Source: Candidatus Latescibacterota bacterium (GTDB lineage: Bacteria; Latescibacterota; UBA2968). From it: 64,000 nt of DNA. The translations under genes and the position numbers were made by a program. The notes beneath the pieces were generated by a model, which saw nothing but the letters and a program-made list of their open reading frames with translations, was not told where the DNA came from and did not search any database. Below, one piece after another: positions 1 through 64,000 of the stretch. Location of the stretch: assembly GCA_965222605.1 (NCBI GenBank), contig OZ244960.1, forward strand, positions 416,001-480,000. Direction: 5' to 3'. Every line of letters starts with the position of its first letter. The first letter of the stretch is position 1.

Positions 1-401
1 ATCTCAACTGCGAGATCAAATTTGTCCTTCGGAAATCGCATTCTTAAGCACATATAATGGATAGTTGTAAAGGCATAACTTTGACCTCCATTATCGACGA
101 TAATCTGGTTGAGTTTTCCTGGCTCATGGCTACCAGTATCTGACATGATATGCTCTAAGAAGTGTATTCTCCCTTGTTCACCTTCTTTTTCGTCTGCCCA
201 GCCAGCGCAGTACAAGGTATAATATTCAAATGTTGGAATTGTTCTATCTACCACGATAACGGCATCGAGGTTAGGATTGATGGTGTAGTGCTGCGCGATG
301 AGTTCTTCAGATAATGCGGCTGTGCCAATAAGTTGGTAGGCCGAGCAGGTACTGGACAAGACGCAGGCAAGGAATGAGATGAGAACATAAATTTTTTTCA
401 T
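1..401 (-). CDS. M16 (insulinase/pitrilysin) family zinc peptidase, secreted; runs off the window edge
   Basis: Manual translation from ATG at 401: MKKIYVLISFLACVLSSTCSA signal-like N-terminus, then DEKEGEQGRIHFLEHIM (inverted HxxEH zinc motif) and NGGQSYAFTT. No stop before base 1. Confidence 0.8.
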   Translation of the reverse strand, partial: MKKIYVLISFLACVLSSTCSAYQLIGTAALSEELIAQHYTINPNLDAVIVVDRTIPTFEYYTLYCAGWADEKEGEQGRIHFLEHIMSDTGSHEPGKLNQIIVDNGGQSYAFTTIHYMCLRMRFPKDKFDLAVE

Positions 402-481
402 ATCTGATACCAGGCAAAGCTGATCGTGGTTGTTTCGTCTATATGTCTGAATACATTCTTGCACTACACAGTATAAAATCT

Positions 482-520
482 GGAGGTTCTTCCAGCAAGC
501 TTGAAAGAACCTCCTTTTAT
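482..520. terminator. Hairpin between the acidic ORF and the M16 peptidase gene
   Basis: GGAGGTTCTT...AAGAACCTCC inverted repeat with T-rich flanks. Confidence 0.55.
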
Positions 521-566
521 TTTTGTATTCTTGCGAGCCAGCTTACTCAAAGAGAGGAACCATCAA

Positions 567-1145
567 CTATCCATTATCACCTTCCGTACTGTTCTCCTCA
601 TCGGGCAAACCGCTACCGTCATCATCATCATCATCATTGGCACAATCACCATCACAATTCTCATCATCACAATACTCACAATTCTCATCATCATCTCCAC
701 AATCCAAAGGGACGGTGCATCCATCTTCCGTGCCGTCATCTGAAAAGTCAAAATCCCAAAAATCCCCCAAATGGTCCTTATCATTGTTTTCACTGTCTGA
801 CTCTGAGCTACCACCGCCACCACTGCCACCACTGCCACCTAAAATTGGACCAAAATCATTATCGAAAACATAATCAAATTCCTGAGTAAAGGGTTTTCCC
901 TCAGTATCAAAGGTGCCGCTCTTAGGGTAACAATCAAATGTGTTGCCGCCACATTCTCCAGAGATCTCATCCATACCTGTGGCCCCGTCATCCATCTTGC
1001 CGTCACCCGGCATCGTTATGCTTCCTCCATTCCCTCCTCGAGCCATGTTCATTTCTTGTGGTGAAATGGTCTCAGAGAGAATGGAGAGCGGTTTGCAGGT
1101 AAGTCCCGCGATGGATGTGGTGTGTTCAGAAATATTTTCTGGCAT
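567..1145 (-). CDS. Asp/Gly/Cys-rich acidic protein with a double-glycine-like leader (possible peptide precursor)
   Basis: Strong RBS (AGGAGG); TISPQEMNMARGG resembles GG-leader motifs; very acidic C-terminus; 9 Cys in total. Confidence 0.65.
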   Translation of the reverse strand: MPENISEHTTSIAGLTCKPLSILSETISPQEMNMARGGNGGSITMPGDGKMDDGATGMDEISGECGGNTFDCYPKSGTFDTEGKPFTQEFDYVFDNDFGPILGGSGGSGGGGSSESDSENNDKDHLGDFWDFDFSDDGTEDGCTVPLDCGDDDENCEYCDDENCDGDCANDDDDDDGSGLPDEENSTEGDNG

Positions 1146-1260
1146 GATACAACCTCCTGTTAAGGGTTATACCGCTTTTGCGAGCAACAAACGAATGGTG
1201 TACAAATAACTGTTCTCCAAACCAGTTCATTTGCGGTGATTCGATTCGTTCTATATTCAT
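1126..1260 (-). CDS. Small 44-aa ORF (MNIERIESPQ...HARKYF) overlapping the start of the acidic ORF
   Basis: AAGGAGGT immediately before ATG at 1260; below the ORF-track size cutoff. Confidence 0.35.
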   Translation of the reverse strand: MNIERIESPQMNWFGEQLFVHHSFVARKSGITLNRRLYHARKYF

Positions 1261-1339
1261 ACCTCCTTTCGGGTGTTCTGCGTTATGGGTGAGAGAGGCA
1301 TTCCAAAATCGTCAAAAAACAATCCTCTAAACATTCAAC

Positions 1340-2059
1340 TCAAACATCTTCCGAAAACGACTGAATTTCTCCGCGCATAACTTTTGTGCGGTACTCGGTA
1401 GGAGGTATTCCGTGTATGGTCTTAAAAGCCTCACGCAAACGATTTGACGAAAGAAATCCGCACTCACTTGCAATTTCATAGACGAATATTGAGGGTTTTT
1501 TTATCAAACGCTGTGCCTGTGCAACTCTGATCTCCCGCAATTTTTCCGAGAAAGTCTTGCCCACATGTTTTTTAAACAGCTTGCAACCGTGCGATCTGGA
1601 AAACCCGAAATGGTTCATGAGGTCATCAAAGTTCAGTTCTGGATTGCTGTAATGCTCCTCCAAAAACGACTCCAAACTCCTTTTTATCCAATCTTGTGAA
1701 GGCATGCGTTTCTTAACCTTTGCCAAAAATTTGCCCTTCCTGATCGGTTTATCCAGCACGCCTACAGCACCCAGCTTGAATATTCTTTCCATTAATTCCA
1801 GGCGTCCCATCTCTCCCATGATCAGGACATTTGTTTGAATTTCCTCTACCTTTAGACAAGTCAAAAGAGATATCGCATCGAGGTCTCTTATATCTATGTC
1901 AACCACAGCGAGATCGATCTTCTCGCGTCTCAAAGTTTTAAACCCTGCTACCCCATCTCTCGCCGTGAATACATCGTAAAGTTCATCGCTCAAGTATTCA
2001 CAAAGGGTCGATATAACGCAGCTATCGCGATCTATAATCAGAACTTTCTGCTCATTCAT
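1340..2059 (-). CDS. Response regulator with receiver and AraC-type HTH domains
   Basis: KVLIIDRD...DLAVVD...LDKP receiver; C-terminal FKKHVGKTFSE...IASECGF...FKTIHGIPPTEYR AraC signature. Confidence 0.9.
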   Translation of the reverse strand: MNEQKVLIIDRDSCVISTLCEYLSDELYDVFTARDGVAGFKTLRREKIDLAVVDIDIRDLDAISLLTCLKVEEIQTNVLIMGEMGRLELMERIFKLGAVGVLDKPIRKGKFLAKVKKRMPSQDWIKRSLESFLEEHYSNPELNFDDLMNHFGFSRSHGCKLFKKHVGKTFSEKLREIRVAQAQRLIKKPSIFVYEIASECGFLSSNRLREAFKTIHGIPPTEYRTKVMRGEIQSFSEDV

Positions 2060-2105
2060 ATTTTTCCCCATACGCCAAAAAATTTCTACAACCATATCAA
2101 AACAT

Positions 2106-2145
2106 GCACCTTGCATGCCAACAGATATGTGCAACATGTGTGCCA
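2106..2145 (-). promoter_or_regulatory. Two tandem sigma54 (-24/-12) promoter motifs upstream of the AraC regulator
   Basis: TGGCACACATGTTGC (2145-2131) and TGGCATGCAAGGTGC (2120-2106), both GG-N10-GC. Confidence 0.6.
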
Positions 2146-2303
2146 ATTTGAACTTTTTAGAGAATAATATTTGTAAACCATTATTTTTACTTCACATAGA
2201 ATTATTATCTTGCAAAATCCAGGCTGAATATCAAATTAAGAGGTGAAAACATCGTTCACTTTTTCCCAATCAATTTGACACTACTTTTTCCTTTTAATTC
2301 GCA

Positions 2304-2418
2304 TTGACAATCGCGCCTGGGGTCGCTACCTTAGTTTAGTCTTCTCAAGTTACCAGCTTGAGATATTCATCGCCGCTGACAGATGACCTGGTCGAGTCTT
2401 GTCAGCGGCTCTTTTATT
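2304..2418 (+). ncRNA. Candidate small RNA with its own sigma70 promoter and terminator
   Basis: TTGACA-17-TACCTT (2304-2332), hairpin TCTCAAG..CTTGAGA, then GCCGCTGACA..TGTCAGCGGC followed by TCTTTT; no ORF. Confidence 0.35.
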
Positions 2419-2564
2419 ATAATACCGTCACACCTGTAAATTCAACTCAAAAAGTCCCCGCGTATTTGTGATTCTCACCGCGTATTTCTGTTTTTTTGCA
2501 ATTTTGGGATTGGTGCATAAAAAAACTGTGAATGGATTATTTTCCCATTCACAGTTCAGAAACA

Positions 2565-2620
2565 CTGGATCGCGGCATGCCCCTGCAGGGTTTAAGCAGG
2601 GGACCATGCCGCGATGACGG
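2565..2620. repeat. REP-like palindrome (CGTC-family style)
   Basis: CTGGATCGCGGCATG-CCCCTGC...GCAGGGG-AC-CATGCCGCGATGACG. Confidence 0.55.
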
Positions 2621-2660
2621 AGCCTGCTGGCCTGTCCTACGACCTCTTATCTCTCGCCTT

Positions 2661-4640
2661 TCATCTGTGTCCATCTGCGTCCATCTGTGGTTGCTTTTGT
2701 AGTTGCTTCGCGCTCTTTTCAACATCTTCCACCGCCGTCATGATCCCCTCAATAAATTCATCTGCTGCATCGTCCTTCTGCTTTTGCTGCTGTTCGTAGA
2801 GCAAGCGATAGACCTCGCACTCTTCCAGCAAATCGTCGTGAACACCCCAGCCCGCCATACGACCATTGTCCAGCACCAGAATGCGATCTGCCCGCATCGC
2901 CGTAGAAATCCGGTGGGTAATCACAAAAGTCGTGCGGCCCTCCATCAAATGATCCAGCGTCTCTTGTATTTTCGCTTCTGTCTTTGCATCCAGCGCGGAG
3001 GTAGTATCGTCCAAAATCAGAATACTGGGATTGGTGACAACAGCCATCGCAAAAGCCAGACGCTGTTTTTGACCGCCCGACAAGTTGGTGCCGCGCTCTT
3101 CAACCTGGGCCTCGTATTTTTCCGGCAGCGTTACAATAAAATCGTGTAACTCTGCCGCTTTAGCCGCATCCATCACCTGTTCGGGCGTGGTATCGGGCTG
3201 ACCATAGCGAATATTATCGGCAATCGTCCCGGAAAACAAAACGGGTTCCTGGGGCACCATACTGATGTGATGTCGCAGTGAAGAAATTTTGAGATCTTGT
3301 ATATCGTAGTCATCCAGAATAATCTTCCCCTCTGTGGGTTCATAAAGACGCATCAACAAACTAACCAGCGTACTCTTACCCGACCCCGAAGGCCCAACCA
3401 CAGCCACCGAAGTGCCCGGCCGCACGACAAAATTGAGATTTCTTATGACGTAATCGCCCGTCTCTGTATAGCGAAACGACACATTGCGAACCGACACGCG
3501 ACCGCGCACTTTGTCGAGGGTCTTCGCATCTTCCCTATCCTGAATAATCACCTCTTCATCCAGCACCTCAAACACGCGACTGATCACCACCAACATCTGT
3601 TGCAGCGTGGCATTCACATTGGCCAGTGCAACCAGTGGCGAAAAAAGATTCCCCATCGACATACTAAAATAAACCAATTCCCCAACCGTCATCATACCGC
3701 CGCGAACCTGCAATGCGCCAAAATAAAAGATCAGCCCCATTGCAATCCCCCCCACAATCGAACAGACTGCCCCCAGACCAGAACTCAAAACAGACTGTTT
3801 GACGCCCAAACGATACAACCCGATCAGACGCCTGAAAAAATCTCGAAACTCCCGTCTTTCTCGCGCATAAGACAGGATGAGACGAATCCCCTTTGAGCGT
3901 TCTTCCAACAGCGCAGAAACCTCGCCATAATCCTCTCGAAACCGCAGAAAAACATTTGCTATTGGACGCTGAAACACCTTATAGGTCACGACGTACGCGG
4001 GCAGCGCAACAAAGGCCATCAGTGCCAGCTCGACATCAATGGTAAACAGAATCACCGTGCCCATCAAAATACGCGCGACATGCCGCAGCGTTTCTATAAA
4101 TGTCGTCGTAATTTCGCTCTGCAACAACCCCACATCATCCAAAATGCGCGCCATAATCCGCCCGGTTTGCTGGCGATCAAAAAACGTCATCTGCAACTGC
4201 TGTACCTTCTCGTGCAGAGCCAGGCGAATGCGGAAAACAATCCGCTGCCCCACATAGGAGATGTTATACGTATAAAACCAGTTGAGGGTGGCAAAAAACG
4301 ATCTGACGACCAGGTAGAGAATGAAAATCCACCCCAACCATGCCAGTTTTTCAGTGCGCGTCTTGGGCTGCATCAGCCCGCCTTCTTTGCCCAGCCCCGG
4401 AATCGTTGCCTGTGGATCGCGCCTTGGACGTGTCTCCTCCTGAATCAAAGACTGCATGTGTGCCTCTAAAACGACTTCACCGGCGGGCTTGAGTTGCAAG
4501 ACCTCGTCAACTGTAATTTTTGAAATAAACCCGAGCAAAAACGTATAGGACGACGTAATAGTGGCCATCAAAATGACCATCAACATGCGCCCCCAATACG
4601 GTTTAATATATAAAATGACAAATCGCTTTAAGTTTTCCAT
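2661..4640 (-). CDS. ABC exporter, fused permease and ATPase (MsbA-like)
   Basis: TM domain, GPSGSGKS, LSGGQKQR, ILILDD; start moved to MENLKRF after the upstream stop. Confidence 0.95.
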   Translation of the reverse strand: MENLKRFVILYIKPYWGRMLMVILMATITSSYTFLLGFISKITVDEVLQLKPAGEVVLEAHMQSLIQEETRPRRDPQATIPGLGKEGGLMQPKTRTEKLAWLGWIFILYLVVRSFFATLNWFYTYNISYVGQRIVFRIRLALHEKVQQLQMTFFDRQQTGRIMARILDDVGLLQSEITTTFIETLRHVARILMGTVILFTIDVELALMAFVALPAYVVTYKVFQRPIANVFLRFREDYGEVSALLEERSKGIRLILSYARERREFRDFFRRLIGLYRLGVKQSVLSSGLGAVCSIVGGIAMGLIFYFGALQVRGGMMTVGELVYFSMSMGNLFSPLVALANVNATLQQMLVVISRVFEVLDEEVIIQDREDAKTLDKVRGRVSVRNVSFRYTETGDYVIRNLNFVVRPGTSVAVVGPSGSGKSTLVSLLMRLYEPTEGKIILDDYDIQDLKISSLRHHISMVPQEPVLFSGTIADNIRYGQPDTTPEQVMDAAKAAELHDFIVTLPEKYEAQVEERGTNLSGGQKQRLAFAMAVVTNPSILILDDTTSALDAKTEAKIQETLDHLMEGRTTFVITHRISTAMRADRILVLDNGRMAGWGVHDDLLEECEVYRLLYEQQQKQKDDAADEFIEGIMTAVEDVEKSAKQLQKQPQMDADGHR

Positions 4641-4644
4641 AATC

Positions 4645-6420
4645 TCAGCTCGCCATCGCCTCCACGGCTTCTTCAATAGAACCCGCGGCCTGCTGCTCGT
4701 AAAGTTGGCGATACTTTCCATCGGGTATTTGCAACAACTCGCTGTGCGTCCCCTGTTCAATAATTTCACCGTGATCCATCACAACAATAATATCCGCATT
4801 GACGATCGTCGATAATCGGTGTGCAATCGCAAAGGACGTGCGTCCTTTTAGTACCATGGTCATCGCTTTTTGTATCAGAGCCTCCGACAGGGAATCGAGT
4901 GACGAAGTCGCTTCGTCGAGAATTAAAACCAACGGATTGGTCAGCACTGCCCTGGCAATGGCGAGACGCTGTTTCTCTCCCACAGACAACTTAATACCAT
5001 CGTTCCCCAACATCGAATCGTAACCCTCGGGTGTACGCATAATAAATTCGTGAATCTCGGCAATGCGCGTCGCTTCGATCAACTCGGCATCTGTGGCATC
5101 TGCGCGACCATATAGCAAATTCTCCCGAATCGTCCCATTAAACATCACCGAATCTTGCAACACTTGGCCGATCTGTGTACGCAAGGTACGCAACTTCACA
5201 TCTCGCAAATCGTGACCATCAATTGTAATACGCCCTTCCTTCACATCGTAAAAGCGCATCAACAAACTCGTCAACGTCGTCTTTCCGCATCCCGTATGCC
5301 CCACCAGCGCCACCATCTGCCCCGGCTGCACCTCCAGATTGATGCCCTTCAAAACAGGCTCACTCTCTTTGTACTCAAAATGTACATCTTCAAATTTAAT
5401 ATGTCCTTTTATCGGCGGTAATTCAACAGCATCTTCCTTGTCCTTAATCTCTATGGGAAAATCTAAAATTTCCAAGACGCGATCCACAGACACCATCACC
5501 GATTGAAGATGCATGGCAATTTGCGTGAGACTGAGAATAGGCTGAAACATCCGGCTCGAATACGCAAAAAAGGCCATCACAGCCCCATAAGTCATTTCAC
5601 CCTCAATCACGTAATAACAGCCCAAACAAAAAATCACAGTATTGCGCAATCCCGACACCCCCCAGGCACCGGCCATATAGCCAGCGCGATTTGTGGCAGT
5701 CTGCATCGCCGCATCCAAACTCTGGTGCGTATCTTCCGCAAATGCGCGGTGTTCTCTGCGCTCTCGTCCATAAGATTTTACCAGTTGCACCCCGGCCAAC
5801 CGCTCTTGTAGGCCAACCGACACCTGATCCATCTTTCTGCGCCAAAGACTTATAGACTGCCGCATTGGCGTGCGCCACCCGTAAAAATTAAAAAAATACA
5901 GGGGTATCAGCAAAAGCAGCAGACACCCCATCTTCCAATTCAAGCTCATACACAGCGCAAGCGCCACCCAGAACGACACAAAATCAACAATAATGCCCAG
6001 CATACGCGACGTCACCATACTGCGCACACTCGCAATATCAGACATAATGCGCGACATAATTTTGCCTGTACCCATCTCGTCGTAAAAGCGCATGGGCAAT
6101 TTCAACATGTGTTCATACGTAAACTTCCGCATACTCGTCGTCAGCCCCCACCCCACATAAGCATTGGTAAATGAGACCCAAACGCGCAGCGCAGCAGACA
6201 TGATAGGCAGACAAATCGAAATAAACAAAAGCACTTCCAGAAAGTGCCAGTTACCCATGGTAATGACATCATCGATGATGAACTTCATCACCAGAGGAGG
6301 CACCATACCCAGTGCTGTCATTGTCGCCGTCAAGCACAACAGCAAGATCAGACGCGATTTGTAAGGGGTGACAAAATGCGCGAACTTGCGCAACTTGTCA
6401 GCATTGCTTTCGTCTGCCAT
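4645..6420 (-). CDS. ABC exporter, fused permease and ATPase (likely heterodimer partner)
   Basis: GHTGCGKT, degenerate LSVGEKQR signature, LILDEATS. Confidence 0.95.
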   Translation of the reverse strand: MADESNADKLRKFAHFVTPYKSRLILLLCLTATMTALGMVPPLVMKFIIDDVITMGNWHFLEVLLFISICLPIMSAALRVWVSFTNAYVGWGLTTSMRKFTYEHMLKLPMRFYDEMGTGKIMSRIMSDIASVRSMVTSRMLGIIVDFVSFWVALALCMSLNWKMGCLLLLLIPLYFFNFYGWRTPMRQSISLWRRKMDQVSVGLQERLAGVQLVKSYGRERREHRAFAEDTHQSLDAAMQTATNRAGYMAGAWGVSGLRNTVIFCLGCYYVIEGEMTYGAVMAFFAYSSRMFQPILSLTQIAMHLQSVMVSVDRVLEILDFPIEIKDKEDAVELPPIKGHIKFEDVHFEYKESEPVLKGINLEVQPGQMVALVGHTGCGKTTLTSLLMRFYDVKEGRITIDGHDLRDVKLRTLRTQIGQVLQDSVMFNGTIRENLLYGRADATDAELIEATRIAEIHEFIMRTPEGYDSMLGNDGIKLSVGEKQRLAIARAVLTNPLVLILDEATSSLDSLSEALIQKAMTMVLKGRTSFAIAHRLSTIVNADIIVVMDHGEIIEQGTHSELLQIPDGKYRQLYEQQAAGSIEEAVEAMAS

Positions 6421-6595
6421 ATTGATCTCATTTTAAAAATAAGTTGCAGATTTTTGGATCTCGACGCTTCTTTATTTGTCCATCTTTGGGCAATCATAAA
6501 TAATATTTAAGAACAGATATAAAAATATAAAGACACCTTTTAATTAAATCAAGCCCATCTCATTCGATGGCGCATCCTCTACCTCTGATTGAGCC

Positions 6596-7879
6596 ATGAA
6601 AAATCTCTCAACCATGACCATTGCACAAATTCGCGCCCACATCAAATCTGTCAATCGCCTTGACGAAGCATACCTCCGCGCACTCGAGCAGGACACCCGT
6701 GCCGGTGTTCGTGCACTCGCAGAACAGATGCGAAAAAAGCGAAAAGCACAGGCGCTTGAAAAAGCGCGCCTCGAACAAATGCTCACCATAGAAAAAAGAC
6801 TCAGAGAACGGGGCATTCAGCACATCGCAGGCGTAGATGAAGCCGGGCGAGGCCCCCTTGCAGGTCCCGTTGTCGCCGCCGCGGTTATCCTCCCGCCAGA
6901 TACACTCATTCCCGGCTTAAACGACTCCAAAGCACTATCAAAAAAACGCCGAGCAGAACTTTTTGAAACCATCCACGACGTAGCTCTCGCCATTGGCGTG
7001 GGCAAAGCGTCTCCACAAGAAATAGACAAATACAACATCCGCAACGCTACCCACCACGCCATGTGCAAGGCACTCGCCGCACTCCGCATCTCGCCCGACC
7101 GCGTGCTCATCGATGGCAATGCCCTCCCGGGCAGTCCATTCCCCGAACAATCGGTCATAGGCGGTGATCGTAAGTCGCTTTCTGTCGCCGCCGCATCTGT
7201 CATCGCCAAAGTAACGCGCGATCGCCTGATGATCGATTACCACGCGCAATATCCCGCTTATGGCTTTGCCCATCACAAGGGATATGGCAGCGCCGATCAC
7301 CTCGCCGCCTTGCAAAAACACGGCCCCTGTCCTATCCACCGCCGATCTTTCCGGGGCGTCTTTGAAGCCAACCGCTCTGAGGACTTTAAAATTTTTGCCG
7401 AAGGTATTCAAACCGCCACAAACCGCGGCCAACTTCAGGCCATCGGAAAAACCATTGCCAGTGCCAGCAAACATATCCCACAAGATGAGGTACACGCTCT
7501 GCGCGCGCTATTTCGCAAACGACGCACCCGCCTGCAACAATCCGGTCCAAAAGGCGAACAATTGGCGGAAAAATTTATAAAACAAAAGGGATACAGAATT
7601 CGCGCGCGCGGATTTCGCGCCCTGGGCGGTGAAATCGACCTCATTGCAGAAAAAAACAACGTCTTGATCTTCGTCGAAGTCAAAACCGCGACCACCCCGC
7701 ATTTTGGACAACCAGAAACCAGAGTAACGCCTGCCAAGCAAGCGCAAATTATCAAAATCGCAAAAGCCTACCTGCAACAACACCCCGACCACGCGGCACC
7801 GCGATTTGACGTCATCGCCGTTGACCTGACACAACAGCACCCGGTCATCCGACACTACGAAAACGCCTTTACAGCTTAG
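6596..7879 (+). CDS. rnhB: Ribonuclease HII fused to a C-terminal YraN-family PD-(D/E)XK nuclease
   Basis: GVDEAGRGPLAGPV, NDSK, HKGYG; C-terminal GEIDLIA...FVEVK...PRFDVIAV. Confidence 0.92.
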   Translation: MKNLSTMTIAQIRAHIKSVNRLDEAYLRALEQDTRAGVRALAEQMRKKRKAQALEKARLEQMLTIEKRLRERGIQHIAGVDEAGRGPLAGPVVAAAVILPPDTLIPGLNDSKALSKKRRAELFETIHDVALAIGVGKASPQEIDKYNIRNATHHAMCKALAALRISPDRVLIDGNALPGSPFPEQSVIGGDRKSLSVAAASVIAKVTRDRLMIDYHAQYPAYGFAHHKGYGSADHLAALQKHGPCPIHRRSFRGVFEANRSEDFKIFAEGIQTATNRGQLQAIGKTIASASKHIPQDEVHALRALFRKRRTRLQQSGPKGEQLAEKFIKQKGYRIRARGFRALGGEIDLIAEKNNVLIFVEVKTATTPHFGQPETRVTPAKQAQIIKIAKAYLQQHPDHAAPRFDVIAVDLTQQHPVIRHYENAFTA

Positions 7880-8004
7880 GGAGCGGTCAGCTTACCTACC
7901 GGTCCTCACACCCCAAATTCTCCTCTTAAACCTTGACAATACCCCCTCTTACCTTTATTTTTAATTCTTCTTAAAAAAATAATTTGTGACGGATTATAAT
8001 ACCC

Positions 8005-9297
8005 ATGCCACAGTTAATTCCAAAAGTAAAAGGCACCCGCGATTTTTATCCCGAAGACTGGGCCTACCAGAAGTGGCTCTGCGAGAAATTTATCGGCGTT
8101 GGCAATCTCTTTGGTTACAGAGAATACGAAAGTACAATACTCGAATACATGGCCCTCTACCTGGGCAAAAGCAGCGAAGAAATCGTCACACAGCAGACAT
8201 TTACGCTATCTGATCGGGACGACAAACAACTCGTCATGCGCCCAGAACTCACGCCCACACTCGCGCGCATGGTCGCCCAAAAAGAAGGCGAACTCACCTT
8301 CCCCATTCGCTGGCAATCATACGGCAGGTTCTTTCGCTACGAGCGTCCCCAACGCGGGCGCGGGCGTTCCTTTTTTCAATGGAACATAGACGCGCTCGGC
8401 AGCGATAGCTATCTGGCCGATGCCGAAATAATCACCATAGCTTGCACGCTATTCAAACACCTCGGTCTCACTACCGAACACGCCACCATCAGAGTCAACG
8501 ACCGACAGGCCCTCGAAATTTTAATCTCCAAAAAACTGGACTTGTCGCCCGAGAACATCAAACCCGTTTTTGGGGCTATTGACCGCATAGACAAAATGCC
8601 CGAGGAAAAATTCCGCACCTATTTGGCCGATGATCTGGATCTCAGTTCAGGTCAAATCGATACCCTCTACGAAATCCTCCAAACAGCAGACCTGACATTT
8701 TCCCCCTGGCTCCAGCGCATTTTTGAGCAACTCGACAAAAATGATGTTATAGACTTCGTAAAACTCGACTTCAAAATCGTGCGCGGTTTTGACTACTATA
8801 CGCGCACGGTATTTGAAGCATGGGCAAAAACCTCATTGCGCCGCGCCCTCTTTGGAGGTGGTCGTTACGACAATCTCATACGTCAAGTAGGCGGCAAGCG
8901 CCAGGTACCGGGTGTGGGATTTGCAGTCGGCGATATGGCCATCACCGAATTGCTCAAAGAAATAGACATTTATCCCCAACTCGAAACGCCCGGTGCCCGC
9001 GTATTCGTTACGGTATTCTCCGAAGACCTTCTCGTCCAATCGTCTTCTTTTGCCGAAAAACTGCGCCAGGAGGGTATCGCAACAGAACTCCATCTCATTC
9101 CGGGACAGCGTCTCGACAGACAATTCAAATATGCAGATCGTCAAAATATCCCCTTTGCAGCAGTTATTGGACCAGACGAGGCGTCTGCAAATACCATCGT
9201 GCTCAAAGACCTCAAAGCGCGCGCGCAACAAATTTTTTCACAAAACGACCTGTGCGCGATAAAAACAACGCTTAAAAGCGGAATTACCCAAGCGTAG
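8005..9297 (+). CDS. hisS: Histidyl-tRNA synthetase
   Basis: KGTRDFYP, RPELTP, FRYERPQRGR, RGFDYYT, GGGRYD. Confidence 0.97.
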   Translation: MPQLIPKVKGTRDFYPEDWAYQKWLCEKFIGVGNLFGYREYESTILEYMALYLGKSSEEIVTQQTFTLSDRDDKQLVMRPELTPTLARMVAQKEGELTFPIRWQSYGRFFRYERPQRGRGRSFFQWNIDALGSDSYLADAEIITIACTLFKHLGLTTEHATIRVNDRQALEILISKKLDLSPENIKPVFGAIDRIDKMPEEKFRTYLADDLDLSSGQIDTLYEILQTADLTFSPWLQRIFEQLDKNDVIDFVKLDFKIVRGFDYYTRTVFEAWAKTSLRRALFGGGRYDNLIRQVGGKRQVPGVGFAVGDMAITELLKEIDIYPQLETPGARVFVTVFSEDLLVQSSSFAEKLRQEGIATELHLIPGQRLDRQFKYADRQNIPFAAVIGPDEASANTIVLKDLKARAQQIFSQNDLCAIKTTLKSGITQA

Positions 9298-9306
9298 GAG
9301 ACAGCC

Positions 9307-11082
9307 ATGCCAGAGTCGCTCGGCGACTGGAAACGCACGCACAACTGCGGCGAATTGCGCATCGAAAATGTAGGCGAAGAAGTCTGCCTGATGGGGTGGG
9401 TAGGCAAAAGGCGCGACCATGGAGGCGTCATATTTGTCGATTTGCGCGACCGCTACGGCATCACCCAGGTAGTCTTTCGTCCCGACCTCGAATCAGAGAC
9501 ACACGCCATTGCCGAAAAAATACGCAACGAATTTGTCCTGGCAATAAAAGGCAGAGTTGAACCGCGCCCAGAAGGCATGGCAAACCCCAAATTGCCTACC
9601 GGCGCCATTGACATCGAATGTTCAGACTTGCGCCTTCTCAACGAAGCGGACACACCGCCATTTGCCATAGAACCCGAAATCGATGCCAACGAAGAACTGC
9701 GCCTGCGCTATCGCTACCTCGACCTGCGCCGCCCCGATATGCAACAAGCCGTGTTCCTGAGACATAACGCCGCGCAAGAAACGCGCAAATATCTGATCAG
9801 CCAGGGCTTTCTCGAAATCGAGACCCCTTTCCTCATGAAAAGCACGCCCGAAGGTGCAAGAGATTATCTGGTTCCTTCTCGCGTTCAAAAAGGCAACTTC
9901 TATGCCCTGCCCCAATCGCCTCAAACCTACAAACAGTTGCTCATGATCGCCGGCTATGATCGCTACTTTCAAATTGTGCGCTGCTTCCGCGATGAAGACC
10001 TGCGGGGCGACCGCCAGCCCGAGTTTACCCAAATTGATATTGAAATGGCATTTGTCACAGAAGCCGATGTCATGCAGCTCGCAGAAGGGCTTACGCGGCA
10101 TCTGTTTGCGCACGTCATAGGCTTTGATATCCCCTCTCCCATACCACACATGACCTATCGCGAAGCGATTGATCGCTTTGGAACCGATCGTCCGGACACG
10201 CGCTTTGACCTCGAAATAGTCGATATTTCAAAAGCTGCCCTCGCCTCAGAATTCCGGGTCTTCAGGTCCGTAATCGATTCCGGTGGGCAGGTTCGAGCCA
10301 TTAACGCCAGGGGATGTGCAAACTACTCGCGCAAACAAATCGATGACCTCACAGCTTTTGTTGCAAAACACGGTGCTAAGGGGCTCGCCTGGATCAAAGT
10401 GACCGAACAGGGGCTCGAATCATCAATCGTCAAGTTCTTCCCAGATCAGGCCCAACAAATGCTCAGAGAATCACTTGACGCGCAGATAGGGGACCTGCTT
10501 TTATTTGTTGCTGATCAACCCGCAGTTGTCGCAAACGCACTGGGTAATCTGCGCTTAGAACTCGCGCGGCAACAAGACCTTATGGAGACAGGTGACTTTA
10601 GTTTCTTATGGGTGACGCAGTTTCCCCTTCTCGAATTTGATGACGTTGAAAAACGCTACGTAGCCTGCCACCATCCCTTCACATCCCCCCTGGAAGCAGA
10701 CCTCAATGAACTTGAGACAGCCCCAGGTGATGTTCGCGCCAGAGCTTATGATCTCGTTCTCAATGGCAACGAAATCGCTGGCGGAAGCATACGTATCCAC
10801 CACAGGGAAACCCAGGAACTCGTATTTCGCATGTTGGGGATATCCGAAAGCGAATCACGAGAAAAATTCGGCTTCTTACTCGACGCCTTTCGCTACGGTG
10901 CGCCCCCTCATGGCGGCATCGCGTTTGGATACGACCGCCTGGTCGCCCTCATGGCGGGCAAAGCGTTTATCCGAGACGTCATTCCATTCCCGAAAACCAA
11001 TACAGCGGCATCTCTCATGGATGGGGCGCCATCTGCAGTAGATCTCGCCCAACTCCGCGAACTCGGTTTGCGATTATTGTAA
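9307..11082 (+). CDS. aspS: Aspartyl-tRNA synthetase
   Basis: RTHNCGELR, STPEGARDYLVP, YALPQSPQ, GAPPHGGIAFG. Confidence 0.98.
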   Translation: MPESLGDWKRTHNCGELRIENVGEEVCLMGWVGKRRDHGGVIFVDLRDRYGITQVVFRPDLESETHAIAEKIRNEFVLAIKGRVEPRPEGMANPKLPTGAIDIECSDLRLLNEADTPPFAIEPEIDANEELRLRYRYLDLRRPDMQQAVFLRHNAAQETRKYLISQGFLEIETPFLMKSTPEGARDYLVPSRVQKGNFYALPQSPQTYKQLLMIAGYDRYFQIVRCFRDEDLRGDRQPEFTQIDIEMAFVTEADVMQLAEGLTRHLFAHVIGFDIPSPIPHMTYREAIDRFGTDRPDTRFDLEIVDISKAALASEFRVFRSVIDSGGQVRAINARGCANYSRKQIDDLTAFVAKHGAKGLAWIKVTEQGLESSIVKFFPDQAQQMLRESLDAQIGDLLLFVADQPAVVANALGNLRLELARQQDLMETGDFSFLWVTQFPLLEFDDVEKRYVACHHPFTSPLEADLNELETAPGDVRARAYDLVLNGNEIAGGSIRIHHRETQELVFRMLGISESESREKFGFLLDAFRYGAPPHGGIAFGYDRLVALMAGKAFIRDVIPFPKTNTAASLMDGAPSAVDLAQLRELGLRLL

Positions 11083-11239
11083 TCACAGAGAACTATAACG
11101 CATTCAAAACTTTTTCTTGACTTTCTGTATTTTATGTAGTATTTTGTCTAAAAGTTGTGTTATCAGTTTTTTCAATTTTCTCCTAAATTCTTGATAATTT
11201 AAATACTTACGCCAATATCCCTGAGGAGGCAATTGGGTT

Positions 11240-11485
11240 ATGAAAAGACTCAAAAAAGCGGCAGGTTGTGGTCTGTTACTCGTTCTGTTATCTGGATGTT
11301 GCACGCCAATGGCCTCAAGATCGCAACTCCAAATGCTCGAAGAAGCGCGTAAAGCCGCAGAATCGGCTGAAGCCGACCTTGAAGCCTGTAAGCAACACCG
11401 GGCCGAGTTGGAACGCCAATTGGCACAGAAGAAACAAGTTATGGCCGAGTGGCAAAATATCTTAAGTCAGTGCAACAGGTCTTGA
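11240..11485 (+). CDS. Small coiled-coil lipoprotein
   Basis: GAGGAGG RBS; signal peptide ending in lipobox LSGC. Confidence 0.7.
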   Translation: MKRLKKAAGCGLLLVLLSGCCTPMASRSQLQMLEEARKAAESAEADLEACKQHRAELERQLAQKKQVMAEWQNILSQCNRS

Positions 11486-11525
11486 GCCAGTAATTTTCTA
11501 TGGTGTGTGGAAAGGAGTTGTTCGG

Positions 11526-12362
11526 ATGACAGGTTTGAAGCTTTTCAAGGTTATTTGTTGTGCAGTTGCCCTTTTTGTTTTCCCTCAAAGGGGAATTGCC
11601 CAGATGGCAGTGACCTATGATGAATACAAGATGAAACTTACAGAACAAGAGCAACGGCTTGCAGAACTCAAAAAGTCTCTGCTTGAATGCCAAACTGCAT
11701 CTAATGACCTTTCTAACCAGATTTCCAGTCTAGATACCCAGATTAGTGAAATCAAACAGCAAGTTTATGGGCTTGTTGAGTCCGATGAAGCAGGGGTCAA
11801 CGAATATATGCAAGAACTCGGCCGCGTTGAAAGTCGCCTCATGGGCTTGCGTGACCTACCAGAAGAAGCCCTTTTTGAAGTTCGAGATGAAATTGACCAA
11901 ATAGAAGTCCGCATCCCAGAGCTTAAAGCGGATAAAAGATCCTGTTTCCCAGCTGCACAGGCAAAATTGGCCAGTATTGATCAATTATTTGAGCAGGTCA
12001 AATCGCGAATGCCTCGCAAGCGCCTGCGGCAATATTCGGTTGTCAGAGGCGATAATCTCTGGAGAATCGCTAAAAAAGACGATATTTACGGAGATCCTTA
12101 TCTCTGGCCTCGTATCTATGTTGAAAACCGGGATAAAATTAAACATCCCGATATAATTTATCCCAAGTGGGTTCTCAACATTCCTTTTGGCGTCGATCTT
12201 AATCAACACCTCGTGATGAGTGGCGAGAACCTCTCGTCCATTGCCGACAAGGTGTACAATGATGTCACCAAATGGAATCGAATCTACCAGGCCAATAAAA
12301 CACAGATCTTTGACCCGAGCATGATTTTCCCAGCTCAAGTATTCGACATTCCAGCAAACTGA
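11526..12362 (+). CDS. Secreted coiled-coil protein with two LysM domains
   Basis: YSVVRGDNLWRIA...IIYP and VMSGENLSSIA...IYQAN LysM motifs. Confidence 0.9.
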   Translation: MTGLKLFKVICCAVALFVFPQRGIAQMAVTYDEYKMKLTEQEQRLAELKKSLLECQTASNDLSNQISSLDTQISEIKQQVYGLVESDEAGVNEYMQELGRVESRLMGLRDLPEEALFEVRDEIDQIEVRIPELKADKRSCFPAAQAKLASIDQLFEQVKSRMPRKRLRQYSVVRGDNLWRIAKKDDIYGDPYLWPRIYVENRDKIKHPDIIYPKWVLNIPFGVDLNQHLVMSGENLSSIADKVYNDVTKWNRIYQANKTQIFDPSMIFPAQVFDIPAN

Positions 12363-12439
12363 CCTCAACCTTTTCGATCCCAGAATTTGGATCTTTCAGA
12401 AATCCAATGGAAGGTTCATCCATCAACCTCTAAAATTGA

Positions 12440-12484
12440 ACTCTCATTCCCGTAGTCTGTTTGGGAATGAGAGTTTTCTTTTTC
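12440..12484 (+). terminator. Rho-independent terminator
   Basis: AACTCTCATTCCC...GGGAATGAGAGTT followed by a T-run. Confidence 0.6.
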
Positions 12485-12497
12485 TTATACTCAAAGC

Positions 12498-13481
12498 GTG
12501 GAAAATAGAGAACTCTCCCATAGACTATCTTTGCGCGGTGTTGACCTTCTATCTTTATACGGTCACAACGATGCAAATTTGCTCGCCCTTGAAGACCGCT
12601 ATGGCGTGCGTTTAACCGCCCGAGGGGATCAGCTAAATGTTCAGGGACCACAACACAAAGTTCAACACGTCTCTGGCCTATTAGAAGAAATGATTTCATG
12701 CCTTCGGCGCGGCGATCAGTTTGACCCTCTACACTTGCTTGCGCCACCGCCAGAAAATTCCGAATCTGAAATTGGCGAATACGCAAAGCCTATTCTTTCA
12801 ACGCCCAAAATTCTCATTCGCCCCCGCTCACAGACCCAGGTTGCTTACTCGACAGCTATAGAAAACTACGATATTGTTTTCGGCATTGGACCGGCGGGTA
12901 CGGGCAAAACTTATCTGGCAGTCGCAGCGGCTGTTTCTACACTAAAAAGCAAACACATCTCCAGAATTATTCTGACGCGCCCGGCTGTAGAAGCTGGCGA
13001 AACCCTGGGATTTCTACCGGGAGATATACAGGATAAAGTCGATCCCTATTTGCGTCCTCTCTACGACGCACTGCGCGACATGCTACCCGATACACAATTG
13101 CAACACCTTATGGAAATGCACACACTTGAAATTGCACCGCTTGCATTTATGAGAGGACGCACCCTGAATAACGCTTTTGTCATTCTCGACGAGGCCCAGA
13201 ATACCACCGTCAACCAGATGAAGATGTTTCTTACCCGTCTGGGCAACAATGCCAAGGCCGTGATTACGGGTGATATAACACAAATAGACCTGCCGCCGGG
13301 TATTCAGTCTGGACTTATACACGTCCAACATATCCTGTCTCATATAGAAGCCATCAAATTCGTCAGCTTTTCAGAAAAAGATGTTGTACGACACCCACTG
13401 GTTCAAAAAATTATAACTGCTTATGAGCAAAGCGAACATTCCCATGAACCAGATGGAGAAGAGGCAGTGTTAAAGCCATGA
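12498..13481 (+). CDS. phoH: PhoH family ATPase
   Basis: GPAGTGKT, RPAVEAGE, APLAFMRGRT, DEAQN. Confidence 0.95.
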   Translation: MENRELSHRLSLRGVDLLSLYGHNDANLLALEDRYGVRLTARGDQLNVQGPQHKVQHVSGLLEEMISCLRRGDQFDPLHLLAPPPENSESEIGEYAKPILSTPKILIRPRSQTQVAYSTAIENYDIVFGIGPAGTGKTYLAVAAAVSTLKSKHISRIILTRPAVEAGETLGFLPGDIQDKVDPYLRPLYDALRDMLPDTQLQHLMEMHTLEIAPLAFMRGRTLNNAFVILDEAQNTTVNQMKMFLTRLGNNAKAVITGDITQIDLPPGIQSGLIHVQHILSHIEAIKFVSFSEKDVVRHPLVQKIITAYEQSEHSHEPDGEEAVLKP

Positions 13482-15733
13482 TGTTCTTTAGAAAACGTCA
13501 ACGCGATCGCACGCGTCAGACGAGACAACAGTGGAAACAGCGGGGAAAGCAAGCCTTTCGCATTGCGTTGATGCTCGCTCTCTTAGGCGTACTAACCGTC
13601 TTATTTCCCACACAACAGCGGTACGAGTACAGTGCGTTCCGAGAAGGCGCGATTGCGCCGGATGAAGTCATTGCATCCGAATCTTTCACCGTGTATAAAA
13701 GTGAGGAAGAATACCAGGAGGAAGTCGCAGAAGCTCGCCTCCAGATTTTGCCGATTTTGCGCTATGATAGCACGGTGGAGAAAAGTAAACTGGATGCATT
13801 CAAAATATTTCTCAACGACATAAAAAAGCACACAGGCTCCCGGCTAAATGAATCGCTTTTACAGACGCTGCGTCTTTCACACCCGGAAATTGGCCTCCTG
13901 TCGGAATCCACTCTGAGATATCTCATTCCCATATCCCGGAGACGGTCATCCAGCCGCAGTAAATTGACCACCACAGTCGAAAATATTCTTCAAAGCACTT
14001 ATCAGAACGGGATTCTCGACCAGGAAATAAATACCGTCGAAGAGGGGTACGCAGAGGTTATACTACTTAACAATGGCTCAGAACGCCAAATTAGCCTTGA
14101 AGAACTGGTCGATATAGAAAATTTTACTTCGGGACTCCAACAAACCATAGAACAACAATTGCCAAAAGCGAGCCCTATGGAAATGAGAGCGGGTAGTGAA
14201 CTGGTCCTGGCCTATCTATCCCCCAACATTGCCTATGACGCTACCGAAACGCAGAGGCGAAGAGATGAGGCAGCCAGCAATGTCTCACGTGCCAAAGGGG
14301 GGATAGTTCTCAAGGGCGAGCGCATTATTGACAAACACGACCGCGTAACATCTGACGACATAGATAAACTCAGGTCACTGGCCGAACATATCAACCAACG
14401 CCGCCAGCAAGACCCATTCATCGACCTCATTCAACGAGGTGCTGGACTGGCACTTTGCGCGTTGACGCTAATAATATTTTTTGCGTTTCTAAAATTTTAT
14501 CGTCCCGACCTTTATCTTCCGTCCAAAAACATCGTGCTTTTTGGCATCATTATTTTAATCCCTACTGCCGTGGCTGATTACGCTGCCCAAAGCCAGGCCA
14601 TATCCCCATTTCTCATCCCCGTCGCACTATCGGCAATGCTGGCAACCGTGCTCTTTGATGCCGTCGTCGGCATGGTGATCACCCTTGCCGTTACAACGCT
14701 TTGTGCCAGCATCCTCGGCGAACTCCAATACGGGATCATTTTTCTCACCACAGGTATTATTGGTGCTTTTTCGGTACACCAGGTGCGCCATCGCAGAGAT
14801 TTTTACCGCCCTGGTCTGTATCTGATTGCCGCTTATGCCTTGACAATTACCTCCACGGTTGGACTTTTTTTTTCTTATGCCAACACCACCGAGTTTCTCA
14901 CAGAAATACGCGAGGATTTATTCTGGGGCATTGTATCTGCCTGTGGTTCCTTAATCCTCACCATTGGATTACTACCCGTATTCGAAAGTGTTTTCAATGT
15001 CGTAACATCAATGACATTGCTCGAATTGGCGGACTTAAATCGCCCGCTGTTGCGCAATTTGGCCCTTCGCGCTCCTGGCACCTTTAGTCACAGCATAAAC
15101 ATGGCCAATATCTCGGAAGAAGCCGCGGTCGCAATAGGCGCAGACCCCTTGCTCGCACGCGTTGGATGTTATTACCACGATATTGGGAAAATGAGACGCC
15201 CACACTATTTTATAGAAAATCAGCATGGTGTAAATCCTCACGATGAGTTACAACCTCAAATCAGTGCCCTGATTCTCATCTCTCATGTCAGGGACGGTAT
15301 CGAATTGGCAAAAGAAGAAGGACTTCCTTTAGCAATTATTGATCTCATTCCACAGCATCATGGGACTTCAGAAATGACTTCGTTTAAGCATCAGGCACAA
15401 CTCATAGACGAACAGGCGGTCCGCGATGCCGACTTCCACTATCCTGGCCCCAGACCCCAGACTAAAGAAGCGGGTATTATTAACCTCGCAGACGCTGTTG
15501 AGTCTGCGACGCGATCTCTGCCCAACAATGATCCGAATGAAATTAAAAAGCTCGTCCAAACAATTGTCAAAGGTCGTTATGATGCTGGAGAACTGGATGA
15601 ATGCGATCTTACATTGCGCGACCTGACCAGAATCCAGGAAGCCTTTTTACCCGTCTTGCAGGCTTCGCACCACCATCGAGTCCCCTATCCCTGGCAAGTG
15701 CAACAACAAGAACGCCAAAGCGCGAGCGGATGA
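13478..15733 (+). CDS. 7TM-HD phosphohydrolase (PgpH-like cyclic nucleotide phosphodiesterase)
   Basis: Extracellular domain, TM bundle, APGTFSHS, YYHDIGK, QHHGT; standard phoH-HD-ybeY context. Confidence 0.88.
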   Translation: MMFFRKRQRDRTRQTRQQWKQRGKQAFRIALMLALLGVLTVLFPTQQRYEYSAFREGAIAPDEVIASESFTVYKSEEEYQEEVAEARLQILPILRYDSTVEKSKLDAFKIFLNDIKKHTGSRLNESLLQTLRLSHPEIGLLSESTLRYLIPISRRRSSSRSKLTTTVENILQSTYQNGILDQEINTVEEGYAEVILLNNGSERQISLEELVDIENFTSGLQQTIEQQLPKASPMEMRAGSELVLAYLSPNIAYDATETQRRRDEAASNVSRAKGGIVLKGERIIDKHDRVTSDDIDKLRSLAEHINQRRQQDPFIDLIQRGAGLALCALTLIIFFAFLKFYRPDLYLPSKNIVLFGIIILIPTAVADYAAQSQAISPFLIPVALSAMLATVLFDAVVGMVITLAVTTLCASILGELQYGIIFLTTGIIGAFSVHQVRHRRDFYRPGLYLIAAYALTITSTVGLFFSYANTTEFLTEIREDLFWGIVSACGSLILTIGLLPVFESVFNVVTSMTLLELADLNRPLLRNLALRAPGTFSHSINMANISEEAAVAIGADPLLARVGCYYHDIGKMRRPHYFIENQHGVNPHDELQPQISALILISHVRDGIELAKEEGLPLAIIDLIPQHHGTSEMTSFKHQAQLIDEQAVRDADFHYPGPRPQTKEAGIINLADAVESATRSLPNNDPNEIKKLVQTIVKGRYDAGELDECDLTLRDLTRIQEAFLPVLQASHHHRVPYPWQVQQQERQSASG

Positions 15734-16155
15734 ATGCACTTGAAATTACGACTTTAGTCGATGTGTGCGATCTGGATATCCCTCGCTTACAAGCTGTAGT
15801 GAAACAACTTCTTTCAGACAACGATGTGCATCTTCCCGTTTCGTGCATTCTAACCCATGATGCCCATGTCCGACAACTTAATAAAAAATATCGAAACATA
15901 GACAAAACGACCGACGTTCTTTCATTTGAGCTTTCCGATGCGATCCATCCAGAGGCGCATTATTGTGGAGAGATATACATTTCAGTAGATCGCGCACGAC
16001 AGCAAGCAAAAGCGCATAACCGATCCCTACAGGCAGAAATAACCCACCTGACAGTGCATGGGACTCTGCATTTGCTGGGATTTGAACACGATACCCCCGA
16101 GGGTTACACGCAAATGCAAAACGAAGAAAAAAAATACCTGACCCTGATAGAATAG
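15730..16155 (+). CDS. ybeY: rRNA maturation endoribonuclease YbeY
   Basis: DKTTDVLSF, HGTLHLLGFEH; ATG overlaps the upstream TGA. Confidence 0.95.
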   Translation: MNALEITTLVDVCDLDIPRLQAVVKQLLSDNDVHLPVSCILTHDAHVRQLNKKYRNIDKTTDVLSFELSDAIHPEAHYCGEIYISVDRARQQAKAHNRSLQAEITHLTVHGTLHLLGFEHDTPEGYTQMQNEEKKYLTLIE

Positions 16156-16175
16156 CCCGCGCTTATGTCCTTGCG

Positions 16176-17531
16176 TTGTCCCTTACTGCAAACAATCATT
16201 CCCGCGAAAGGAGCGTGATTTTTTTGGACGATCCTTGGCCAGCAGTTTTTATAACCATCGCTTCTATTGTCCTGACAGCAGCTTTCTCCAGGCTCGGCTC
16301 AATTGGTATTTCGCGCACAACCCTCGAACGCCTGCACGAAGAGAAAATAGCACGCGCAGGACTCTACCTTTGGCTCTATCGCTCCCGCGATTTTGTGTCA
16401 CAAATGGTTTTGCTCGGTCAGACAATCGCCATATCTATAGGAGCTTTGGCACTGCTATCCATTCTTTTTCAGACGTTAAAACCGGGTTTCTGGCTGTATC
16501 CCGGCGCAGCATTGCTCATCGCACTTTATGTATTTATCGCCCTGATCATTCGCAGCATCGTCCCCCCCTACCGAAGAGAAGAGGGATCAGATCGCCCGCT
16601 GCCCTTTTTGCCGATATGTTTTTTCCCCTTTTACTTTATTCTTGTTATTCCAACACTGCTGTTGCAAAAAGCGCAAAATGTTTTCTTGAGCGAAGACGAT
16701 AGCAGAGCCCTAAAAGAAGAAGAATTGCGAAATATCGTTGAATCGGAAACAGAAGAAGGCACAATTGAAGCAGAAGAAAGAGAAATGATTGAGGGCATCT
16801 TTGAATTTGACGAAACAACGGTCAAAGAGGTGATGATCCCGCGTATAGATATGATTTCTGCTGAGATAACGGCCACGCCCAAAGAGCTTCTCAAACTGAT
16901 CCAACAATCCTGGCACTCGCGAATTCCCATCCATGAAGAACGAATCGATAACATCAAAGGCGTCGTTTATGTCAAAGATATTTTGCTCAATCTGGCGACC
17001 AATCAGCCGTGGTCTATTCCAGAGATCATGCGTGCGCCATACTTTGTGCCAGAAAATAAAACACTCGCTGAGCTAATGGCCGAATTTAAGCGCGAAAAAG
17101 TACACATGGCGATTGTCGTTGGAGAATATGGCGGAACGTCTGGGCTCATTACAATGGAAGATATTATCGAAGAAATTGTCGGTGAAATCCAAGACGAATA
17201 CGACGATGAGGAACCGCTTTTTGAATGGCGTGAAGAGGGCAAAATACTCATAGTAGATGCGCGTATTGACATCGAAGACCTCAATATCGTGCTCAACGTC
17301 GAACTGCCACAAGACGGTTACGAAACGCTCGGCGGATTTATATACAACGTGCTTGGACACGTGCCTCAGCCAAATGAAAATTTAGAACACGGAAATCTAT
17401 TTATTGAAATCCTCGCAGTCGTAGGACAGCGCATTACACGGGTAAAAATTACCAAACGCGGAGAGTCTTCACAGGACAAGCCAAAACGCGGTGAAGAGAT
17501 ACAAATGCAAAACGACAAGCCGCAGAAATAA
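16176..17531 (+). CDS. HlyC/CorC (CNNM-CBS) family transporter; true start probably slightly downstream
   Basis: TM region, VMIPR, HSRIP, EYGGTSGLITMEDIIEEIVGEI, ETLGG. Confidence 0.92.
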   Translation: MSLTANNHSRERSVIFLDDPWPAVFITIASIVLTAAFSRLGSIGISRTTLERLHEEKIARAGLYLWLYRSRDFVSQMVLLGQTIAISIGALALLSILFQTLKPGFWLYPGAALLIALYVFIALIIRSIVPPYRREEGSDRPLPFLPICFFPFYFILVIPTLLLQKAQNVFLSEDDSRALKEEELRNIVESETEEGTIEAEEREMIEGIFEFDETTVKEVMIPRIDMISAEITATPKELLKLIQQSWHSRIPIHEERIDNIKGVVYVKDILLNLATNQPWSIPEIMRAPYFVPENKTLAELMAEFKREKVHMAIVVGEYGGTSGLITMEDIIEEIVGEIQDEYDDEEPLFEWREEGKILIVDARIDIEDLNIVLNVELPQDGYETLGGFIYNVLGHVPQPNENLEHGNLFIEILAVVGQRITRVKITKRGESSQDKPKRGEEIQMQNDKPQK

Positions 17532-17586
17532 CTTGACAATAACCCCAAAATCCCGTTCTTTTTTAACACTTATTTGGACATAGGGT

Positions 17587-17641
<55 letters not shown>

Positions 17642-17663
<22 letters not shown>

Positions 17664-18055
17664 AACGTATCGTCTCGCTGAACTTTGGTTCTATCTGCTT
17701 TATTACAATCAAACAAGGCGAGTTGAATCCCATCAGGGGTATAGATCAGGTAGTTAATATGCATTTGTAGGAGATCTTTCCGTTCCTCTGGTGTGGCTTC
17801 ATTATATAATTCCTCAAAGGTCGTGAGTTTTTGCTGCAACTGAGCAACACTTACGGCCTTTTGTTTTACCTCTGCCAGAGCTACTTCATTATCCATCATC
17901 TCCTGCTCTATTTGGCTTTTTTGCTCTTCCAGTTCGGTAATTTTCTGGATGATGGTTCTAATACCAACTTTCCGTCCAGCGATACTTTCCACCAAGACAC
18001 CCAGCTTCTTATCAATATCTTTGAGGTTTCTGTGATAATTTTCCTGTGCATTCAC
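17642..18055 (-). pseudogene. C-terminal fragment of a large serine recombinase, 5' part lost at the IS5 junction
   Basis: Coiled coil followed by FEELYNEATPEERKDLLQMHINYLIY, typical of LSR C-termini; reads into the tRNA. Confidence 0.75.
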
Positions 18056-18058
18056 TAA

Positions 18059-18985
18059 GAAGCTGTTTTAAAACTATTGTGAGTGAAGAAAAGGGTTGAA
18101 AAAGCGTATTCATCTGTCCAAATTCAGGTTATGCAAATCACCCTGAAACGAAAGGACAAAGATGAATACGCAAAGAGAATATCCGACAAATGTCACCCAA
18201 GCGCAATGGCAACTGCTTCTCCCCTTGCTGCCCAAACGCAAATGGCGAAAAGGCGGCCCTGGACGCCCTCCTGCCAATTTGCGCCAAGTGTTCAATGGCA
18301 TCCTGTATCTGACGAAGACCGGCAGCCAATGGCGCATGCTACCCCATACCTTCGGCTGCTGGCAGACCGTGTATGGCTATTTCAATCGTTGGCGCGAGCA
18401 AGGCATCTTTGAGCAGGTGCAACAGGCACTCACGCGGCGAGAAAGAAAACGGCAGGGACGAGCGCCTACCGCATCAGCAGGCTGCATTGACAGCCAAAGT
18501 GTCAAGACAGCAACACAAGGAAAATCAAAAGGTTATGATGCTGGAAAAAAGGTCAATGGACGCAAACGCCATCTTCTCGTTGATACCCTCGGACTCGTCA
18601 TCAGCACCTATGTCTCGCCTGCTGATCTCCAAGACCGTGATGGCTTAAAGCAGGTGCTCAATCAGTATTTTGACACGGGAGAGACACGCTTACGCAAGCT
18701 ATGGGTCGATGGCGGCTATCGAGGTGAAGACCTCAAGAAATGGGTCGCTGCTAAGAAGCAGACGCATAAGATTGATCTTGAGGTTGTCACCCCAAAAGGC
18801 AAAGGCTTTCAACTCGTCAAACGCCGGTGGGTCGTCGAGCGCACCTTTGCCTAATTATTTAATTTTCGCCGACTATCAAAGGATTATGAAGACTTGACCG
18901 ACAGTAGTGAAGCCTTTATTCACATCGTTATGATTTACCTCTTAATCAACAGACTCGCTTAAGCGAGGGATTTTAAAACAGCTTC
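18059..18985 (+). mobile_element. IS5-family element
   Basis: 15-bp perfect IRs GAAGCTGTTTTAAAA / TTTTAAAACAGCTTC, each flanked by TAA. Confidence 0.9.
18162..18962 (+). pseudogene. IS5-family transposase with a premature stop near the C-terminus
   Basis: IDSQSVK, GRKRHLLVDTLG, RWVVERTFA*, then in-frame LFNFRRLSKDYE... Confidence 0.85.
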
Positions 18986-19446
18986 TAAGCCTTTTTCTCG
19001 ACGTGACTGGCAGCCATTCCAAAAGTGATCCAGGCCATAGGTCTTTTTGCCTGACTTGGGCACAAAGGAGGCATCTAAGACCAGAATACGCCCATGTGCT
19101 TGGTCTTGGTCTCTGCTTTCATTGATGATGGCACGGTTGAAATCCATAAATCGAAAGGGCTTGTCAAACTGACGGGTGTATGTGCGTTCGCAAAGGTGAG
19201 AATACCGTGACAGGTTGCGAAAATTGATTTTACCCCGTGCAATCAGTATGGTCGTAAATAGGGTCATGAGAAACTTTTTTTGGGGCTTGGAAATGTTGAG
19301 CCGATTGAGTATCTTTTCTGCGATTGCCATGGTGCCGTCTCACTCGTTTGGGTTGTCAGTGATCTGGAATATCTTTGACATCCAATCTGCGTGAACGGCA
19401 CTTTTTTGTCTATTCTTTTTTTACTCAAAACTGTCCGAAGTATTGA
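18986..19446 (-). pseudogene. Truncated DDE transposase (IS4/IS701-like), copy 1, with IS end
   Basis: LVLDASFVPKSGKKTYGLDHFWNG; terminal TCAATACTTCGGACAG shared with copy 2. Confidence 0.8.
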
Positions 19447-19518
19447 TATTAAGTCAATAGACAAAATACGACTCTTGACAATTTCGGCAACAGCATCCAA
19501 AGCGGGGTAACTCCAACA

Positions 19519-21819
19519 TCACTTAACAGGATATCCTAAATCCTTTAAGATAGCCTTAGAAAACTCTGTAACAATATCTGCAGACAGGTAAAACTTCTGC
19601 GTAGGGTTACTATCAAGCCTAGTATCATATTCTCTATTCCAGGTTCCTCTCATAGACATTATATCACGAGGAACACCTAGATGAGTGCCATTACGATGAA
19701 GAGGTATTCCTGAAGCGTCTACCCAATTACCTCTTACAAGATAATTATCACTACTAAGACTAGACTGAGTAGTGATATCTCGATCTCCAATATAAGAATC
19801 TCCTGGCGAGTATCTCCATGATACGTAGAGCATCCAATAGTGATCTGAAGAACGATTAGATCCAGAATAACCGTTAATATAAGAATTAAACACTTCTTTG
19901 CTAGCAGGACCAACAAATATCCTGTCAAAGTATAAATCTTTTGCCTCTATCTTCCAACGGTTCCTACTATGGCCGTCAATAGCAGGCTCATCGCCAGATG
20001 AAGGAAGACTACCTGGATCTAATGGTTTATGTATAGCTATACCATGAGATACTTTATCCTCAGACAAGTATTGAGTATTAGCATCCCAAAGCCCTTTGTG
20101 ATTATCTCCGTAGTAACCTACAATATCCTCAACATAACGGTTCCAAATCGGATGACCATTGTGACCGGTATCACCAATACCTAAAACATGACCTATTTCA
20201 TGTTTGGCTACCCAAAACTGATCAACAAGTGATTTTGATGCAATACTTATTACACCAACAGCGGTTGGTCCACTGTCTCGCCACTCATAACCTAAAGCAG
20301 AACCTCCAACATTTGATTCCATTTCAGAAACGACATATACTAACAAATCGTCAACCTCTCGATCCTCTGGCAAGATAGTTATCGTCTTACCAGAATAACG
20401 TATCTTAGACCTCTGTAAGGTATGACCAGGAACTCCTCTTGAGAAAACCCGCTCCCAGAAGTTGTTTACACGCCCACGTATTAAGGTAGAATCAGGAAAA
20501 TCGGACTTGTCAACAAATACTAACTTTATATCAAAAGTATTATCAAAGTCAGAACCTCCTGGATTGTCAGGAGGAGTAGTATTGGTAGAAGTAACAACTT
20601 TAACAGAACTTCTACCTGTATTGACATCTGATGAACGAGGAGTATTAGAGGAACGAGGAGTATTAGAGGAACGAGGAGTATTAGAAGAACCTCTACCTGA
20701 ATATAAAGAGTTAGGATTTAAAAAACCACAATGCTCACCATAAAAACACAACGTATCACTACTCGCTATCACACCGTAATAACCCTTACCATGTTCCTCT
20801 AACTGACTATCTACTATCTCACGATGAACATAAAATGTACCGTCATAAACATAATTCTCATCCGAATTAGAACGACCGTTAAGTGTACGAATAAATACCG
20901 CATACGGACCCTCACTACCCTTAACACCATATCCCCACTCCGGCTCCTCCGTATCAAAATCATCAAACTCTATCGTGCCACGATAACTACCTCGCGGTAT
21001 CAATACCTTACGAACAGTACCATGATTCGCATTCCTGAAAACTAAACCAATATCCAAATCATGAGTAGCAGGAAACGGAATACTTACCTCAATCTCTGAA
21101 GGGTGAGCAATAGACTCATTAACACTGTCCAACCGACGCAAATTAAAACGAATAGGAAACTCCTCTCCCGGATTATTCTGCAAATGTACCGCCCGCAAAC
21201 TATCTAAACTGTAAAATATACTATCCGCCAATACCGATATATTGTTCCTGTTCAAAAATAGCTTCTTCACACTACTCAACCCACCAAAAGAATAAATATC
21301 TATATGCTCCAAACCATTATCCTCTAAACGCAATACCCGAACACTATCAAATCCAACAAAATCACCCCGACGCAACGAAATTATACCCAAATTACGCAAA
21401 TCTAATGTATCTCGAAAACTATTTAAATCATTTAACGTAACATCACCGCACGCCTTGTCACCACCCAAAATACGCAATACCTCCGTCTCTATCTCCGAAG
21501 TACGACCACAAAAAGAAAAATCTTCCTCATTATCAATATTATCTCCAAAATAATTATACAACATCATAAAATCCTCATTGTCAATCTTACCATCACTATT
21601 CAAATCAAACTTCGCATCATACTTATCGTCACCTTCAGAACTCGGATAAACATTAGAAAAAGCAAAAAAATCCTCTATCCCTACTATACCATTGCCATCA
21701 AAATCAGCCGATTTATTTTCCTCAACCGTTTGCTCATTATCCTGGTCATCCTGACTATGAACAAACACAGAAACCCCTAATACGAAAAGAATACAAAAAG
21801 TAAAAATTCTTGAAAACAT
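19519..21819 (-). CDS. Secreted protein with dockerin-like/EF-hand pair, LRRs and an HEXXH zinc metalloprotease domain
   Basis: Signal peptide, DFDGNGIVG...DLNSDGKID, LRRs, AKHEIGHVLGIG; AGGAG RBS; AT-rich. Confidence 0.8.
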   Translation of the reverse strand: MFSRIFTFCILFVLGVSVFVHSQDDQDNEQTVEENKSADFDGNGIVGIEDFFAFSNVYPSSEGDDKYDAKFDLNSDGKIDNEDFMMLYNYFGDNIDNEEDFSFCGRTSEIETEVLRILGGDKACGDVTLNDLNSFRDTLDLRNLGIISLRRGDFVGFDSVRVLRLEDNGLEHIDIYSFGGLSSVKKLFLNRNNISVLADSIFYSLDSLRAVHLQNNPGEEFPIRFNLRRLDSVNESIAHPSEIEVSIPFPATHDLDIGLVFRNANHGTVRKVLIPRGSYRGTIEFDDFDTEEPEWGYGVKGSEGPYAVFIRTLNGRSNSDENYVYDGTFYVHREIVDSQLEEHGKGYYGVIASSDTLCFYGEHCGFLNPNSLYSGRGSSNTPRSSNTPRSSNTPRSSDVNTGRSSVKVVTSTNTTPPDNPGGSDFDNTFDIKLVFVDKSDFPDSTLIRGRVNNFWERVFSRGVPGHTLQRSKIRYSGKTITILPEDREVDDLLVYVVSEMESNVGGSALGYEWRDSGPTAVGVISIASKSLVDQFWVAKHEIGHVLGIGDTGHNGHPIWNRYVEDIVGYYGDNHKGLWDANTQYLSEDKVSHGIAIHKPLDPGSLPSSGDEPAIDGHSRNRWKIEAKDLYFDRIFVGPASKEVFNSYINGYSGSNRSSDHYWMLYVSWRYSPGDSYIGDRDITTQSSLSSDNYLVRGNWVDASGIPLHRNGTHLGVPRDIMSMRGTWNREYDTRLDSNPTQKFYLSADIVTEFSKAILKDLGYPVK
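20633..20690 (-). repeat. 18-bp tandem repeat x3 encoding SSNTPR linker
   Basis: GAACGAGGAGTATTAGAG repeated. Confidence 0.85.
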
Positions 21820-21867
21820 ATTTAACTCCTTATAAAGTGGGCTTGACCGTTTCATTATCAAACGTTT

Positions 21868-22769
21868 TTAGGGTCGAAAATTCTGTAAAAAGGTAGCCCC
21901 GTGATAGGGGTCAGAGATTTTATTTTAAGTACGTCATGTCCAGATATCGTCTGCCTGATATCCACTCGTCAGACCACTCCATACACAAGGCCCCGATCAG
22001 GCGTTCACATGCTTGCTCGTTAGGGAAGATCTGGACCACATCAGCACGTCTTCGGGGTCCACTCCCTGCGATCCCACTGACGATTAAGACGCCTTCAGAG
22101 ACGACCTGCCCAGCAGATCGGATGTAGAGATAGGTCGCATCAATGATCAGATAAGGGTATGCCTGTTCAAGGGGTCGCTCGCGCCAGGCTTTTATGTCTG
22201 CATCTATTTCTTGACACAAGTCAGAGACCTGAGACTTTGAAAAGGAGGTACCACACAACTGTTCTGTGATCTTGGATACTTTGCGTGTGGAGACACCTTG
22301 CAGATACGCCTCTTGAAGGGCAAGAATGAGTGCTTTTTCACTGCGTTGAAAGCGTGCAAATAACCCACTGTGGAATCGCCCTTCCCGATCTTGAGGGACG
22401 CTCAGTTCGATACGGCCAACGCGCGTTTTGACAATCCGAGGTTTATATCCGTTACGGTATCCTGTACGATCTTCGGTTCTTTGATAGGGTTCTGCTTGTA
22501 AAAATGTGGCGATCTCGGCTTCGAGAAACTGCTGCAGGTAGCGGGTCACGATCTGATTGAGAAAATCAGGATCATTCAAAAGTGCGAAACGATGTACAAC
22601 TGGTCGCAGTCCAGATCAGTTCATTGCTCTGGCGCGGCAATTTTAATATCTTTGGGGTAAGTCATCGTAGCCTCCAAGTTGGGGTTAGAATACGTGTCAC
22701 CCCTATTTTAAGATTTTTCTCGGAGCTACGGTGACTTTTTCAATTTTACAGAAATATATGGACGCTATC
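21868..22769 (-). mobile_element. Internally deleted IS256-family element
   Basis: GYRNGY, VPQDREG, GVSTRKV, YPYLIIDA joined directly to C-terminal IFPNEQACERL; ends share TTCTGTAAAA inverted. Confidence 0.85.
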
Positions 22770-23413
22770 CGCTAAATACTGATCTATTCGGGTTTCATCG
22801 TCTGTTTCGGTGTTCTTATTCGCCTTTGTGACAGTCGTTTTTTGCGCCTTCTTGGTGTCCGCTTTAGGTGCGGTTTGAGCAACGGAGAGGGTAAAACCCG
22901 TGTTTTTGTCCACATCCAAAAGCGCAATTCCCAAGATTTCTAAGCCCTTTTCTCGACGCGACTGGCAGCCATTCCAAAAGTGATCCAGGCCATAGGTCTT
23001 TTTGCCTGACTTGGGCACAAAGGACGCATCTAAGACCAGGATACGTGCAGGTGCTTGGTCTTGGTCTTGGTCTTGGTCTATGCTTTCATTGATGATGGCG
23101 CGGTTGAAATCCATAAATCGAAAGGGCTTGTCAAACTGACGGGTGTATGTGCGTTCGCAAAGGTGGGAATACCGTGACAGGTTACGAAAATTGATTTTAC
23201 CCCGTGCAATCAGTATGGTCGTAAATAGGGTCATGAGAAACTTTTTTTGGGGCTTGGAAATGTTGAGCCGATTGAGTATCTTTTCTGCGATTGCCATTGT
23301 GCCGTCTCACTCGTTTGGGTTGTCAGTGATTTGGAACATCTTTGACATCTAATCTGAGTGAACGGCACTTTTTTGTCAATCCTTTAGATCATAAAAACTG
23401 TCCGAAGTATTGA
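22770..23413 (-). pseudogene. Truncated DDE transposase (IS4/IS701-like), copy 2, cut by IS256
   Basis: Near-identical to 18986-19446. Confidence 0.8.
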
Positions 23414-23457
23414 TAATAATAATAAACAAGTCCGGAAGGTGATAAATCCCAAACTAC

Positions 23458-24759
23458 CTACCTGTTACTCACCCTCCAAGCGGCCATTTCTATATGAGCA
23501 TTTCTTGCTACGACGTATTTACCATCTGGACTGAAAGCAACTACATCATTGCGACTACCAAGAGAGTATATCTCATCAGTAACAAACTCAATCGTAAATT
23601 CCTGCTGCCCAATTGGGTTCTTTAACTTCACCATTGCCAATGCCTGGCGATATCCCGGATCTATTGAGAGATAACCTGTCTTAGTAACCCTATCCCAATT
23701 GTTGAAAAGACTACGGGCATCATCTCTATTGATCTCCAGCCTTCTGTTATAACTCTGGCTTTCTCCGTTGAGGGTTACCTCAAAAGTAACGGGGAAGTAT
23801 TCCTCATTGGCATTGTATGTATCCAGTGTCACTGTAATGTCGTTCGTTCGAAAAACTCTGCGATACAATTGCCCGATTTGGGCTTGCTTATCCTTAAATC
23901 CGTAGCGTTCTCGAAGCTCCCGACGAGCCTTTGCCTCTATGGAATCCAATTGGTTTAAACGAGCCGCATATTGTTCATCGGATTCAAACTGATCTTTGGG
24001 GCCGCTAAGTCGGTGATTTTCTCGCTTTTCAGCGATCTCTTGCTCAATCTGTTCAAGTTCAGCCTTAAGGGTTTGTATTTGAGCAACGGTGTCGTCAAAC
24101 GTATTCCCACCTTCAACAGTAACGCGGACCCCTGAGGAACAGTTATTTTGTGTATTGCTCTCTCCACTCACGCTTTCCACACAAGCACCGTAGTAATAGA
24201 AACCAGCAGTATTTGGTGCTTTCAAGCTGATTGACTCAGAACTGGTGTCAGAAGCCGATATACTCCCCACCGCGTCGTCACCTGCTGACGTGTCGTTGAT
24301 CGTAATTGTCGCGTCGGTCGAGCGATAATAGCGCAAGGTCGTAGCCTCAGACTGACCATTGCCCTGGTTGCGGACCGTTGCCCGCAGGGTAAAGGATTGT
24401 CCTGGCGTCAAGGTGTCATCACTTACCGAAGGCGATTCAACAATCAGGTCCGGACTACCACTGCCACCGCCACCACCGCCGCTAGTGGTCGGCACCTCTT
24501 TGCCGAAGTTATCGATAAAGATCAGAAAATCCGGAATCCCAATCACACCATTGCTATCCAGATCATACTTCGCTTGATATGTCCCATCGCCCTGGCTTGA
24601 TCCGAACTGATTTACAAATAACAAAAAGTCGGGAATACCAACCACACCATCCCCATCAAAGTCCGAAGAAGGTGTCACAGAGCCAGGTTGTAATTCGACG
24701 CGAGCAGCCAGCGTCACGGTCTCTAATTGCCCACTCCGGCCAATTACACCACGCACCAA
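23458..24759 (-). CDS. Dockerin-like + CARDB/Ig-like + coiled-coil protein, ending at the start of a WD40 repeat (probably truncated)
   Basis: DFDGDGVVGIPDF pair; PDLIVESPSVS...TVRNQG...ESNTQNN; VAFSPDGKY just before the stop and an IS end; no clean signal peptide. Confidence 0.65.
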   Translation of the reverse strand: MVRGVIGRSGQLETVTLAARVELQPGSVTPSSDFDGDGVVGIPDFLLFVNQFGSSQGDGTYQAKYDLDSNGVIGIPDFLIFIDNFGKEVPTTSGGGGGGSGSPDLIVESPSVSDDTLTPGQSFTLRATVRNQGNGQSEATTLRYYRSTDATITINDTSAGDDAVGSISASDTSSESISLKAPNTAGFYYYGACVESVSGESNTQNNCSSGVRVTVEGGNTFDDTVAQIQTLKAELEQIEQEIAEKRENHRLSGPKDQFESDEQYAARLNQLDSIEAKARRELRERYGFKDKQAQIGQLYRRVFRTNDITVTLDTYNANEEYFPVTFEVTLNGESQSYNRRLEINRDDARSLFNNWDRVTKTGYLSIDPGYRQALAMVKLKNPIGQQEFTIEFVTDEIYSLGSRNDVVAFSPDGKYVVARNAHIEMAAWRVSNR

Positions 24760-24875
24760 CCAAATCGCTGTGCCTATACGCGGCGCAGTCGTCGGAGATA
24801 GCCATAGCCCCAGTGAAGGTCTTGTACTTCATACCGTTCATCGCCCTAACGGGACTTAGACTTAATTTTATTAAC

Positions 24876-25075
24876 GCAAAAAGCGTGCCAATGTGAGCGT
24901 TTTTCCAGAAATTTTATTCGTGAAGGGGCGTAAAGAGTTGTTTTACATAAAGAAAAAGAGCTAATCTGACTATATTATATCGTCGCAGAATAGTCGGATT
25001 GGCTCTTTTGCAAGACCTTATATGGTCTTAAAAGACGTACTATAGTCTCAATGGTCCCGAGAGTATAGTACATCC
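24876..25075 (-). promoter_or_regulatory. Enhancer/IHF-like/sigma54 promoter cassette, copy 1
   Basis: TGGCACGCTTTTTGC (24890-24876); palindrome arms at 24959-24973 and 24990-25004; inverted homolog of 28530-28720. Confidence 0.8.
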
Positions 25076-25130
25076 TTAGGTTCTTTCTATGACCAGGCCA
25101 CTTGAGCGCACGGGCAAGGAAAAAAATAAG

Positions 25131-25170
25131 AAAGCCCGTCAATCGATAGTGATCGACGGGCTTTTATTTG
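25131..25170. terminator. Terminator hairpin after the sigma54 activator
   Basis: AAAGCCCGTC...GACGGGCTTT with A/T flanks. Confidence 0.7.
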
Positions 25171-25212
25171 TACTCGAGGTGAGCAGAGGGGTATAATTAC
25201 GATAGCAGTTTA

Positions 25213-28200
25213 TCAGCGATGGTTTAGTTTGATGCCCAGTCTTTTCATTTTCCCATACAGCGTAGAAGGCGGTACGCTTAGCAGCTTCGCCGCGCCCCTG
25301 GGTCCCTTTATCAGATAGTTCGTGGCTTCGAGCGCGTCGAGGATGTAGCGGCGTTCAAATTCATCCAAAGGCACGAATTCGCGGTCATGAGGAGCCGATA
25401 AGGTCTGCCTCTCAGGACCTGTATCTTTGATTCGAGAACCATACAGTCCCAGATTCCCCTTTCTGATTTGAGAATCAGGACACAAAACCACTGCCCGCTG
25501 TATGGTATGCTCCAATTCCCGCACATTCCCAGGCCAATCGTAGCTTTGCAACACCTCGATAATTTCTGCCGTCAAGGGGGCAATTTGCTTGCCTATATGC
25601 CCTGCCATGCGATCCTTGAAAAACTCGGCCAACTCAAGTATATCCTCCTTGCGCTCGCGCAGGGGCGGCAGATACATCGGAAAGGCATTGAGGCGGTAAT
25701 ACAGATCCTCCCGAAAATCACCTGCACTGACCATCTCCTCAAGGTTGCGATTCGTCGCTGCCACAATCCGCGTCTTTGCCGTCAGCGTCTCACTGCTTCC
25801 AATTCGCTCAAACGTGCCCTCTTCCAGCAAGCGCAACAGCTTGACCTGCGTTTCCACAGCCATATCGCCGATCTCATCTAAAAAGAGCGTACCACCCTCC
25901 GCCAGTTCCACCCTGCCCAGCCTGTGGAAAACTGCGCCGGTAAAAGCCCCTCTCTCGTGACCAAACAGTTCACTATCGATCAACGCTCCGGGCAATGCGC
26001 CGCAACTAACCTCGATAAAAGGCCCATCGCTATAGGCACTCAGCGCGTGTAGTGTCCGAGCAGCCAGGCCCTTACCCACACCTGTCTCGCCTATAATTAG
26101 CACGGTCATATTGGTAGATGCAATTTTTTCAAGATTGATTTGAAATTGGCGCAGAGCCGCGCTGTGACCGATAAACTTCTGGCTTTCTCGACGGTTAATT
26201 ACGTCCGTCAATGCTTCGATACGCGGGTCAGGCGCTACCGAGATTTGCACCTGTGCCATTTCCGAATAATTGAGGTCGCGATCTATCGCCTTGACCTGAA
26301 AGGTGTATTCTCCCGGCAACAAGTCCCGGTAAAAGGCCCGCATCCTTCGGGTTGCAGGCTGCCAATCGGCATCATAGCCATTCAGGCGATAGATGTAGAG
26401 CATGTCGCTGGGATGGGTGGAAAAACTCAGGCCCTTGTACTCGAAAATCACCTGCTGTCCTGCCGTAGCTACGATGGCTTCCTCCGGATTCTCATATTCT
26501 TGATCAGCGATCACCTGAAGCAGGCGAATCCGGGGTGGGATCTTTTGTTGCCGATAGCGCACCAGAGAATTTTGGACTGTACCAAACCAGAAGGCTCCAT
26601 CACGATCTTCGAGTATCCGACAAACCGGTCCTATATGCGATGAGTTGATGGTCTGGAAAACCTGACTATCGTAGTGAGCCAGGCCCCCGTCTGTGCCAAT
26701 CCAGAGGTGCCCTTGCCGATCTTCGAGCAAGCAACGGATGCGACTGCTCGGCAAACCGTCTTCCGTCGTGAAGGTCTGGAAGGTACTGCCATCAAAGCAA
26801 CAAAGACCACTCAGAGTAGCGATCCACAGGTTTCCATGGCGGTCTTCTATAAGATCTGTGACCCTGTCGTCGATCAGCCCGTCTTCAATCCCATAAAATT
26901 GGAGCCCATCTTCGGGATGCCAGCGCGCGAAGCCCTTGTAGGTGTAAGATGCCTTATGGTAGGCCAGATGGAACCATACCTCGCCGTTGCGCCCAACAAT
27001 CACAGTGCTAATGCGGTTGAAAGGCTCTTTCTCCTCCTGCTCCACAAAAATGGTTTGGAACGCCTCGCCATGCTGGTAAATGAGTTTTAATGGACTGGCA
27101 AAAAGGTCTCTTCTTTTTTTTATGCCATTTTCCCAATATCCCAAAACGAATCGCCCTTGTGAGTCCTGGGTGATTGCACAAACTCCCCCTTCGCTTAAAT
27201 CCGCGACTGATTCTATTTTTTTTAGCTTCTTCCCATCGTAGCAGAATAAGCCATTGCCGCCGCCGAACCACAGATGCTCGTCCTGGTCCTCGTAGATAGA
27301 AAAACAGTTGTTGATATCCAGGTTATCCTCTGTGCCTACAAAGGCAAATTCCTCGCCATTGAAGCGAAAAAGGCTGTACGTCAGATGGTTGAGAAAAGGA
27401 TCGGCATACCCGACCCATATATCACCTCGCCGGTCTTGCACGATCTGCGAGATATCCCGCATTTTTGATAACTCCCCATTGGGCCCCTTGATTTCGAAAA
27501 CACTGGTACTATGTGCATCGTAAAGACCGACGCCACCCCAGGTGGCGAACCAATACTGATGATTGCGATCTTGGAACACGGCTTTGATTGCGAGATGGGG
27601 CAGGCCATCTGCCTGGGTAAACCTGCTGAATCCATCACCATCCTGATAGAGCACTTCCATTGAAGTGCTAAACCACATCCGACCTTCTCGATCACACTGA
27701 ATTTTGCGCAATGGACCACCAAAATCTATCTGAACAGCCTGGAAGTTGCCGTCGGTATAGCACCAGAGTTTGCTCTCTTGTCTGCGCTGACCAAACCACA
27801 CCTTGCCGGTATGGTCCCGACCAACAGCATAGCTCGTCGAGCGTGGAGGAAAACCCTCTTTCTCATCATATCGGTGAAAGGATACGCCATCAAAGCGGAT
27901 GAGATAGTCAAAACCAAACCACAGGTGACCTTCAGGATCCTGAGTAATGCCCCGACACTGGTTGGGCCAGGAAGGAGAAGGAGGCTCCTCGTAGTGCTGA
28001 AGATAGAGTGGGATCAGGTCGTGGAACACAATGCCGTCGTAATATCCCAGAGTGCGGTGACCACCACACCATATACGCCCTTCACGGTCTTCGTAAATGA
28101 ACTGCACTGCGCGGCCTGCGATCCCCTCGTCCTCCAAATGGTGGAAATCTGTCCCATCATACCAGCAGACACCATCTAATGTACCGAACCACAACCGATT

Positions 28201-28425
28201 TTGACTGTCCTGAAAAACAAAATAAACGCGGTCACTAACAAGACCATCCCGTCGCGTAAAATTCTGGAACTCGTCCCCATCAAAGCGGCTGACCCCATTG
28301 TCCCATATGGCGAACCAGAGATAACCCTCGTTATCCTCGGCAATGTGTTCAATGCGCACCCCGGCCAGGCCGTCGGCCATAGAATAAGTCCGCCAGGTGC
28401 CCGTGCGGTCAAGCGATTTGATCAT
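25213..28425 (-). CDS. Sigma54-dependent enhancer-binding protein with N-terminal regulator beta-propellers and a Y_Y_Y domain
   Basis: Many EDxxGxLWxGT repeats; YIYRLNGYD...PGEYTFQVKA; GETGVGK, GAFTGA, FLDEIG, WPGNVREL; Fis-type HTH. Confidence 0.93.
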   Translation of the reverse strand: MIKSLDRTGTWRTYSMADGLAGVRIEHIAEDNEGYLWFAIWDNGVSRFDGDEFQNFTRRDGLVSDRVYFVFQDSQNRLWFGTLDGVCWYDGTDFHHLEDEGIAGRAVQFIYEDREGRIWCGGHRTLGYYDGIVFHDLIPLYLQHYEEPPSPSWPNQCRGITQDPEGHLWFGFDYLIRFDGVSFHRYDEKEGFPPRSTSYAVGRDHTGKVWFGQRRQESKLWCYTDGNFQAVQIDFGGPLRKIQCDREGRMWFSTSMEVLYQDGDGFSRFTQADGLPHLAIKAVFQDRNHQYWFATWGGVGLYDAHSTSVFEIKGPNGELSKMRDISQIVQDRRGDIWVGYADPFLNHLTYSLFRFNGEEFAFVGTEDNLDINNCFSIYEDQDEHLWFGGGNGLFCYDGKKLKKIESVADLSEGGVCAITQDSQGRFVLGYWENGIKKRRDLFASPLKLIYQHGEAFQTIFVEQEEKEPFNRISTVIVGRNGEVWFHLAYHKASYTYKGFARWHPEDGLQFYGIEDGLIDDRVTDLIEDRHGNLWIATLSGLCCFDGSTFQTFTTEDGLPSSRIRCLLEDRQGHLWIGTDGGLAHYDSQVFQTINSSHIGPVCRILEDRDGAFWFGTVQNSLVRYRQQKIPPRIRLLQVIADQEYENPEEAIVATAGQQVIFEYKGLSFSTHPSDMLYIYRLNGYDADWQPATRRMRAFYRDLLPGEYTFQVKAIDRDLNYSEMAQVQISVAPDPRIEALTDVINRRESQKFIGHSAALRQFQINLEKIASTNMTVLIIGETGVGKGLAARTLHALSAYSDGPFIEVSCGALPGALIDSELFGHERGAFTGAVFHRLGRVELAEGGTLFLDEIGDMAVETQVKLLRLLEEGTFERIGSSETLTAKTRIVAATNRNLEEMVSAGDFREDLYYRLNAFPMYLPPLRERKEDILELAEFFKDRMAGHIGKQIAPLTAEIIEVLQSYDWPGNVRELEHTIQRAVVLCPDSQIRKGNLGLYGSRIKDTGPERQTLSAPHDREFVPLDEFERRYILDALEATNYLIKGPRGAAKLLSVPPSTLYGKMKRLGIKLNHR

Positions 28426-28529
28426 AGAAAGAACCTTGTGATATGGGTAAAAAGTGGATTCAAAAATTGAATCTCACACTTGCAAAAGAAACATAATATT
28501 GTATCTCACGCGTGCAAAGAAAAATATGA

Positions 28530-28720
28530 AGGGTGTAATAATCTCGGGACTATTGAGACCATAATACGTCTTTTAAGACTTTATAAAGTCTTGTGTAAGA
28601 GCCAATCCGACTATTCTGCGACGATATGATATAGTCAGATTGGCTATTTTTCTTTTTAAAAACAACCCTTTATAGATATAATGGCCTGGAACAACGATCA
28701 CATTGGCACACTTTTTGCAT
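28530..28720 (+). promoter_or_regulatory. Enhancer/IHF-like/sigma54 promoter cassette, copy 2
   Basis: TGGCACACTTTTTGC (28704-28718); palindromes at 28575-28592 and 28600-28645. Confidence 0.8.
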
Positions 28721-28784
28721 GTAAACTAATGTTCAAGTCTCGTCAGATGGAATTGACCAATTTTGGGTAACATTTATTGAAGGA

Positions 28785-30932
28785 GTGTGGAATATAAAAA
28801 AAACCTGGGTGTTTATGAATGTTATCGCTCTTGCGGCACTGGTATGTGTGGGGTATGTCTCTGCTAATACGACACCTTCTGCGGACTTTGATGGAGATGG
28901 TATCGTAGGTATTCCTGACTTTTTGGAGTTTGTGGAGAAGTTCGGATCCCGTCAAGGCGATGGGACATATCAAGCCAAGTATGATCTGGACGGCAATGGT
29001 GTGATTGGGATACCAGACTTTTTGATATTTGTCGATTCGTTTGGCAAAGAAGTGCCGTCACAGACAGTGAGGTTGTCGGTGTGTGACCGTACGGGTGCCG
29101 TGCGCGACTCGATTGTGGCATTAGTGCCTGTAAGCACTTGCGGCGATGTGACAGCGGCGCATCTGTCTGTAATAGATTCTCTCAGTCTTGCTGGCGCAAG
29201 GCTCACAGCACTGAAGGCTGGGGATTTATCTGGTCTGACAGGTCTGACAAAGCTCAGCCTGCAAGAGAATCGACTCAGTAGCTTGCCCGATGGTCTCTTT
29301 GATGACCTGACCGCGCTTAGCAGGCTCTATCTGGAAGAGAATCGACTGACGTCAATCCCTTCCGAATTGTTCAGCCTTTCTAATCTCACTTACCTGAACC
29401 TCGGTGACAATCGGTTGAGTGGTGAGATTCCAAAAGAATTGGGCAACCTATCTAACCTTACGCTACTGGCTCTTCACAGTAATCAGTTGGGTGGTGAGAT
29501 TCCAAAAGAATTGGGCAACCTGTCTAATCTTACAGTACTGAGGCTTTATAGTAATCAGTTGGGTGGTGAGATTCCAAAAGAATTGGGCAATCTGTCCAAG
29601 CTCACTGAACTGGACCTCGGCGACAATCAGTTGAGTGGTGAGATTCCAAAAGAATTGGGCAATCTGTCTAACCTTACAGTACTGGGTCTTAACCTTAGTC
29701 AGTTGAGTGGTGAGATTCCAGGAGAATTGGGTAAACTCTCTAACCTTACAATACTGGCTCTTCACAGCAATCAGTTGAGTGGTAGGATTCCAGCAGAATT
29801 AGGTAAACTCTCTAATCTTGAGATTCTGAGGCTCGAGGATAACGCATCCTTGACAGGTGCGCTTCCCCAAAGCCTGACCGGGCTGACAAAGCTGACGCAA
29901 TTTTACTTTAATAACACAGGGTTATGCGCGCCGCTTGATGCTGCCTTTCAGATGTGGCTTCAGGGCATTGCAGAAACCAATGGCTCGAATTGTACAGTAG
30001 GGTTGTCGGTATGTGACCGCACGGGTGCTGTGCGCGACGGGATTGTAGCATTAGTACCTGTAAGTGCTTGCGGCGATGTGACAGCGGAGCATTTGGCTGC
30101 GATAAATTCTCTCAATTTGGCTGGCGCAAGCCTCACAGAATTGAAGGCTGGGGATTTTTCTGGTCTGACTGGTCTGGCAACGCTCAGTCTGCAAGGGAAT
30201 CAACTTAGTAGCCTGCCCGATGGTCTCTTTGATGATCTGGCCTCACTCGGTTGGCTCTATCTGGGCGGTAATCAACTGACTGCAATTCCCTCCGAATTGT
30301 TCACTCTTCCCAATCTTACACTACTGCATCTTTGGGGCAATCAGTTGGGTGGTGAAATTCCAACAGAATTGGACAATCTGTCCAATCTCACGGTCCTGGA
30401 TCTCGGCGATAATCAGTTGAGTGGTGAGATACCAACAGAATTGGGCAACCTATCTAACCTTACACTACTGAGTCTTCGCAGCAATCAGTTGAGTGGTGCG
30501 ATTCCAACAGAATTGGGCAACCTATCTAACCTTACACTACTGAGTCTTCACAACAATCAGTTGAGTGGTGCGATTCCAACAGAATTGGGCAATCTTTCTA
30601 ACCTTACGCAACTGTATCTTGGCATCAATCAGTTGAGTGGTGCGATTCCAACAGAATTGGGCAATCTTTCTAACCTTACGCAACTGTATCTTGGCATCAA
30701 TCAGTTGGAAGGTCAGATTCCAACAGCATTGGGCAACTTGTCCAATCTTGAGGTTCTGTGGCTCCAGGATAACACATCCTTGATGGGGGCGTTACCTCAA
30801 AGCCTGAGTGGGCTGACGAAGCTGACGCAATTTTACTTTAATAACACAGGGCTATGTGCGCCGCTTGATGCTGCCTTTCAGGCGTGGCTTCAGGGCATTA
30901 CAGATGCCAGTGGCTCGAATTGCTCGGGATAG
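28785..30932 (+). CDS. Secreted dockerin-like protein with two tandem plant-type LRR blocks
   Basis: Signal-like N-terminus; DFDGDG pair; 24-aa NQLSGEIPKELGNLSNL repeats; duplicated VCDRT cap and NTGLCAP C-cap; exact start uncertain. Confidence 0.9.
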   Translation: MWNIKKTWVFMNVIALAALVCVGYVSANTTPSADFDGDGIVGIPDFLEFVEKFGSRQGDGTYQAKYDLDGNGVIGIPDFLIFVDSFGKEVPSQTVRLSVCDRTGAVRDSIVALVPVSTCGDVTAAHLSVIDSLSLAGARLTALKAGDLSGLTGLTKLSLQENRLSSLPDGLFDDLTALSRLYLEENRLTSIPSELFSLSNLTYLNLGDNRLSGEIPKELGNLSNLTLLALHSNQLGGEIPKELGNLSNLTVLRLYSNQLGGEIPKELGNLSKLTELDLGDNQLSGEIPKELGNLSNLTVLGLNLSQLSGEIPGELGKLSNLTILALHSNQLSGRIPAELGKLSNLEILRLEDNASLTGALPQSLTGLTKLTQFYFNNTGLCAPLDAAFQMWLQGIAETNGSNCTVGLSVCDRTGAVRDGIVALVPVSACGDVTAEHLAAINSLNLAGASLTELKAGDFSGLTGLATLSLQGNQLSSLPDGLFDDLASLGWLYLGGNQLTAIPSELFTLPNLTLLHLWGNQLGGEIPTELDNLSNLTVLDLGDNQLSGEIPTELGNLSNLTLLSLRSNQLSGAIPTELGNLSNLTLLSLHNNQLSGAIPTELGNLSNLTQLYLGINQLSGAIPTELGNLSNLTQLYLGINQLEGQIPTALGNLSNLEVLWLQDNTSLMGALPQSLSGLTKLTQFYFNNTGLCAPLDAAFQAWLQGITDASGSNCSG

Positions 30933-31035
30933 GACGCGCGAACGGATGACAAACCGTCGGAAGGAAAATTCTAAGATGATATAAGCCCCAACCCACTCTC
31001 CCAAGCAGGTATTATCAGGTATAGGGTTGGGACAA

Positions 31036-31092
31036 GACGGGCGCCAGCAGGAGAATGAGTGACCCGGCGCCCGTCGCTGTTCTTTATTTTTT
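31036..31092 (+). terminator. Hairpin plus T-tract after the LRR gene
   Basis: GACGGGCGCC...GGCGCCCGTC then a T-rich run. Confidence 0.5.
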
Positions 31093-31160
31093 GATAACTG
31101 GAGTTACCCCGCTTTAGTGTATAGTGTAGAAGGTTCCACCGAAGCATCTTATGTCAACTG

Positions 31161-31345
31161 TGGACTTGACCCGCTTTGGTGGAGTATTTAGAGCTTGGGT
31201 TTCAAGCCTGTGATTGATGCAGCTTGCCGTATAGAATCATTACGGCACATGCTTCGTAAGCTATCGGCGCATGATAGGCGATGGAAGAATGCCTGCGATG
31301 CGGATTATACCATCCTTCAATGTAGAAGAAGATGGCCAACGGTGC
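31161..31345 (-). pseudogene. IS3-family transposase C-terminal remnant with IS end
   Basis: AIFFYIEGWYNPHRRHSSIAYHAPIAYE; TG-starting end at 31161. Confidence 0.8.
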
Positions 31346-31425
31346 TTCCTTGTGTGTATGGAAATAGCAACCATTCGTAGGCATTGTGCTTATCGGTGGT
31401 TGCTTTTAATGAAAGGTGAGACGTC

Positions 31426-32439
31426 ATGCATGGAGTGATCAGGAGTTTTGTTATAATCCTGTTGGGGTTCTTCACGGTTGCATCCGCCCAACTACCACCG
31501 GAGACTCTGGCGGACAAATATCTGATTCAGGCAGAACAGCTACTTGAAAAAAAAGACTATGTGGCTGCGCTCAACATGATGGACAAGATCATCGCGCTTC
31601 AAAAAGAGCACAATATCACATTACTGGACGAGTTCCACTTCAAGTATGCCCAGGTTGCCTTTTCAACAGGCTCGATGCAGACCGCGCTTGAGGCGGTGAG
31701 CAAGTATCTGTCAGTAGGGAGGGAAGGCGAGTTTTACAAGGAGGCACTGGCGTTGTTGATCAAGATTGAGGAGGCACTTGAGGGGCTTAAGGTCACTCCT
31801 GAGAATACATGTGATGGAAAGCCTGTAGGCTCGAGTTGTTGGATGGCGTTGACCAACCAGCCTGAATGCTATGTCTGGAATTCCCATCTTATGAATCACG
31901 AGACCCGGACTTACGATCCCCTGAAGGACGAGACCGTGACCTGGTCTGGCGAGTGTTCTGGTGGCTTTGCCCAGGGTAAGGGAACACTCATCTGGAATTA
32001 TAATTATTATTACCAGAGAGACTCCTGGCTACCAGGAAAAGAAGAATCAAAGGGATTCCTCCAGAACGGCAAGCGGCACGGCCATTGGGCTGGGTCTCAC
32101 CCGTATGGAAATTGGGAAGGTTCTTATATGAACGGCCGTCGGCATGGTCACTGGTTCTTTCATTATGGGGAACCATATTATCCGCACGAAGAGGAAGGTC
32201 CTTATGTGAACGGAAAAAGGCACGGACAATGGATCGAGCGTCAGCGGGACGGGCGAGAAGGAGGCGGCTCTTATGTGGATGGCAAGAAACACGGACAATG
32301 GGTGGAACCTTTCGGTAACGGACAATCGGAAGGCTCTTATGTGGATGGCAAGAAACACGGACAATGGATCGTACGTTATTCGGACGGGACCACGAGAACA
32401 AGAACCTATGTAAACGGCCATTTTCAGGGAGAACAGTGA
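31426..32439 (+). CDS. Secreted protein: QLPPE helical module, Cys-rich linker and MORN-like repeats
   Basis: Signal peptide; FHFKYAQVA; CWM...PECYVWN; GSYVDGKKHGQW repeats. Confidence 0.85.
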   Translation: MHGVIRSFVIILLGFFTVASAQLPPETLADKYLIQAEQLLEKKDYVAALNMMDKIIALQKEHNITLLDEFHFKYAQVAFSTGSMQTALEAVSKYLSVGREGEFYKEALALLIKIEEALEGLKVTPENTCDGKPVGSSCWMALTNQPECYVWNSHLMNHETRTYDPLKDETVTWSGECSGGFAQGKGTLIWNYNYYYQRDSWLPGKEESKGFLQNGKRHGHWAGSHPYGNWEGSYMNGRRHGHWFFHYGEPYYPHEEEGPYVNGKRHGQWIERQRDGREGGGSYVDGKKHGQWVEPFGNGQSEGSYVDGKKHGQWIVRYSDGTTRTRTYVNGHFQGEQ

Positions 32440-32574
32440 TAGGGCGCGATGATTGAGCAGATGACCAAAACGACTGGATTACTAATCTTGTGCTGCGCGT
32501 GGCGGCTCAAACCATAGCCTGCCCCTGCCAGCATGCCCTTTTAGGACGGATTGATTGATACAAGGAGAGACACC

Positions 32575-34149
32575 ATGAGAGTAGTATTCAGGAGTTTTTT
32601 CATTGTAGTTTTGTTGGGATTTTTCGCGGCGGCATCTGCCCAACTGCCGCTAAAGATTATGGCAGATAAACATCTGATTCATGCAGAACAGTTATATGCC
32701 GCAAAAGACTATACGGGTGCCTTCAATGTGATGGAACAGATCATAGCGCTGCAAAAAGAGCACAATCTCACATTATCAGACGATTTTCACTTCAAGTATG
32801 CACAGGTGGCCTTGTCAGTAGATTCCACCCGAATTGCGCTTGAGTCGGTGAACAAGTATCTATCGGCAACAGGGAAAGAGGGACAGTTCTACAAGGAGGC
32901 ACTGGCGTTGTTGCTCAAGGCAGAAGGGCATGAGGTCCTGTCTGAGGAGGATTTCTACAATGAGGTCATCAAAACTGAGGGAACATGTGAGGGATTGCCG
33001 GTAGGTTCGAGTTGTTGGATGGAGTTGACCAACCATCCTGAATGCTACTTCTGGAACGACGACCTCAAAGAAGACGAGACCGCGATATGGGCAGGCAAGT
33101 GTTCAGGTCACTTGCCCGATGGTAAAGGGACACTCACACAGGATTATATTTGGCGTTGGGCCGGAGCCCCAGACGAACCGATAAAAAACAGTGTAAAAAA
33201 TACAGGGTCCTTCCAGAAAGGCAAGAAGCACGGCCAATGGGTCGCATCTTACTCGGACGGAAGCGAGGAAGGCTCCTATGTGAAGGGCAAGAAACACGGA
33301 CAATGGGTCACGTTTGAACGATCTGACGGCGACGAGTATTTCTCAAGAATTTCCTATGTAAACGGCAAGAGACACGGTTACTGGGTGCGGAGTCACGGGT
33401 ACGTAAAATCCGACGATTTGAGTGTAGTTGAAGGGCTTGATTTAGACGGCGAGGAACTCGACGCTTGGGGAGGCTATATGCGCCCAGACTGGTCCGTAGA
33501 GGTGGAAAGCCCTGATGAGAACGGCAACGGCCACCTAATCTATCGTAACTCGGACGGGGCCGTATGGGGAGGTGCTTATGTGAACGGCAAGAGACACGGA
33601 CAATGGATCGAGAGGACTGTTTGGCACCTCGACCAGGACAAGGACACGGTGGGAGAAGGTTCCTATGTGAACGGCAAGGCGCACGGACACTGGGTCTATC
33701 GTTACCCGGACGGGGTTGTATCTGAAGTCCCCTGTGTGAACGGCAAGTGGCACGGACACTGGGTCGGACGTGACTCGAGCGGGACTGTAGTCTCAAAAGG
33801 CTCTTATGTAGACGGCCAGAGGCACGGACACTGGGTCGCCAGGATCACTGATAATATTGACAAGCGTTTTGATGATATTGAGAAGCGTTTTCTAGGAGAG
33901 GGCTCTTATGTCGAGCGTTTTGTAGGAGAAGGCTCTTATGTGGAAAGTCTGTGGCCAGAGAAACACGGCCAATGGGTCTATCGCCATCCGAACGGAGACA
34001 TATTAAAAGTTGAATATAAATACGGATATAGACGATCCCCATTTTTATGGTATGATTATGATGAGGAGAAATGCTGGTCCTTCTACTGGTCCGACGACGT
34101 ACAAGAAATAAAAAAGAAAAAGGTAAATAAAAAAAGATGTCTCGAATAG
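32575..34149 (+). CDS. Secreted QLPPE-module + MORN-like repeat protein (paralog)
   Basis: Same N-terminal module and GxYVNGKxHGxW repeats. Confidence 0.85.
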   Translation: MRVVFRSFFIVVLLGFFAAASAQLPLKIMADKHLIHAEQLYAAKDYTGAFNVMEQIIALQKEHNLTLSDDFHFKYAQVALSVDSTRIALESVNKYLSATGKEGQFYKEALALLLKAEGHEVLSEEDFYNEVIKTEGTCEGLPVGSSCWMELTNHPECYFWNDDLKEDETAIWAGKCSGHLPDGKGTLTQDYIWRWAGAPDEPIKNSVKNTGSFQKGKKHGQWVASYSDGSEEGSYVKGKKHGQWVTFERSDGDEYFSRISYVNGKRHGYWVRSHGYVKSDDLSVVEGLDLDGEELDAWGGYMRPDWSVEVESPDENGNGHLIYRNSDGAVWGGAYVNGKRHGQWIERTVWHLDQDKDTVGEGSYVNGKAHGHWVYRYPDGVVSEVPCVNGKWHGHWVGRDSSGTVVSKGSYVDGQRHGHWVARITDNIDKRFDDIEKRFLGEGSYVERFVGEGSYVESLWPEKHGQWVYRHPNGDILKVEYKYGYRRSPFLWYDYDEEKCWSFYWSDDVQEIKKKKVNKKRCLE

Positions 34150-34252
34150 TAATGGTGAACGAATCAGGTGTATTTATGCAACCAGCCAGAGAGCACCAAT
34201 GATGTGATTTGAAATAGATCAACAGTGCTGTGGTGCCTGGTGTTCACCAGGT

Positions 34253-34500
34253 TTGCCGCGGCCGATCCATAGAAAAGACCTGGAGCGATTGATGCAGGCG
34301 ATTCGGAGGTCAAAGCCGCGAGAACGCCTGCTCGCCGAAACCGAACTTCGGAAGGTAGATACTCGGAAAGTAAGGCGGCCGGACCAAGATCCGTGCGTTG
34401 AAGCTTTGGGACAGGGAATGCGAAAAGACGGTCGCTGGCGAACCGTTTCGCACTCGTGAGAAAGGCATGTTGAAGTTCTCAATGGTGGATGTCCAGCAGG
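34253..34500 (+). pseudogene. Possible degraded tyrosine recombinase fragment, copy 1
   Basis: LPRPIHRKDLERLMQAI...RERLL-AETELR resembles the XerC/D LPxxL...RDxxL...TGLR segment. Confidence 0.4.
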
Positions 34501-35052
34501 GCTATGGCCTGATTGCCAAGACTCCGCCGAATGAGAATCACGAAAACAAGATTGTCTTCAATGGGCTAAACGATATTAAAATATCCGAAACTGAGGCGGG
34601 TCTGGAAAAGCCCTTATGTGGACGGCGATAAGCACGGGCAATGGGTCGTTCGTGAACTGGCCGTAACCACCTGGACAGAGACCCATGAACGGCCGTAGGC
34701 TGTGGACGGATTAGCCTTTGCAGAAGCGTTTGTGGACAAGGAAAGCCGTCCATGCTCTGGATCAAGCGTTGCTGCGCCCATGTTTCAGCATGTTCTTAGA
34801 ATACCCACTCAAGCCCAGGAGGATCGAGAATGAAGAGATAGGAGATAGGAACTGAGAACCCCGGAGAGCGGATGAAAAGCTCGATGAACGTACTCAGGAT
34901 ATGGAAGAGGCTGGGCAGTTCAACGAACACGAACAGCCTCCCGAAGGATTTGATCGTATTACCCAGATATTTGGCGACGCTGATACAGTGCGGTATTGGC
35001 TAACCGTGCCAAACGACGCGATCGATGTAGCGGAACCGTTTGCCCTTCTTAA

Positions 35053-36759
35053 CCCGAAAAATTCATAAAAAAGGTAGTTTCCCTATTCAAGCCATTGTAT
35101 TATATTAGGTTACACTCATAACCATTGAACAATGAACTTGGGAGAAACTACCGTGAACACACAAGATAATCATTGCAAGGTTCCTTTGGCAAGCATTTTC
35201 GGCAAACGTCTCAACCTCGCCTTTGATGGGGGCATCCTCACCAGCGATAGCGGAGCCTTATTGCTTCGAGAAGTGGAGGCCAAAACGGGTATTTTATCAC
35301 GTTTGAGTCGCGCGATTAAAGACCATCGGCATCAAAGTTATGTGGCGCATAGCACGGCAGAGTTGATCAAACAGCGCGTGTTTCAAATTGCCTGTGGGTA
35401 TGAAGATGCCAATGATTGCAATGCCTTACGCAGCGATCCCGGCTTCAAGGTTGCCTGTGATCGCTTGCCCATAAGTGGTGAGAACTTGGCCAGTCAACCC
35501 ACGATGAGTCGGTTTGAGAATCAGATGAGCAGAAGCGATTTGTATCGCGTTGCTCGTGCCTTTGTCGATTGTTTTATTGCTTCGTATAAAAAGCCGCCTT
35601 CGTCGATCATCTTAGATATTGATGATACGCAGGATAGGGTTTATGGGACGCAGCAGTTGTCCTTATTCAATGGGTATTTGGGTGCCTACTGCTACCAGCC
35701 TTTGCATATTTATGAAGGGCAATCGGGCAAGCTAATCACGACGATTTTACGTCCGGGTGTGCGTCCTGATGGCAAACAGATTGTCACCATTCTCAAGCGG
35801 TTAGTCGCTTATATTCGTCAGGCTTGGCCAAAGGTGGCACTCTTTTTGCGAGGCGATGCCCACTTCTCAAGTCCAGAAGTCCAGGACTTTTGTGCGACAA
35901 AGGACCTCTTTTTTATCCTCGGACAAAGTGCCAATACCCGACTCTTAGCCCTTTCAAAGCCCCTGATGGATCAGACCAAAAGCCTTTATGCACAAACCGG
36001 CAAGCCCGTGCGACTTTTTACCTCATTTTATTACCAAGCCCAGACTTGGGCCTGTGCCAGACGCATCTTATGCAAAGCTGAAATCACCACCCGAGGCCAA
36101 AACACACGCTTTGTCGTGACCAACCTTGAAAGTTCAAGGGCCTCCTTTATCTACCAAAATGTCTATTGTGCTCGCGGACAGATGGAAAACTTCATTAAAA
36201 ATCACAAAACCTTTCTCCACTCAGACCGCACATCCTGTCACGCTTTTGGAGCCAATCAGTTCCGCCTCTTCCTCCATTCGGCTGCCTATGTCTTGTTGCA
36301 CACCTTAGCGCACATCGGATTACAAGGCACAACGTGGATAAACGCACAGGTCAATACCCTCCAAAATCGCTTCCTTAAAGTCGCCGGACGCGTCTGTGAG
36401 TTGAAAACAAAGATCACCTTCCATCTGCCTATGTCATTTCCATTGCCACACCTTTTTGATAAAATCCTGTGCAATCTGGCAAAGGCGGTGCCATAACCCA
36501 TCAACGGGGCAGGAATAGGGGTCTGTCCCATCACTTGCTGACTTTACAAATACACGGACTTATCCACAGACAGGACTGGCAAGGGACCGGTCTGTACTTT
36601 TGACACTGGCAGAGCCAGTCAGGGGACGATTTGGGCTGCTTGAACTCTATGAAGACGCCTATGACGGCAGACAAGATAGAAGGCACCCTAATTTTGATGC
36701 TTGGAACCGATGCCGCCTGACAAACAACCCCAACGATTACAGTTCATGAATTAGTCGGG
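35053..36759 (+). mobile_element. IS1380-family element, apparently intact
   Basis: IRs CCCGAAAAATTCAT / ATGAATTAGTCGGG; TTAA duplication at 35049-35052 and 36760-36763. Confidence 0.92.
35132..36496 (+). CDS. IS1380-family transposase
   Basis: FDGGxLTSDSG, GYEDAND, LASQPTMSRFEN, LDIDDT, RGDA, YCARGQMENFIK. Confidence 0.95.
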   Translation: MNLGETTVNTQDNHCKVPLASIFGKRLNLAFDGGILTSDSGALLLREVEAKTGILSRLSRAIKDHRHQSYVAHSTAELIKQRVFQIACGYEDANDCNALRSDPGFKVACDRLPISGENLASQPTMSRFENQMSRSDLYRVARAFVDCFIASYKKPPSSIILDIDDTQDRVYGTQQLSLFNGYLGAYCYQPLHIYEGQSGKLITTILRPGVRPDGKQIVTILKRLVAYIRQAWPKVALFLRGDAHFSSPEVQDFCATKDLFFILGQSANTRLLALSKPLMDQTKSLYAQTGKPVRLFTSFYYQAQTWACARRILCKAEITTRGQNTRFVVTNLESSRASFIYQNVYCARGQMENFIKNHKTFLHSDRTSCHAFGANQFRLFLHSAAYVLLHTLAHIGLQGTTWINAQVNTLQNRFLKVAGRVCELKTKITFHLPMSFPLPHLFDKILCNLAKAVP

Positions 36760-37041
36760 TTAAAAAAGGAGATGTCGACCGCGTTGCGGCTGCCGCTAAA
36801 GGGTATCTCCAGGGTGACTTTGCAGGATAACCGGCTACTTCTACTTTAACCGAAGCTGGTCTGGTGATCGCAAGCAGATCTTCATTTATCGCAAGCAGAT
36901 CTTTCACAATGTCCATACAGATGCCCTGTAAGGTAGCGGAAAATGATCAACTACTGAAGTCCAATCTGCTCATCTCGTTTTGTCTAACCACAGAATCGCG
37001 GCTTCAAAACGAGTTTACACCCTTAAATAGAAGGATATGTT

Positions 37042-38007
37042 ATGACCACTCAAAATACACCCGTCTGGTCTTCTCGCACTTTTGAAACGCTTGATCAATG
37101 TCTTACTTTTGTTCAGCAGAAACATCAGCAGAAATCTATTCAAGGCCTTGTAAAGGATATGGCTACGGGCGAAGAGTCTGAAGGCCCAATACCGTCTTAT
37201 CTCTTTCGTGGTGAAGTTGGTTGGTTCTGCGAATGTTTGTCACGTATGGAAAGAGTCCGTCGCGGGCATTTCTGCGGTGTTACCGAGGCAGAACTAAAAC
37301 CTATCGAAAAAGACACGGATAACTATTTTAAGAAGCAACTTGCCAAATATAAGATCGACATTTTCCCCAAAGGATTGATGCAACATTATGGATTTCCCAC
37401 AGACCTGATTGATGCAAGCGATTCAATTCATACTGCGGCTTTCTTCGCTCGCCTAGAAGCAGGAGATGTCGCCAAGGGTGCGTTTGCAGTATTCGATATG
37501 AAGAAGCTTGTTCAGAGCAGCCCAGTTTTTGATCTTCGTGGGCATCCGATGGCAGTTCGGCCAAGGCGTCAAAAAGCATATGCGATCTATCATCGCCAAC
37601 ATTCAGATTTGAAGGATAAGAAAGCAATGTCGGATATGGGAATAACCTGGTATACCTTCCGGACAGACCCTTGCGAAAATTCGCGTGTCAAGAATGGTGA
37701 ATCTTTGCTTTCAGTATCAGACGATGAAACTGCCGGGTTATTGCGATTGAGCCTAGATGATAGCATTGAGAAGCAGCAGAAAGTGACACACCTAGTCGCG
37801 GAGTACTTGGCTAATCGGATCGCACACTGCCCTCTGGTTGCACAAGTAAAAACTTGGCAGCAACCAGGTCAACCCGGAGAAATAGAGCTAATAACACCAA
37901 AAAAGGCAGGGATATCGATCAACAATCAATCAGAAATTAACAAGTCTATCAAACTTTGGTCACGCAAACATCCGAACTGCGTGGATAGAGCCATAGACTT
38001 TCTGTAA
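37042..38007 (+). CDS. FRG domain protein
   Basis: YLFRGE and LMQHYGFPTDLIDAS...AAFFA. Confidence 0.85.
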   Translation: MTTQNTPVWSSRTFETLDQCLTFVQQKHQQKSIQGLVKDMATGEESEGPIPSYLFRGEVGWFCECLSRMERVRRGHFCGVTEAELKPIEKDTDNYFKKQLAKYKIDIFPKGLMQHYGFPTDLIDASDSIHTAAFFARLEAGDVAKGAFAVFDMKKLVQSSPVFDLRGHPMAVRPRRQKAYAIYHRQHSDLKDKKAMSDMGITWYTFRTDPCENSRVKNGESLLSVSDDETAGLLRLSLDDSIEKQQKVTHLVAEYLANRIAHCPLVAQVKTWQQPGQPGEIELITPKKAGISINNQSEINKSIKLWSRKHPNCVDRAIDFL

Positions 38008-38224
38008 AAAGCAAAAACTCAGTGATTGCACAATGGGTTGGGTAAGCTATCTTTCATTTCCTTGATTGTTCTTGGACTGGCGTCTTCCGAGACTATCTAC
38101 TTTTGGAATTGCCCGTTCAGGAACTGGCACCCCATTCCTGTCTGCGTGTACGCACAAGCAGATCAGCAAAGACTTTTCGAGCTGTTCTGGAGAACGCGGC
38201 GCGACATTCGGCTTATCGTGCGGT

Positions 38225-38552
38225 CAGTGGTTCGGGCATATTGGCAAATCGGTTATCTAATTGTGGAACATGAACAGGCCGGTCAGGTGCGTGCTGAATA
38301 CGGGAGGGCGGTATTGCGCGGCCTTTCTGATCTCCTCACACAAGAATTTGGTCGGGGATATTCCATCCAGGCCCTACGCAACATGCGACAATTTTACCGA
38401 ACCTTTTCAAAACGCTCCGCACTGCGGAGCGAATCTCTCCAAAGTCAAAGGCGACAATCCCACTATCGGCCTTATTCTTTGTTCCAAAAAGAATGAAGCA
38501 ATTGCTCGATATTCCGTGCTCAGTGACAACAAACAACTATTCGCCTCGAAGA
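38225..38552 (+). pseudogene. YhcG/DUF1016 nuclease gene with a large internal deletion
   Basis: N-terminal YWQIG..IVEHEQ...EYG...GRGYS..LRNMRQFY abuts C-terminal DNPTIGLILC...ARYS...QLFASK in another frame. Confidence 0.8.
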
Positions 38553-38810
38553 CAATACAAAAGCCCGTTGATCATTACCGATCGACAGGCTTTCTTTTAG
38601 TTTTCCAAGATACCGGCACACCGCATACAAGATATTGTAGAATGCGTTGGCCGAAGAAATACAATATATAGACGCGCCACACCTACGTCGATTTCTCTAC
38701 GCCTGTGAAATTGCCGCTGCGCGAATGATATGCAAAATCGGGCTTGATAAATTCGATTCTCAATGTACCTTCATTGTCTCTACTATCCCACGAATACTGA
38801 GGACACTTTA

Positions 38811-39398
38811 ATGGCTGGCAAACAGAATCATGGAGAACGCTGGGACGCGGATGCAATGATCAGGAACGCGAAGGCGTTGCAGCGTGTGGTGATGGAATTG
38901 GAAAAGAACAAGCCCAAACCTTCCCCATCGGACGGGTGGGGCAAATGGGATAGAGGTACAGAGGACCAATTACTCTTCATGGGCAGGTTTTTGGCGGTTC
39001 CCAATCTATTGTCGCTCGCGACAGAGATCGCGCTGAAGGCCTGGCAGTGTCGAGAACGACAAAAGGCTCCTGAACGTACTCATGACTTGCTGAAATTGTT
39101 CCAGAGCCTGGAACAGGACACGCAAGAGATGCTGGAAGCAAGGATGCGGAAACTGAGCCCAGACTCGGTGCGGGCAGACGCACTGAGGATGCAAAACTTG
39201 AGCCCGCTCGAACAAGAAATGTTGGGAGCAAAGATGCATCCTCTTCGTGATGTTCTGCGTTCGCACAGTGACGTGAACATCCGCTGGCGGTACATCCACG
39301 AGGAATCTCGTGGTGCTCAGTTTGAGACAGGTGAAATGGACCTGGCACTAACGGTGATAATTGACGCCTACGAAAAAAGGTGGCGTGTTTTACCCTAA
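38811..39398 (+). CDS. HEPN-like domain protein
   Basis: LATEIALKAW...RTHDLLKLF...RWRY pattern. Confidence 0.55.
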   Translation: MAGKQNHGERWDADAMIRNAKALQRVVMELEKNKPKPSPSDGWGKWDRGTEDQLLFMGRFLAVPNLLSLATEIALKAWQCRERQKAPERTHDLLKLFQSLEQDTQEMLEARMRKLSPDSVRADALRMQNLSPLEQEMLGAKMHPLRDVLRSHSDVNIRWRYIHEESRGAQFETGEMDLALTVIIDAYEKRWRVLP

Positions 39399-39473
39399 CG
39401 CCTGGACGTGTGCGTTTTTGCCACGCCGTACCTGGGCATTGGCGTAACGTCAATTAATGATAGGAGACAAATC

Positions 39474-42149
39474 ATGCAAAGAATGATCAGAAGTATTTTC
39501 ATCCTATGTTTACTGGGCTTCTTCACAGTTGCGTCTGCCCAACTGCCGCCAGAGATCAGGGCGGATGCCTATCTATTGCAAGCGGAACAGGCTATTCGCA
39601 ATGGAGACCTCCACCGAGCACAAGTCGCAATACAAAATATCCTTCGCCTTCAGAAAGAGCACGAACTGGATCTGCAGAATGAGTTTCATTTCAGATACGC
39701 GAAAGCGGCGGACGCCGTAGATTTGTCCGACCAAGTAATCGAATCTGTCTTGAAATATCTGGTGGCATCAGGACGCGAAGGCCAGCACTATGTCGAAGCC
39801 CTGACGTTGATGAATAAGGTACAGGATAGGTCTTCAGAGGGTGTTGTCGCGTCCCAAATATCGCCGAACATCATAGCGGACGCCTACCTTCTGCAAGCGG
39901 AGCAGAGCATTCGCGATGGGGACCTTGATCACGCTCGGATCGTGATACAAAATATTCGCACCCTTCAGGAGCAGCACGAGTTGGTTCTGCCGGATGAGTT
40001 TCATTTCAGATACGCGAAAGCGGCGGACGCCGTAGATTTGTCCGATCAGGCACTCGAATCCGTTGTGAAGTATCTAACGGTATCAGGGCGCGAAGGACAA
40101 CACTATCTTGAAGCTCTGGAGTTGATGAACAAGATGCAGATGGCGGTGAGTTGCAAGGGGTGGGATACGGAAGAATATTTCAAGATAGCGACACTAGAGC
40201 AGGTGACCGCCTGTCTTGACACAGGGATTGACCTGAAGGCGCAGAATGATGCGGGTGCTACGCCCTTACATCAAGCGGCGAAAAATACCGAGAATCCAGA
40301 CATCCTCAAGGTCCTGCTCAATGCTGGTGCCGATCCCAATGCGCGGGAAGAAGATAACTGGACGCCCCTGCATCTGGCGGCCGGGTACAATGAGAATCCG
40401 TCCGCTATTAAGGCACTGATCGATGCTGGTGCCGACAAGGAGGCACAGGACGAAGATAAACGGACGCCTCTGCATGTAGCGGCTGCGAACAACGAGAATC
40501 TGGACATCGTCAAGGTCTTGATTGAGGCTGAAGCCGATCCCAAAGCCCGGGATCATAATAAAAGGACGCTCCTACATTATGCGACTCTGAATAAGAATCC
40601 GTCTGTTGTAGAGTTTCTGCTCAAGGCGGGTGCTGACCCTAAGGCGCAGGACGAAGATAAACGGACACCCCTGCATCTGGCAGCCCAGTACAACGAGAAT
40701 CAGGCCGTTGTCGAGTTCCTGCTCAATGCCGGAGCCGACAAGGAAGCAAGGGACAATGGTAAACGGACACCCCTGCATTATGCGGCTCTGCAGAACAAGA
40801 ATCCGTCCGTTGTAGCGTATCTGATCAAAGTGGGTGCTGACCCTAAGATGCAGAGCGGAGATAAACAGACACCCCTGCATATGGCAGCCAGGAACAACAA
40901 TCCAGACGTCATCAAATTACTGCTCGATGTTGGGGCAGATCTGAAGGCGACGGATAAAAATAAATGGACGCCTCTGCATTATGCGGCAGCGTACAACGAG
41001 AATCCAGATGTCGTCAAGATCTTGATTGAATTAGGAGCCGACCTGAAGAAACGGACTGATGAAAACTTCAGGCCCTTGCATTATGCGGCAGCGTACAACA
41101 AGAATCCGGATGTCGTCAAAACCTTACTCAATGCCGGAGCGGACCTGAAGGCGACGGATAAAACCTTCATGGCTAGGGATATCTACTTTATGTGGACACC
41201 CCTGCATATGGCAGCCAGAACCAACAAGAATCCGAATGTCCTCAAGGTCCTGCTTGATGCCGGAGCCGACCCGAATAGGCAGTCCCTACATGGCACGCCC
41301 TTACATCTGGCGGCGGTAAACGCTGGCAATCCAGATATTCTCAAGATCCTGCTTGATGCTGGGGCTGACTTGAAGAATAGAGCAAAGGGATTTATGGATG
41401 GCGAAACGCCTCTGCATAATGCGGCCGGGTACAACAATCCAGACGTCATCAAATTTCTGCTCAATGTTGGGGCCGACCTGAAGGCGACGGATAAAAACAA
41501 ATGGACGCCCTTGCATTATGCTGCTGCGAACAACGAGAATCCGGATGTCATCAAAACCCTAATCAGTGCCGGAGCCGACCTGAATGTGCAAAATAAGAAG
41601 GGATTTACGCCTCTGGACCTGGCGTTGGAGGACAACGAGAATCCGGACGTTGTCAGGGTTCTGCGCGCTGCCGGAGGCAGTCAGACAAAAATGGCGGGAA
41701 AATCACAGGAAGGAGACGGTTTCGGTAAGGCAGCCGCCGCACTTTTAGGCGGTGCGGCGATTATGTATGCTGGCAAAGACGCTGCAGATCAGGAGGCAGT
41801 CACAGAAGCCGCACGCCAGTTCATGGAAGGTGTGTTAACGGATCAAACTGGTGGGAGTGGGAATACCAACTCGGCTGCGACACCTTCGCAAACCCAGGGT
41901 GGACAAGCGCAAGATCCGATGCAACAGGCACTTCAAAATATCGAGAATGTGTGCGGGGAAAAGTACCAGGGTGATTTTGCGGATAATGACCACTCTCGAT
42001 TTTACTGCATGGCCGCTTTCAATGACTACTGCGCGCTCAAGAGAGCGCAAAGTAGCGATGCCATAAGTAAATTGCGTGCGAGCCTGCAACAGAACTGTGC
42101 GGTTTTGAAAAAAGATGGTTTAGATAGCCGGTGTCCGTACTGCAAATAA
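39474..42149 (+). CDS. Secreted ankyrin-repeat protein with two QLPPE-type modules and a Cys-rich C-terminus
   Basis: Signal peptide; FHFRYAKAA twice; 14 TPLH-type repeats; GKAAAALLGGAA segment. Confidence 0.92.
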   Translation: MQRMIRSIFILCLLGFFTVASAQLPPEIRADAYLLQAEQAIRNGDLHRAQVAIQNILRLQKEHELDLQNEFHFRYAKAADAVDLSDQVIESVLKYLVASGREGQHYVEALTLMNKVQDRSSEGVVASQISPNIIADAYLLQAEQSIRDGDLDHARIVIQNIRTLQEQHELVLPDEFHFRYAKAADAVDLSDQALESVVKYLTVSGREGQHYLEALELMNKMQMAVSCKGWDTEEYFKIATLEQVTACLDTGIDLKAQNDAGATPLHQAAKNTENPDILKVLLNAGADPNAREEDNWTPLHLAAGYNENPSAIKALIDAGADKEAQDEDKRTPLHVAAANNENLDIVKVLIEAEADPKARDHNKRTLLHYATLNKNPSVVEFLLKAGADPKAQDEDKRTPLHLAAQYNENQAVVEFLLNAGADKEARDNGKRTPLHYAALQNKNPSVVAYLIKVGADPKMQSGDKQTPLHMAARNNNPDVIKLLLDVGADLKATDKNKWTPLHYAAAYNENPDVVKILIELGADLKKRTDENFRPLHYAAAYNKNPDVVKTLLNAGADLKATDKTFMARDIYFMWTPLHMAARTNKNPNVLKVLLDAGADPNRQSLHGTPLHLAAVNAGNPDILKILLDAGADLKNRAKGFMDGETPLHNAAGYNNPDVIKFLLNVGADLKATDKNKWTPLHYAAANNENPDVIKTLISAGADLNVQNKKGFTPLDLALEDNENPDVVRVLRAAGGSQTKMAGKSQEGDGFGKAAAALLGGAAIMYAGKDAADQEAVTEAARQFMEGVLTDQTGGSGNTNSAATPSQTQGGQAQDPMQQALQNIENVCGEKYQGDFADNDHSRFYCMAAFNDYCALKRAQSSDAISKLRASLQQNCAVLKKDGLDSRCPYCK

Positions 42150-42213
42150 CAGAATCACCAACGAAAGGAAGGCACGTTATGTGGGAATCAGATTTTACAG
42201 GGAGGCGAAACCA

Positions 42214-42612
42214 ATGTGGCCTATAATAGTAAAAATCGGCAAGGGTATCTTTAAGACTTTGGCCTTTTTGCTCCGTAATGTAATGGCAATAGTAGCCCTC
42301 ATTATAGCTGGGCTGGCCTATATCAACCAGACTGTAGCTAATAACACACAAAAAATTATAGAAGTTAATCAGGGCATCTCGGCGAAGGTTGAGAGTCTGG
42401 ATGCGACTACCCTGAAGTTGTTGGCACAACAGGATTCTATAAAGAAAATTTTGTTGTCCCAACAAGGCGGGATAGGCAGCCTAAAATTCCAAATTGACTC
42501 GTTAGATGAGTGTATAGACAGGTACTTTCACTCTGTAAACAAGACCTTAAATACACGCTTTTCATATATTGACGGTCGGCTACATGATATAAAAGAAGGC
42601 GCACCGCGATAG
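42214..42612 (+). CDS. Hypothetical single-TM coiled-coil protein
   Basis: GGAGG RBS, hydrophobic helix, heptad-like tail. Confidence 0.6.
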   Translation: MWPIIVKIGKGIFKTLAFLLRNVMAIVALIIAGLAYINQTVANNTQKIIEVNQGISAKVESLDATTLKLLAQQDSIKKILLSQQGGIGSLKFQIDSLDECIDRYFHSVNKTLNTRFSYIDGRLHDIKEGAPR

Positions 42613-42639
42613 CAGGGGTAGCTAATGACAGGAGACATC

Positions 42640-43599
42640 ATGCGACAAATGCTTATTGCCTTTTTCATTCCGGCCTTATTGGGATTCTTCGCGGTTGCAT
42701 CTGCCCAACTACCGCCAGAGATCATGGTGGACAAACATTTGCTTCAGGCAGAACAGTTACTTGAGAAAAAAGACTATGCGGAAGCCTTCAAAGTGATGGA
42801 AAAGGTTATCGCGCTACAAAAAGAGCATAATCTCACATTGCCGGTCGAATTTCATTTCAAGTATGCACAGGTGGCTTTGGCAGCAGATTCTACCCGGATC
42901 GCGCTTGAGTCGGTGACAAGGTATCTATCGGCAACAGGGAGAGGGGGAGAGTTTTACAAGGAAGCACTGGCGTTGTTGATCGAGGCTGAAGGAATACCGA
43001 TCAGTACCGAGGAAACGTGTACTGGAAAGCCTTTAGGTTCGAGTTGCTGGATGGCATTGGCTGACCGTCCTGAATGCTATGTCTGGAACCCTTATCTTCA
43101 AGAGGACGAGACTGTAACCTGGTCTGGCAGGTGTTCGGGTAATGTGGCCCAGGGGGAAGGGACAATCACATGGGAGAATTGGGGGACAAGCCAGTACAAT
43201 CCGAACACGAAAGAATACGAGCCGATAAAATCAGCGTCAACATCTACGGGAGTCCTTCAGAAAGGCATAATGCACGGCAAATGGGTCGAACGTGACGAGA
43301 GAAGGACAGCGGAAGGCCCCTATGTGGATGGCAAGCGGCACGGGCATTGGGCCACACGTTACGCGAATGGAGGTGGAGAGGAAGGCCCCTATGTGAACGG
43401 CAAGAAGCATGGGCTTTGGGTTGATCATCACGCTTCCGGGTACAAAGATAAAGGTGAATATATAGACGGCAAAAGAGAAGGCAGGTGGTTAGTATTGGGT
43501 TTTGACATGTCCGATAATTTGACCTGCTGGTCCATAGTATATCGTGAAGGTGGAGAGGTAGGAAGAAATGAGTTAGATCGGGGAGCGTGTCAGTGGTGA
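42640..43599 (+). CDS. Secreted QLPPE-module + MORN-like repeat protein (paralog)
   Basis: Same architecture as 31426-32439. Confidence 0.85.
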   Translation: MRQMLIAFFIPALLGFFAVASAQLPPEIMVDKHLLQAEQLLEKKDYAEAFKVMEKVIALQKEHNLTLPVEFHFKYAQVALAADSTRIALESVTRYLSATGRGGEFYKEALALLIEAEGIPISTEETCTGKPLGSSCWMALADRPECYVWNPYLQEDETVTWSGRCSGNVAQGEGTITWENWGTSQYNPNTKEYEPIKSASTSTGVLQKGIMHGKWVERDERRTAEGPYVDGKRHGHWATRYANGGGEEGPYVNGKKHGLWVDHHASGYKDKGEYIDGKREGRWLVLGFDMSDNLTCWSIVYREGGEVGRNELDRGACQW

Positions 43600-43658
43600 G
43601 CAAATCAGGCGTATTTATGTAATCAGAATGAGAGCGCGGTACCTGGTGTTCACCCGGG

Positions 43659-43900
43659 TTGCCGCGGCGGATCCATAGGAAAGACCGGGAGCGGTTGATG
43701 CAGGCGATTCGGAAGTCAAAGCTTCGGCAATGCCTGCTCTTTACCTCACTCGCCGAAACCGAACTTCGGAAAGTAATGCGTCCAGCCGGAGTCCGTGTGC
43801 TAAAGTTTGGGACAGCGAATGCGAAGAGACGGTCGCTGGCGAACAGATTCGCACTCGTGAGAAAGATATGTTGAAGTTCTCAATGGTGGACTCCAGCAGG
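43659..43900 (+). pseudogene. Possible degraded tyrosine recombinase fragment, copy 2
   Basis: Homologous to 34253-34500; RQCLLFTSLAETELR. Confidence 0.4.
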
Positions 43901-44035
43901 GCAACGGTCAGAGGCATACTTTAGCTTTGACGGGTGAAGTATGCCTCTACTGTTAATGCGGAAAATAAGCATATAACGTAATACCCCATAATTCAAGACA
44001 AAAATGCAAGGAACAGTAAGACATCGGAGGTTCCA

Positions 44036-46390
44036 ATGGCAGTCAATCACAGTGAATCGTATGTATGTCCTCCCAAGTGTAAGTCATTCAAGATTCCAAA
44101 GGACATCCTGAATGAAGAACTTGAAGTCATACGCAAGAGGCGGGAAGCTGTTCGTTGCGAGTCCTCGGATGAGACGCAGGCTGAAGCCAAGTCTGATGAA
44201 CAAAAAGCCGAAGAACCGAAACTCAAAAAAAATCTCGTTGGTCTGGCACTTTCCGGGGGAGGAATCCGGTCAGCGACTTTCTCACTGGGGGTTATGCAAA
44301 GACTCGCCAAAGAGGGTTGCCTCAAACATGTAGATTATCTCTCGACGGTTTCCGGAGGCGGATACATCGGAGGTGCTTTGACATGGCTCCTCAGTAACAA
44401 AGTTAGAAAACTAAGGAAAGACGAAGATCCCTGGAACACCAGTGCAAATTTCCCGTACGGCGTTAAAGATCCGAGAGAAGAACGACGACGCAAGAACGAG
44501 TCCAATATTCTCAAACATCTGCGATTACACGGCAAATACCTCATATCCGGCAACGGGATCACGACAACATCGCTAATCGCCGTGATTCTCCGGGGCATTC
44601 TTCTCAACCTTTTGGTGTGGCTACCGCTGGTGGTCTTGCTTATGGTCACGCTCATACGTGCATCACGCGTCAGTTGGGATAGTATATGCAATGTCCTTAA
44701 GGAGTTTTGCCAAGCATGCTGGGATGATATATGTAATACCACCAAGGAATTATTTAGTTGGGATGATATATGTAATACCGTCAAGGAGTTTTGCCAAACA
44801 TACAATAAGGATGAACTTGATTTACTGATTTATCTCGCTGTCCTACTGGGGTTCTTGTTCCTACTTGTCAGCATTCTTTATTCTCTGTTCACTCGGAAAT
44901 TCCTGCTTAAAATTCTCAAAGACCCATATCTGTGCCGACGAAATTTTGAAAAGTGGATCCGGTGGGTACTGTGGATAGGTCTGGGGCTACTCATAGTGGG
45001 ATCCCTTCCGGCGGTGGCGGGATGGTTGAAAAACCCCAACGCAAATGGAATCGGCGGCATTGCGTCACTCTTTCTCGGCATCGTTAGCGGTTTATGGTCT
45101 TTTTATCGGTCGGGTCACAACGGAAAGGGAAAGATCTCCCTCAATATTCTCGCGCCGCTTGCGTCCATCCTGTTTCTCTATGGACTGGCGTTGGTGTCGT
45201 ATGAGCTTGCCGTATTGTACTTTAAGACTGACATCGCTGGAAAGTGGATGTTATGGGGATGTGTAGCCTTGTCGTTTTTGACGGGCTGGTATGTGAATCT
45301 CAATTATATCTCGATCCACCGCTACTATCGGGACCGTCTCATGGAAGCTTTCATGCCCTGCCCTAATACGGACGGAAAACCCGCTGCCGCAATAAAGGCC
45401 GACAAGGCGGAACTGAGTGACATGTGGAATAAGCACGCGCCTTATCATCTGGTGAATACCAATGTGATTCTGGTTAATTCGGACGATTCCAGACGGCGGG
45501 TGAGGGGTGGCGATGCCTTTCTTCTTTCGCCAAAGTATTGCGGTAGCACAGCGACGGGTTGGAGAAAAACCGCCTGTTATATGCAGAAAGACCCCCTCAC
45601 TCTGGCAACAGCAGTAGCCATATCTGGAGCTGCCGCCAATCCGAACACAGGTGCCGAGGGATCAAGCCCTACACGAAAACCTTTGTTGTCCCTGCTGATG
45701 GCCTTGCTGAACGTACGCCTCGGTTATTGGGTCCCACATCCCAACCCTGACAAATCCAGGTCCCAAAAGGTCGGGAATCACTTTCGCGCCGCCTACCACG
45801 AACTGAGTCCGCGCGGCTATAAAGAACACCAGAAGTTGCTCCAAATTAGTGACGGCGGTCATTTCGAAAACCTTGGTGTATATGAGTTGGTGCGCCGCAA
45901 AGTAAAGCTAATCATCTGTTGCGACGGCAGTGCTGACCCCGCGTTTAGTTTTTCAGATTTGCAAGTTCTGGTGCGCCGGATCGACACTGACTTCGGGGCA
46001 AAAATCAAATTTGACAAAAACAACTATCTGGAACGCATCATTCCCCGCGATCCAGACCCCCAAAAGGTCATTGACCGAGATCCGAACACCGACGCTTATC
46101 CCGTCGGTATCAAGTTTGCGGAACGAGGCTATATCAAAGGCAAAATTATCTACCCGGATGGGACCAAGGGTACGCTGATCCTGCTCAAAACAACAATGAT
46201 TAAGGGCCTTGGCATACGGCTCAAAGGCTACAAAGGCGCAAACCCTGATTTTCCCGACCAGAGCATTACCGATCAGTTTTTCGATGAAGAACAGTTTGAA
46301 GCATACCGTGAACTGGGTTACGAGATTGCCAGGAGAATGATAAACGACCCGAGGATAGGCCTCCGGACACTGCTGGATGATTGCAGATGA
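44036..46390 (+). CDS. Patatin/cPLA2-like phospholipase with an inserted multi-TM region
   Basis: GLALSGGGIRSA, DYLSTVSGGG, ISDGGHFENLG; several TM helices in between. Confidence 0.88.
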   Translation: MAVNHSESYVCPPKCKSFKIPKDILNEELEVIRKRREAVRCESSDETQAEAKSDEQKAEEPKLKKNLVGLALSGGGIRSATFSLGVMQRLAKEGCLKHVDYLSTVSGGGYIGGALTWLLSNKVRKLRKDEDPWNTSANFPYGVKDPREERRRKNESNILKHLRLHGKYLISGNGITTTSLIAVILRGILLNLLVWLPLVVLLMVTLIRASRVSWDSICNVLKEFCQACWDDICNTTKELFSWDDICNTVKEFCQTYNKDELDLLIYLAVLLGFLFLLVSILYSLFTRKFLLKILKDPYLCRRNFEKWIRWVLWIGLGLLIVGSLPAVAGWLKNPNANGIGGIASLFLGIVSGLWSFYRSGHNGKGKISLNILAPLASILFLYGLALVSYELAVLYFKTDIAGKWMLWGCVALSFLTGWYVNLNYISIHRYYRDRLMEAFMPCPNTDGKPAAAIKADKAELSDMWNKHAPYHLVNTNVILVNSDDSRRRVRGGDAFLLSPKYCGSTATGWRKTACYMQKDPLTLATAVAISGAAANPNTGAEGSSPTRKPLLSLLMALLNVRLGYWVPHPNPDKSRSQKVGNHFRAAYHELSPRGYKEHQKLLQISDGGHFENLGVYELVRRKVKLIICCDGSADPAFSFSDLQVLVRRIDTDFGAKIKFDKNNYLERIIPRDPDPQKVIDRDPNTDAYPVGIKFAERGYIKGKIIYPDGTKGTLILLKTTMIKGLGIRLKGYKGANPDFPDQSITDQFFDEEQFEAYRELGYEIARRMINDPRIGLRTLLDDCR

Positions 46391-46541
46391 TTAAAACACG
46401 CGCTCATTTTGTTCGCAATCGGTTTCCCGTTGGAGTTACCCTGTTTTGGTGGAGTATTTAAGGCTTGGGTTCAAGCCTGTGGCCAATGCAGTTTGCCTTT
46501 TCATCACAGGATAGACCTCTCCTGTGCAGACTCTGCAAATC

Positions 46542-46930
46542 CTAATCCGCCTTTAATCCGCGTCCATCTGCGTTCATCTGCGGATAGCTTTTCTCCACCA
46601 CTGGCAACATCACCTTAAACGTCGTGCCCTCCCCCTGTTCGCTCTCGACAGTGATCTGTCCATCGTGATTGCGAACAATAGCATAAATAATCGACAATCC
46701 CAAACCCGTGCCTTGGTCGGCATCTTTTGTCGTAAAAAAAGGCTCAAAAAGACGTTGCCGGGTCGCCTCATCCATCCCAACCCCATTATCCTCTACCTCG
46801 ATAACAACCGCATCGTTCTCAGCACGCGTTCGGATCTGGATCCGCTTATCATAGCCCCCTCCATCTCAGCGCGCTCATCTACTGTGTCCCGAGCATTTGA
46901 CAGCAAATTGAGAACAACCTGCTCGAGCGG
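46542..46930 (-). pseudogene. Histidine kinase HATPase_c remnant
   Basis: LEQVVLNLLSNARD, then after a frame break LFEPFFTTK...GTGLGLS...GEGTTF. Confidence 0.8.
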
Positions 46931-47090
46931 GGATGCGGATACCCCTATACCTTTGGGAGCGCGTCAGAAAGATCCAGCGCGAGATCAATCCCGTGTTTGG
47001 AACAGGTCAAATATGCTTGCTTATCGCGCCGGAAAATATATTTTGGGCGCGATAGGTGTGTCTTTTCAACAACGGAAAGAAAGGTGCATT

Positions 47091-49361
47091 ATGAAGCGTT
47101 TGTGTATCCTGCTTGTGGTCATTGCAATTTGTTTATGGCTGCCTCTGGCGCACACCTCACAATCCAGACCGCTCCCCGACTTTGACGGGAATGGCGCTGT
47201 GGATTTTCCAGACTTCTTGCTTTTTGTCGGCAAATTTGGCTCAAAACAAGGTGATGAGAGGTATGAAGACCGATTCGATCTGGATGGCAATGGCGCGATT
47301 GACTTTTCAGATTTTCTGAGCTTCGTCAACGACTTCGGTAAAGCGTCTCTTGAGGGTGGTGATGAGAATGATGTGAATATACCCGATGCCAACCTGCGTG
47401 CAGTGATTGCAGACAGTCTTGGCAAGGCGCGCGATGAGGCCATCACACGGGTAGAGATGGCAACCCTGACGCACCTTGAGGCCCAGGATGCGAATATCAG
47501 CGATTTGACCGGGTTGCAGTTTGCTACCAATCTGACATACCTGTGGCTTACTGGCAACCCAATAAGCGACCTTTCCGCGTTATGTGATCTGACTAAACTG
47601 AGAGAGCTGATTCTTTTTGGAAACGCAATAACAGATATATCCACGCTGGCCAACCTTCAAAATGTGGGACACCTGAATCTTGGTGGCAATAACATCTCGG
47701 ATATATCCGCCCTGGCGAACCTGACCAACTTGAGTTGGCTGTCGGTTGGCGACAATGCAATAACAGATCTCTCTGCGCTGGCAAACCTGACAAATTTGGA
47801 TTGGTTGGATATTAGCGGCATGAGCATCTCGGATATATCCGCCCTATCTAACCTGACAAATTTAAGGGAACTGAATCTTGACTACACCGGCATCACAGAC
47901 CTCTCTGCGCTATCTAATTTGACAAATCTGACCAGGTTGGGACTTACCACCAACGCAATAACAGATATATCCGCCCTGGCGAACCTGATTAATCTGGAAT
48001 CTCTGGATCTTGGCAGCAATAGCATCTCGGATATCTCTGCGCTTTCTAACTTGACAAATCTGACATACCTGAATCTCAGCGATAACACAATTTCGGATAT
48101 TTCCCCCCTTGTGGCAAATACGGGCATAGGCGGTGAAGACAGGGTTTTTGTGGCAAACAACCCGTTAAGTGCCGAATCGCTCACCACACACCTGCCAGCC
48201 CTTTACAGCAGATTTGACAAAAGTGCGTATCGTGGGCCATGTGTTCCAATCCTTCCAAAAAATCTTTCCGTAGATGCGGGGAGTTCTCACACTTTACAAT
48301 CCAATTACCTGTACGTTGATCACGAGGGAATAAGGCCGGAAGGCCAACGCGGAGGTTTTGCTGCCGTGGCGTATGCCGATTTTAATGAAGACGGTCACAT
48401 CGATATCTTTTATGCACCGAGTGATGGTTGGCAGCACAATACATTTCCCGCGGAGTTGTATCTCAACGATGGCGCAGGGTGTTTCTCCCTTGACGCCAAT
48501 TTCTTTAATGGGAATCCACCGCGTCGGTTAGCACCGCGAAAGGCCCTCCCGGGGGATTTCAACGGAGATGGCCGAATGGACGTTTTTGTGTTGTGCCATG
48601 GCTATGACCAACCACCATTTCCTGGAGAGGCGTCGTATGTGATTCTTTCATCGGCAAACGGATACGTGCTTGGCAGCGGGTTGGACACCTTTATTGGATT
48701 TCAACACGGCGGCGCATCAGGCGATATTGATGCCGATGGGGATATCGATGTATTCGTCACCCACTTAAACTCCAACCAGGCACCGTTTTTTCTCATCAAT
48801 GATGGCAGTGGCTCATTTACAATGGATACAGATCGGACCGAAGGCCTCGCCCATAAGGCGCTATTTACGGCTGAGTTGGTTGATGTTGATGGCGACGACT
48901 TTCTGGACCTGTTGGTTGGAGGTCACGAGTACAACCCCGAAGGAGGGATTTTCCCAACTCAGATCCTGTGGGGTGATAGCACCGGTGTATTCAGCACAAC
49001 CAAAGCGACGAGTCTGCCAGGTGTCGTCGGTCACGGTGTTGTTCCCGACATTGATGTAAGCGACACAGATGGGGATGGTGACAAAGATATCGTGATCAAT
49101 CGAACAGGAAGTGGCGATGAAAACCACCGTTTTTATCAAGGATACTACCTCCAGCTGGTTGAGCAGGTCGGCGTGCGCCGCTTCGAGGATAAGACGGCAC
49201 AGTTACTTTTCAAAAACGAAGACATCAATGCCGATTGGATCACCTGGATCCGCATGTGCGATTGCAATAGCGACGGGCATGTGGATATCGTGGCTGATGA
49301 TGATATCGGTAGAATCTTCATCTGGGAGAATGACGGAACCGGCGCATTTCGGCCGCGATAA
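47091..49361 (+). CDS. Secreted dockerin-like + internalin-type LRR + FG-GAP/VCBS repeat protein
   Basis: MKRLCILLVV signal; DFDGNG pair; IPDANLR cap and 22-aa ISDISALANLTNL repeats; GDFNGDGRMD-type repeats. Confidence 0.9.
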   Translation: MKRLCILLVVIAICLWLPLAHTSQSRPLPDFDGNGAVDFPDFLLFVGKFGSKQGDERYEDRFDLDGNGAIDFSDFLSFVNDFGKASLEGGDENDVNIPDANLRAVIADSLGKARDEAITRVEMATLTHLEAQDANISDLTGLQFATNLTYLWLTGNPISDLSALCDLTKLRELILFGNAITDISTLANLQNVGHLNLGGNNISDISALANLTNLSWLSVGDNAITDLSALANLTNLDWLDISGMSISDISALSNLTNLRELNLDYTGITDLSALSNLTNLTRLGLTTNAITDISALANLINLESLDLGSNSISDISALSNLTNLTYLNLSDNTISDISPLVANTGIGGEDRVFVANNPLSAESLTTHLPALYSRFDKSAYRGPCVPILPKNLSVDAGSSHTLQSNYLYVDHEGIRPEGQRGGFAAVAYADFNEDGHIDIFYAPSDGWQHNTFPAELYLNDGAGCFSLDANFFNGNPPRRLAPRKALPGDFNGDGRMDVFVLCHGYDQPPFPGEASYVILSSANGYVLGSGLDTFIGFQHGGASGDIDADGDIDVFVTHLNSNQAPFFLINDGSGSFTMDTDRTEGLAHKALFTAELVDVDGDDFLDLLVGGHEYNPEGGIFPTQILWGDSTGVFSTTKATSLPGVVGHGVVPDIDVSDTDGDGDKDIVINRTGSGDENHRFYQGYYLQLVEQVGVRRFEDKTAQLLFKNEDINADWITWIRMCDCNSDGHVDIVADDDIGRIFIWENDGTGAFRPR

Positions 49362-49425
49362 GCACAGAAGCCAATTCACCGCTTGATATTTTATTAGAGA
49401 ACGACGGTATCGCAGGCCGTTTTGT

Positions 49426-49962
49426 TTAGCTATCAAGTCTTGATAGCGCGACCTGCGCATAGCAGGCACTTTGTCCTGGATATTGCTCCTCGATCATTTG
49501 CCAAAATTTCCTTCTTTGTCTCTCCTTACTTTGAAGCTGGAGTAACGGCTGTAACCGATAGACAGATAGGGAATCCAGTTTTGGGTCTGAGTCATCCAGA
49601 TTGAGAATAAAATCTTTGATTTTCTCATCCAGTTTGAGCAACTGTAGAATCAAGCGGGTTTTCGTTCTCGAAATTCCCACCTGTTTTGCAAGTGCGGTTT
49701 GAGATTGAACATAGCCCTTTTCAAGCAGTTCGTGATAGTACAGGGCTTTTTTGAGATAGTTGGGTTGGTGCAGTTTTTGGATAAGTAATTGTTTTTTCTT
49801 TTTATGCCCGATTGCGATAATAGGTTTATTATTCCTGCGGATGTGATGGATGGGGAAGTGGTCCCATACGGTAAAAAGTTCAGTGAGTGGATCAGTTGGG
49901 CTACCAAAAAAATAAGGGAACCGATATTTTCGGTTCCCTTTTATTCTATCTCTCATCTCCAT
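49426..49962 (-). CDS. HTH-containing ORF spanning attR; probable C-terminal module of the island recombinase
   Basis: ALYYHELLEKGYVQSQTALAKQVGISRTKTRLILQLLKL; FGS codons are the att core. Confidence 0.65.
   Translation of the reverse strand: MEMRDRIKGNRKYRFPYFFGSPTDPLTELFTVWDHFPIHHIRRNNKPIIAIGHKKKKQLLIQKLHQPNYLKKALYYHELLEKGYVQSQTALAKQVGISRTKTRLILQLLKLDEKIKDFILNLDDSDPKLDSLSVYRLQPLLQLQSKERQRRKFWQMIEEQYPGQSACYAQVALSRLDS
49914..49943. terminator. Bidirectional terminator; probably the original tRNA-fMet terminator
   Basis: AAGGGAACCG-ATATTTT-CGGTTCCCTT, 5 bp after the second GCTACCAAA. Confidence 0.75.
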
Positions 49963-50339
49963 CAGGCATCGAGCAAGGATCGAAACGCAGCTTTGAAATT
50001 GTGTGGTGCTCTCCGCCAGAGTTGAATTCCCTCAATAATATCATCGGTTTCTGATTTGAATATCGGTTGCAACGCTTTCCTCAGTTCCGCGACCTGTATT
50101 ATTTCCTGACCGGTTTTTTGATCCGTCAACAAATCTTCGACACTTCTGCCCAACACATCTGCAATTTTTGCCAACACGGGAATTGACCCGCGCTGCTTGC
50201 CCTTTCGAATATCGCTGAAATAGGGCGCACTAATCCCAACCATTTTGGCAATTTCCTGGCCCTGTAAACCCGATTCGCGTTGCCAGCGCCGAATTTTCTC
50301 ACCTGCTATTTCTTTATTGTACAGCTCTCGCCCTGTCAT
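49962..50339 (-). CDS. XRE-family HTH regulator
   Basis: GEKIRRW...QEIAKMVGISAPYFSDIRKG...LAKIADVLG; AGGAG RBS. Confidence 0.85.
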   Translation of the reverse strand: MTGRELYNKEIAGEKIRRWQRESGLQGQEIAKMVGISAPYFSDIRKGKQRGSIPVLAKIADVLGRSVEDLLTDQKTGQEIIQVAELRKALQPIFKSETDDIIEGIQLWRRAPHNFKAAFRSLLDA

Positions 50340-51100
50340 GCATACACTCCTTTTTTCAAGTGAGAATGTTTCACCACCTCGACCAACCACGCAATGTCGT
50401 TCAGGTCGTGAAACGCTATATCCTCGGCTCCAATACCACACGCACCGAGATTGGACGCGATACTGTCTTGCGTCCACCTTGCAGACCAAAAGCCTTCGGC
50501 AGTCGCCACAAATCGCGACCCCAAAGGCGTCACAACGCGCTGTTCTGTATGCTCGTAGAAATCGACCTGTGCGGCTTCTGTTTCCGGCACATCCTTGTAC
50601 ATGGTGAGAAATGTGGAACCGCCGACTTTCAGAGCGCGATAGAAACGAGAGATCGTCCGGATAAACCGCGGATTGCGGTCGAGATAGGCGTCGCTGTACA
50701 GGCTGAGATCATCGGATTTATCCCTGATGTTGCCCGGGGTAAAATACAGACAGAAGACGAGGTCGTAAAACGCTTCCTCAACCACTGCCTCGGCGGCGTC
50801 GCCTATAAATATCTGTGCGTTGTCAATGCGTTCTTTCTCCCACAGCGCGCGTGCGTCTTCAGCCATTGCGGGCGATATTTCAAAGCCGTGATACAAAAGA
50901 CAGTGTGGTGCGAATAGCACGGCGTGATAGCCATTGCCACACCCGATATCCGCAATTTTGTATGGGCCATGCCGAAGTCGCTCGCTGAGTATCTCGTCTT
51001 GTACCTGCCGCGCCTCTCTAATCGGCTCGGGGCAATAGGACGACTCAAGCGCGCGCTTGACAGCTTCATTTTCAGATTCCAGCGATATATTGCTCACCAT
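50336..51100 (-). CDS. Class I SAM-dependent methyltransferase
   Basis: IADIGCGNG, GFEISPAM, GDA, YDLV. Confidence 0.85.
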   Translation of the reverse strand: MVSNISLESENEAVKRALESSYCPEPIREARQVQDEILSERLRHGPYKIADIGCGNGYHAVLFAPHCLLYHGFEISPAMAEDARALWEKERIDNAQIFIGDAAEAVVEEAFYDLVFCLYFTPGNIRDKSDDLSLYSDAYLDRNPRFIRTISRFYRALKVGGSTFLTMYKDVPETEAAQVDFYEHTEQRVVTPLGSRFVATAEGFWSARWTQDSIASNLGACGIGAEDIAFHDLNDIAWLVEVVKHSHLKKGVYA

Positions 51101-51112
51101 TCCCCTCACAGT

Positions 51113-51451
51113 CTAACCCGGTCTTAAATACTCACTCAACTTTCTCAATAGATGTTTGTGACGCTCTTCTGAAATGGAACCGATAGAGCCAAGCACGCCA
51201 TGACGCGGTAATACAGCGAGAAAGCTGAGTCGAATTAGGGATTTTGATTTCAGACCACTTGACTTGAAATCCACATCAGTTGGAGAAATAATTTCATCAA
51301 AATTTTCGACATACTGGTGTAGCTGCGTGCTTACACCGCAAACGAGCAGATCGTGATAGCGCGGCATTTCCCTCAGGAAAATTGCAGGTCTGTCCTTTAG
51401 TTCTCCATTAGCCTGAGGTACTGGTGTAAGAATGACGTCACCTTCCTTCAT
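51113..51451 (-). CDS. PemK/MazF-family toxin
   Basis: GDVILTPVP...KDRPA...GLKSKSLIR...IGSI. Confidence 0.85.
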   Translation of the reverse strand: MKEGDVILTPVPQANGELKDRPAIFLREMPRYHDLLVCGVSTQLHQYVENFDEIISPTDVDFKSSGLKSKSLIRLSFLAVLPRHGVLGSIGSISEERHKHLLRKLSEYLRPG

Positions 51452-51686
51452 AATTAGAATTTACCTCTTTGAGCAAGTCTGATGAATACTCAGGTTCGTT
51501 TTCTCCATAAGCGTCTTGTAGTCTTTGACTTGATAAATGCAGCCAGGATTCATGCTCATTGTCAGATTCTTGTCCTGGGAGAATCATAACAATCAGTTTC
51601 GCATTTGGTTTCAGGTCAAATGGCTCATCCAAGCAAATTTGCTCACCATCAAAATGGGCAGGCACTGCTATCATTGGCATAATCAT
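51438..51686 (-). CDS. Putative cognate antitoxin
   Basis: Small acidic ORF overlapping the toxin start; AYGENEPEYS tail. Confidence 0.7.
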   Translation of the reverse strand: MIMPMIAVPAHFDGEQICLDEPFDLKPNAKLIVMILPGQESDNEHESWLHLSSQRLQDAYGENEPEYSSDLLKEVNSNYEGR

Positions 51687-51921
51687 TTCCTCCTTAACTT
51701 TGATTTTTGCTTAGGGAATTAAATTATTCATACAGAAATCTGCTATGCAGGTCAAGTTGTAAATAACGACTATTCTATATTCCAAAACCCATACTGTATC
51801 AATTTTACAACACCTGTGCGAAAAAAACACACATACTGCCTTCTTTTTGACAAAATACGACATAATACAAAATACTATAAAATACAGGCACTTATATCAT
51901 TTCTTATTCAAAAATAATTTA

Positions 51922-51937
51922 CGGCACGAATTTTGCA
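51922..51937 (+). promoter_or_regulatory. Sigma54 promoter motif
   Basis: CGGCACGAATTTTGCA about 45 bp upstream of the ATG at 51982. Confidence 0.6.
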
Positions 51938-51981
51938 TATACGATTACCCAGCCGGGGTCACACATTTTCAGGAGGTTACC

Positions 51982-52896
51982 ATGTCATATATTCGACTGT
52001 TTTTGCTCGCCGCTCTCGTCTGCTTGCCCGTCACTGCATCATCTACACCGAACTTTGAACCCACACCCCAAAAAGCCAAAACTCAATTGTCGGGTTCAAT
52101 AACCAATGGTGTCATTGACATCAACTCCAAGGGAAAAATAAAAATCCACATCCCCGAGGGCACCCTTTCACTCCCGACCGACTCGCTCTCTACAGTGTCC
52201 AAAGGCCCATCCGGCCCCTATGCCCCTTGCATCCTCGGTAGCCCTGGGCAATCAGTTCTTGGCAATCCAGTCAGATTATCTCCCGTATATACACCGCTTC
52301 CAGACCCGATGAAAATGCTCAATCACATCGGAATTTTCTTTTCAACAGCCAGTGGCGGATTTGGATCTCGCATCAATTACGACCACAAAATATCCCCACA
52401 CACACGCTTTATGGCCAGCCCGGAATTTCTCACTTACGGCCTGTCCAGAGCCAGGGCTATTCTGGGAGACCTTATGCCCCTGGGCACAACGCGAATCACC
52501 CTGATCACCATACCCATCGGCCTCCAACGCCACTTTGCGCCCACATCGCGTATCAATCCCCATATTGGATTTGGTTTTGGCCCCATCATCCGGCTGGACC
52601 ACCGCTCACACCGACTGGGGTACTACGGGAATAATTTGGGTTTAGACAGAATAGTTCGCAATAGACAGAACAGCCTCAATCTTACGGTCCCTCTTTCCAT
52701 CGATGATTTCCCAAGTGCCTCCTTGACCCTGGGCGGCCATCTCGCTTCTGGCCTGAATATCCATTTCGGTGCGAAAAAAAATCTCGCCCTCACCATTGAA
52801 GGCCGCTACACCCTGGCTCGATTCGCCGACGCGCTCGGCTCACCCGGCGATTTCAGTGGGCTATCACTTGCTATAGGATTTGGAAAAGCGTTTTAA
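51982..52896 (+). CDS. Putative outer-membrane beta-barrel protein
   Basis: AGGAGG RBS, signal peptide, amphipathic strands (PHIGFGFG, LTIEGRY), terminal Phe. Confidence 0.65.
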   Translation: MSYIRLFLLAALVCLPVTASSTPNFEPTPQKAKTQLSGSITNGVIDINSKGKIKIHIPEGTLSLPTDSLSTVSKGPSGPYAPCILGSPGQSVLGNPVRLSPVYTPLPDPMKMLNHIGIFFSTASGGFGSRINYDHKISPHTRFMASPEFLTYGLSRARAILGDLMPLGTTRITLITIPIGLQRHFAPTSRINPHIGFGFGPIIRLDHRSHRLGYYGNNLGLDRIVRNRQNSLNLTVPLSIDDFPSASLTLGGHLASGLNIHFGAKKNLALTIEGRYTLARFADALGSPGDFSGLSLAIGFGKAF

Positions 52897-52914
52897 AAAA
52901 TCACCATATAAAAT

Positions 52915-52957
52915 CAAAAAAGGGACGCATCGAGTAAATGATGGGTCCCTTTTTTTG
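52915..52957. terminator. Bidirectional terminator
   Basis: AAAAAAGGGAC...GTCCCTTTTTTT. Confidence 0.7.
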
Positions 52958-52997
52958 TACGCACCATTGATTTTAACATATATCTACAATTCCCCTC

Positions 52998-53051
52998 TTG
53001 ACAGTACCCTATATTTAGGGCTATAATTTGAACAACATACAATATCGTGTT
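52998..53051 (+). promoter_or_regulatory. Sigma70 promoter of nrdR with two NrdR-box-like sites
   Basis: TTGACA-18-TATAAT; CCCTATATTTAGGG at 53007 and TACAATATCGTGTT at 53038 (31 bp apart). Confidence 0.75.
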
Positions 53052-53077
53052 GATTTATAGGAAAGGAGCTCTATCTT

Positions 53078-53530
53078 ATGAAATGCCCTTATTGTGGCGT
53101 AATCGAAGACAAAGTCGTTGACTCCAGATCGAGCAAAGAAGGCACAGCCATCCGACGCCGTCGAGAATGCCTGGGGTGTGAACGTCGATTTACGACCTAC
53201 GAATACATCGAAGACACTCCCCTCACCGTTATCAAATCCGATGGCCGGCGCGAAACCTTTGACAAAAACAAACTCATAGGCAAAATCCGGCTCTCCTGCA
53301 CCAAACGTCCGATCTCAACAACTCAGATCGAGGAAATTGCCGACCGAATCGAAGACCAACTCGTAAGCAGAGGCGAACGCGAAATAGAGGCCAAACAGCA
53401 CATTGGCGAACTTGTCATGACAGAACTCAAACGCCTCGACGATGTTGCCTACGTGCGCTTTGCCTCTGTGTACCGTCAATTTAAAGACCTCAGCGACTTT
53501 GAAAAAGAACTGCGGCAACTTGAAAGGTGA
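53078..53530 (+). CDS. nrdR: Transcriptional repressor NrdR
   Basis: MKCPYC...VVDSR...IRRRREC..C..RFTTYE; [10 protein letters not shown]. Confidence 0.98.
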
Positions 53531-53634
53531 GACGTAATATATCTCACACAAAGACACGAGCGGGGTACAACTGCGATAGCAGTTCAAGATACAAGACGTA
53601 AAAGAGTCTGTACTCACCTTTTACGTCTCACTTC

Positions 53635-54222
53635 TCACCTTCCTAAAAACTTCGCTTTCCCCTCATGACAAGTCTGACACGTTGCGGGCTTGCCCGTTTG
53701 AATATCCAATAAGCGATCTGTAAACCGCTCCATCATCATACGTGCAACAACCTTCTTGGGCGTGGGCGTGACGGGATCGAGACGGCCATCGCGCCTTCTC
53801 ACATGGCAATAGTCGCATGCCTTCACACCCAATGCTTTCTGCATATCTTTCATCATCGCCACAATTTCTCCGCGCGACATGCCCGCCAACCGCGAAGGTT
53901 TGGCTGCACTTGTATCGCGCACCACAAACCGCGCCGCGCCCGTGTGGCAAAAAGCACAATCGATCGATTTCCCCGCTATTGTAACCAGACCATCCACAAA
54001 ATGATGCTTCATATAAAGCGCGGTTTTCTTAAACGGAGATGGTGCTTTGTAATCGCGCTCACCTGCCTCAGTCTCAGATGGATGGCAATATTTGCATTTT
54101 ACCCCCAGAGCTTTAGAAATCGCTTCCATACCCTCTTTGCTCGTGTCCAAAATGTGGTGATCGTCCGCGTGTATATCGGCCCAAAGCAAGATAACCGCAC
54201 AGCAGAAAACAAAGCGTTTCAC
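53635..54222 (-). CDS. Tetraheme c-type cytochrome (PufC-like repeats)
   Basis: Signal peptide; CKYCH, CAFCH, CDYCH, CQTCH; M...ALGVxC pattern. Confidence 0.85.
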   Translation of the reverse strand: MKRFVFCCAVILLWADIHADDHHILDTSKEGMEAISKALGVKCKYCHPSETEAGERDYKAPSPFKKTALYMKHHFVDGLVTIAGKSIDCAFCHTGAARFVVRDTSAAKPSRLAGMSRGEIVAMMKDMQKALGVKACDYCHVRRRDGRLDPVTPTPKKVVARMMMERFTDRLLDIQTGKPATCQTCHEGKAKFLGR

Positions 54223-55577
54223 AAAGCCCCTCTCACGACTCGACCATCCACCCCACCAGGACTTTCCAGCCCCAACAAAGCCATCATCGTAGGCAAAATA
54301 TCCATCACCGTCGCGTCATCAGATACCAAACCAGGCGCATTGGTAAACCACAGCGCATCATCGAAGGTATGCGTGCCATTCACCGGACTGGATTCAAACA
54401 AAACGCGCTTTTCAAAACCGCCCTTTAAATCGTATCCCTGCGCAGGTACTGCCATAAGATCGGGTGCCGCATCGAGGTCTTCACCAGAAAACACCTCTTC
54501 GCGCATCAACACGCGATCAATGACTGGTGTCCCACCATCGGGATCTCGAATTTCCATCAGCGCATCTGCCACATCTCGCCGGACCTGCTCGTATTCAGCA
54601 CCTGCCTGCACGCAGCCCTCGCGCTCTCTGCCCTTTAGATTCACGTAAAATCGCCCAGGCAACAATGAATAACACCGCGTTCGGGGATCCAGGTCTCTCA
54701 ACTGCTTTGGTTCAGGCGATGCAAAAGACAACAACCCCATCTGTTGCAGCCAAAAATTCAAATGTACCTCGCGCTCTAAAGTGCAAAAACCGTGATCCGA
54801 CACAATCATGAGTAGCGTATCGCTGTATAACCGCGAAACCAGTTCCCCAATAATCTCATCTACGCGCGCGTAAAACCGGTTAAACCACGCAGTGTACGCC
54901 ACATCTCCTCGCGCCACATCGCCCCAGAGAAAGTGGTGTAGCCGGTCGGTATCCATAAAATGCGCCACAAATAAATCCCATGATTCCTGGGCATAATACT
55001 TGAACATAGCCTCTGCACGTCGGTTGAGTGCCCAGAAGATCTCGTCGAGAAATTTCTGGCGGTTTTTCCGCGCCTGCCAGGCGTCAATATCGATCAAATA
55101 CCCCATAGATTCCAGTTCAGACGCGATCGAAGGCGGATAGGTCGCCCGTTTCAAATCGGGTGCTAAAAATCCCGAAATCAAGATGCCATTGACTTTGCGA
55201 GGGGGAAAAGTAGTTGGCACACCCATAGAAAAAACCCGCTGCCCCATATTGCTAAACAGATCAACCCACGTCTTGCCCCGCAACGTTCTCGAAGAGGGGA
55301 TAAACATCTCATAAGTTTGGGGCACGCGGTCAATAAACCCAAAAATCCCGTGCTTGCCCGGGTTGCAACCCGTCGCAATCGATGCCCATGCAGTTGACGA
55401 TACCGTAGGGATCACAGACGTCATAGACATCAGTGATCCCTGGACGATCAACTGCTGAAAATTGGGCATAACCCCCTCGGCAATCAGATGTTGCAACAGG
55501 CTATGTGGCATGCCATCCAGGCCGAGAACAACGACTCGACTAAATTTTGTCTTGTTTCGTCGAAAAAAATTAAACAT
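54219..55577 (-). CDS. Alkaline phosphatase superfamily / type I phosphodiesterase
   Basis: VLGLDG, ATGCNPGKHGIFGF, DRLHH, SDHGF. Confidence 0.9.
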   Translation of the reverse strand: MFNFFRRNKTKFSRVVVLGLDGMPHSLLQHLIAEGVMPNFQQLIVQGSLMSMTSVIPTVSSTAWASIATGCNPGKHGIFGFIDRVPQTYEMFIPSSRTLRGKTWVDLFSNMGQRVFSMGVPTTFPPRKVNGILISGFLAPDLKRATYPPSIASELESMGYLIDIDAWQARKNRQKFLDEIFWALNRRAEAMFKYYAQESWDLFVAHFMDTDRLHHFLWGDVARGDVAYTAWFNRFYARVDEIIGELVSRLYSDTLLMIVSDHGFCTLEREVHLNFWLQQMGLLSFASPEPKQLRDLDPRTRCYSLLPGRFYVNLKGREREGCVQAGAEYEQVRRDVADALMEIRDPDGGTPVIDRVLMREEVFSGEDLDAAPDLMAVPAQGYDLKGGFEKRVLFESSPVNGTHTFDDALWFTNAPGLVSDDATVMDILPTMMALLGLESPGGVDGRVVRGAL

Positions 55578-55653
55578 CTATCCATCCTAAAATAAAACAG
55601 GGCTTTTAACCCCTTGTATATAGAAGCTAAAAGCCCAAGACATTATAAAACTG

Positions 55654-55731
55654 TGGGGTGAGTGAGGGGATTTGAACCCCCGACCTCCTGGGCCACAACC
55701 AGGCGCTCTAACCGACTGAGCTACACCCACC
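55654..55731 (-). tRNA. tRNA-His (GTG)
   Basis: Cloverleaf with TTGTGGC loop, G-1, encoded CCA. Confidence 0.95.
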
Positions 55732-55746
55732 ACACGAAACGCTAAA

Positions 55747-55820
55747 CACTCCCGGCAGGGCTCGAACCTGCGACCTACTGCTTAGAAGGCAGTTGCTCTA
55801 TCCAGCTGAGCTACGGGAGC
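55747..55820 (-). tRNA. tRNA-Arg (TCT)
   Basis: GCTCCCGTAGCTCAG...CTTCTAA...GGTTCGAG; CCA not encoded. Confidence 0.95.
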
Positions 55821-56133
55821 AAAAGACCTGCCCTTGAGGATTTTATCAAGGGTCGAACAGATATCAAATACATCCTATTTGAGAGCAAAATTATCATATT
55901 GATCAAAAAGTGTCAAGCAAAAGTAGCGTCTCTCTTCCCGGACCTTGCCCAATCTGCGACCGCAAATCCTTTGCCGATCCTTCACAGGGCCTCAGACCCG
56001 CGCAATAAGTGGCGGATTTTTACACCGCATCTTTGATTCAAATTCAAGTTTTTTTTCAACTTGACAACCATTCTTTCCCTGATGATATTTCCTTTAATAT
56101 CCGAGTATTCACTCCAAAAGTACGGGGCCGCGC

Positions 56134-56763
56134 ATGCCCAGAAAACGACTCACACAAGCCGAACGGCGCACCCAAATTACCGAAGTGGCAATGACACTCT
56201 TCGCCACCAAAGGATTTACCGGTACCACCACGCGCGCCATTGCCCGTGCAGCAGACGTTTCGGAAGCCATTATCTTCAGGCACTTTGCGACCAAAGAAGA
56301 CCTCTACAATGCCATTATCACCTACACGGTTGAAAAACGTTCAGAACAGTGGGATCAAGACACTACCCCTCCGCCAGACCCGCGCAATATCGAACACCTC
56401 TTGCGCGATTTTGCCCAGACATTTGTCACTCGCAATCGCAAAGATTCAACGTTCATACGCCTGATGATGTACAGCGCACTCGAAGATCACAAGTTCCGAG
56501 AAAAATTTTTCGCAATTTACAGCAATCCCCACATGCGATCCATTCGCCAGGCCATTCAGACCGGTGTCGATCAGGGACAGTTTTGTGAGGTCGATCCGAT
56601 TACATCGCTTCGCTCTTTCTTCTATGCACTCCTGCAATACTGCATCAGCCGTTTTGTTGCGAGAAGTGGAACCGATACGCCAGAACGCGATGACGCCATG
56701 ATTGAAAATCTCGTGACAATTTTTGTGCGCGGACTGCGAATAAACGACAATCATAAAAGCTAA
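56134..56763 (+). CDS. TetR/AcrR family regulator
   Basis: LFATKGFTGTTTRAIARAADVSEAIIFRHFATKEDL. Confidence 0.93.
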   Translation: MPRKRLTQAERRTQITEVAMTLFATKGFTGTTTRAIARAADVSEAIIFRHFATKEDLYNAIITYTVEKRSEQWDQDTTPPPDPRNIEHLLRDFAQTFVTRNRKDSTFIRLMMYSALEDHKFREKFFAIYSNPHMRSIRQAIQTGVDQGQFCEVDPITSLRSFFYALLQYCISRFVARSGTDTPERDDAMIENLVTIFVRGLRINDNHKS

Positions 56764-56770
56764 TCCTCTC

Positions 56771-58126
56771 ATGATTGATTTACGTTTTCTCGAAGAAGGC
56801 AAAGCGATCCGGGATCCTATTTGGGGCTATATCCACATACCGCCCGATTTTTTATCTCTCGTTGATGCCGAAGAATTTCAACGCCTTCGCGATATATCGC
56901 AACTCGGGCACGTTTTGCTCGTGTATCCCGGTGCCCGCCACTCGCGTTTTGAACACGCTTTGGGTGTGTTTCACATTGCGGGCCATTTCCTCAAACAATT
57001 ACTCAAAACCCAGCCTCCTCCAGATATCGATATCGATGACGTCCGCGTGCTTCTCGCGGCGAGTCTGTTGCACGACATCGGCCATTATCCCTTTTCGCAT
57101 CTGCTCGAAGAAATGCAGATGTTTTTTATTGACCATGAAACGCGGGGGCGCTACATCATTGAAGATCCGAGTACAGAAGTTCACACCGCGCTTCTCAAAG
57201 TGGGCATCGATCCCCAGCGCGTTGCAAATGTTATCGATTACCAGCAGCGCACTATCCCCGACCGCGATACGCGCCTTGCCCATATTCTCAGTGGCACGCT
57301 CGACCCCGACAAAATCGACTATCTTCTGCGCGACGCGCGCTACTGCGGTGTCCCATTTGGCGAGAGCGTGAACAGAGATCGCCTCCTATCCTCAATTACA
57401 TACCATCACGCAACGCAATGCCCGGCCATTACTTACAAAGGCGTATCTGCGACTGAAGCACTCATCTTTACCAGTTATCTGATGTATCGCAATGTCTATT
57501 GGCACCACGCAGTTCGCTCAGCCAATGCCATGTTCAAGCGCGGGATCCAGGACCTTTTGTCGCATCCCAACTGTTCGCTGACAGAAAACGACTTTGACCG
57601 CGCCACCGAATCTGACCTGCTTCATCGCCTCGAAAAAGAACACACCGAACTCGGGATTTCCTACCGAACCAGCCTGATTGGTCGTCTCAAAAGACGCAAA
57701 CTCTTCAAAGTTGCCCGCATATTCTTTCCCCATGAATACGCGAAAAACCTCATAGATTTATTTCGCCGCCTCTATGATGCGCCCGACCAGCGACGAGAAC
57801 TCGAAATGGCCTTTTGCACCCATCTTTCCTCAAAGCTCAATCTCAACCTTTGCGGCAATGAAATACTTCTCGACATTCTCCAATTTGACAAGAGTCCCGA
57901 AGTAAATCTCAAAGTCTTTTTTGACGCCCATATCCCCGTAGAAAAACCAGAACCCCTGAGCTTTGACGACCCGGAAGTCTCTTTGCTCAAAAATTATCTG
58001 CTCGACAACTTTGAAGCACAGGCCAAAGTGGTGCGTATTTTCTGCGATGATATTCCCAATTTGCGCCAGGCCGTGCGCGACGAAGCCTTCGCCTTCCTGA
58101 AAAACTGGGGAATAGTCAGAGCTTGA
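56771..58126 (+). CDS. HD-domain phosphohydrolase (dNTPase/SAMHD1-like)
   Basis: IRDPIWG, FQRLR..QLG, HSRFEH, LLHDIGH, DKIDYLLRD. Confidence 0.9.
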   Translation: MIDLRFLEEGKAIRDPIWGYIHIPPDFLSLVDAEEFQRLRDISQLGHVLLVYPGARHSRFEHALGVFHIAGHFLKQLLKTQPPPDIDIDDVRVLLAASLLHDIGHYPFSHLLEEMQMFFIDHETRGRYIIEDPSTEVHTALLKVGIDPQRVANVIDYQQRTIPDRDTRLAHILSGTLDPDKIDYLLRDARYCGVPFGESVNRDRLLSSITYHHATQCPAITYKGVSATEALIFTSYLMYRNVYWHHAVRSANAMFKRGIQDLLSHPNCSLTENDFDRATESDLLHRLEKEHTELGISYRTSLIGRLKRRKLFKVARIFFPHEYAKNLIDLFRRLYDAPDQRRELEMAFCTHLSSKLNLNLCGNEILLDILQFDKSPEVNLKVFFDAHIPVEKPEPLSFDDPEVSLLKNYLLDNFEAQAKVVRIFCDDIPNLRQAVRDEAFAFLKNWGIVRA

Positions 58127-58203
58127 TAAAATGGCCGAAAAGTTTTATATTGCTCACTTCTAAACGCAGACAAGTCATTCTCATCTTTATCTGGATGTAT
58201 TGT

Positions 58204-59130
58204 ATGAAAAAATATCTGACTTTAATGTTTATCTCCCACAATGAAGGTTATATCAAAGAGTACCATCTCTCAAAACCGAAATTTATCGGTGTTATAAGTA
58301 CATTATGCCTGCTTCTATTGCTCTCACTCGGCTATGTTGCCACAATGGGAAAGCGGGAAAGACTCGCCGAACTCAAGGCGGAAAACGCTGCACTTCAACG
58401 TGAATTTGCCTTAATTCAAGAAGAACTGGAAAACATGCGCCACAACATGGATCAGCTGCAGGAAAAAGATCGCATCATGCGCGCATGGGTTGACCTGTCA
58501 GAACCGAGTGACGAAGTGCGTCAAATAGGTGTGGGGGGCGGCGAAGCCATACCACCAGAATGGGAAAACGCCGTTTCAGACCGCGTCTCAGGCCTTCTGG
58601 CCGGTAACCGCATCAATATGGATCAACTCTTGCGAGAGGCACACTTTCTGCAAGCCAGTTTTGATACGATTTTGACAGTACTCGGCAAAGACATCCAAAT
58701 GCGTCAGCACATACCTTCAATTACCCCCGTGCGGATGGACAATCCGAGAATATCATCGGGTTTTGGCATCCGTCGCGATCCATTCACCGGACGCAGACAA
58801 TTTCACTATGGCATCGATTATCCCGGTCGCAGGGGCACGCCCATTATCGCTGCAGCCGATGGGAAAATAGATAAAATTGATTATAACAATCGTTTGGGAT
58901 GGTATGTGAGGATCAACCACGGCTATGGCCTGCAAACTCTGTATGGACACCTGAACAGAAAGCCACATGTCAAGCTCGGAACTCGCATCAAACGCGGTGA
59001 AAAAATCGGCGAGATGGGCAGAACAGGACGCTCAACAGCCCCTCATCTCCACTACTCAGTCATCAAAAATGGCAAGTCCGAAAATCCCAAACATTACATC
59101 TTCGATCAAAAAACGCGCTCTTTGTTTTAA
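58204..59130 (+). CDS. M23 family metallopeptidase
   Basis: HYGIDY, TLYGHL, GRSTAPHLHY. Confidence 0.92.
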   Translation: MKKYLTLMFISHNEGYIKEYHLSKPKFIGVISTLCLLLLLSLGYVATMGKRERLAELKAENAALQREFALIQEELENMRHNMDQLQEKDRIMRAWVDLSEPSDEVRQIGVGGGEAIPPEWENAVSDRVSGLLAGNRINMDQLLREAHFLQASFDTILTVLGKDIQMRQHIPSITPVRMDNPRISSGFGIRRDPFTGRRQFHYGIDYPGRRGTPIIAAADGKIDKIDYNNRLGWYVRINHGYGLQTLYGHLNRKPHVKLGTRIKRGEKIGEMGRTGRSTAPHLHYSVIKNGKSENPKHYIFDQKTRSLF

Positions 59131-59148
59131 CGAGTCAGAGGACAAATT

Positions 59149-60447
59149 ATGGGTTCCGTTTACAGTTCGCTATTTGTCGCAACGGTCTGGGCAGGTCATC
59201 CCGTCGGATTTGATCTATTGACCCACGGCGATGTGCAGTTTATCGCGTTTTACAATGCCGAACGCAAAATGACCGTTGGAATGCGAAAGCTAAATGAAGA
59301 AACATGGACATTTGCACACCCCGAAGGTATATGGCTGGAAAATCGGGGCCGACTGTCTTCGGAGATCGGATGGGACAGTCACAATTCACTGACCATGGCC
59401 ATCGACGACGATGGCCATATTCATTTGTGCGGCAATATGCATGTGGATCCCTTGATTTATTTTCGCACAACGCGGCCACTCGATGTCACGAGTTTTGAAC
59501 GCATAGACTTTATGGTCGGCAAAAATGAGGATCGCTGTACCTACCCCGTGTTTATGCGCGGCCCAAATAATGAATTGATTTTTCGATATCGAGACGGCAG
59601 TAGTGGCAATGGGGTCGATTTTTACAATGTGTACGATGTCCAGACAAAAACATGGCATCGTATGCACGATACGCCATTATTAGATGGTTTGGACCGCATG
59701 AATGCCTACGCGCGCATGCCCGAAAAAGGGCCGGATGGGAATTATCACATGGTCTGGATCTGGCGCGATACACCCGATTGTGCGACCAATCACAGTATTT
59801 CTTATGCCTACAGTCCAGACATCATATCCTGGAAAACAGGTAGTGGCGACGCTCTGACTTTGCCAATTACAATAGAAAGCGGTGCCACCGTCGATCCCGT
59901 GCCCCCAGGAGGGGGATTGATCAATATGACGCAATCCCTGGGCTTTGACGACCAGAAGCGCGCCGTGATCAGCTATCACAAACACGACGAAAATGGATAT
60001 ACACAAGCCTATTGTGCGCGTTTGGAAAGCGGCGAGTGGGTATTTTACAAGGTGAGTGATTGGACTTATCGGTGGGAGTTTGGGGGCGGAGGCTCTATCG
60101 GCGCAGAAATCCGATTGGGCAGTGTCAAAGCAGAGGCCGATGGGCATCTCAGCCTGAGTTACTGGCATATAAAAGAAGGCCAGGGAATCTGGAAATTGCA
60201 TCCCCAAACCCTGCAAGTGATCGGGACATACCCACCACCCGATAACGAGATACCCGATGAATTGGAGCAAGTGACATCTGATTATCCGGGCATGACCGTC
60301 AATCTGCGCGGTGCTCGCGGCAAGGGAACAAGGCGGGATGAACAATACATCTTGCGCTGGGAAACACTGGATCGCAACCGCGACAGACCCAGAGAAAAAA
60401 TTCCACCGCCAAGCGAATTGCGACTCTATATCCTTCGTAAACAATAA
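59149..60447 (+). CDS. BNR-repeat (BNR_4-like) beta-propeller protein
   Basis: DSHN...DGHIHLCGNMH, TYPVF, YRDGSSGNG. Confidence 0.75.
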   Translation: MGSVYSSLFVATVWAGHPVGFDLLTHGDVQFIAFYNAERKMTVGMRKLNEETWTFAHPEGIWLENRGRLSSEIGWDSHNSLTMAIDDDGHIHLCGNMHVDPLIYFRTTRPLDVTSFERIDFMVGKNEDRCTYPVFMRGPNNELIFRYRDGSSGNGVDFYNVYDVQTKTWHRMHDTPLLDGLDRMNAYARMPEKGPDGNYHMVWIWRDTPDCATNHSISYAYSPDIISWKTGSGDALTLPITIESGATVDPVPPGGGLINMTQSLGFDDQKRAVISYHKHDENGYTQAYCARLESGEWVFYKVSDWTYRWEFGGGGSIGAEIRLGSVKAEADGHLSLSYWHIKEGQGIWKLHPQTLQVIGTYPPPDNEIPDELEQVTSDYPGMTVNLRGARGKGTRRDEQYILRWETLDRNRDRPREKIPPPSELRLYILRKQ

Positions 60448-60487
60448 AAAAAAGCCCCCGTTGAATATATCACCGGGGGGCTTTAAT
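60447..60487. terminator. Terminator hairpin
   Basis: AAAGCCCCCG...CGGGGGGCTTT. Confidence 0.7.
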
Positions 60488-60610
60488 TGTCGCCCGCTAT
60501 TGCACAACAGCAATGGCGGGATTTTTTTGTTTGGAGATGGGATTTCATAACTTATTATTCTCTGTGAGTATATTGTTCCGCAATCGTGTTCGCATAAAAA
60601 AGGAGACGAC

Positions 60611-61579
60611 ATGAGTTCTGATACATTTCGCGGGGTCTTTACCATTCCGTCAACGCCGTTTAAACAAAATGGAGATGTCGATTGGGGCGATCTCAAGCGC
60701 GTGATTGATTTTTGTATCACCTGCGGCGCGCACGGAATTGTCTGGCCCGTAAATGCCAGTAGTTTTCCCGTATTGACCGACCAGGAACGCATGCACGGTA
60801 TGCAGATGGTCGTAGAACACACCGCCGGGCGCGTTCCAGTAATTCTCGGCGTTCAGGGGGCGAGTAGTAATCACGCGGTGATGTTCGCGCGTCACGCGCA
60901 GGTATTGGAAGCCGATGCCGTCATTGCAATGGCCCCTTATATAGAGCCAATCGAGGACGAAGATGCGATGGTGCGCTATTACCAGGCGATAGACCGCGAA
61001 GTGGATATGCCAATTTTTATACAAAATCACACGCGGGGCAGCGAGTTGTCAATCGATACAGTGGTGCGATTGATCAACGAAGTAGAACACATAGAATACG
61101 TCAAAGAAGAGGTCTTCCCCCCAACACACATGATTACGGGCTTAATCGAACAGGCCGGGCCAAAATTGAAGGGCGTATTTGGCGGAGCCAGTGGCCGCTA
61201 TTTATTGCTCGAACATCCGCGCGGTGTGGCGGGGCAAATGCCCGGCTGTCACATAACAGATATTGTGGTGCGCCTGTGGAATGCCCTGGAGGCTGGAGAT
61301 CTGAAAGAGGCAAAACGGGTATATGGCATCATGGCTCCCCTATTTGCGCTCGAGACATTAAAAGGCACAAATTATCCCGAAATACTGCGCCGACGCCAGG
61401 TAATCAAAAGCTCGCACAGCCGTTTGACAACCCGCTTTCCAACTCAAGATGCGTACGATCACGAGGCTCTCGACGATATTTTGCGGGACCTGGAACCGCT
61501 ATTTACCTGGAACGAAAAGCCACTGCTATACGGCCCACCTGAATGGCTTAAACACAAGATCAATGATCGGACGGGTTAA
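60611..61579 (+). CDS. Dihydrodipicolinate synthase (DapA-like) family aldolase
   Basis: TPF..NGDVD, GRVPVILGV, IFIQN, YVKEE. Confidence 0.88.
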   Translation: MSSDTFRGVFTIPSTPFKQNGDVDWGDLKRVIDFCITCGAHGIVWPVNASSFPVLTDQERMHGMQMVVEHTAGRVPVILGVQGASSNHAVMFARHAQVLEADAVIAMAPYIEPIEDEDAMVRYYQAIDREVDMPIFIQNHTRGSELSIDTVVRLINEVEHIEYVKEEVFPPTHMITGLIEQAGPKLKGVFGGASGRYLLLEHPRGVAGQMPGCHITDIVVRLWNALEAGDLKEAKRVYGIMAPLFALETLKGTNYPEILRRRQVIKSSHSRLTTRFPTQDAYDHEALDDILRDLEPLFTWNEKPLLYGPPEWLKHKINDRTG

Positions 61580-61631
61580 ACCGGCCTTTGTAAATAATCG
61601 CTCAATCTCCAATTTGTGACACGGAAATTTC

Positions 61632-64000
61632 ATGCACCTGAAATCATTGTCTCAATTGACAGTTTATTTTTTTATCCTTTGGGGATCCATCTCATCCAGC
61701 ATTGCCCAGGAAGTCTCGTTAGTGTCTCAGGACACGACGGCTGCTGGCCGCTGGAGCCTTCTAACCGGCACCGCTTTTTTGAACGCCGGTGAACAGCCCT
61801 ACATAGACCGAGAAGGCAGCATGTGGTGGGGATACCAGGGCGATGTCTTTGTGCTGAAGCAGAGTCAATTGTCAAAGATAACCGTGGGATGGCGTGTGAG
61901 CGTGATATCGCAAGATTCAACAGGTGCCATGTGGTTTTTTGGACATCACAGCGATTCGCTCATTGTATCGCGTTACGACGGTACTATACGGGAGATAACG
62001 AGAACGCAAGTAAAGTGGAATTTGATTGTAAGTCCCCCGGCAGTTGTAGATGGCAAAGGGCGATTTTGGATGCGTGCCGAGCCTTTGTATAGACGCAGGT
62101 CAAGAGGCAGCTACGGCATCTTCGAGTATTCCAATGGCCGCTGGTTTCACCACACAACTGAAGCAGGACTCAGGAATGATCGTATTTACGACCTGGCCGT
62201 TGATCAAAAAGGCTATCCCTGGGCCGCGACTTACAGAAGTGTGAGCCAATACCGAGACGGGCAATGGCACAATTTTGATCATACAGACGGTTTAAGCAAT
62301 CAGAAAGTGTATCGAATTGCAGTGGGGAAAAATGGCGACATCTGGTGTACGCATGGCAATCGCAGTGATATTTCCGTTTATGATGGTGATAAATGGCGCG
62401 TGATCAATACGGATTCCGGTATGCCCTTTGGGAAAGTGCGGGCAGCACTTTGTGCGCGAGATGGCACCTTCTGGTTTGGTGTACACTATGATGATATTAC
62501 AGATCCTGAACAAAGCGGTCTGGTTCGCTTTGACGGGCAATCGTGGCTTGTGTTGACAGAAAAGGACGGATTACCGGGCAATCACGTTCTGGAAATTTTT
62601 GAACTGCTGGACGGAAAGCTATTGTTGCAGATTCCAGATCAATCACTTGTAGTATTTGAACCGGATACAACGCAATGGGCGCGTGTTTCGGGATATGTTG
62701 AAAATCGGGATGGAACCGCTATAGATTCTGTTGCTGTGTCTCTCACAACACCCAAAGGGCATGTAAAAGCGAGTACGGTAACCAATGCGCAGGGTTTTTA
62801 CGAAATGAGGGTCTTGCCCGGCGAATACAGGATTCAAGTGCCAGATGCCTGGGGTGGAGAACGCGACATAGTCGTAGCCCCTGGAGAGACTGTCAGTGGC
62901 GTGGATATTCGTCCCTTTTGGTTTGCCGATTTGGAAACGCGCAATGTCGTTTTCGGACTTGTTTTTTTGTTTTTTATAGTTATGGTGCTCGTTGGCCTGC
63001 TCTATATCGCCATCCGCACAATTGCCGTACAACCGCTCAAAGTGCCCGAACTGAGTGAAGAACACAATCCTCTCCGTCTTCGTTTTCACGGAAATGGGAG
63101 TAGCTTGTTTGGCATTTTTGTGATCAATGTGTTGCTTACACTCCTCACGCTCGGGGTGTATTATTTTTGGGGCAAGGCAAAAATCCGGCGTTATATGCAC
63201 AGCCAAACAGAATTGCACAACAGCCGATTCTCAAACCACACCACTGGCGGCGAACTCTGCATTGGCTGGATTAAAGCCATTATTTTAATCGTCACAATCG
63301 TATTGATTTCGGAAATACCTTCGTTTTTCTGGGAAGATATGACGCATGAGTGGATCACCACACTCGCGTTTTACGGGCTTCTGCTTTTTGTATTTTTGCC
63401 ACTGGCCATTGTGGGGTCCTTGCGTTTCAGGCTCAGCCGAACTTCCTATCGGGGCATTCGTTTCTCCTTCAGGGGCAATGGCAAAATATTTTTTAAAATC
63501 TATTATACCGGACTGTTAAAAACAATATTCACCCTGGGGCTATACTATCCCTATTTTGAAACGGAGATTCGCCAATTCCTGACTAATGGCGTGCGTTTTG
63601 GCACGGGGCGTTTTGAATTTGCTGGCACGGGGCGCGCCCTATTCTGGTATTTTGTGTTAAATTTGTTACTCACGCCTTTTACACTGGGTCTGTGCTGGTA
63701 TTGGTACTCAGCACTTAAGACGCGCTACTATTGGTCTTGCACGACATTCGAAGGCATTTCATTTCACTCAACCGTTGTTGGTAGTCGCCTTCTTTTCCTA
63801 AAAATCGAAAATTTTATTTTGCTCGCCATTTCTCTGGGGCTGGCATGGCCTTGGGTTGCGGTTCGCAACAACAGATTTTTGTGCGACTATCTCGTTTTGT
63901 CCGACCAACCCAATTTTTCCAGTATTGCCCAGGACTTTTCAGATGCCGGAGCAACGGGCGAAGGATTGAGCGATTATCTGGATTTCGAATTTGAGTTTTA
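61632..64000 (+). CDS. Beta-propeller + carboxypeptidase-regulatory-like + DUF898/YjgN membrane protein fusion; stop codon cut by the window edge
   Basis: Manual translation: signal peptide, DGLSNQKVYRI-type propeller repeats, VSGYVENRDG...PGEY, then FHGNGSSLF...LLTLLTLGVYYFW. Confidence 0.8.
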   Translation, partial: MHLKSLSQLTVYFFILWGSISSSIAQEVSLVSQDTTAAGRWSLLTGTAFLNAGEQPYIDREGSMWWGYQGDVFVLKQSQLSKITVGWRVSVISQDSTGAMWFFGHHSDSLIVSRYDGTIREITRTQVKWNLIVSPPAVVDGKGRFWMRAEPLYRRRSRGSYGIFEYSNGRWFHHTTEAGLRNDRIYDLAVDQKGYPWAATYRSVSQYRDGQWHNFDHTDGLSNQKVYRIAVGKNGDIWCTHGNRSDISVYDGDKWRVINTDSGMPFGKVRAALCARDGTFWFGVHYDDITDPEQSGLVRFDGQSWLVLTEKDGLPGNHVLEIFELLDGKLLLQIPDQSLVVFEPDTTQWARVSGYVENRDGTAIDSVAVSLTTPKGHVKASTVTNAQGFYEMRVLPGEYRIQVPDAWGGERDIVVAPGETVSGVDIRPFWFADLETRNVVFGLVFLFFIVMVLVGLLYIAIRTIAVQPLKVPELSEEHNPLRLRFHGNGSSLFGIFVINVLLTLLTLGVYYFWGKAKIRRYMHSQTELHNSRFSNHTTGGELCIGWIKAIILIVTIVLISEIPSFFWEDMTHEWITTLAFYGLLLFVFLPLAIVGSLRFRLSRTSYRGIRFSFRGNGKIFFKIYYTGLLKTIFTLGLYYPYFETEIRQFLTNGVRFGTGRFEFAGTGRALFWYFVLNLLLTPFTLGLCWYWYSALKTRYYWSCTTFEGISFHSTVVGSRLLFLKIENFILLAISLGLAWPWVAVRNNRFLCDYLVLSDQPNFSSIAQDFSDAGATGEGLSDYLDFEFEF

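What the first reader, a model, noticed from the sequence alone, without database searches (positions are those of the whole stretch)
17642..49962. The att site splits the recombinase gene: excision fuses the serine recombinase in frame to a 157-aa HTH module 32 kb away
Seen: the att core GCTACCAAA reads TTT GGT AGC (FGS) on the minus strand, in frame in both end ORFs (...VQRDDT-FGS-GGGI* at 17642-18055 and ...PYF-FGS-PTDPLTELF... at 49426-49962). Circularising 17657-49908 gives ...VQRDDTFGSPTDPLTEL... plus 157 residues containing an HTH. In the integrated state the recombinase stops 4 codons into the tRNA. Known: attP-in-gene switches exist for some mycobacteriophage repressors, and att sites often change only a few terminal integrase residues. 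Inference: here recombination adds or removes a whole domain, so the circle encodes a long enzyme and the integrated element a short one. This could be a built-in directionality or partitioning switch. This copy has lost its 5' part, so the test needs relatives.
Basis: partly seen in the sequence, partly recalled or inferred. Interest (0 to 1): 0.92.

Follow-up and report, generated by a model that had tools for sequence, protein, structure and literature searches.

The report
Serine integrase gene split by integration
A decayed 32-kb island in a tRNA-Met gene belongs to a family of mobile elements whose serine integrase gene contains its own attachment site, so that integration cuts a DNA-binding tail domain off the enzyme and excision would put it back.

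Summary
The 9-bp repeat GCTACCAAA bounds a 32,252-bp insertion at the 3' end of tRNA-Met. In 8 of 20 congeneric Candidatus Latescibacterota genomes the two flanks are separated by exactly these 9 bp.

ORF 17642-18055(-) is the C-terminal 137 aa of a large serine recombinase (LSR); its 5' part is lost next to an IS. ORF 49426-49962(-) carries a ParB-type HTH. Both halves align end to end, meeting at Gly-Ser, on contiguous ORFs from metagenomes and from relatives' chromosomes.

Relatives with intact LSRs show the same circularly permuted layout at tRNA-Met, Gln, Asn and Glu genes. The core is always read in frame at both ends. The module has no conserved start, yet evolves under purifying selection (dN/dS 0.21). 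Across the junction lies a typical LSR attP, GTTCAG-N37-CTGAAC.

A controlled complex prediction docks the module's conserved beta-hairpin on the zinc-domain/coiled-coil junction, where directionality factors bind. So a recombination-dependent switch between two enzyme forms is plausible but untested.

- No full-length long ORF was found.
- One subclade has the module in the +1 frame with its own start.
- Precedents exist only for tyrosine integrases (Mx8, SSV).

The parts
17587..17663 (+). tRNA-Met(CAT), initiator-like (CGCGGGG...GCTACCA). Its last 7 nt lie inside the att core and are supplied by the element.
   Evidence: ARAGORN; sequence; same gene at the empty site in G014.
17657..17665 (.). 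attL core GCTACCAAA (minus strand TTT GGT AGC = F-G-S of the LSR).
   Evidence: exactly this 9-mer separates the flanks in 8 congeners.
17642..18055 (-). C-terminal 137 aa of a large serine recombinase: coiled-coil, last beta-hairpin and tail. It runs 4 codons past the core into antisense tRNA (GGGI*). The 5' ~385 codons are missing.
   Evidence: 63-81% identity to the closest 33 LSRs, most of them 519-553 aa; aligns to P0037 residues 88-207; no PF07508 in the genome.
17678..17683 (-). P-arm motif GTTCAG (codes V-Q of KVQR), outer half-site of attP.
   Evidence: Sequence; GTTCAG-N37-CTGAAC found in 6 natural contiguous sites plus one with N36.
18162..18854 (+). IS5-type transposase ORF (DUF4096 + DDE_Tnp_1) next to the point where LSR homology ends.
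   Evidence: Pfam E 5.8e-29 and 1.4e-24.
17657..49908 (.). 32,252-bp integrated island counting one core copy. It is decayed: cargo (LRR, dockerin/CARDB, ankyrin, patatin, FRG, HEPN, sigma-54 activator) and several IS, with no RadC/SSAP core genes.
   Evidence: Empty sites; Pfam; comparison with intact elements.
49426..49908 (-). Module split off the LSR: core F-G-S plus 157 residues and stop. No start codon of its own.
   Evidence: aligns to P0037 residues 206-336; dN/dS 0.21; start analysis.
49810..49875 (-). Conserved beta-hairpin segment of the module (FTVWDHFPIHH...KPIIAI), predicted to dock on the LSR zinc-domain/coiled-coil junction.
   Evidence: Nearly invariant W, D, I, I, G; strands in the AF2 model; interface residues 12-22 and 28-33 of the G020 module.
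49483..49761 (-). ParB/Noc-type HTH DNA-binding domain.
   Evidence: PF17762, 29.3 bits against cut-off 22.6; Noc/ParB/Spo0J chains E 2e-8; Foldseek Noc 7ng0, ParB 6sdk.
49878..49883 (-). P'-arm motif CTGAAC (codes E-L of TELF), outer half-site of attP.
   Evidence: Sequence.
49900..49908 (.). attR core GCTACCAAA.
49909..49943 (+). Native downstream flank of the tRNA: hairpin GGGAACCGA/TCGGTTCCC followed by a T run (terminator). ORF 49426-49962 starts beyond it and reads through it by chance.
   Evidence: Sequence; the same hairpin directly follows the tRNA in G014.

Best explanation
SHOWN.
- The window holds a dead copy of an integrative element of Candidatus Latescibacterota.
- Its large serine recombinase has its attachment site (attP, about 49 bp, GTTCAG-N37-CTGAAC) inside its own reading frame. 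The site lies in the linker between the complete LSR body (catalytic domain, recombinase domain, zinc domain with coiled coil) and a C-terminal module. The module is made of a conserved beta-hairpin plus a ParB-type HTH domain.
- The central 7-9 bp of attP equal the last bases of a tRNA gene (acceptor end, discriminator, encoded CCA). They are read as Gly-Ser or Gly-Cys.
- Integration into the tRNA 3' end therefore leaves two products. At attL there is a short LSR that runs into antisense tRNA. At attR, 20-40 kb away, there is a module without promoter or start codon.
- Excision, or a tandem junction, re-creates one long ORF.

INFERRED.
- The circle encodes LSR plus module, and the integrated element encodes bare LSR.
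- The module's hairpin is predicted to add strands to the zinc-domain sheet and to clamp the base of the coiled coil. This is the site used by recombination directionality factors. The two isoforms should therefore differ in which att pairs they recombine, like an integrase versus an engineered integrase-RDF fusion.
- Which isoform favours which direction is not known.
For: - The two window ORFs align to residues 88-207 and 206-336 of one contiguous ORF, P0037 (E 4e-26 and 7e-24).
- Empty sites with exactly the 9-bp core occur in 8 of 20 congeners.
- The same-strand order module...LSR-tRNA recurs in G020, G014 (x2), G007 (x2), G042 and a G011 remnant.
- 16 distinct LSR ends run into antisense tRNA: Met of 2 kinds, Gln ttg and ctg, Asn, Glu, and an Arg-like fragment. 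The cores match at the module ends and are in frame.
- 6 distinct contiguous GTTCAG-N37-CTGAAC sites plus one with N36 were found, against 0.4 expected by chance.
- Module dN/dS has a median of 0.21 over 242 pairs, equal to the LSR C-terminus at 0.21 over 55 pairs.
- The module has no conserved start.
- Complex prediction: score 0.75 against a best control of 0.20. The mark was reached by 58 of 80 solved complexes and 2 of 110 mismatched pairs. Contacts agree in at least 78%, and partner pLDDT is at least 73.
- The interface on the LSR is residues 343-359, 369-373, 450-457 and 485-500. These are helix 346-359, the bases of coiled-coil helices 363-410 and 416-458, and the last hairpin 487-496.
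- Verified RDFs are predicted to bind the DBD2-CC junction, and most add a beta strand (PMC12286644, passages).
- Integrase-RDF fusions switch direction through intra-subunit contacts (PMC5737554, abstract).
Against: - No full-length long ORF was found. 'Longer' searches with P0037 and P0173 gave nothing (the tool itself calls such a blank weak evidence). The longest of the best 150 module relatives has 481 aa.
- Every contiguous LSR-module DNA seen is 5'-truncated or cut by a contig end.
- In a distant subclade (L062, L066, P0036) the LSR stops 8 codons after the core, and the module is in the +1 frame with ATG/TTG in the core.
- Most database relatives of the module are called as short separate ORFs. 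9 of 17 attR-type copies have some upstream in-frame start.
- If the module acted like a canonical RDF, the circle would encode the excision-type enzyme and the integrated element the integration-type enzyme, which is paradoxical.
- The complex result is a prediction made with my own alignments on two halves of one gene. The LSR monomer model is poor in this region (pLDDT below 50 at 347-361 and 456-546).
- The window copy itself cannot work.
Confidence: 0.55

Rival explanations
1. Split without a direction switch. attP sits in the ORF only because a compact int-attP unit is easily exchanged. The module is an ordinary ParB-type DNA-binding or regulatory domain (autorepression, attP-side binding or circle maintenance). 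Its loss either inactivates the enzyme (a partial 'suicide', so that excision needs a long form in trans) or changes nothing about direction.
For: - The module's helical part is a ParB/Noc/Spo0J-type HTH.
- SSV-type integrases are split by integration, and the review argues that the compact module favours exchange (PMC8371274, passages).
- These genomes hold many decayed copies, and the own genome has no intact LSR, as expected if integration is often a dead end.
Against: - The short form keeps every canonical LSR domain and stays intact in several genomes.
- The best-conserved module residues are in the hairpin predicted to contact the coiled-coil base, not only in the HTH.
Confidence: 0.3
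2. The module is a separate protein, for example a trans-acting RDF or regulator translated on its own, as in the +1 subclade. The in-frame continuity in Latescibacterota is incidental to constraints of the att site.
For: - The +1 subclade has ATG/TTG in the core and an LSR stop 8 codons later.
- Most module relatives are called as 100-200 aa ORFs.
- RDFs work either free or fused (PMC5737554, abstract).
Against: - In the window's clade there is no start inside the element, and 8 of 17 attR-type copies have none upstream either.
- LSR ORFs never stop before the core (16 of 16 LSR ends).
- Contiguous copies are open in frame through the module (L025 233 aa; L060 372 aa).
- The N-termini of database ORFs upstream of the conserved GSP are unrelated flank sequence.
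Confidence: 0.12
3. Chance 9-bp repeat; the 32-kb stretch is not an integrated element.
For: A given 9-mer is expected about 0.5 times in 64 kb on both strands (own arithmetic). The island carries no transfer or phage genes.
Against: Precise empty sites in 8 of 20 congeners, an occupied homologous site in G007 with an intact LSR, and the abutting alignments.
Confidence: 0.01

Closest known systems
Myxophage Mx8 integrase IntP/IntX (tyrosine recombinase)
   Same: attP lies inside the integrase coding sequence. Integration creates a gene with a new 3' end, and the enzyme is modified, not destroyed (PMC6070905, passages). Islander notes that the Mx8 and SSV integrases extend across attP (PMC4383910, passages).
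   Different: Mx8 Int is a tyrosine recombinase. Here the enzyme is a large serine recombinase, the part removed is a whole extra module (beta-hairpin plus ParB-type HTH), and the module survives at the other end of the element.
SSV-type 'suicidal' integrases of archaea
   Same: The att site lies within the integrase ORF, the target is a tRNA gene, and integration partitions the gene into two pieces at the element's ends (PMC8371274, passages; PMC7253208, listing and start of abstract only).
   Different: They are tyrosine recombinases and are described as exclusively archaeal. The split there cuts through the enzyme itself. Here all canonical LSR domains stay together and only the C-terminal module is detached.
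Engineered serine integrase-RDF fusion proteins
   Same: An accessory moiety fused to the LSR C-terminus acts within the subunit (PMC5737554, abstract). RDFs are predicted at the DBD2-CC junction, often adding a beta strand (PMC12286644, passages). That is the interface predicted here.
   Different: Those fusions are man-made from separate genes, whereas here the fusion is natural and is made and unmade by the recombination reaction itself. RDF activity of the module is untested, and its helical part is a ParB-type HTH unlike known RDFs.
Canonical large serine integrases (TP901-1, A118/LI, SPbeta)
   Same: Relatives have resolvase + recombinase + zinc-ribbon domains. Sequence matches: TP901-1 Int E 4e-22, A118 Int 3e-10, SPbeta YokA 2e-9. 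attP is an imperfect inverted repeat of about 50 bp.
   Different: attP is normally outside the int ORF (recalled). [quoted passage not shown] Here the targets are at least five different tRNA genes.
Integration-dependent immunity of mycobacteriophages (attP inside the repressor gene)
   Same: Integration truncates a protein and changes its properties. This is recalled; only search listings were seen.
   Different: The gene cut there is the repressor and the integrase is a tyrosine recombinase. Here the recombinase cuts its own gene.

Membership tests
Large serine recombinase (serine integrase) | N-terminal resolvase catalytic domain (PF00239) | tested here: not met
   Not met for the window copy, which keeps only the last 137 aa and has no further LSR sequence nearby or in the genome. 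Met in relatives: 33 of 39 hits carry PF00239.
Large serine recombinase (serine integrase) | Recombinase domain PF07508 and zinc ribbon PF13408 with an inserted coiled coil | tested here: met
   The window fragment is 63-81% identical to the C-terminal part of the closest 33 proteins, most of which carry both domains. Model of P0019: strands 308-327, coiled-coil helices 363-410 and 416-458, final hairpin 487-496. The window keeps only the part from the coiled coil onward.
Large serine recombinase (serine integrase) | Short att sites with inverted-repeat half-sites around a central crossover; hybrid attL/attR after integration | tested here: met
   GTTCAG-N37-CTGAAC centred on the core in 6 contiguous sites, plus one with N36. 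Half of it lies at each island end. attB was recovered from empty sites. The crossover dinucleotide was not mapped.
Large serine recombinase (serine integrase) | Catalyses attP x attB without cofactors | not testable with these tools
   Needs an assay.
SSV-type suicidal integrase | Tyrosine recombinase fold | tested here: not met
   Relatives carry serine-recombinase domains.
SSV-type suicidal integrase | att site inside the integrase ORF, gene partitioned on integration into a tRNA gene | tested here: met
Mx8 IntP/IntX-type modification | Integration replaces the C-terminus of an otherwise complete integrase | tested here: met
   Short forms end in 4 to about 30 residues of antisense tRNA in place of the 157-residue module. 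It works alike, but it is not a member because Mx8 Int is a tyrosine recombinase.
Recombination directionality factor (functional class) | Binds the integrase at the DBD2 (zinc domain)-coiled-coil junction | tested here: inconclusive
   Prediction only: score 0.75 against a best control of 0.20, with the interface at that junction. It was made with my own alignments on two halves of one gene.
Recombination directionality factor (functional class) | Activates attL x attR and inhibits attP x attB | not testable with these tools
   Needs an assay.
ParB/Noc family | ParB-type HTH DNA-binding domain (PF17762) | tested here: met
   29.3 bits against cut-off 22.6; PDB Noc/ParB/Spo0J E 2e-8; Foldseek top hits Noc and ParB, TM 0.44-0.49.
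ParB/Noc family | N-terminal ParB/Srx CTP-binding domain | tested here: not met
   Only PF17762 was found. PDB matches cover the HTH part of ParB/Noc only. The module's N-terminus is a two-strand hairpin.

The most novel reading that the evidence does not exclude
Strand exchange itself toggles the enzyme. The circle encodes a natural integrase-RDF-like fusion, and the integrated element encodes the bare integrase. Each DNA state thus makes the isoform that cannot act on its own sites, which gives a self-latching two-state switch that needs no separate directionality gene. The same family reads universal tRNA geometry (encoded CCA end plus the T-loop GTTC at a fixed distance). This would explain how it has moved among at least five tRNA targets by changing only the central Gly-Ser/Gly-Cys codons.
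Probability: 0.3. Interest if true: 0.9.

Novelty: new variant of a known kind. Interest (0 to 1): 0.8.

Why it matters
Large serine integrases are prized genome-engineering tools because they are one-way, and reversing them needs a separate directionality factor that is hard to find.

- A natural family in which recombination adds or removes a candidate directionality module from the enzyme itself would be a new logic for controlling direction. It is directly testable with two constructs and four att sites.
- It would extend 'att site inside the integrase gene', known for the tyrosine integrases of Mx8 and SSV viruses, to serine recombinases.
- It would show serine integrases that target tRNA genes, which the Islander paper (2014) said were not known.
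- For annotation: LSR genes that end in antisense tRNA, and orphan ParB-HTH ORFs beginning GSP, are two halves of one gene and mark the ends of an island.

Tried and rejected
Searches that came up empty
- Pfam on the 137-aa fragment gave only sub-threshold coiled-coil hits. Homology had to come from the protein search.
- Full-length long enzyme: 'longer' searches with P0037 (607-2000 aa) and P0173 (640-2000 aa) found nothing. The tool calls such a blank weak evidence. The profile search lists no protein above 481 aa among its best 150 of 2300 hits; the other 2150 hits were not seen.
- tblastn of the module against 50,697 phage records found no match. A PHROG hit (phrog_14161, 'recombinase', E 1.9e-5) was not followed further.
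- The genome-contig scan used a single peptide pattern and returned only 12 loci, all Latescibacterota, so it says nothing about wider distribution.

Ideas checked and dropped
- I looked for a symmetric GTTC/GAAC half-site in attB. The T-loop GTTC sits at -19..-16 from position 72 in all 9 printed tRNAs with an encoded CCA. The downstream arm has GAAC only at the tRNA-Met terminator, not at tRNA-Gln(ttg). I therefore do not claim a conserved B arm. The '5 bp closer in attB than in attP' rule is recalled, not read.
- The window ORF's ATG at 49962, overlapping the stop of the XRE gene, looked like translational coupling. The intact element at the same site in G007 has a stop and no start there, so I take it as chance.
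- In one search, rows L085, L092 and L009 are alignment artefacts or a weak match. I left them out of the count of 17 attR-type starts.
- Pairwise dN/dS values are not independent because the sequences are related.

Steps not done
- attP-junction reads were not sought. The window copy is dead, and intact elements (21 kb or more) exceed the 20-kb limit of read laying.
- Supplementary files of the papers were not seen. Those of PMC12286644 may list RDF folds that bear on the comparison.
- Searches for a printed bacterial LSR case found none. This covers only the held library.

Full report
**1. What is in the window**

tRNA-Met(CAT) lies at 17587-17663(+). The 9-mer GCTACCAAA occurs at 17657-17665, overlapping the tRNA 3' end, and again at 49900-49908. 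On the minus strand it reads TTT GGT AGC. It is in frame in ORF 17642-18055 (...KVQRDDTFGSGGGI*) and in ORF 49426-49962 (MEM...RFPYFFGSPTDPLTELFTVWDHF...), which has 157 residues after FGS. Directly right of the second copy lies a hairpin followed by a T run (49916-49942).

**2. The island boundaries are real**

A 9-mer repeat alone is near chance level, so I looked for empty sites. I searched the left flank (16400-17656) and the right flank (49909-51100) in the 20 other genomes of the genus.
- The flanks are separated by exactly 9 bp in 8 genomes (G014, G017, G008, G005, G011, G002, G020, G010) and by 8 bp in G015.
- The site is occupied by 41.6 kb in G007.
- It holds 2-7 kb remnants in G019, G012, G013 and G004.
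- The remaining genomes are unclear: partial flank matches, or flanks on different contigs.

The G014 site reads ...GGTTCAAATCCCCCCCCCGCTACCAAAAAAATAAGGGAACCG..., that is tRNA, core and terminator. The island is therefore 17657-49908, or 32,252 bp counting one core. Relatives retrieved with names are closed MAGs labelled Candidatus Latescibacterota.

**3. The two end ORFs are halves of one gene**

- Pfam finds no recombinase domain in the 137-aa ORF.
- A search among longer proteins gives 39 hits. 37 of them carry LSR domains, most as 519-553 aa proteins with PF00239+PF07508+PF13408; the closest 33 are 63-81% identical. The other 2 (P0037, P0039) carry PF17762, the ParB HTH.
- The right-end ORF carries PF17762 itself, at 29.3 bits against a cut-off of 22.6.
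- P0037 is contiguous...LSLLDGEEAAVTAVQRKATTGSPDVGFTEPLGVWDKF....
- The window's LSR fragment aligns to P0037 residues 88-207 (E 4e-26). The window's module aligns to residues 206-336 (E 7e-24). The two alignments meet at Gly-Ser.
- On the coding strand the module comes first and the LSR end last. That is a circular permutation, as expected from integration of a circle through a site inside the gene. It is not what an insertion into the gene would give.
- The window copy is dead. LSR homology stops at 18055 next to an IS5-type transposase gene (18162-18854), and the genome has no PF07508 match anywhere.

**4. The layout is conserved in relatives**

With LSR P0019 as query, 17 of 61 related genomes match. 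Intact or nearly intact LSRs occur in G020, G003 (x2), G014 (x2), G007 and G042. All 5 genomes with intact LSRs also hold modules on the same strand, 21-41 kb upstream of the LSR:
- G020: 652624 / 673283
- G014: 3879515 / 3854966
- G014: 981718 / 960935
- G007: 4670334 / 4629130
- G042: 5590553 / 5627856

Remnant pairs occur in G007 (9 kb), in the own genome (4.4 kb at tRNA-Gln) and in G011 (1.6 kb).

Sixteen distinct LSR ends run into antisense tRNA:
- Met of two kinds, core (T/A)TTGGTAGC
- Gln ttg and Gln ctg, core GTTGGTTGC
- Asn, core TCTGGCTCC
- Glu
- one Arg-like tRNA fragment

This explains the different protein tails seen in the database: GGGI*, GRGTRTPD..., CPPGIRTP..., GGRTRTYD.... 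Module starts carry the matching core, read x-G-S/C-P in the module's frame. In every pair the core is therefore in the same phase at both ends.

**5. Natural contiguous junctions and the attP**

In-frame contiguous LSR-end/module DNA exists in chromosomes:
- L025 (open frame 233 aa), L033 and L036;
- L060, a 372-aa ORF;
- partial proteins P0039, P0049 and P0056.

All are 5'-truncated or cut by contig ends. I read the chromosomal ones as scars of tandem arrays at tRNA hot spots, which is inference.

Across these junctions lies a palindromic site, GTTCAG-N37-CTGAAC, centred on the core. There are 6 distinct sites with N37 and one with N36, against 0.4 expected in 683 kb. The two hexamers encode V-Q of KVQR and E-L of TELF. 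The window has one hexamer at each island end (17678-17683 and 49878-49883). This is the anatomy of an LSR attP.

**6. Is the module translated on its own?**

- In the Latescibacterota clade there is no ATG/GTG/TTG in frame inside the element before the HTH.
- Of 17 attR-type module starts, 8 have no in-frame start between the nearest upstream stop and the core. The other 9 have starts at varying places in flank DNA.
- Yet the module evolves as coding sequence. Median dN/dS is 0.21 (range 0.09-0.37; 242 pairs of 24 sequences). The LSR C-terminus gives the same median, 0.21 (55 pairs). Pairs are not independent.
- A profile search finds 2300 relatives, 234 of them at E 1e-10 or better. Nearly all of the best 150 are 60-260 aa. 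The N-termini I read are unrelated to each other upstream of a conserved GSP (P0048, P0060, P0079, P0101, P0103, P0165), as expected for attR fragments with chance starts.

Against the fusion reading:
- In a metagenomic subclade (L062, L066, P0036) one extra base puts a TAA 8 codons after the core. The module is then in the +1 frame and begins at an ATG/TTG embedded in the core. In L064 the LSR end is in that same alternative frame.
- So the module can be either fused or separate, as RDFs can be.

**7. What the module is and where it may sit**

- AF2 models the module (pLDDT 85.9) as two strands (20-25, 28-33) followed by eight helices.
- The helical part matches Noc/ParB/Spo0J DNA-binding domains (profile E 2e-8; Foldseek Noc 7ng0 TM 0.49). 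No ParB N-terminal domain is present.
- I ran one controlled complex prediction with LSR P0019 residues 250-546 and the module of the same element. Score 0.75 (runs 0.76, 0.75, 0.73) against a best control of 0.20. The mark was reached by 58 of 80 solved complexes and 2 of 110 mismatched pairs. Contacts agree in at least 78%, and partner pLDDT is at least 73. My own alignments were used, so these counts hold only roughly.
- Contacts on the module are residues 12-22 and 28-33 (FCVWDHFPIHH and KPIIAI), its best-conserved part.
- Contacts on the LSR are residues 343-359, 369-373, 450-457, 485 and 491-500.
- In the P0019 model these are helix 346-359, the bases of coiled-coil helices 363-410 and 416-458, and the final hairpin 487-496. 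That model has low confidence there.
- No solved entry found by sequence combines an LSR with a ParB HTH, so memory of a solved complex is unlikely. The two chains are, however, halves of one natural ORF.

From the literature:
- Verified RDFs are predicted at the DBD2-CC junction, and most add a strand to the DBD2 sheet (PMC12286644, passages).
- Engineered integrase-RDF fusions favour attL x attR through intra-subunit contacts (PMC5737554, abstract).

**8. Mechanism**

Shown: attP lies in the ORF, integration splits the gene, and the long ORF exists as contiguous DNA.

Inferred: the circle makes LSR plus module and the integrated element makes bare LSR. The module restrains the coiled-coil hinge, so the two forms differ in direction.

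The sign of the effect is open. If the module acts like a canonical RDF, each DNA state encodes the form that is inactive on its own sites. That would make a latch. The alternative is that the module is needed for integration.

**9. The element**

Intact elements share a block of genes on the strand opposite to the LSR: a RadC JAB protein, a Rad52/Erf-like annealing protein, DUF1232 and several unknowns. The window's island lacks this block. It keeps only cargo and IS copies, and shares an LRR protein (66-69% identity) with the G007 element at the same tRNA.

**10. Known relatives of the idea**

- An att site inside the integrase gene is known for Mx8, a bacterial tyrosine integrase. There integration gives a new 3' end and modified activity (PMC6070905, passages).
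- It is also known for the SSV-type suicidal integrases of archaea (PMC8371274, passages).
- Islander (2014) states that serine integrases were not known to target tRNA genes (PMC4383910, passages).
- My searches of the held library found no serine-recombinase case.

Verdict: a new variant of a known kind, and of high interest to the serine-integrase field.

Noticed in passing
window 49960-49964: The stop (TGA) of the flanking XRE-type HTH gene (49962-50489, minus) overlaps the ATG of ORF 49426-49962 (TGATG). This could couple translation of the orphan module to a host gene. The intact element at the same site in G007 has a stop and no start there, so it is probably chance.
   Followed up: partly
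L042, L043, L045 (=L071), L046: Four module copies in three genomes are preceded by only about 10 LSR codons (..QIDQVQREDIFGS..), with the same breakpoint (agatagatcaa(a)gttcag). They keep a complete or (L042, L043) nearly complete attP-like site. They may be scars of tandem arrays, or small non-autonomous attP cassettes that an LSR could move in trans.
   Followed up: partly
L062, L066, L064; protein P0036: In a metagenomic subclade one extra base makes the LSR stop 8 codons after the core. The module starts at an ATG/TTG embedded in the core (xTGGTAGCC), reading (M/L)VARTLDSTNSG. In L064 the LSR tail is in that alternative frame too, so the fusion is restored in another phase.
   Followed up: partly
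own genome C1:2700936-2701009 and C1:5290283-5290358: tRNA-Gln(ctg) and tRNA-Asn(gtt) of the same genome are also followed by LSR 3'-end scars (..tctcgctgaac/t..). A 4.4-kb remnant pair (module at 2696446, LSR piece at 2700836) sits at tRNA-Gln. The genome has been hit repeatedly, but no intact LSR remains.
   Followed up: partly
L107:6954-9653 (G014) and homologous regions of G007, G014b, G020: Intact elements share a conserved gene block on the opposite strand: RadC-like JAB protein (PF04002, E 1e-42), Rad52/Erf-like single-strand annealing protein, DUF1232 protein and several small unknown ORFs. One of the unknowns could be a separate RDF.
   Followed up: partly
window 18959-19330, 21920-22579, 22746-23297, 35132-36496: The island is riddled with transposase genes or fragments: DDE_5 pieces, a Mutator-family fragment, and an apparently intact 454-aa DDE_Tnp_1_4 transposase.
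   Followed up: no
window 19519-49361: The cargo is rich in secreted or repeat proteins: LRR with dockerin and EF-hand, CARDB with dockerin, a 913-aa ankyrin-repeat protein, a 784-aa patatin-like phospholipase, FRG- and HEPN-domain proteins, and a 1070-aa sigma-54 activator with Reg_prop/Y_Y_Y sensor repeats.
   Followed up: no
L061 (metagenome contig, 3479 bases): This contig is 99-100% identical to P0037 over residues 1-205 and ends exactly one residue before the Gly-Ser core. That is what an assembly-graph branch at an att site would give.
   Followed up: no
window 17587-17663: The initiator-like tRNA-Met has C1 opposite U72 (CGCGGGG...CCCCGCT-ACCA), both in the occupied site and in the empty site of G014. 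By ARAGORN's calls, 40 of the genome's 49 tRNA genes end in CCA.
   Followed up: partly
own genome C1:3255543-3263355 (L006): An 85%-identical module copy has a mutated core (TTTAGTAGC). It lies about 7 kb from an elongator tRNA-Met whose gene ends ...GCTAC-TAA. The same downstream flank sequence occurs next to both, suggesting a duplicated flank or a rearranged old insertion.
   Followed up: no
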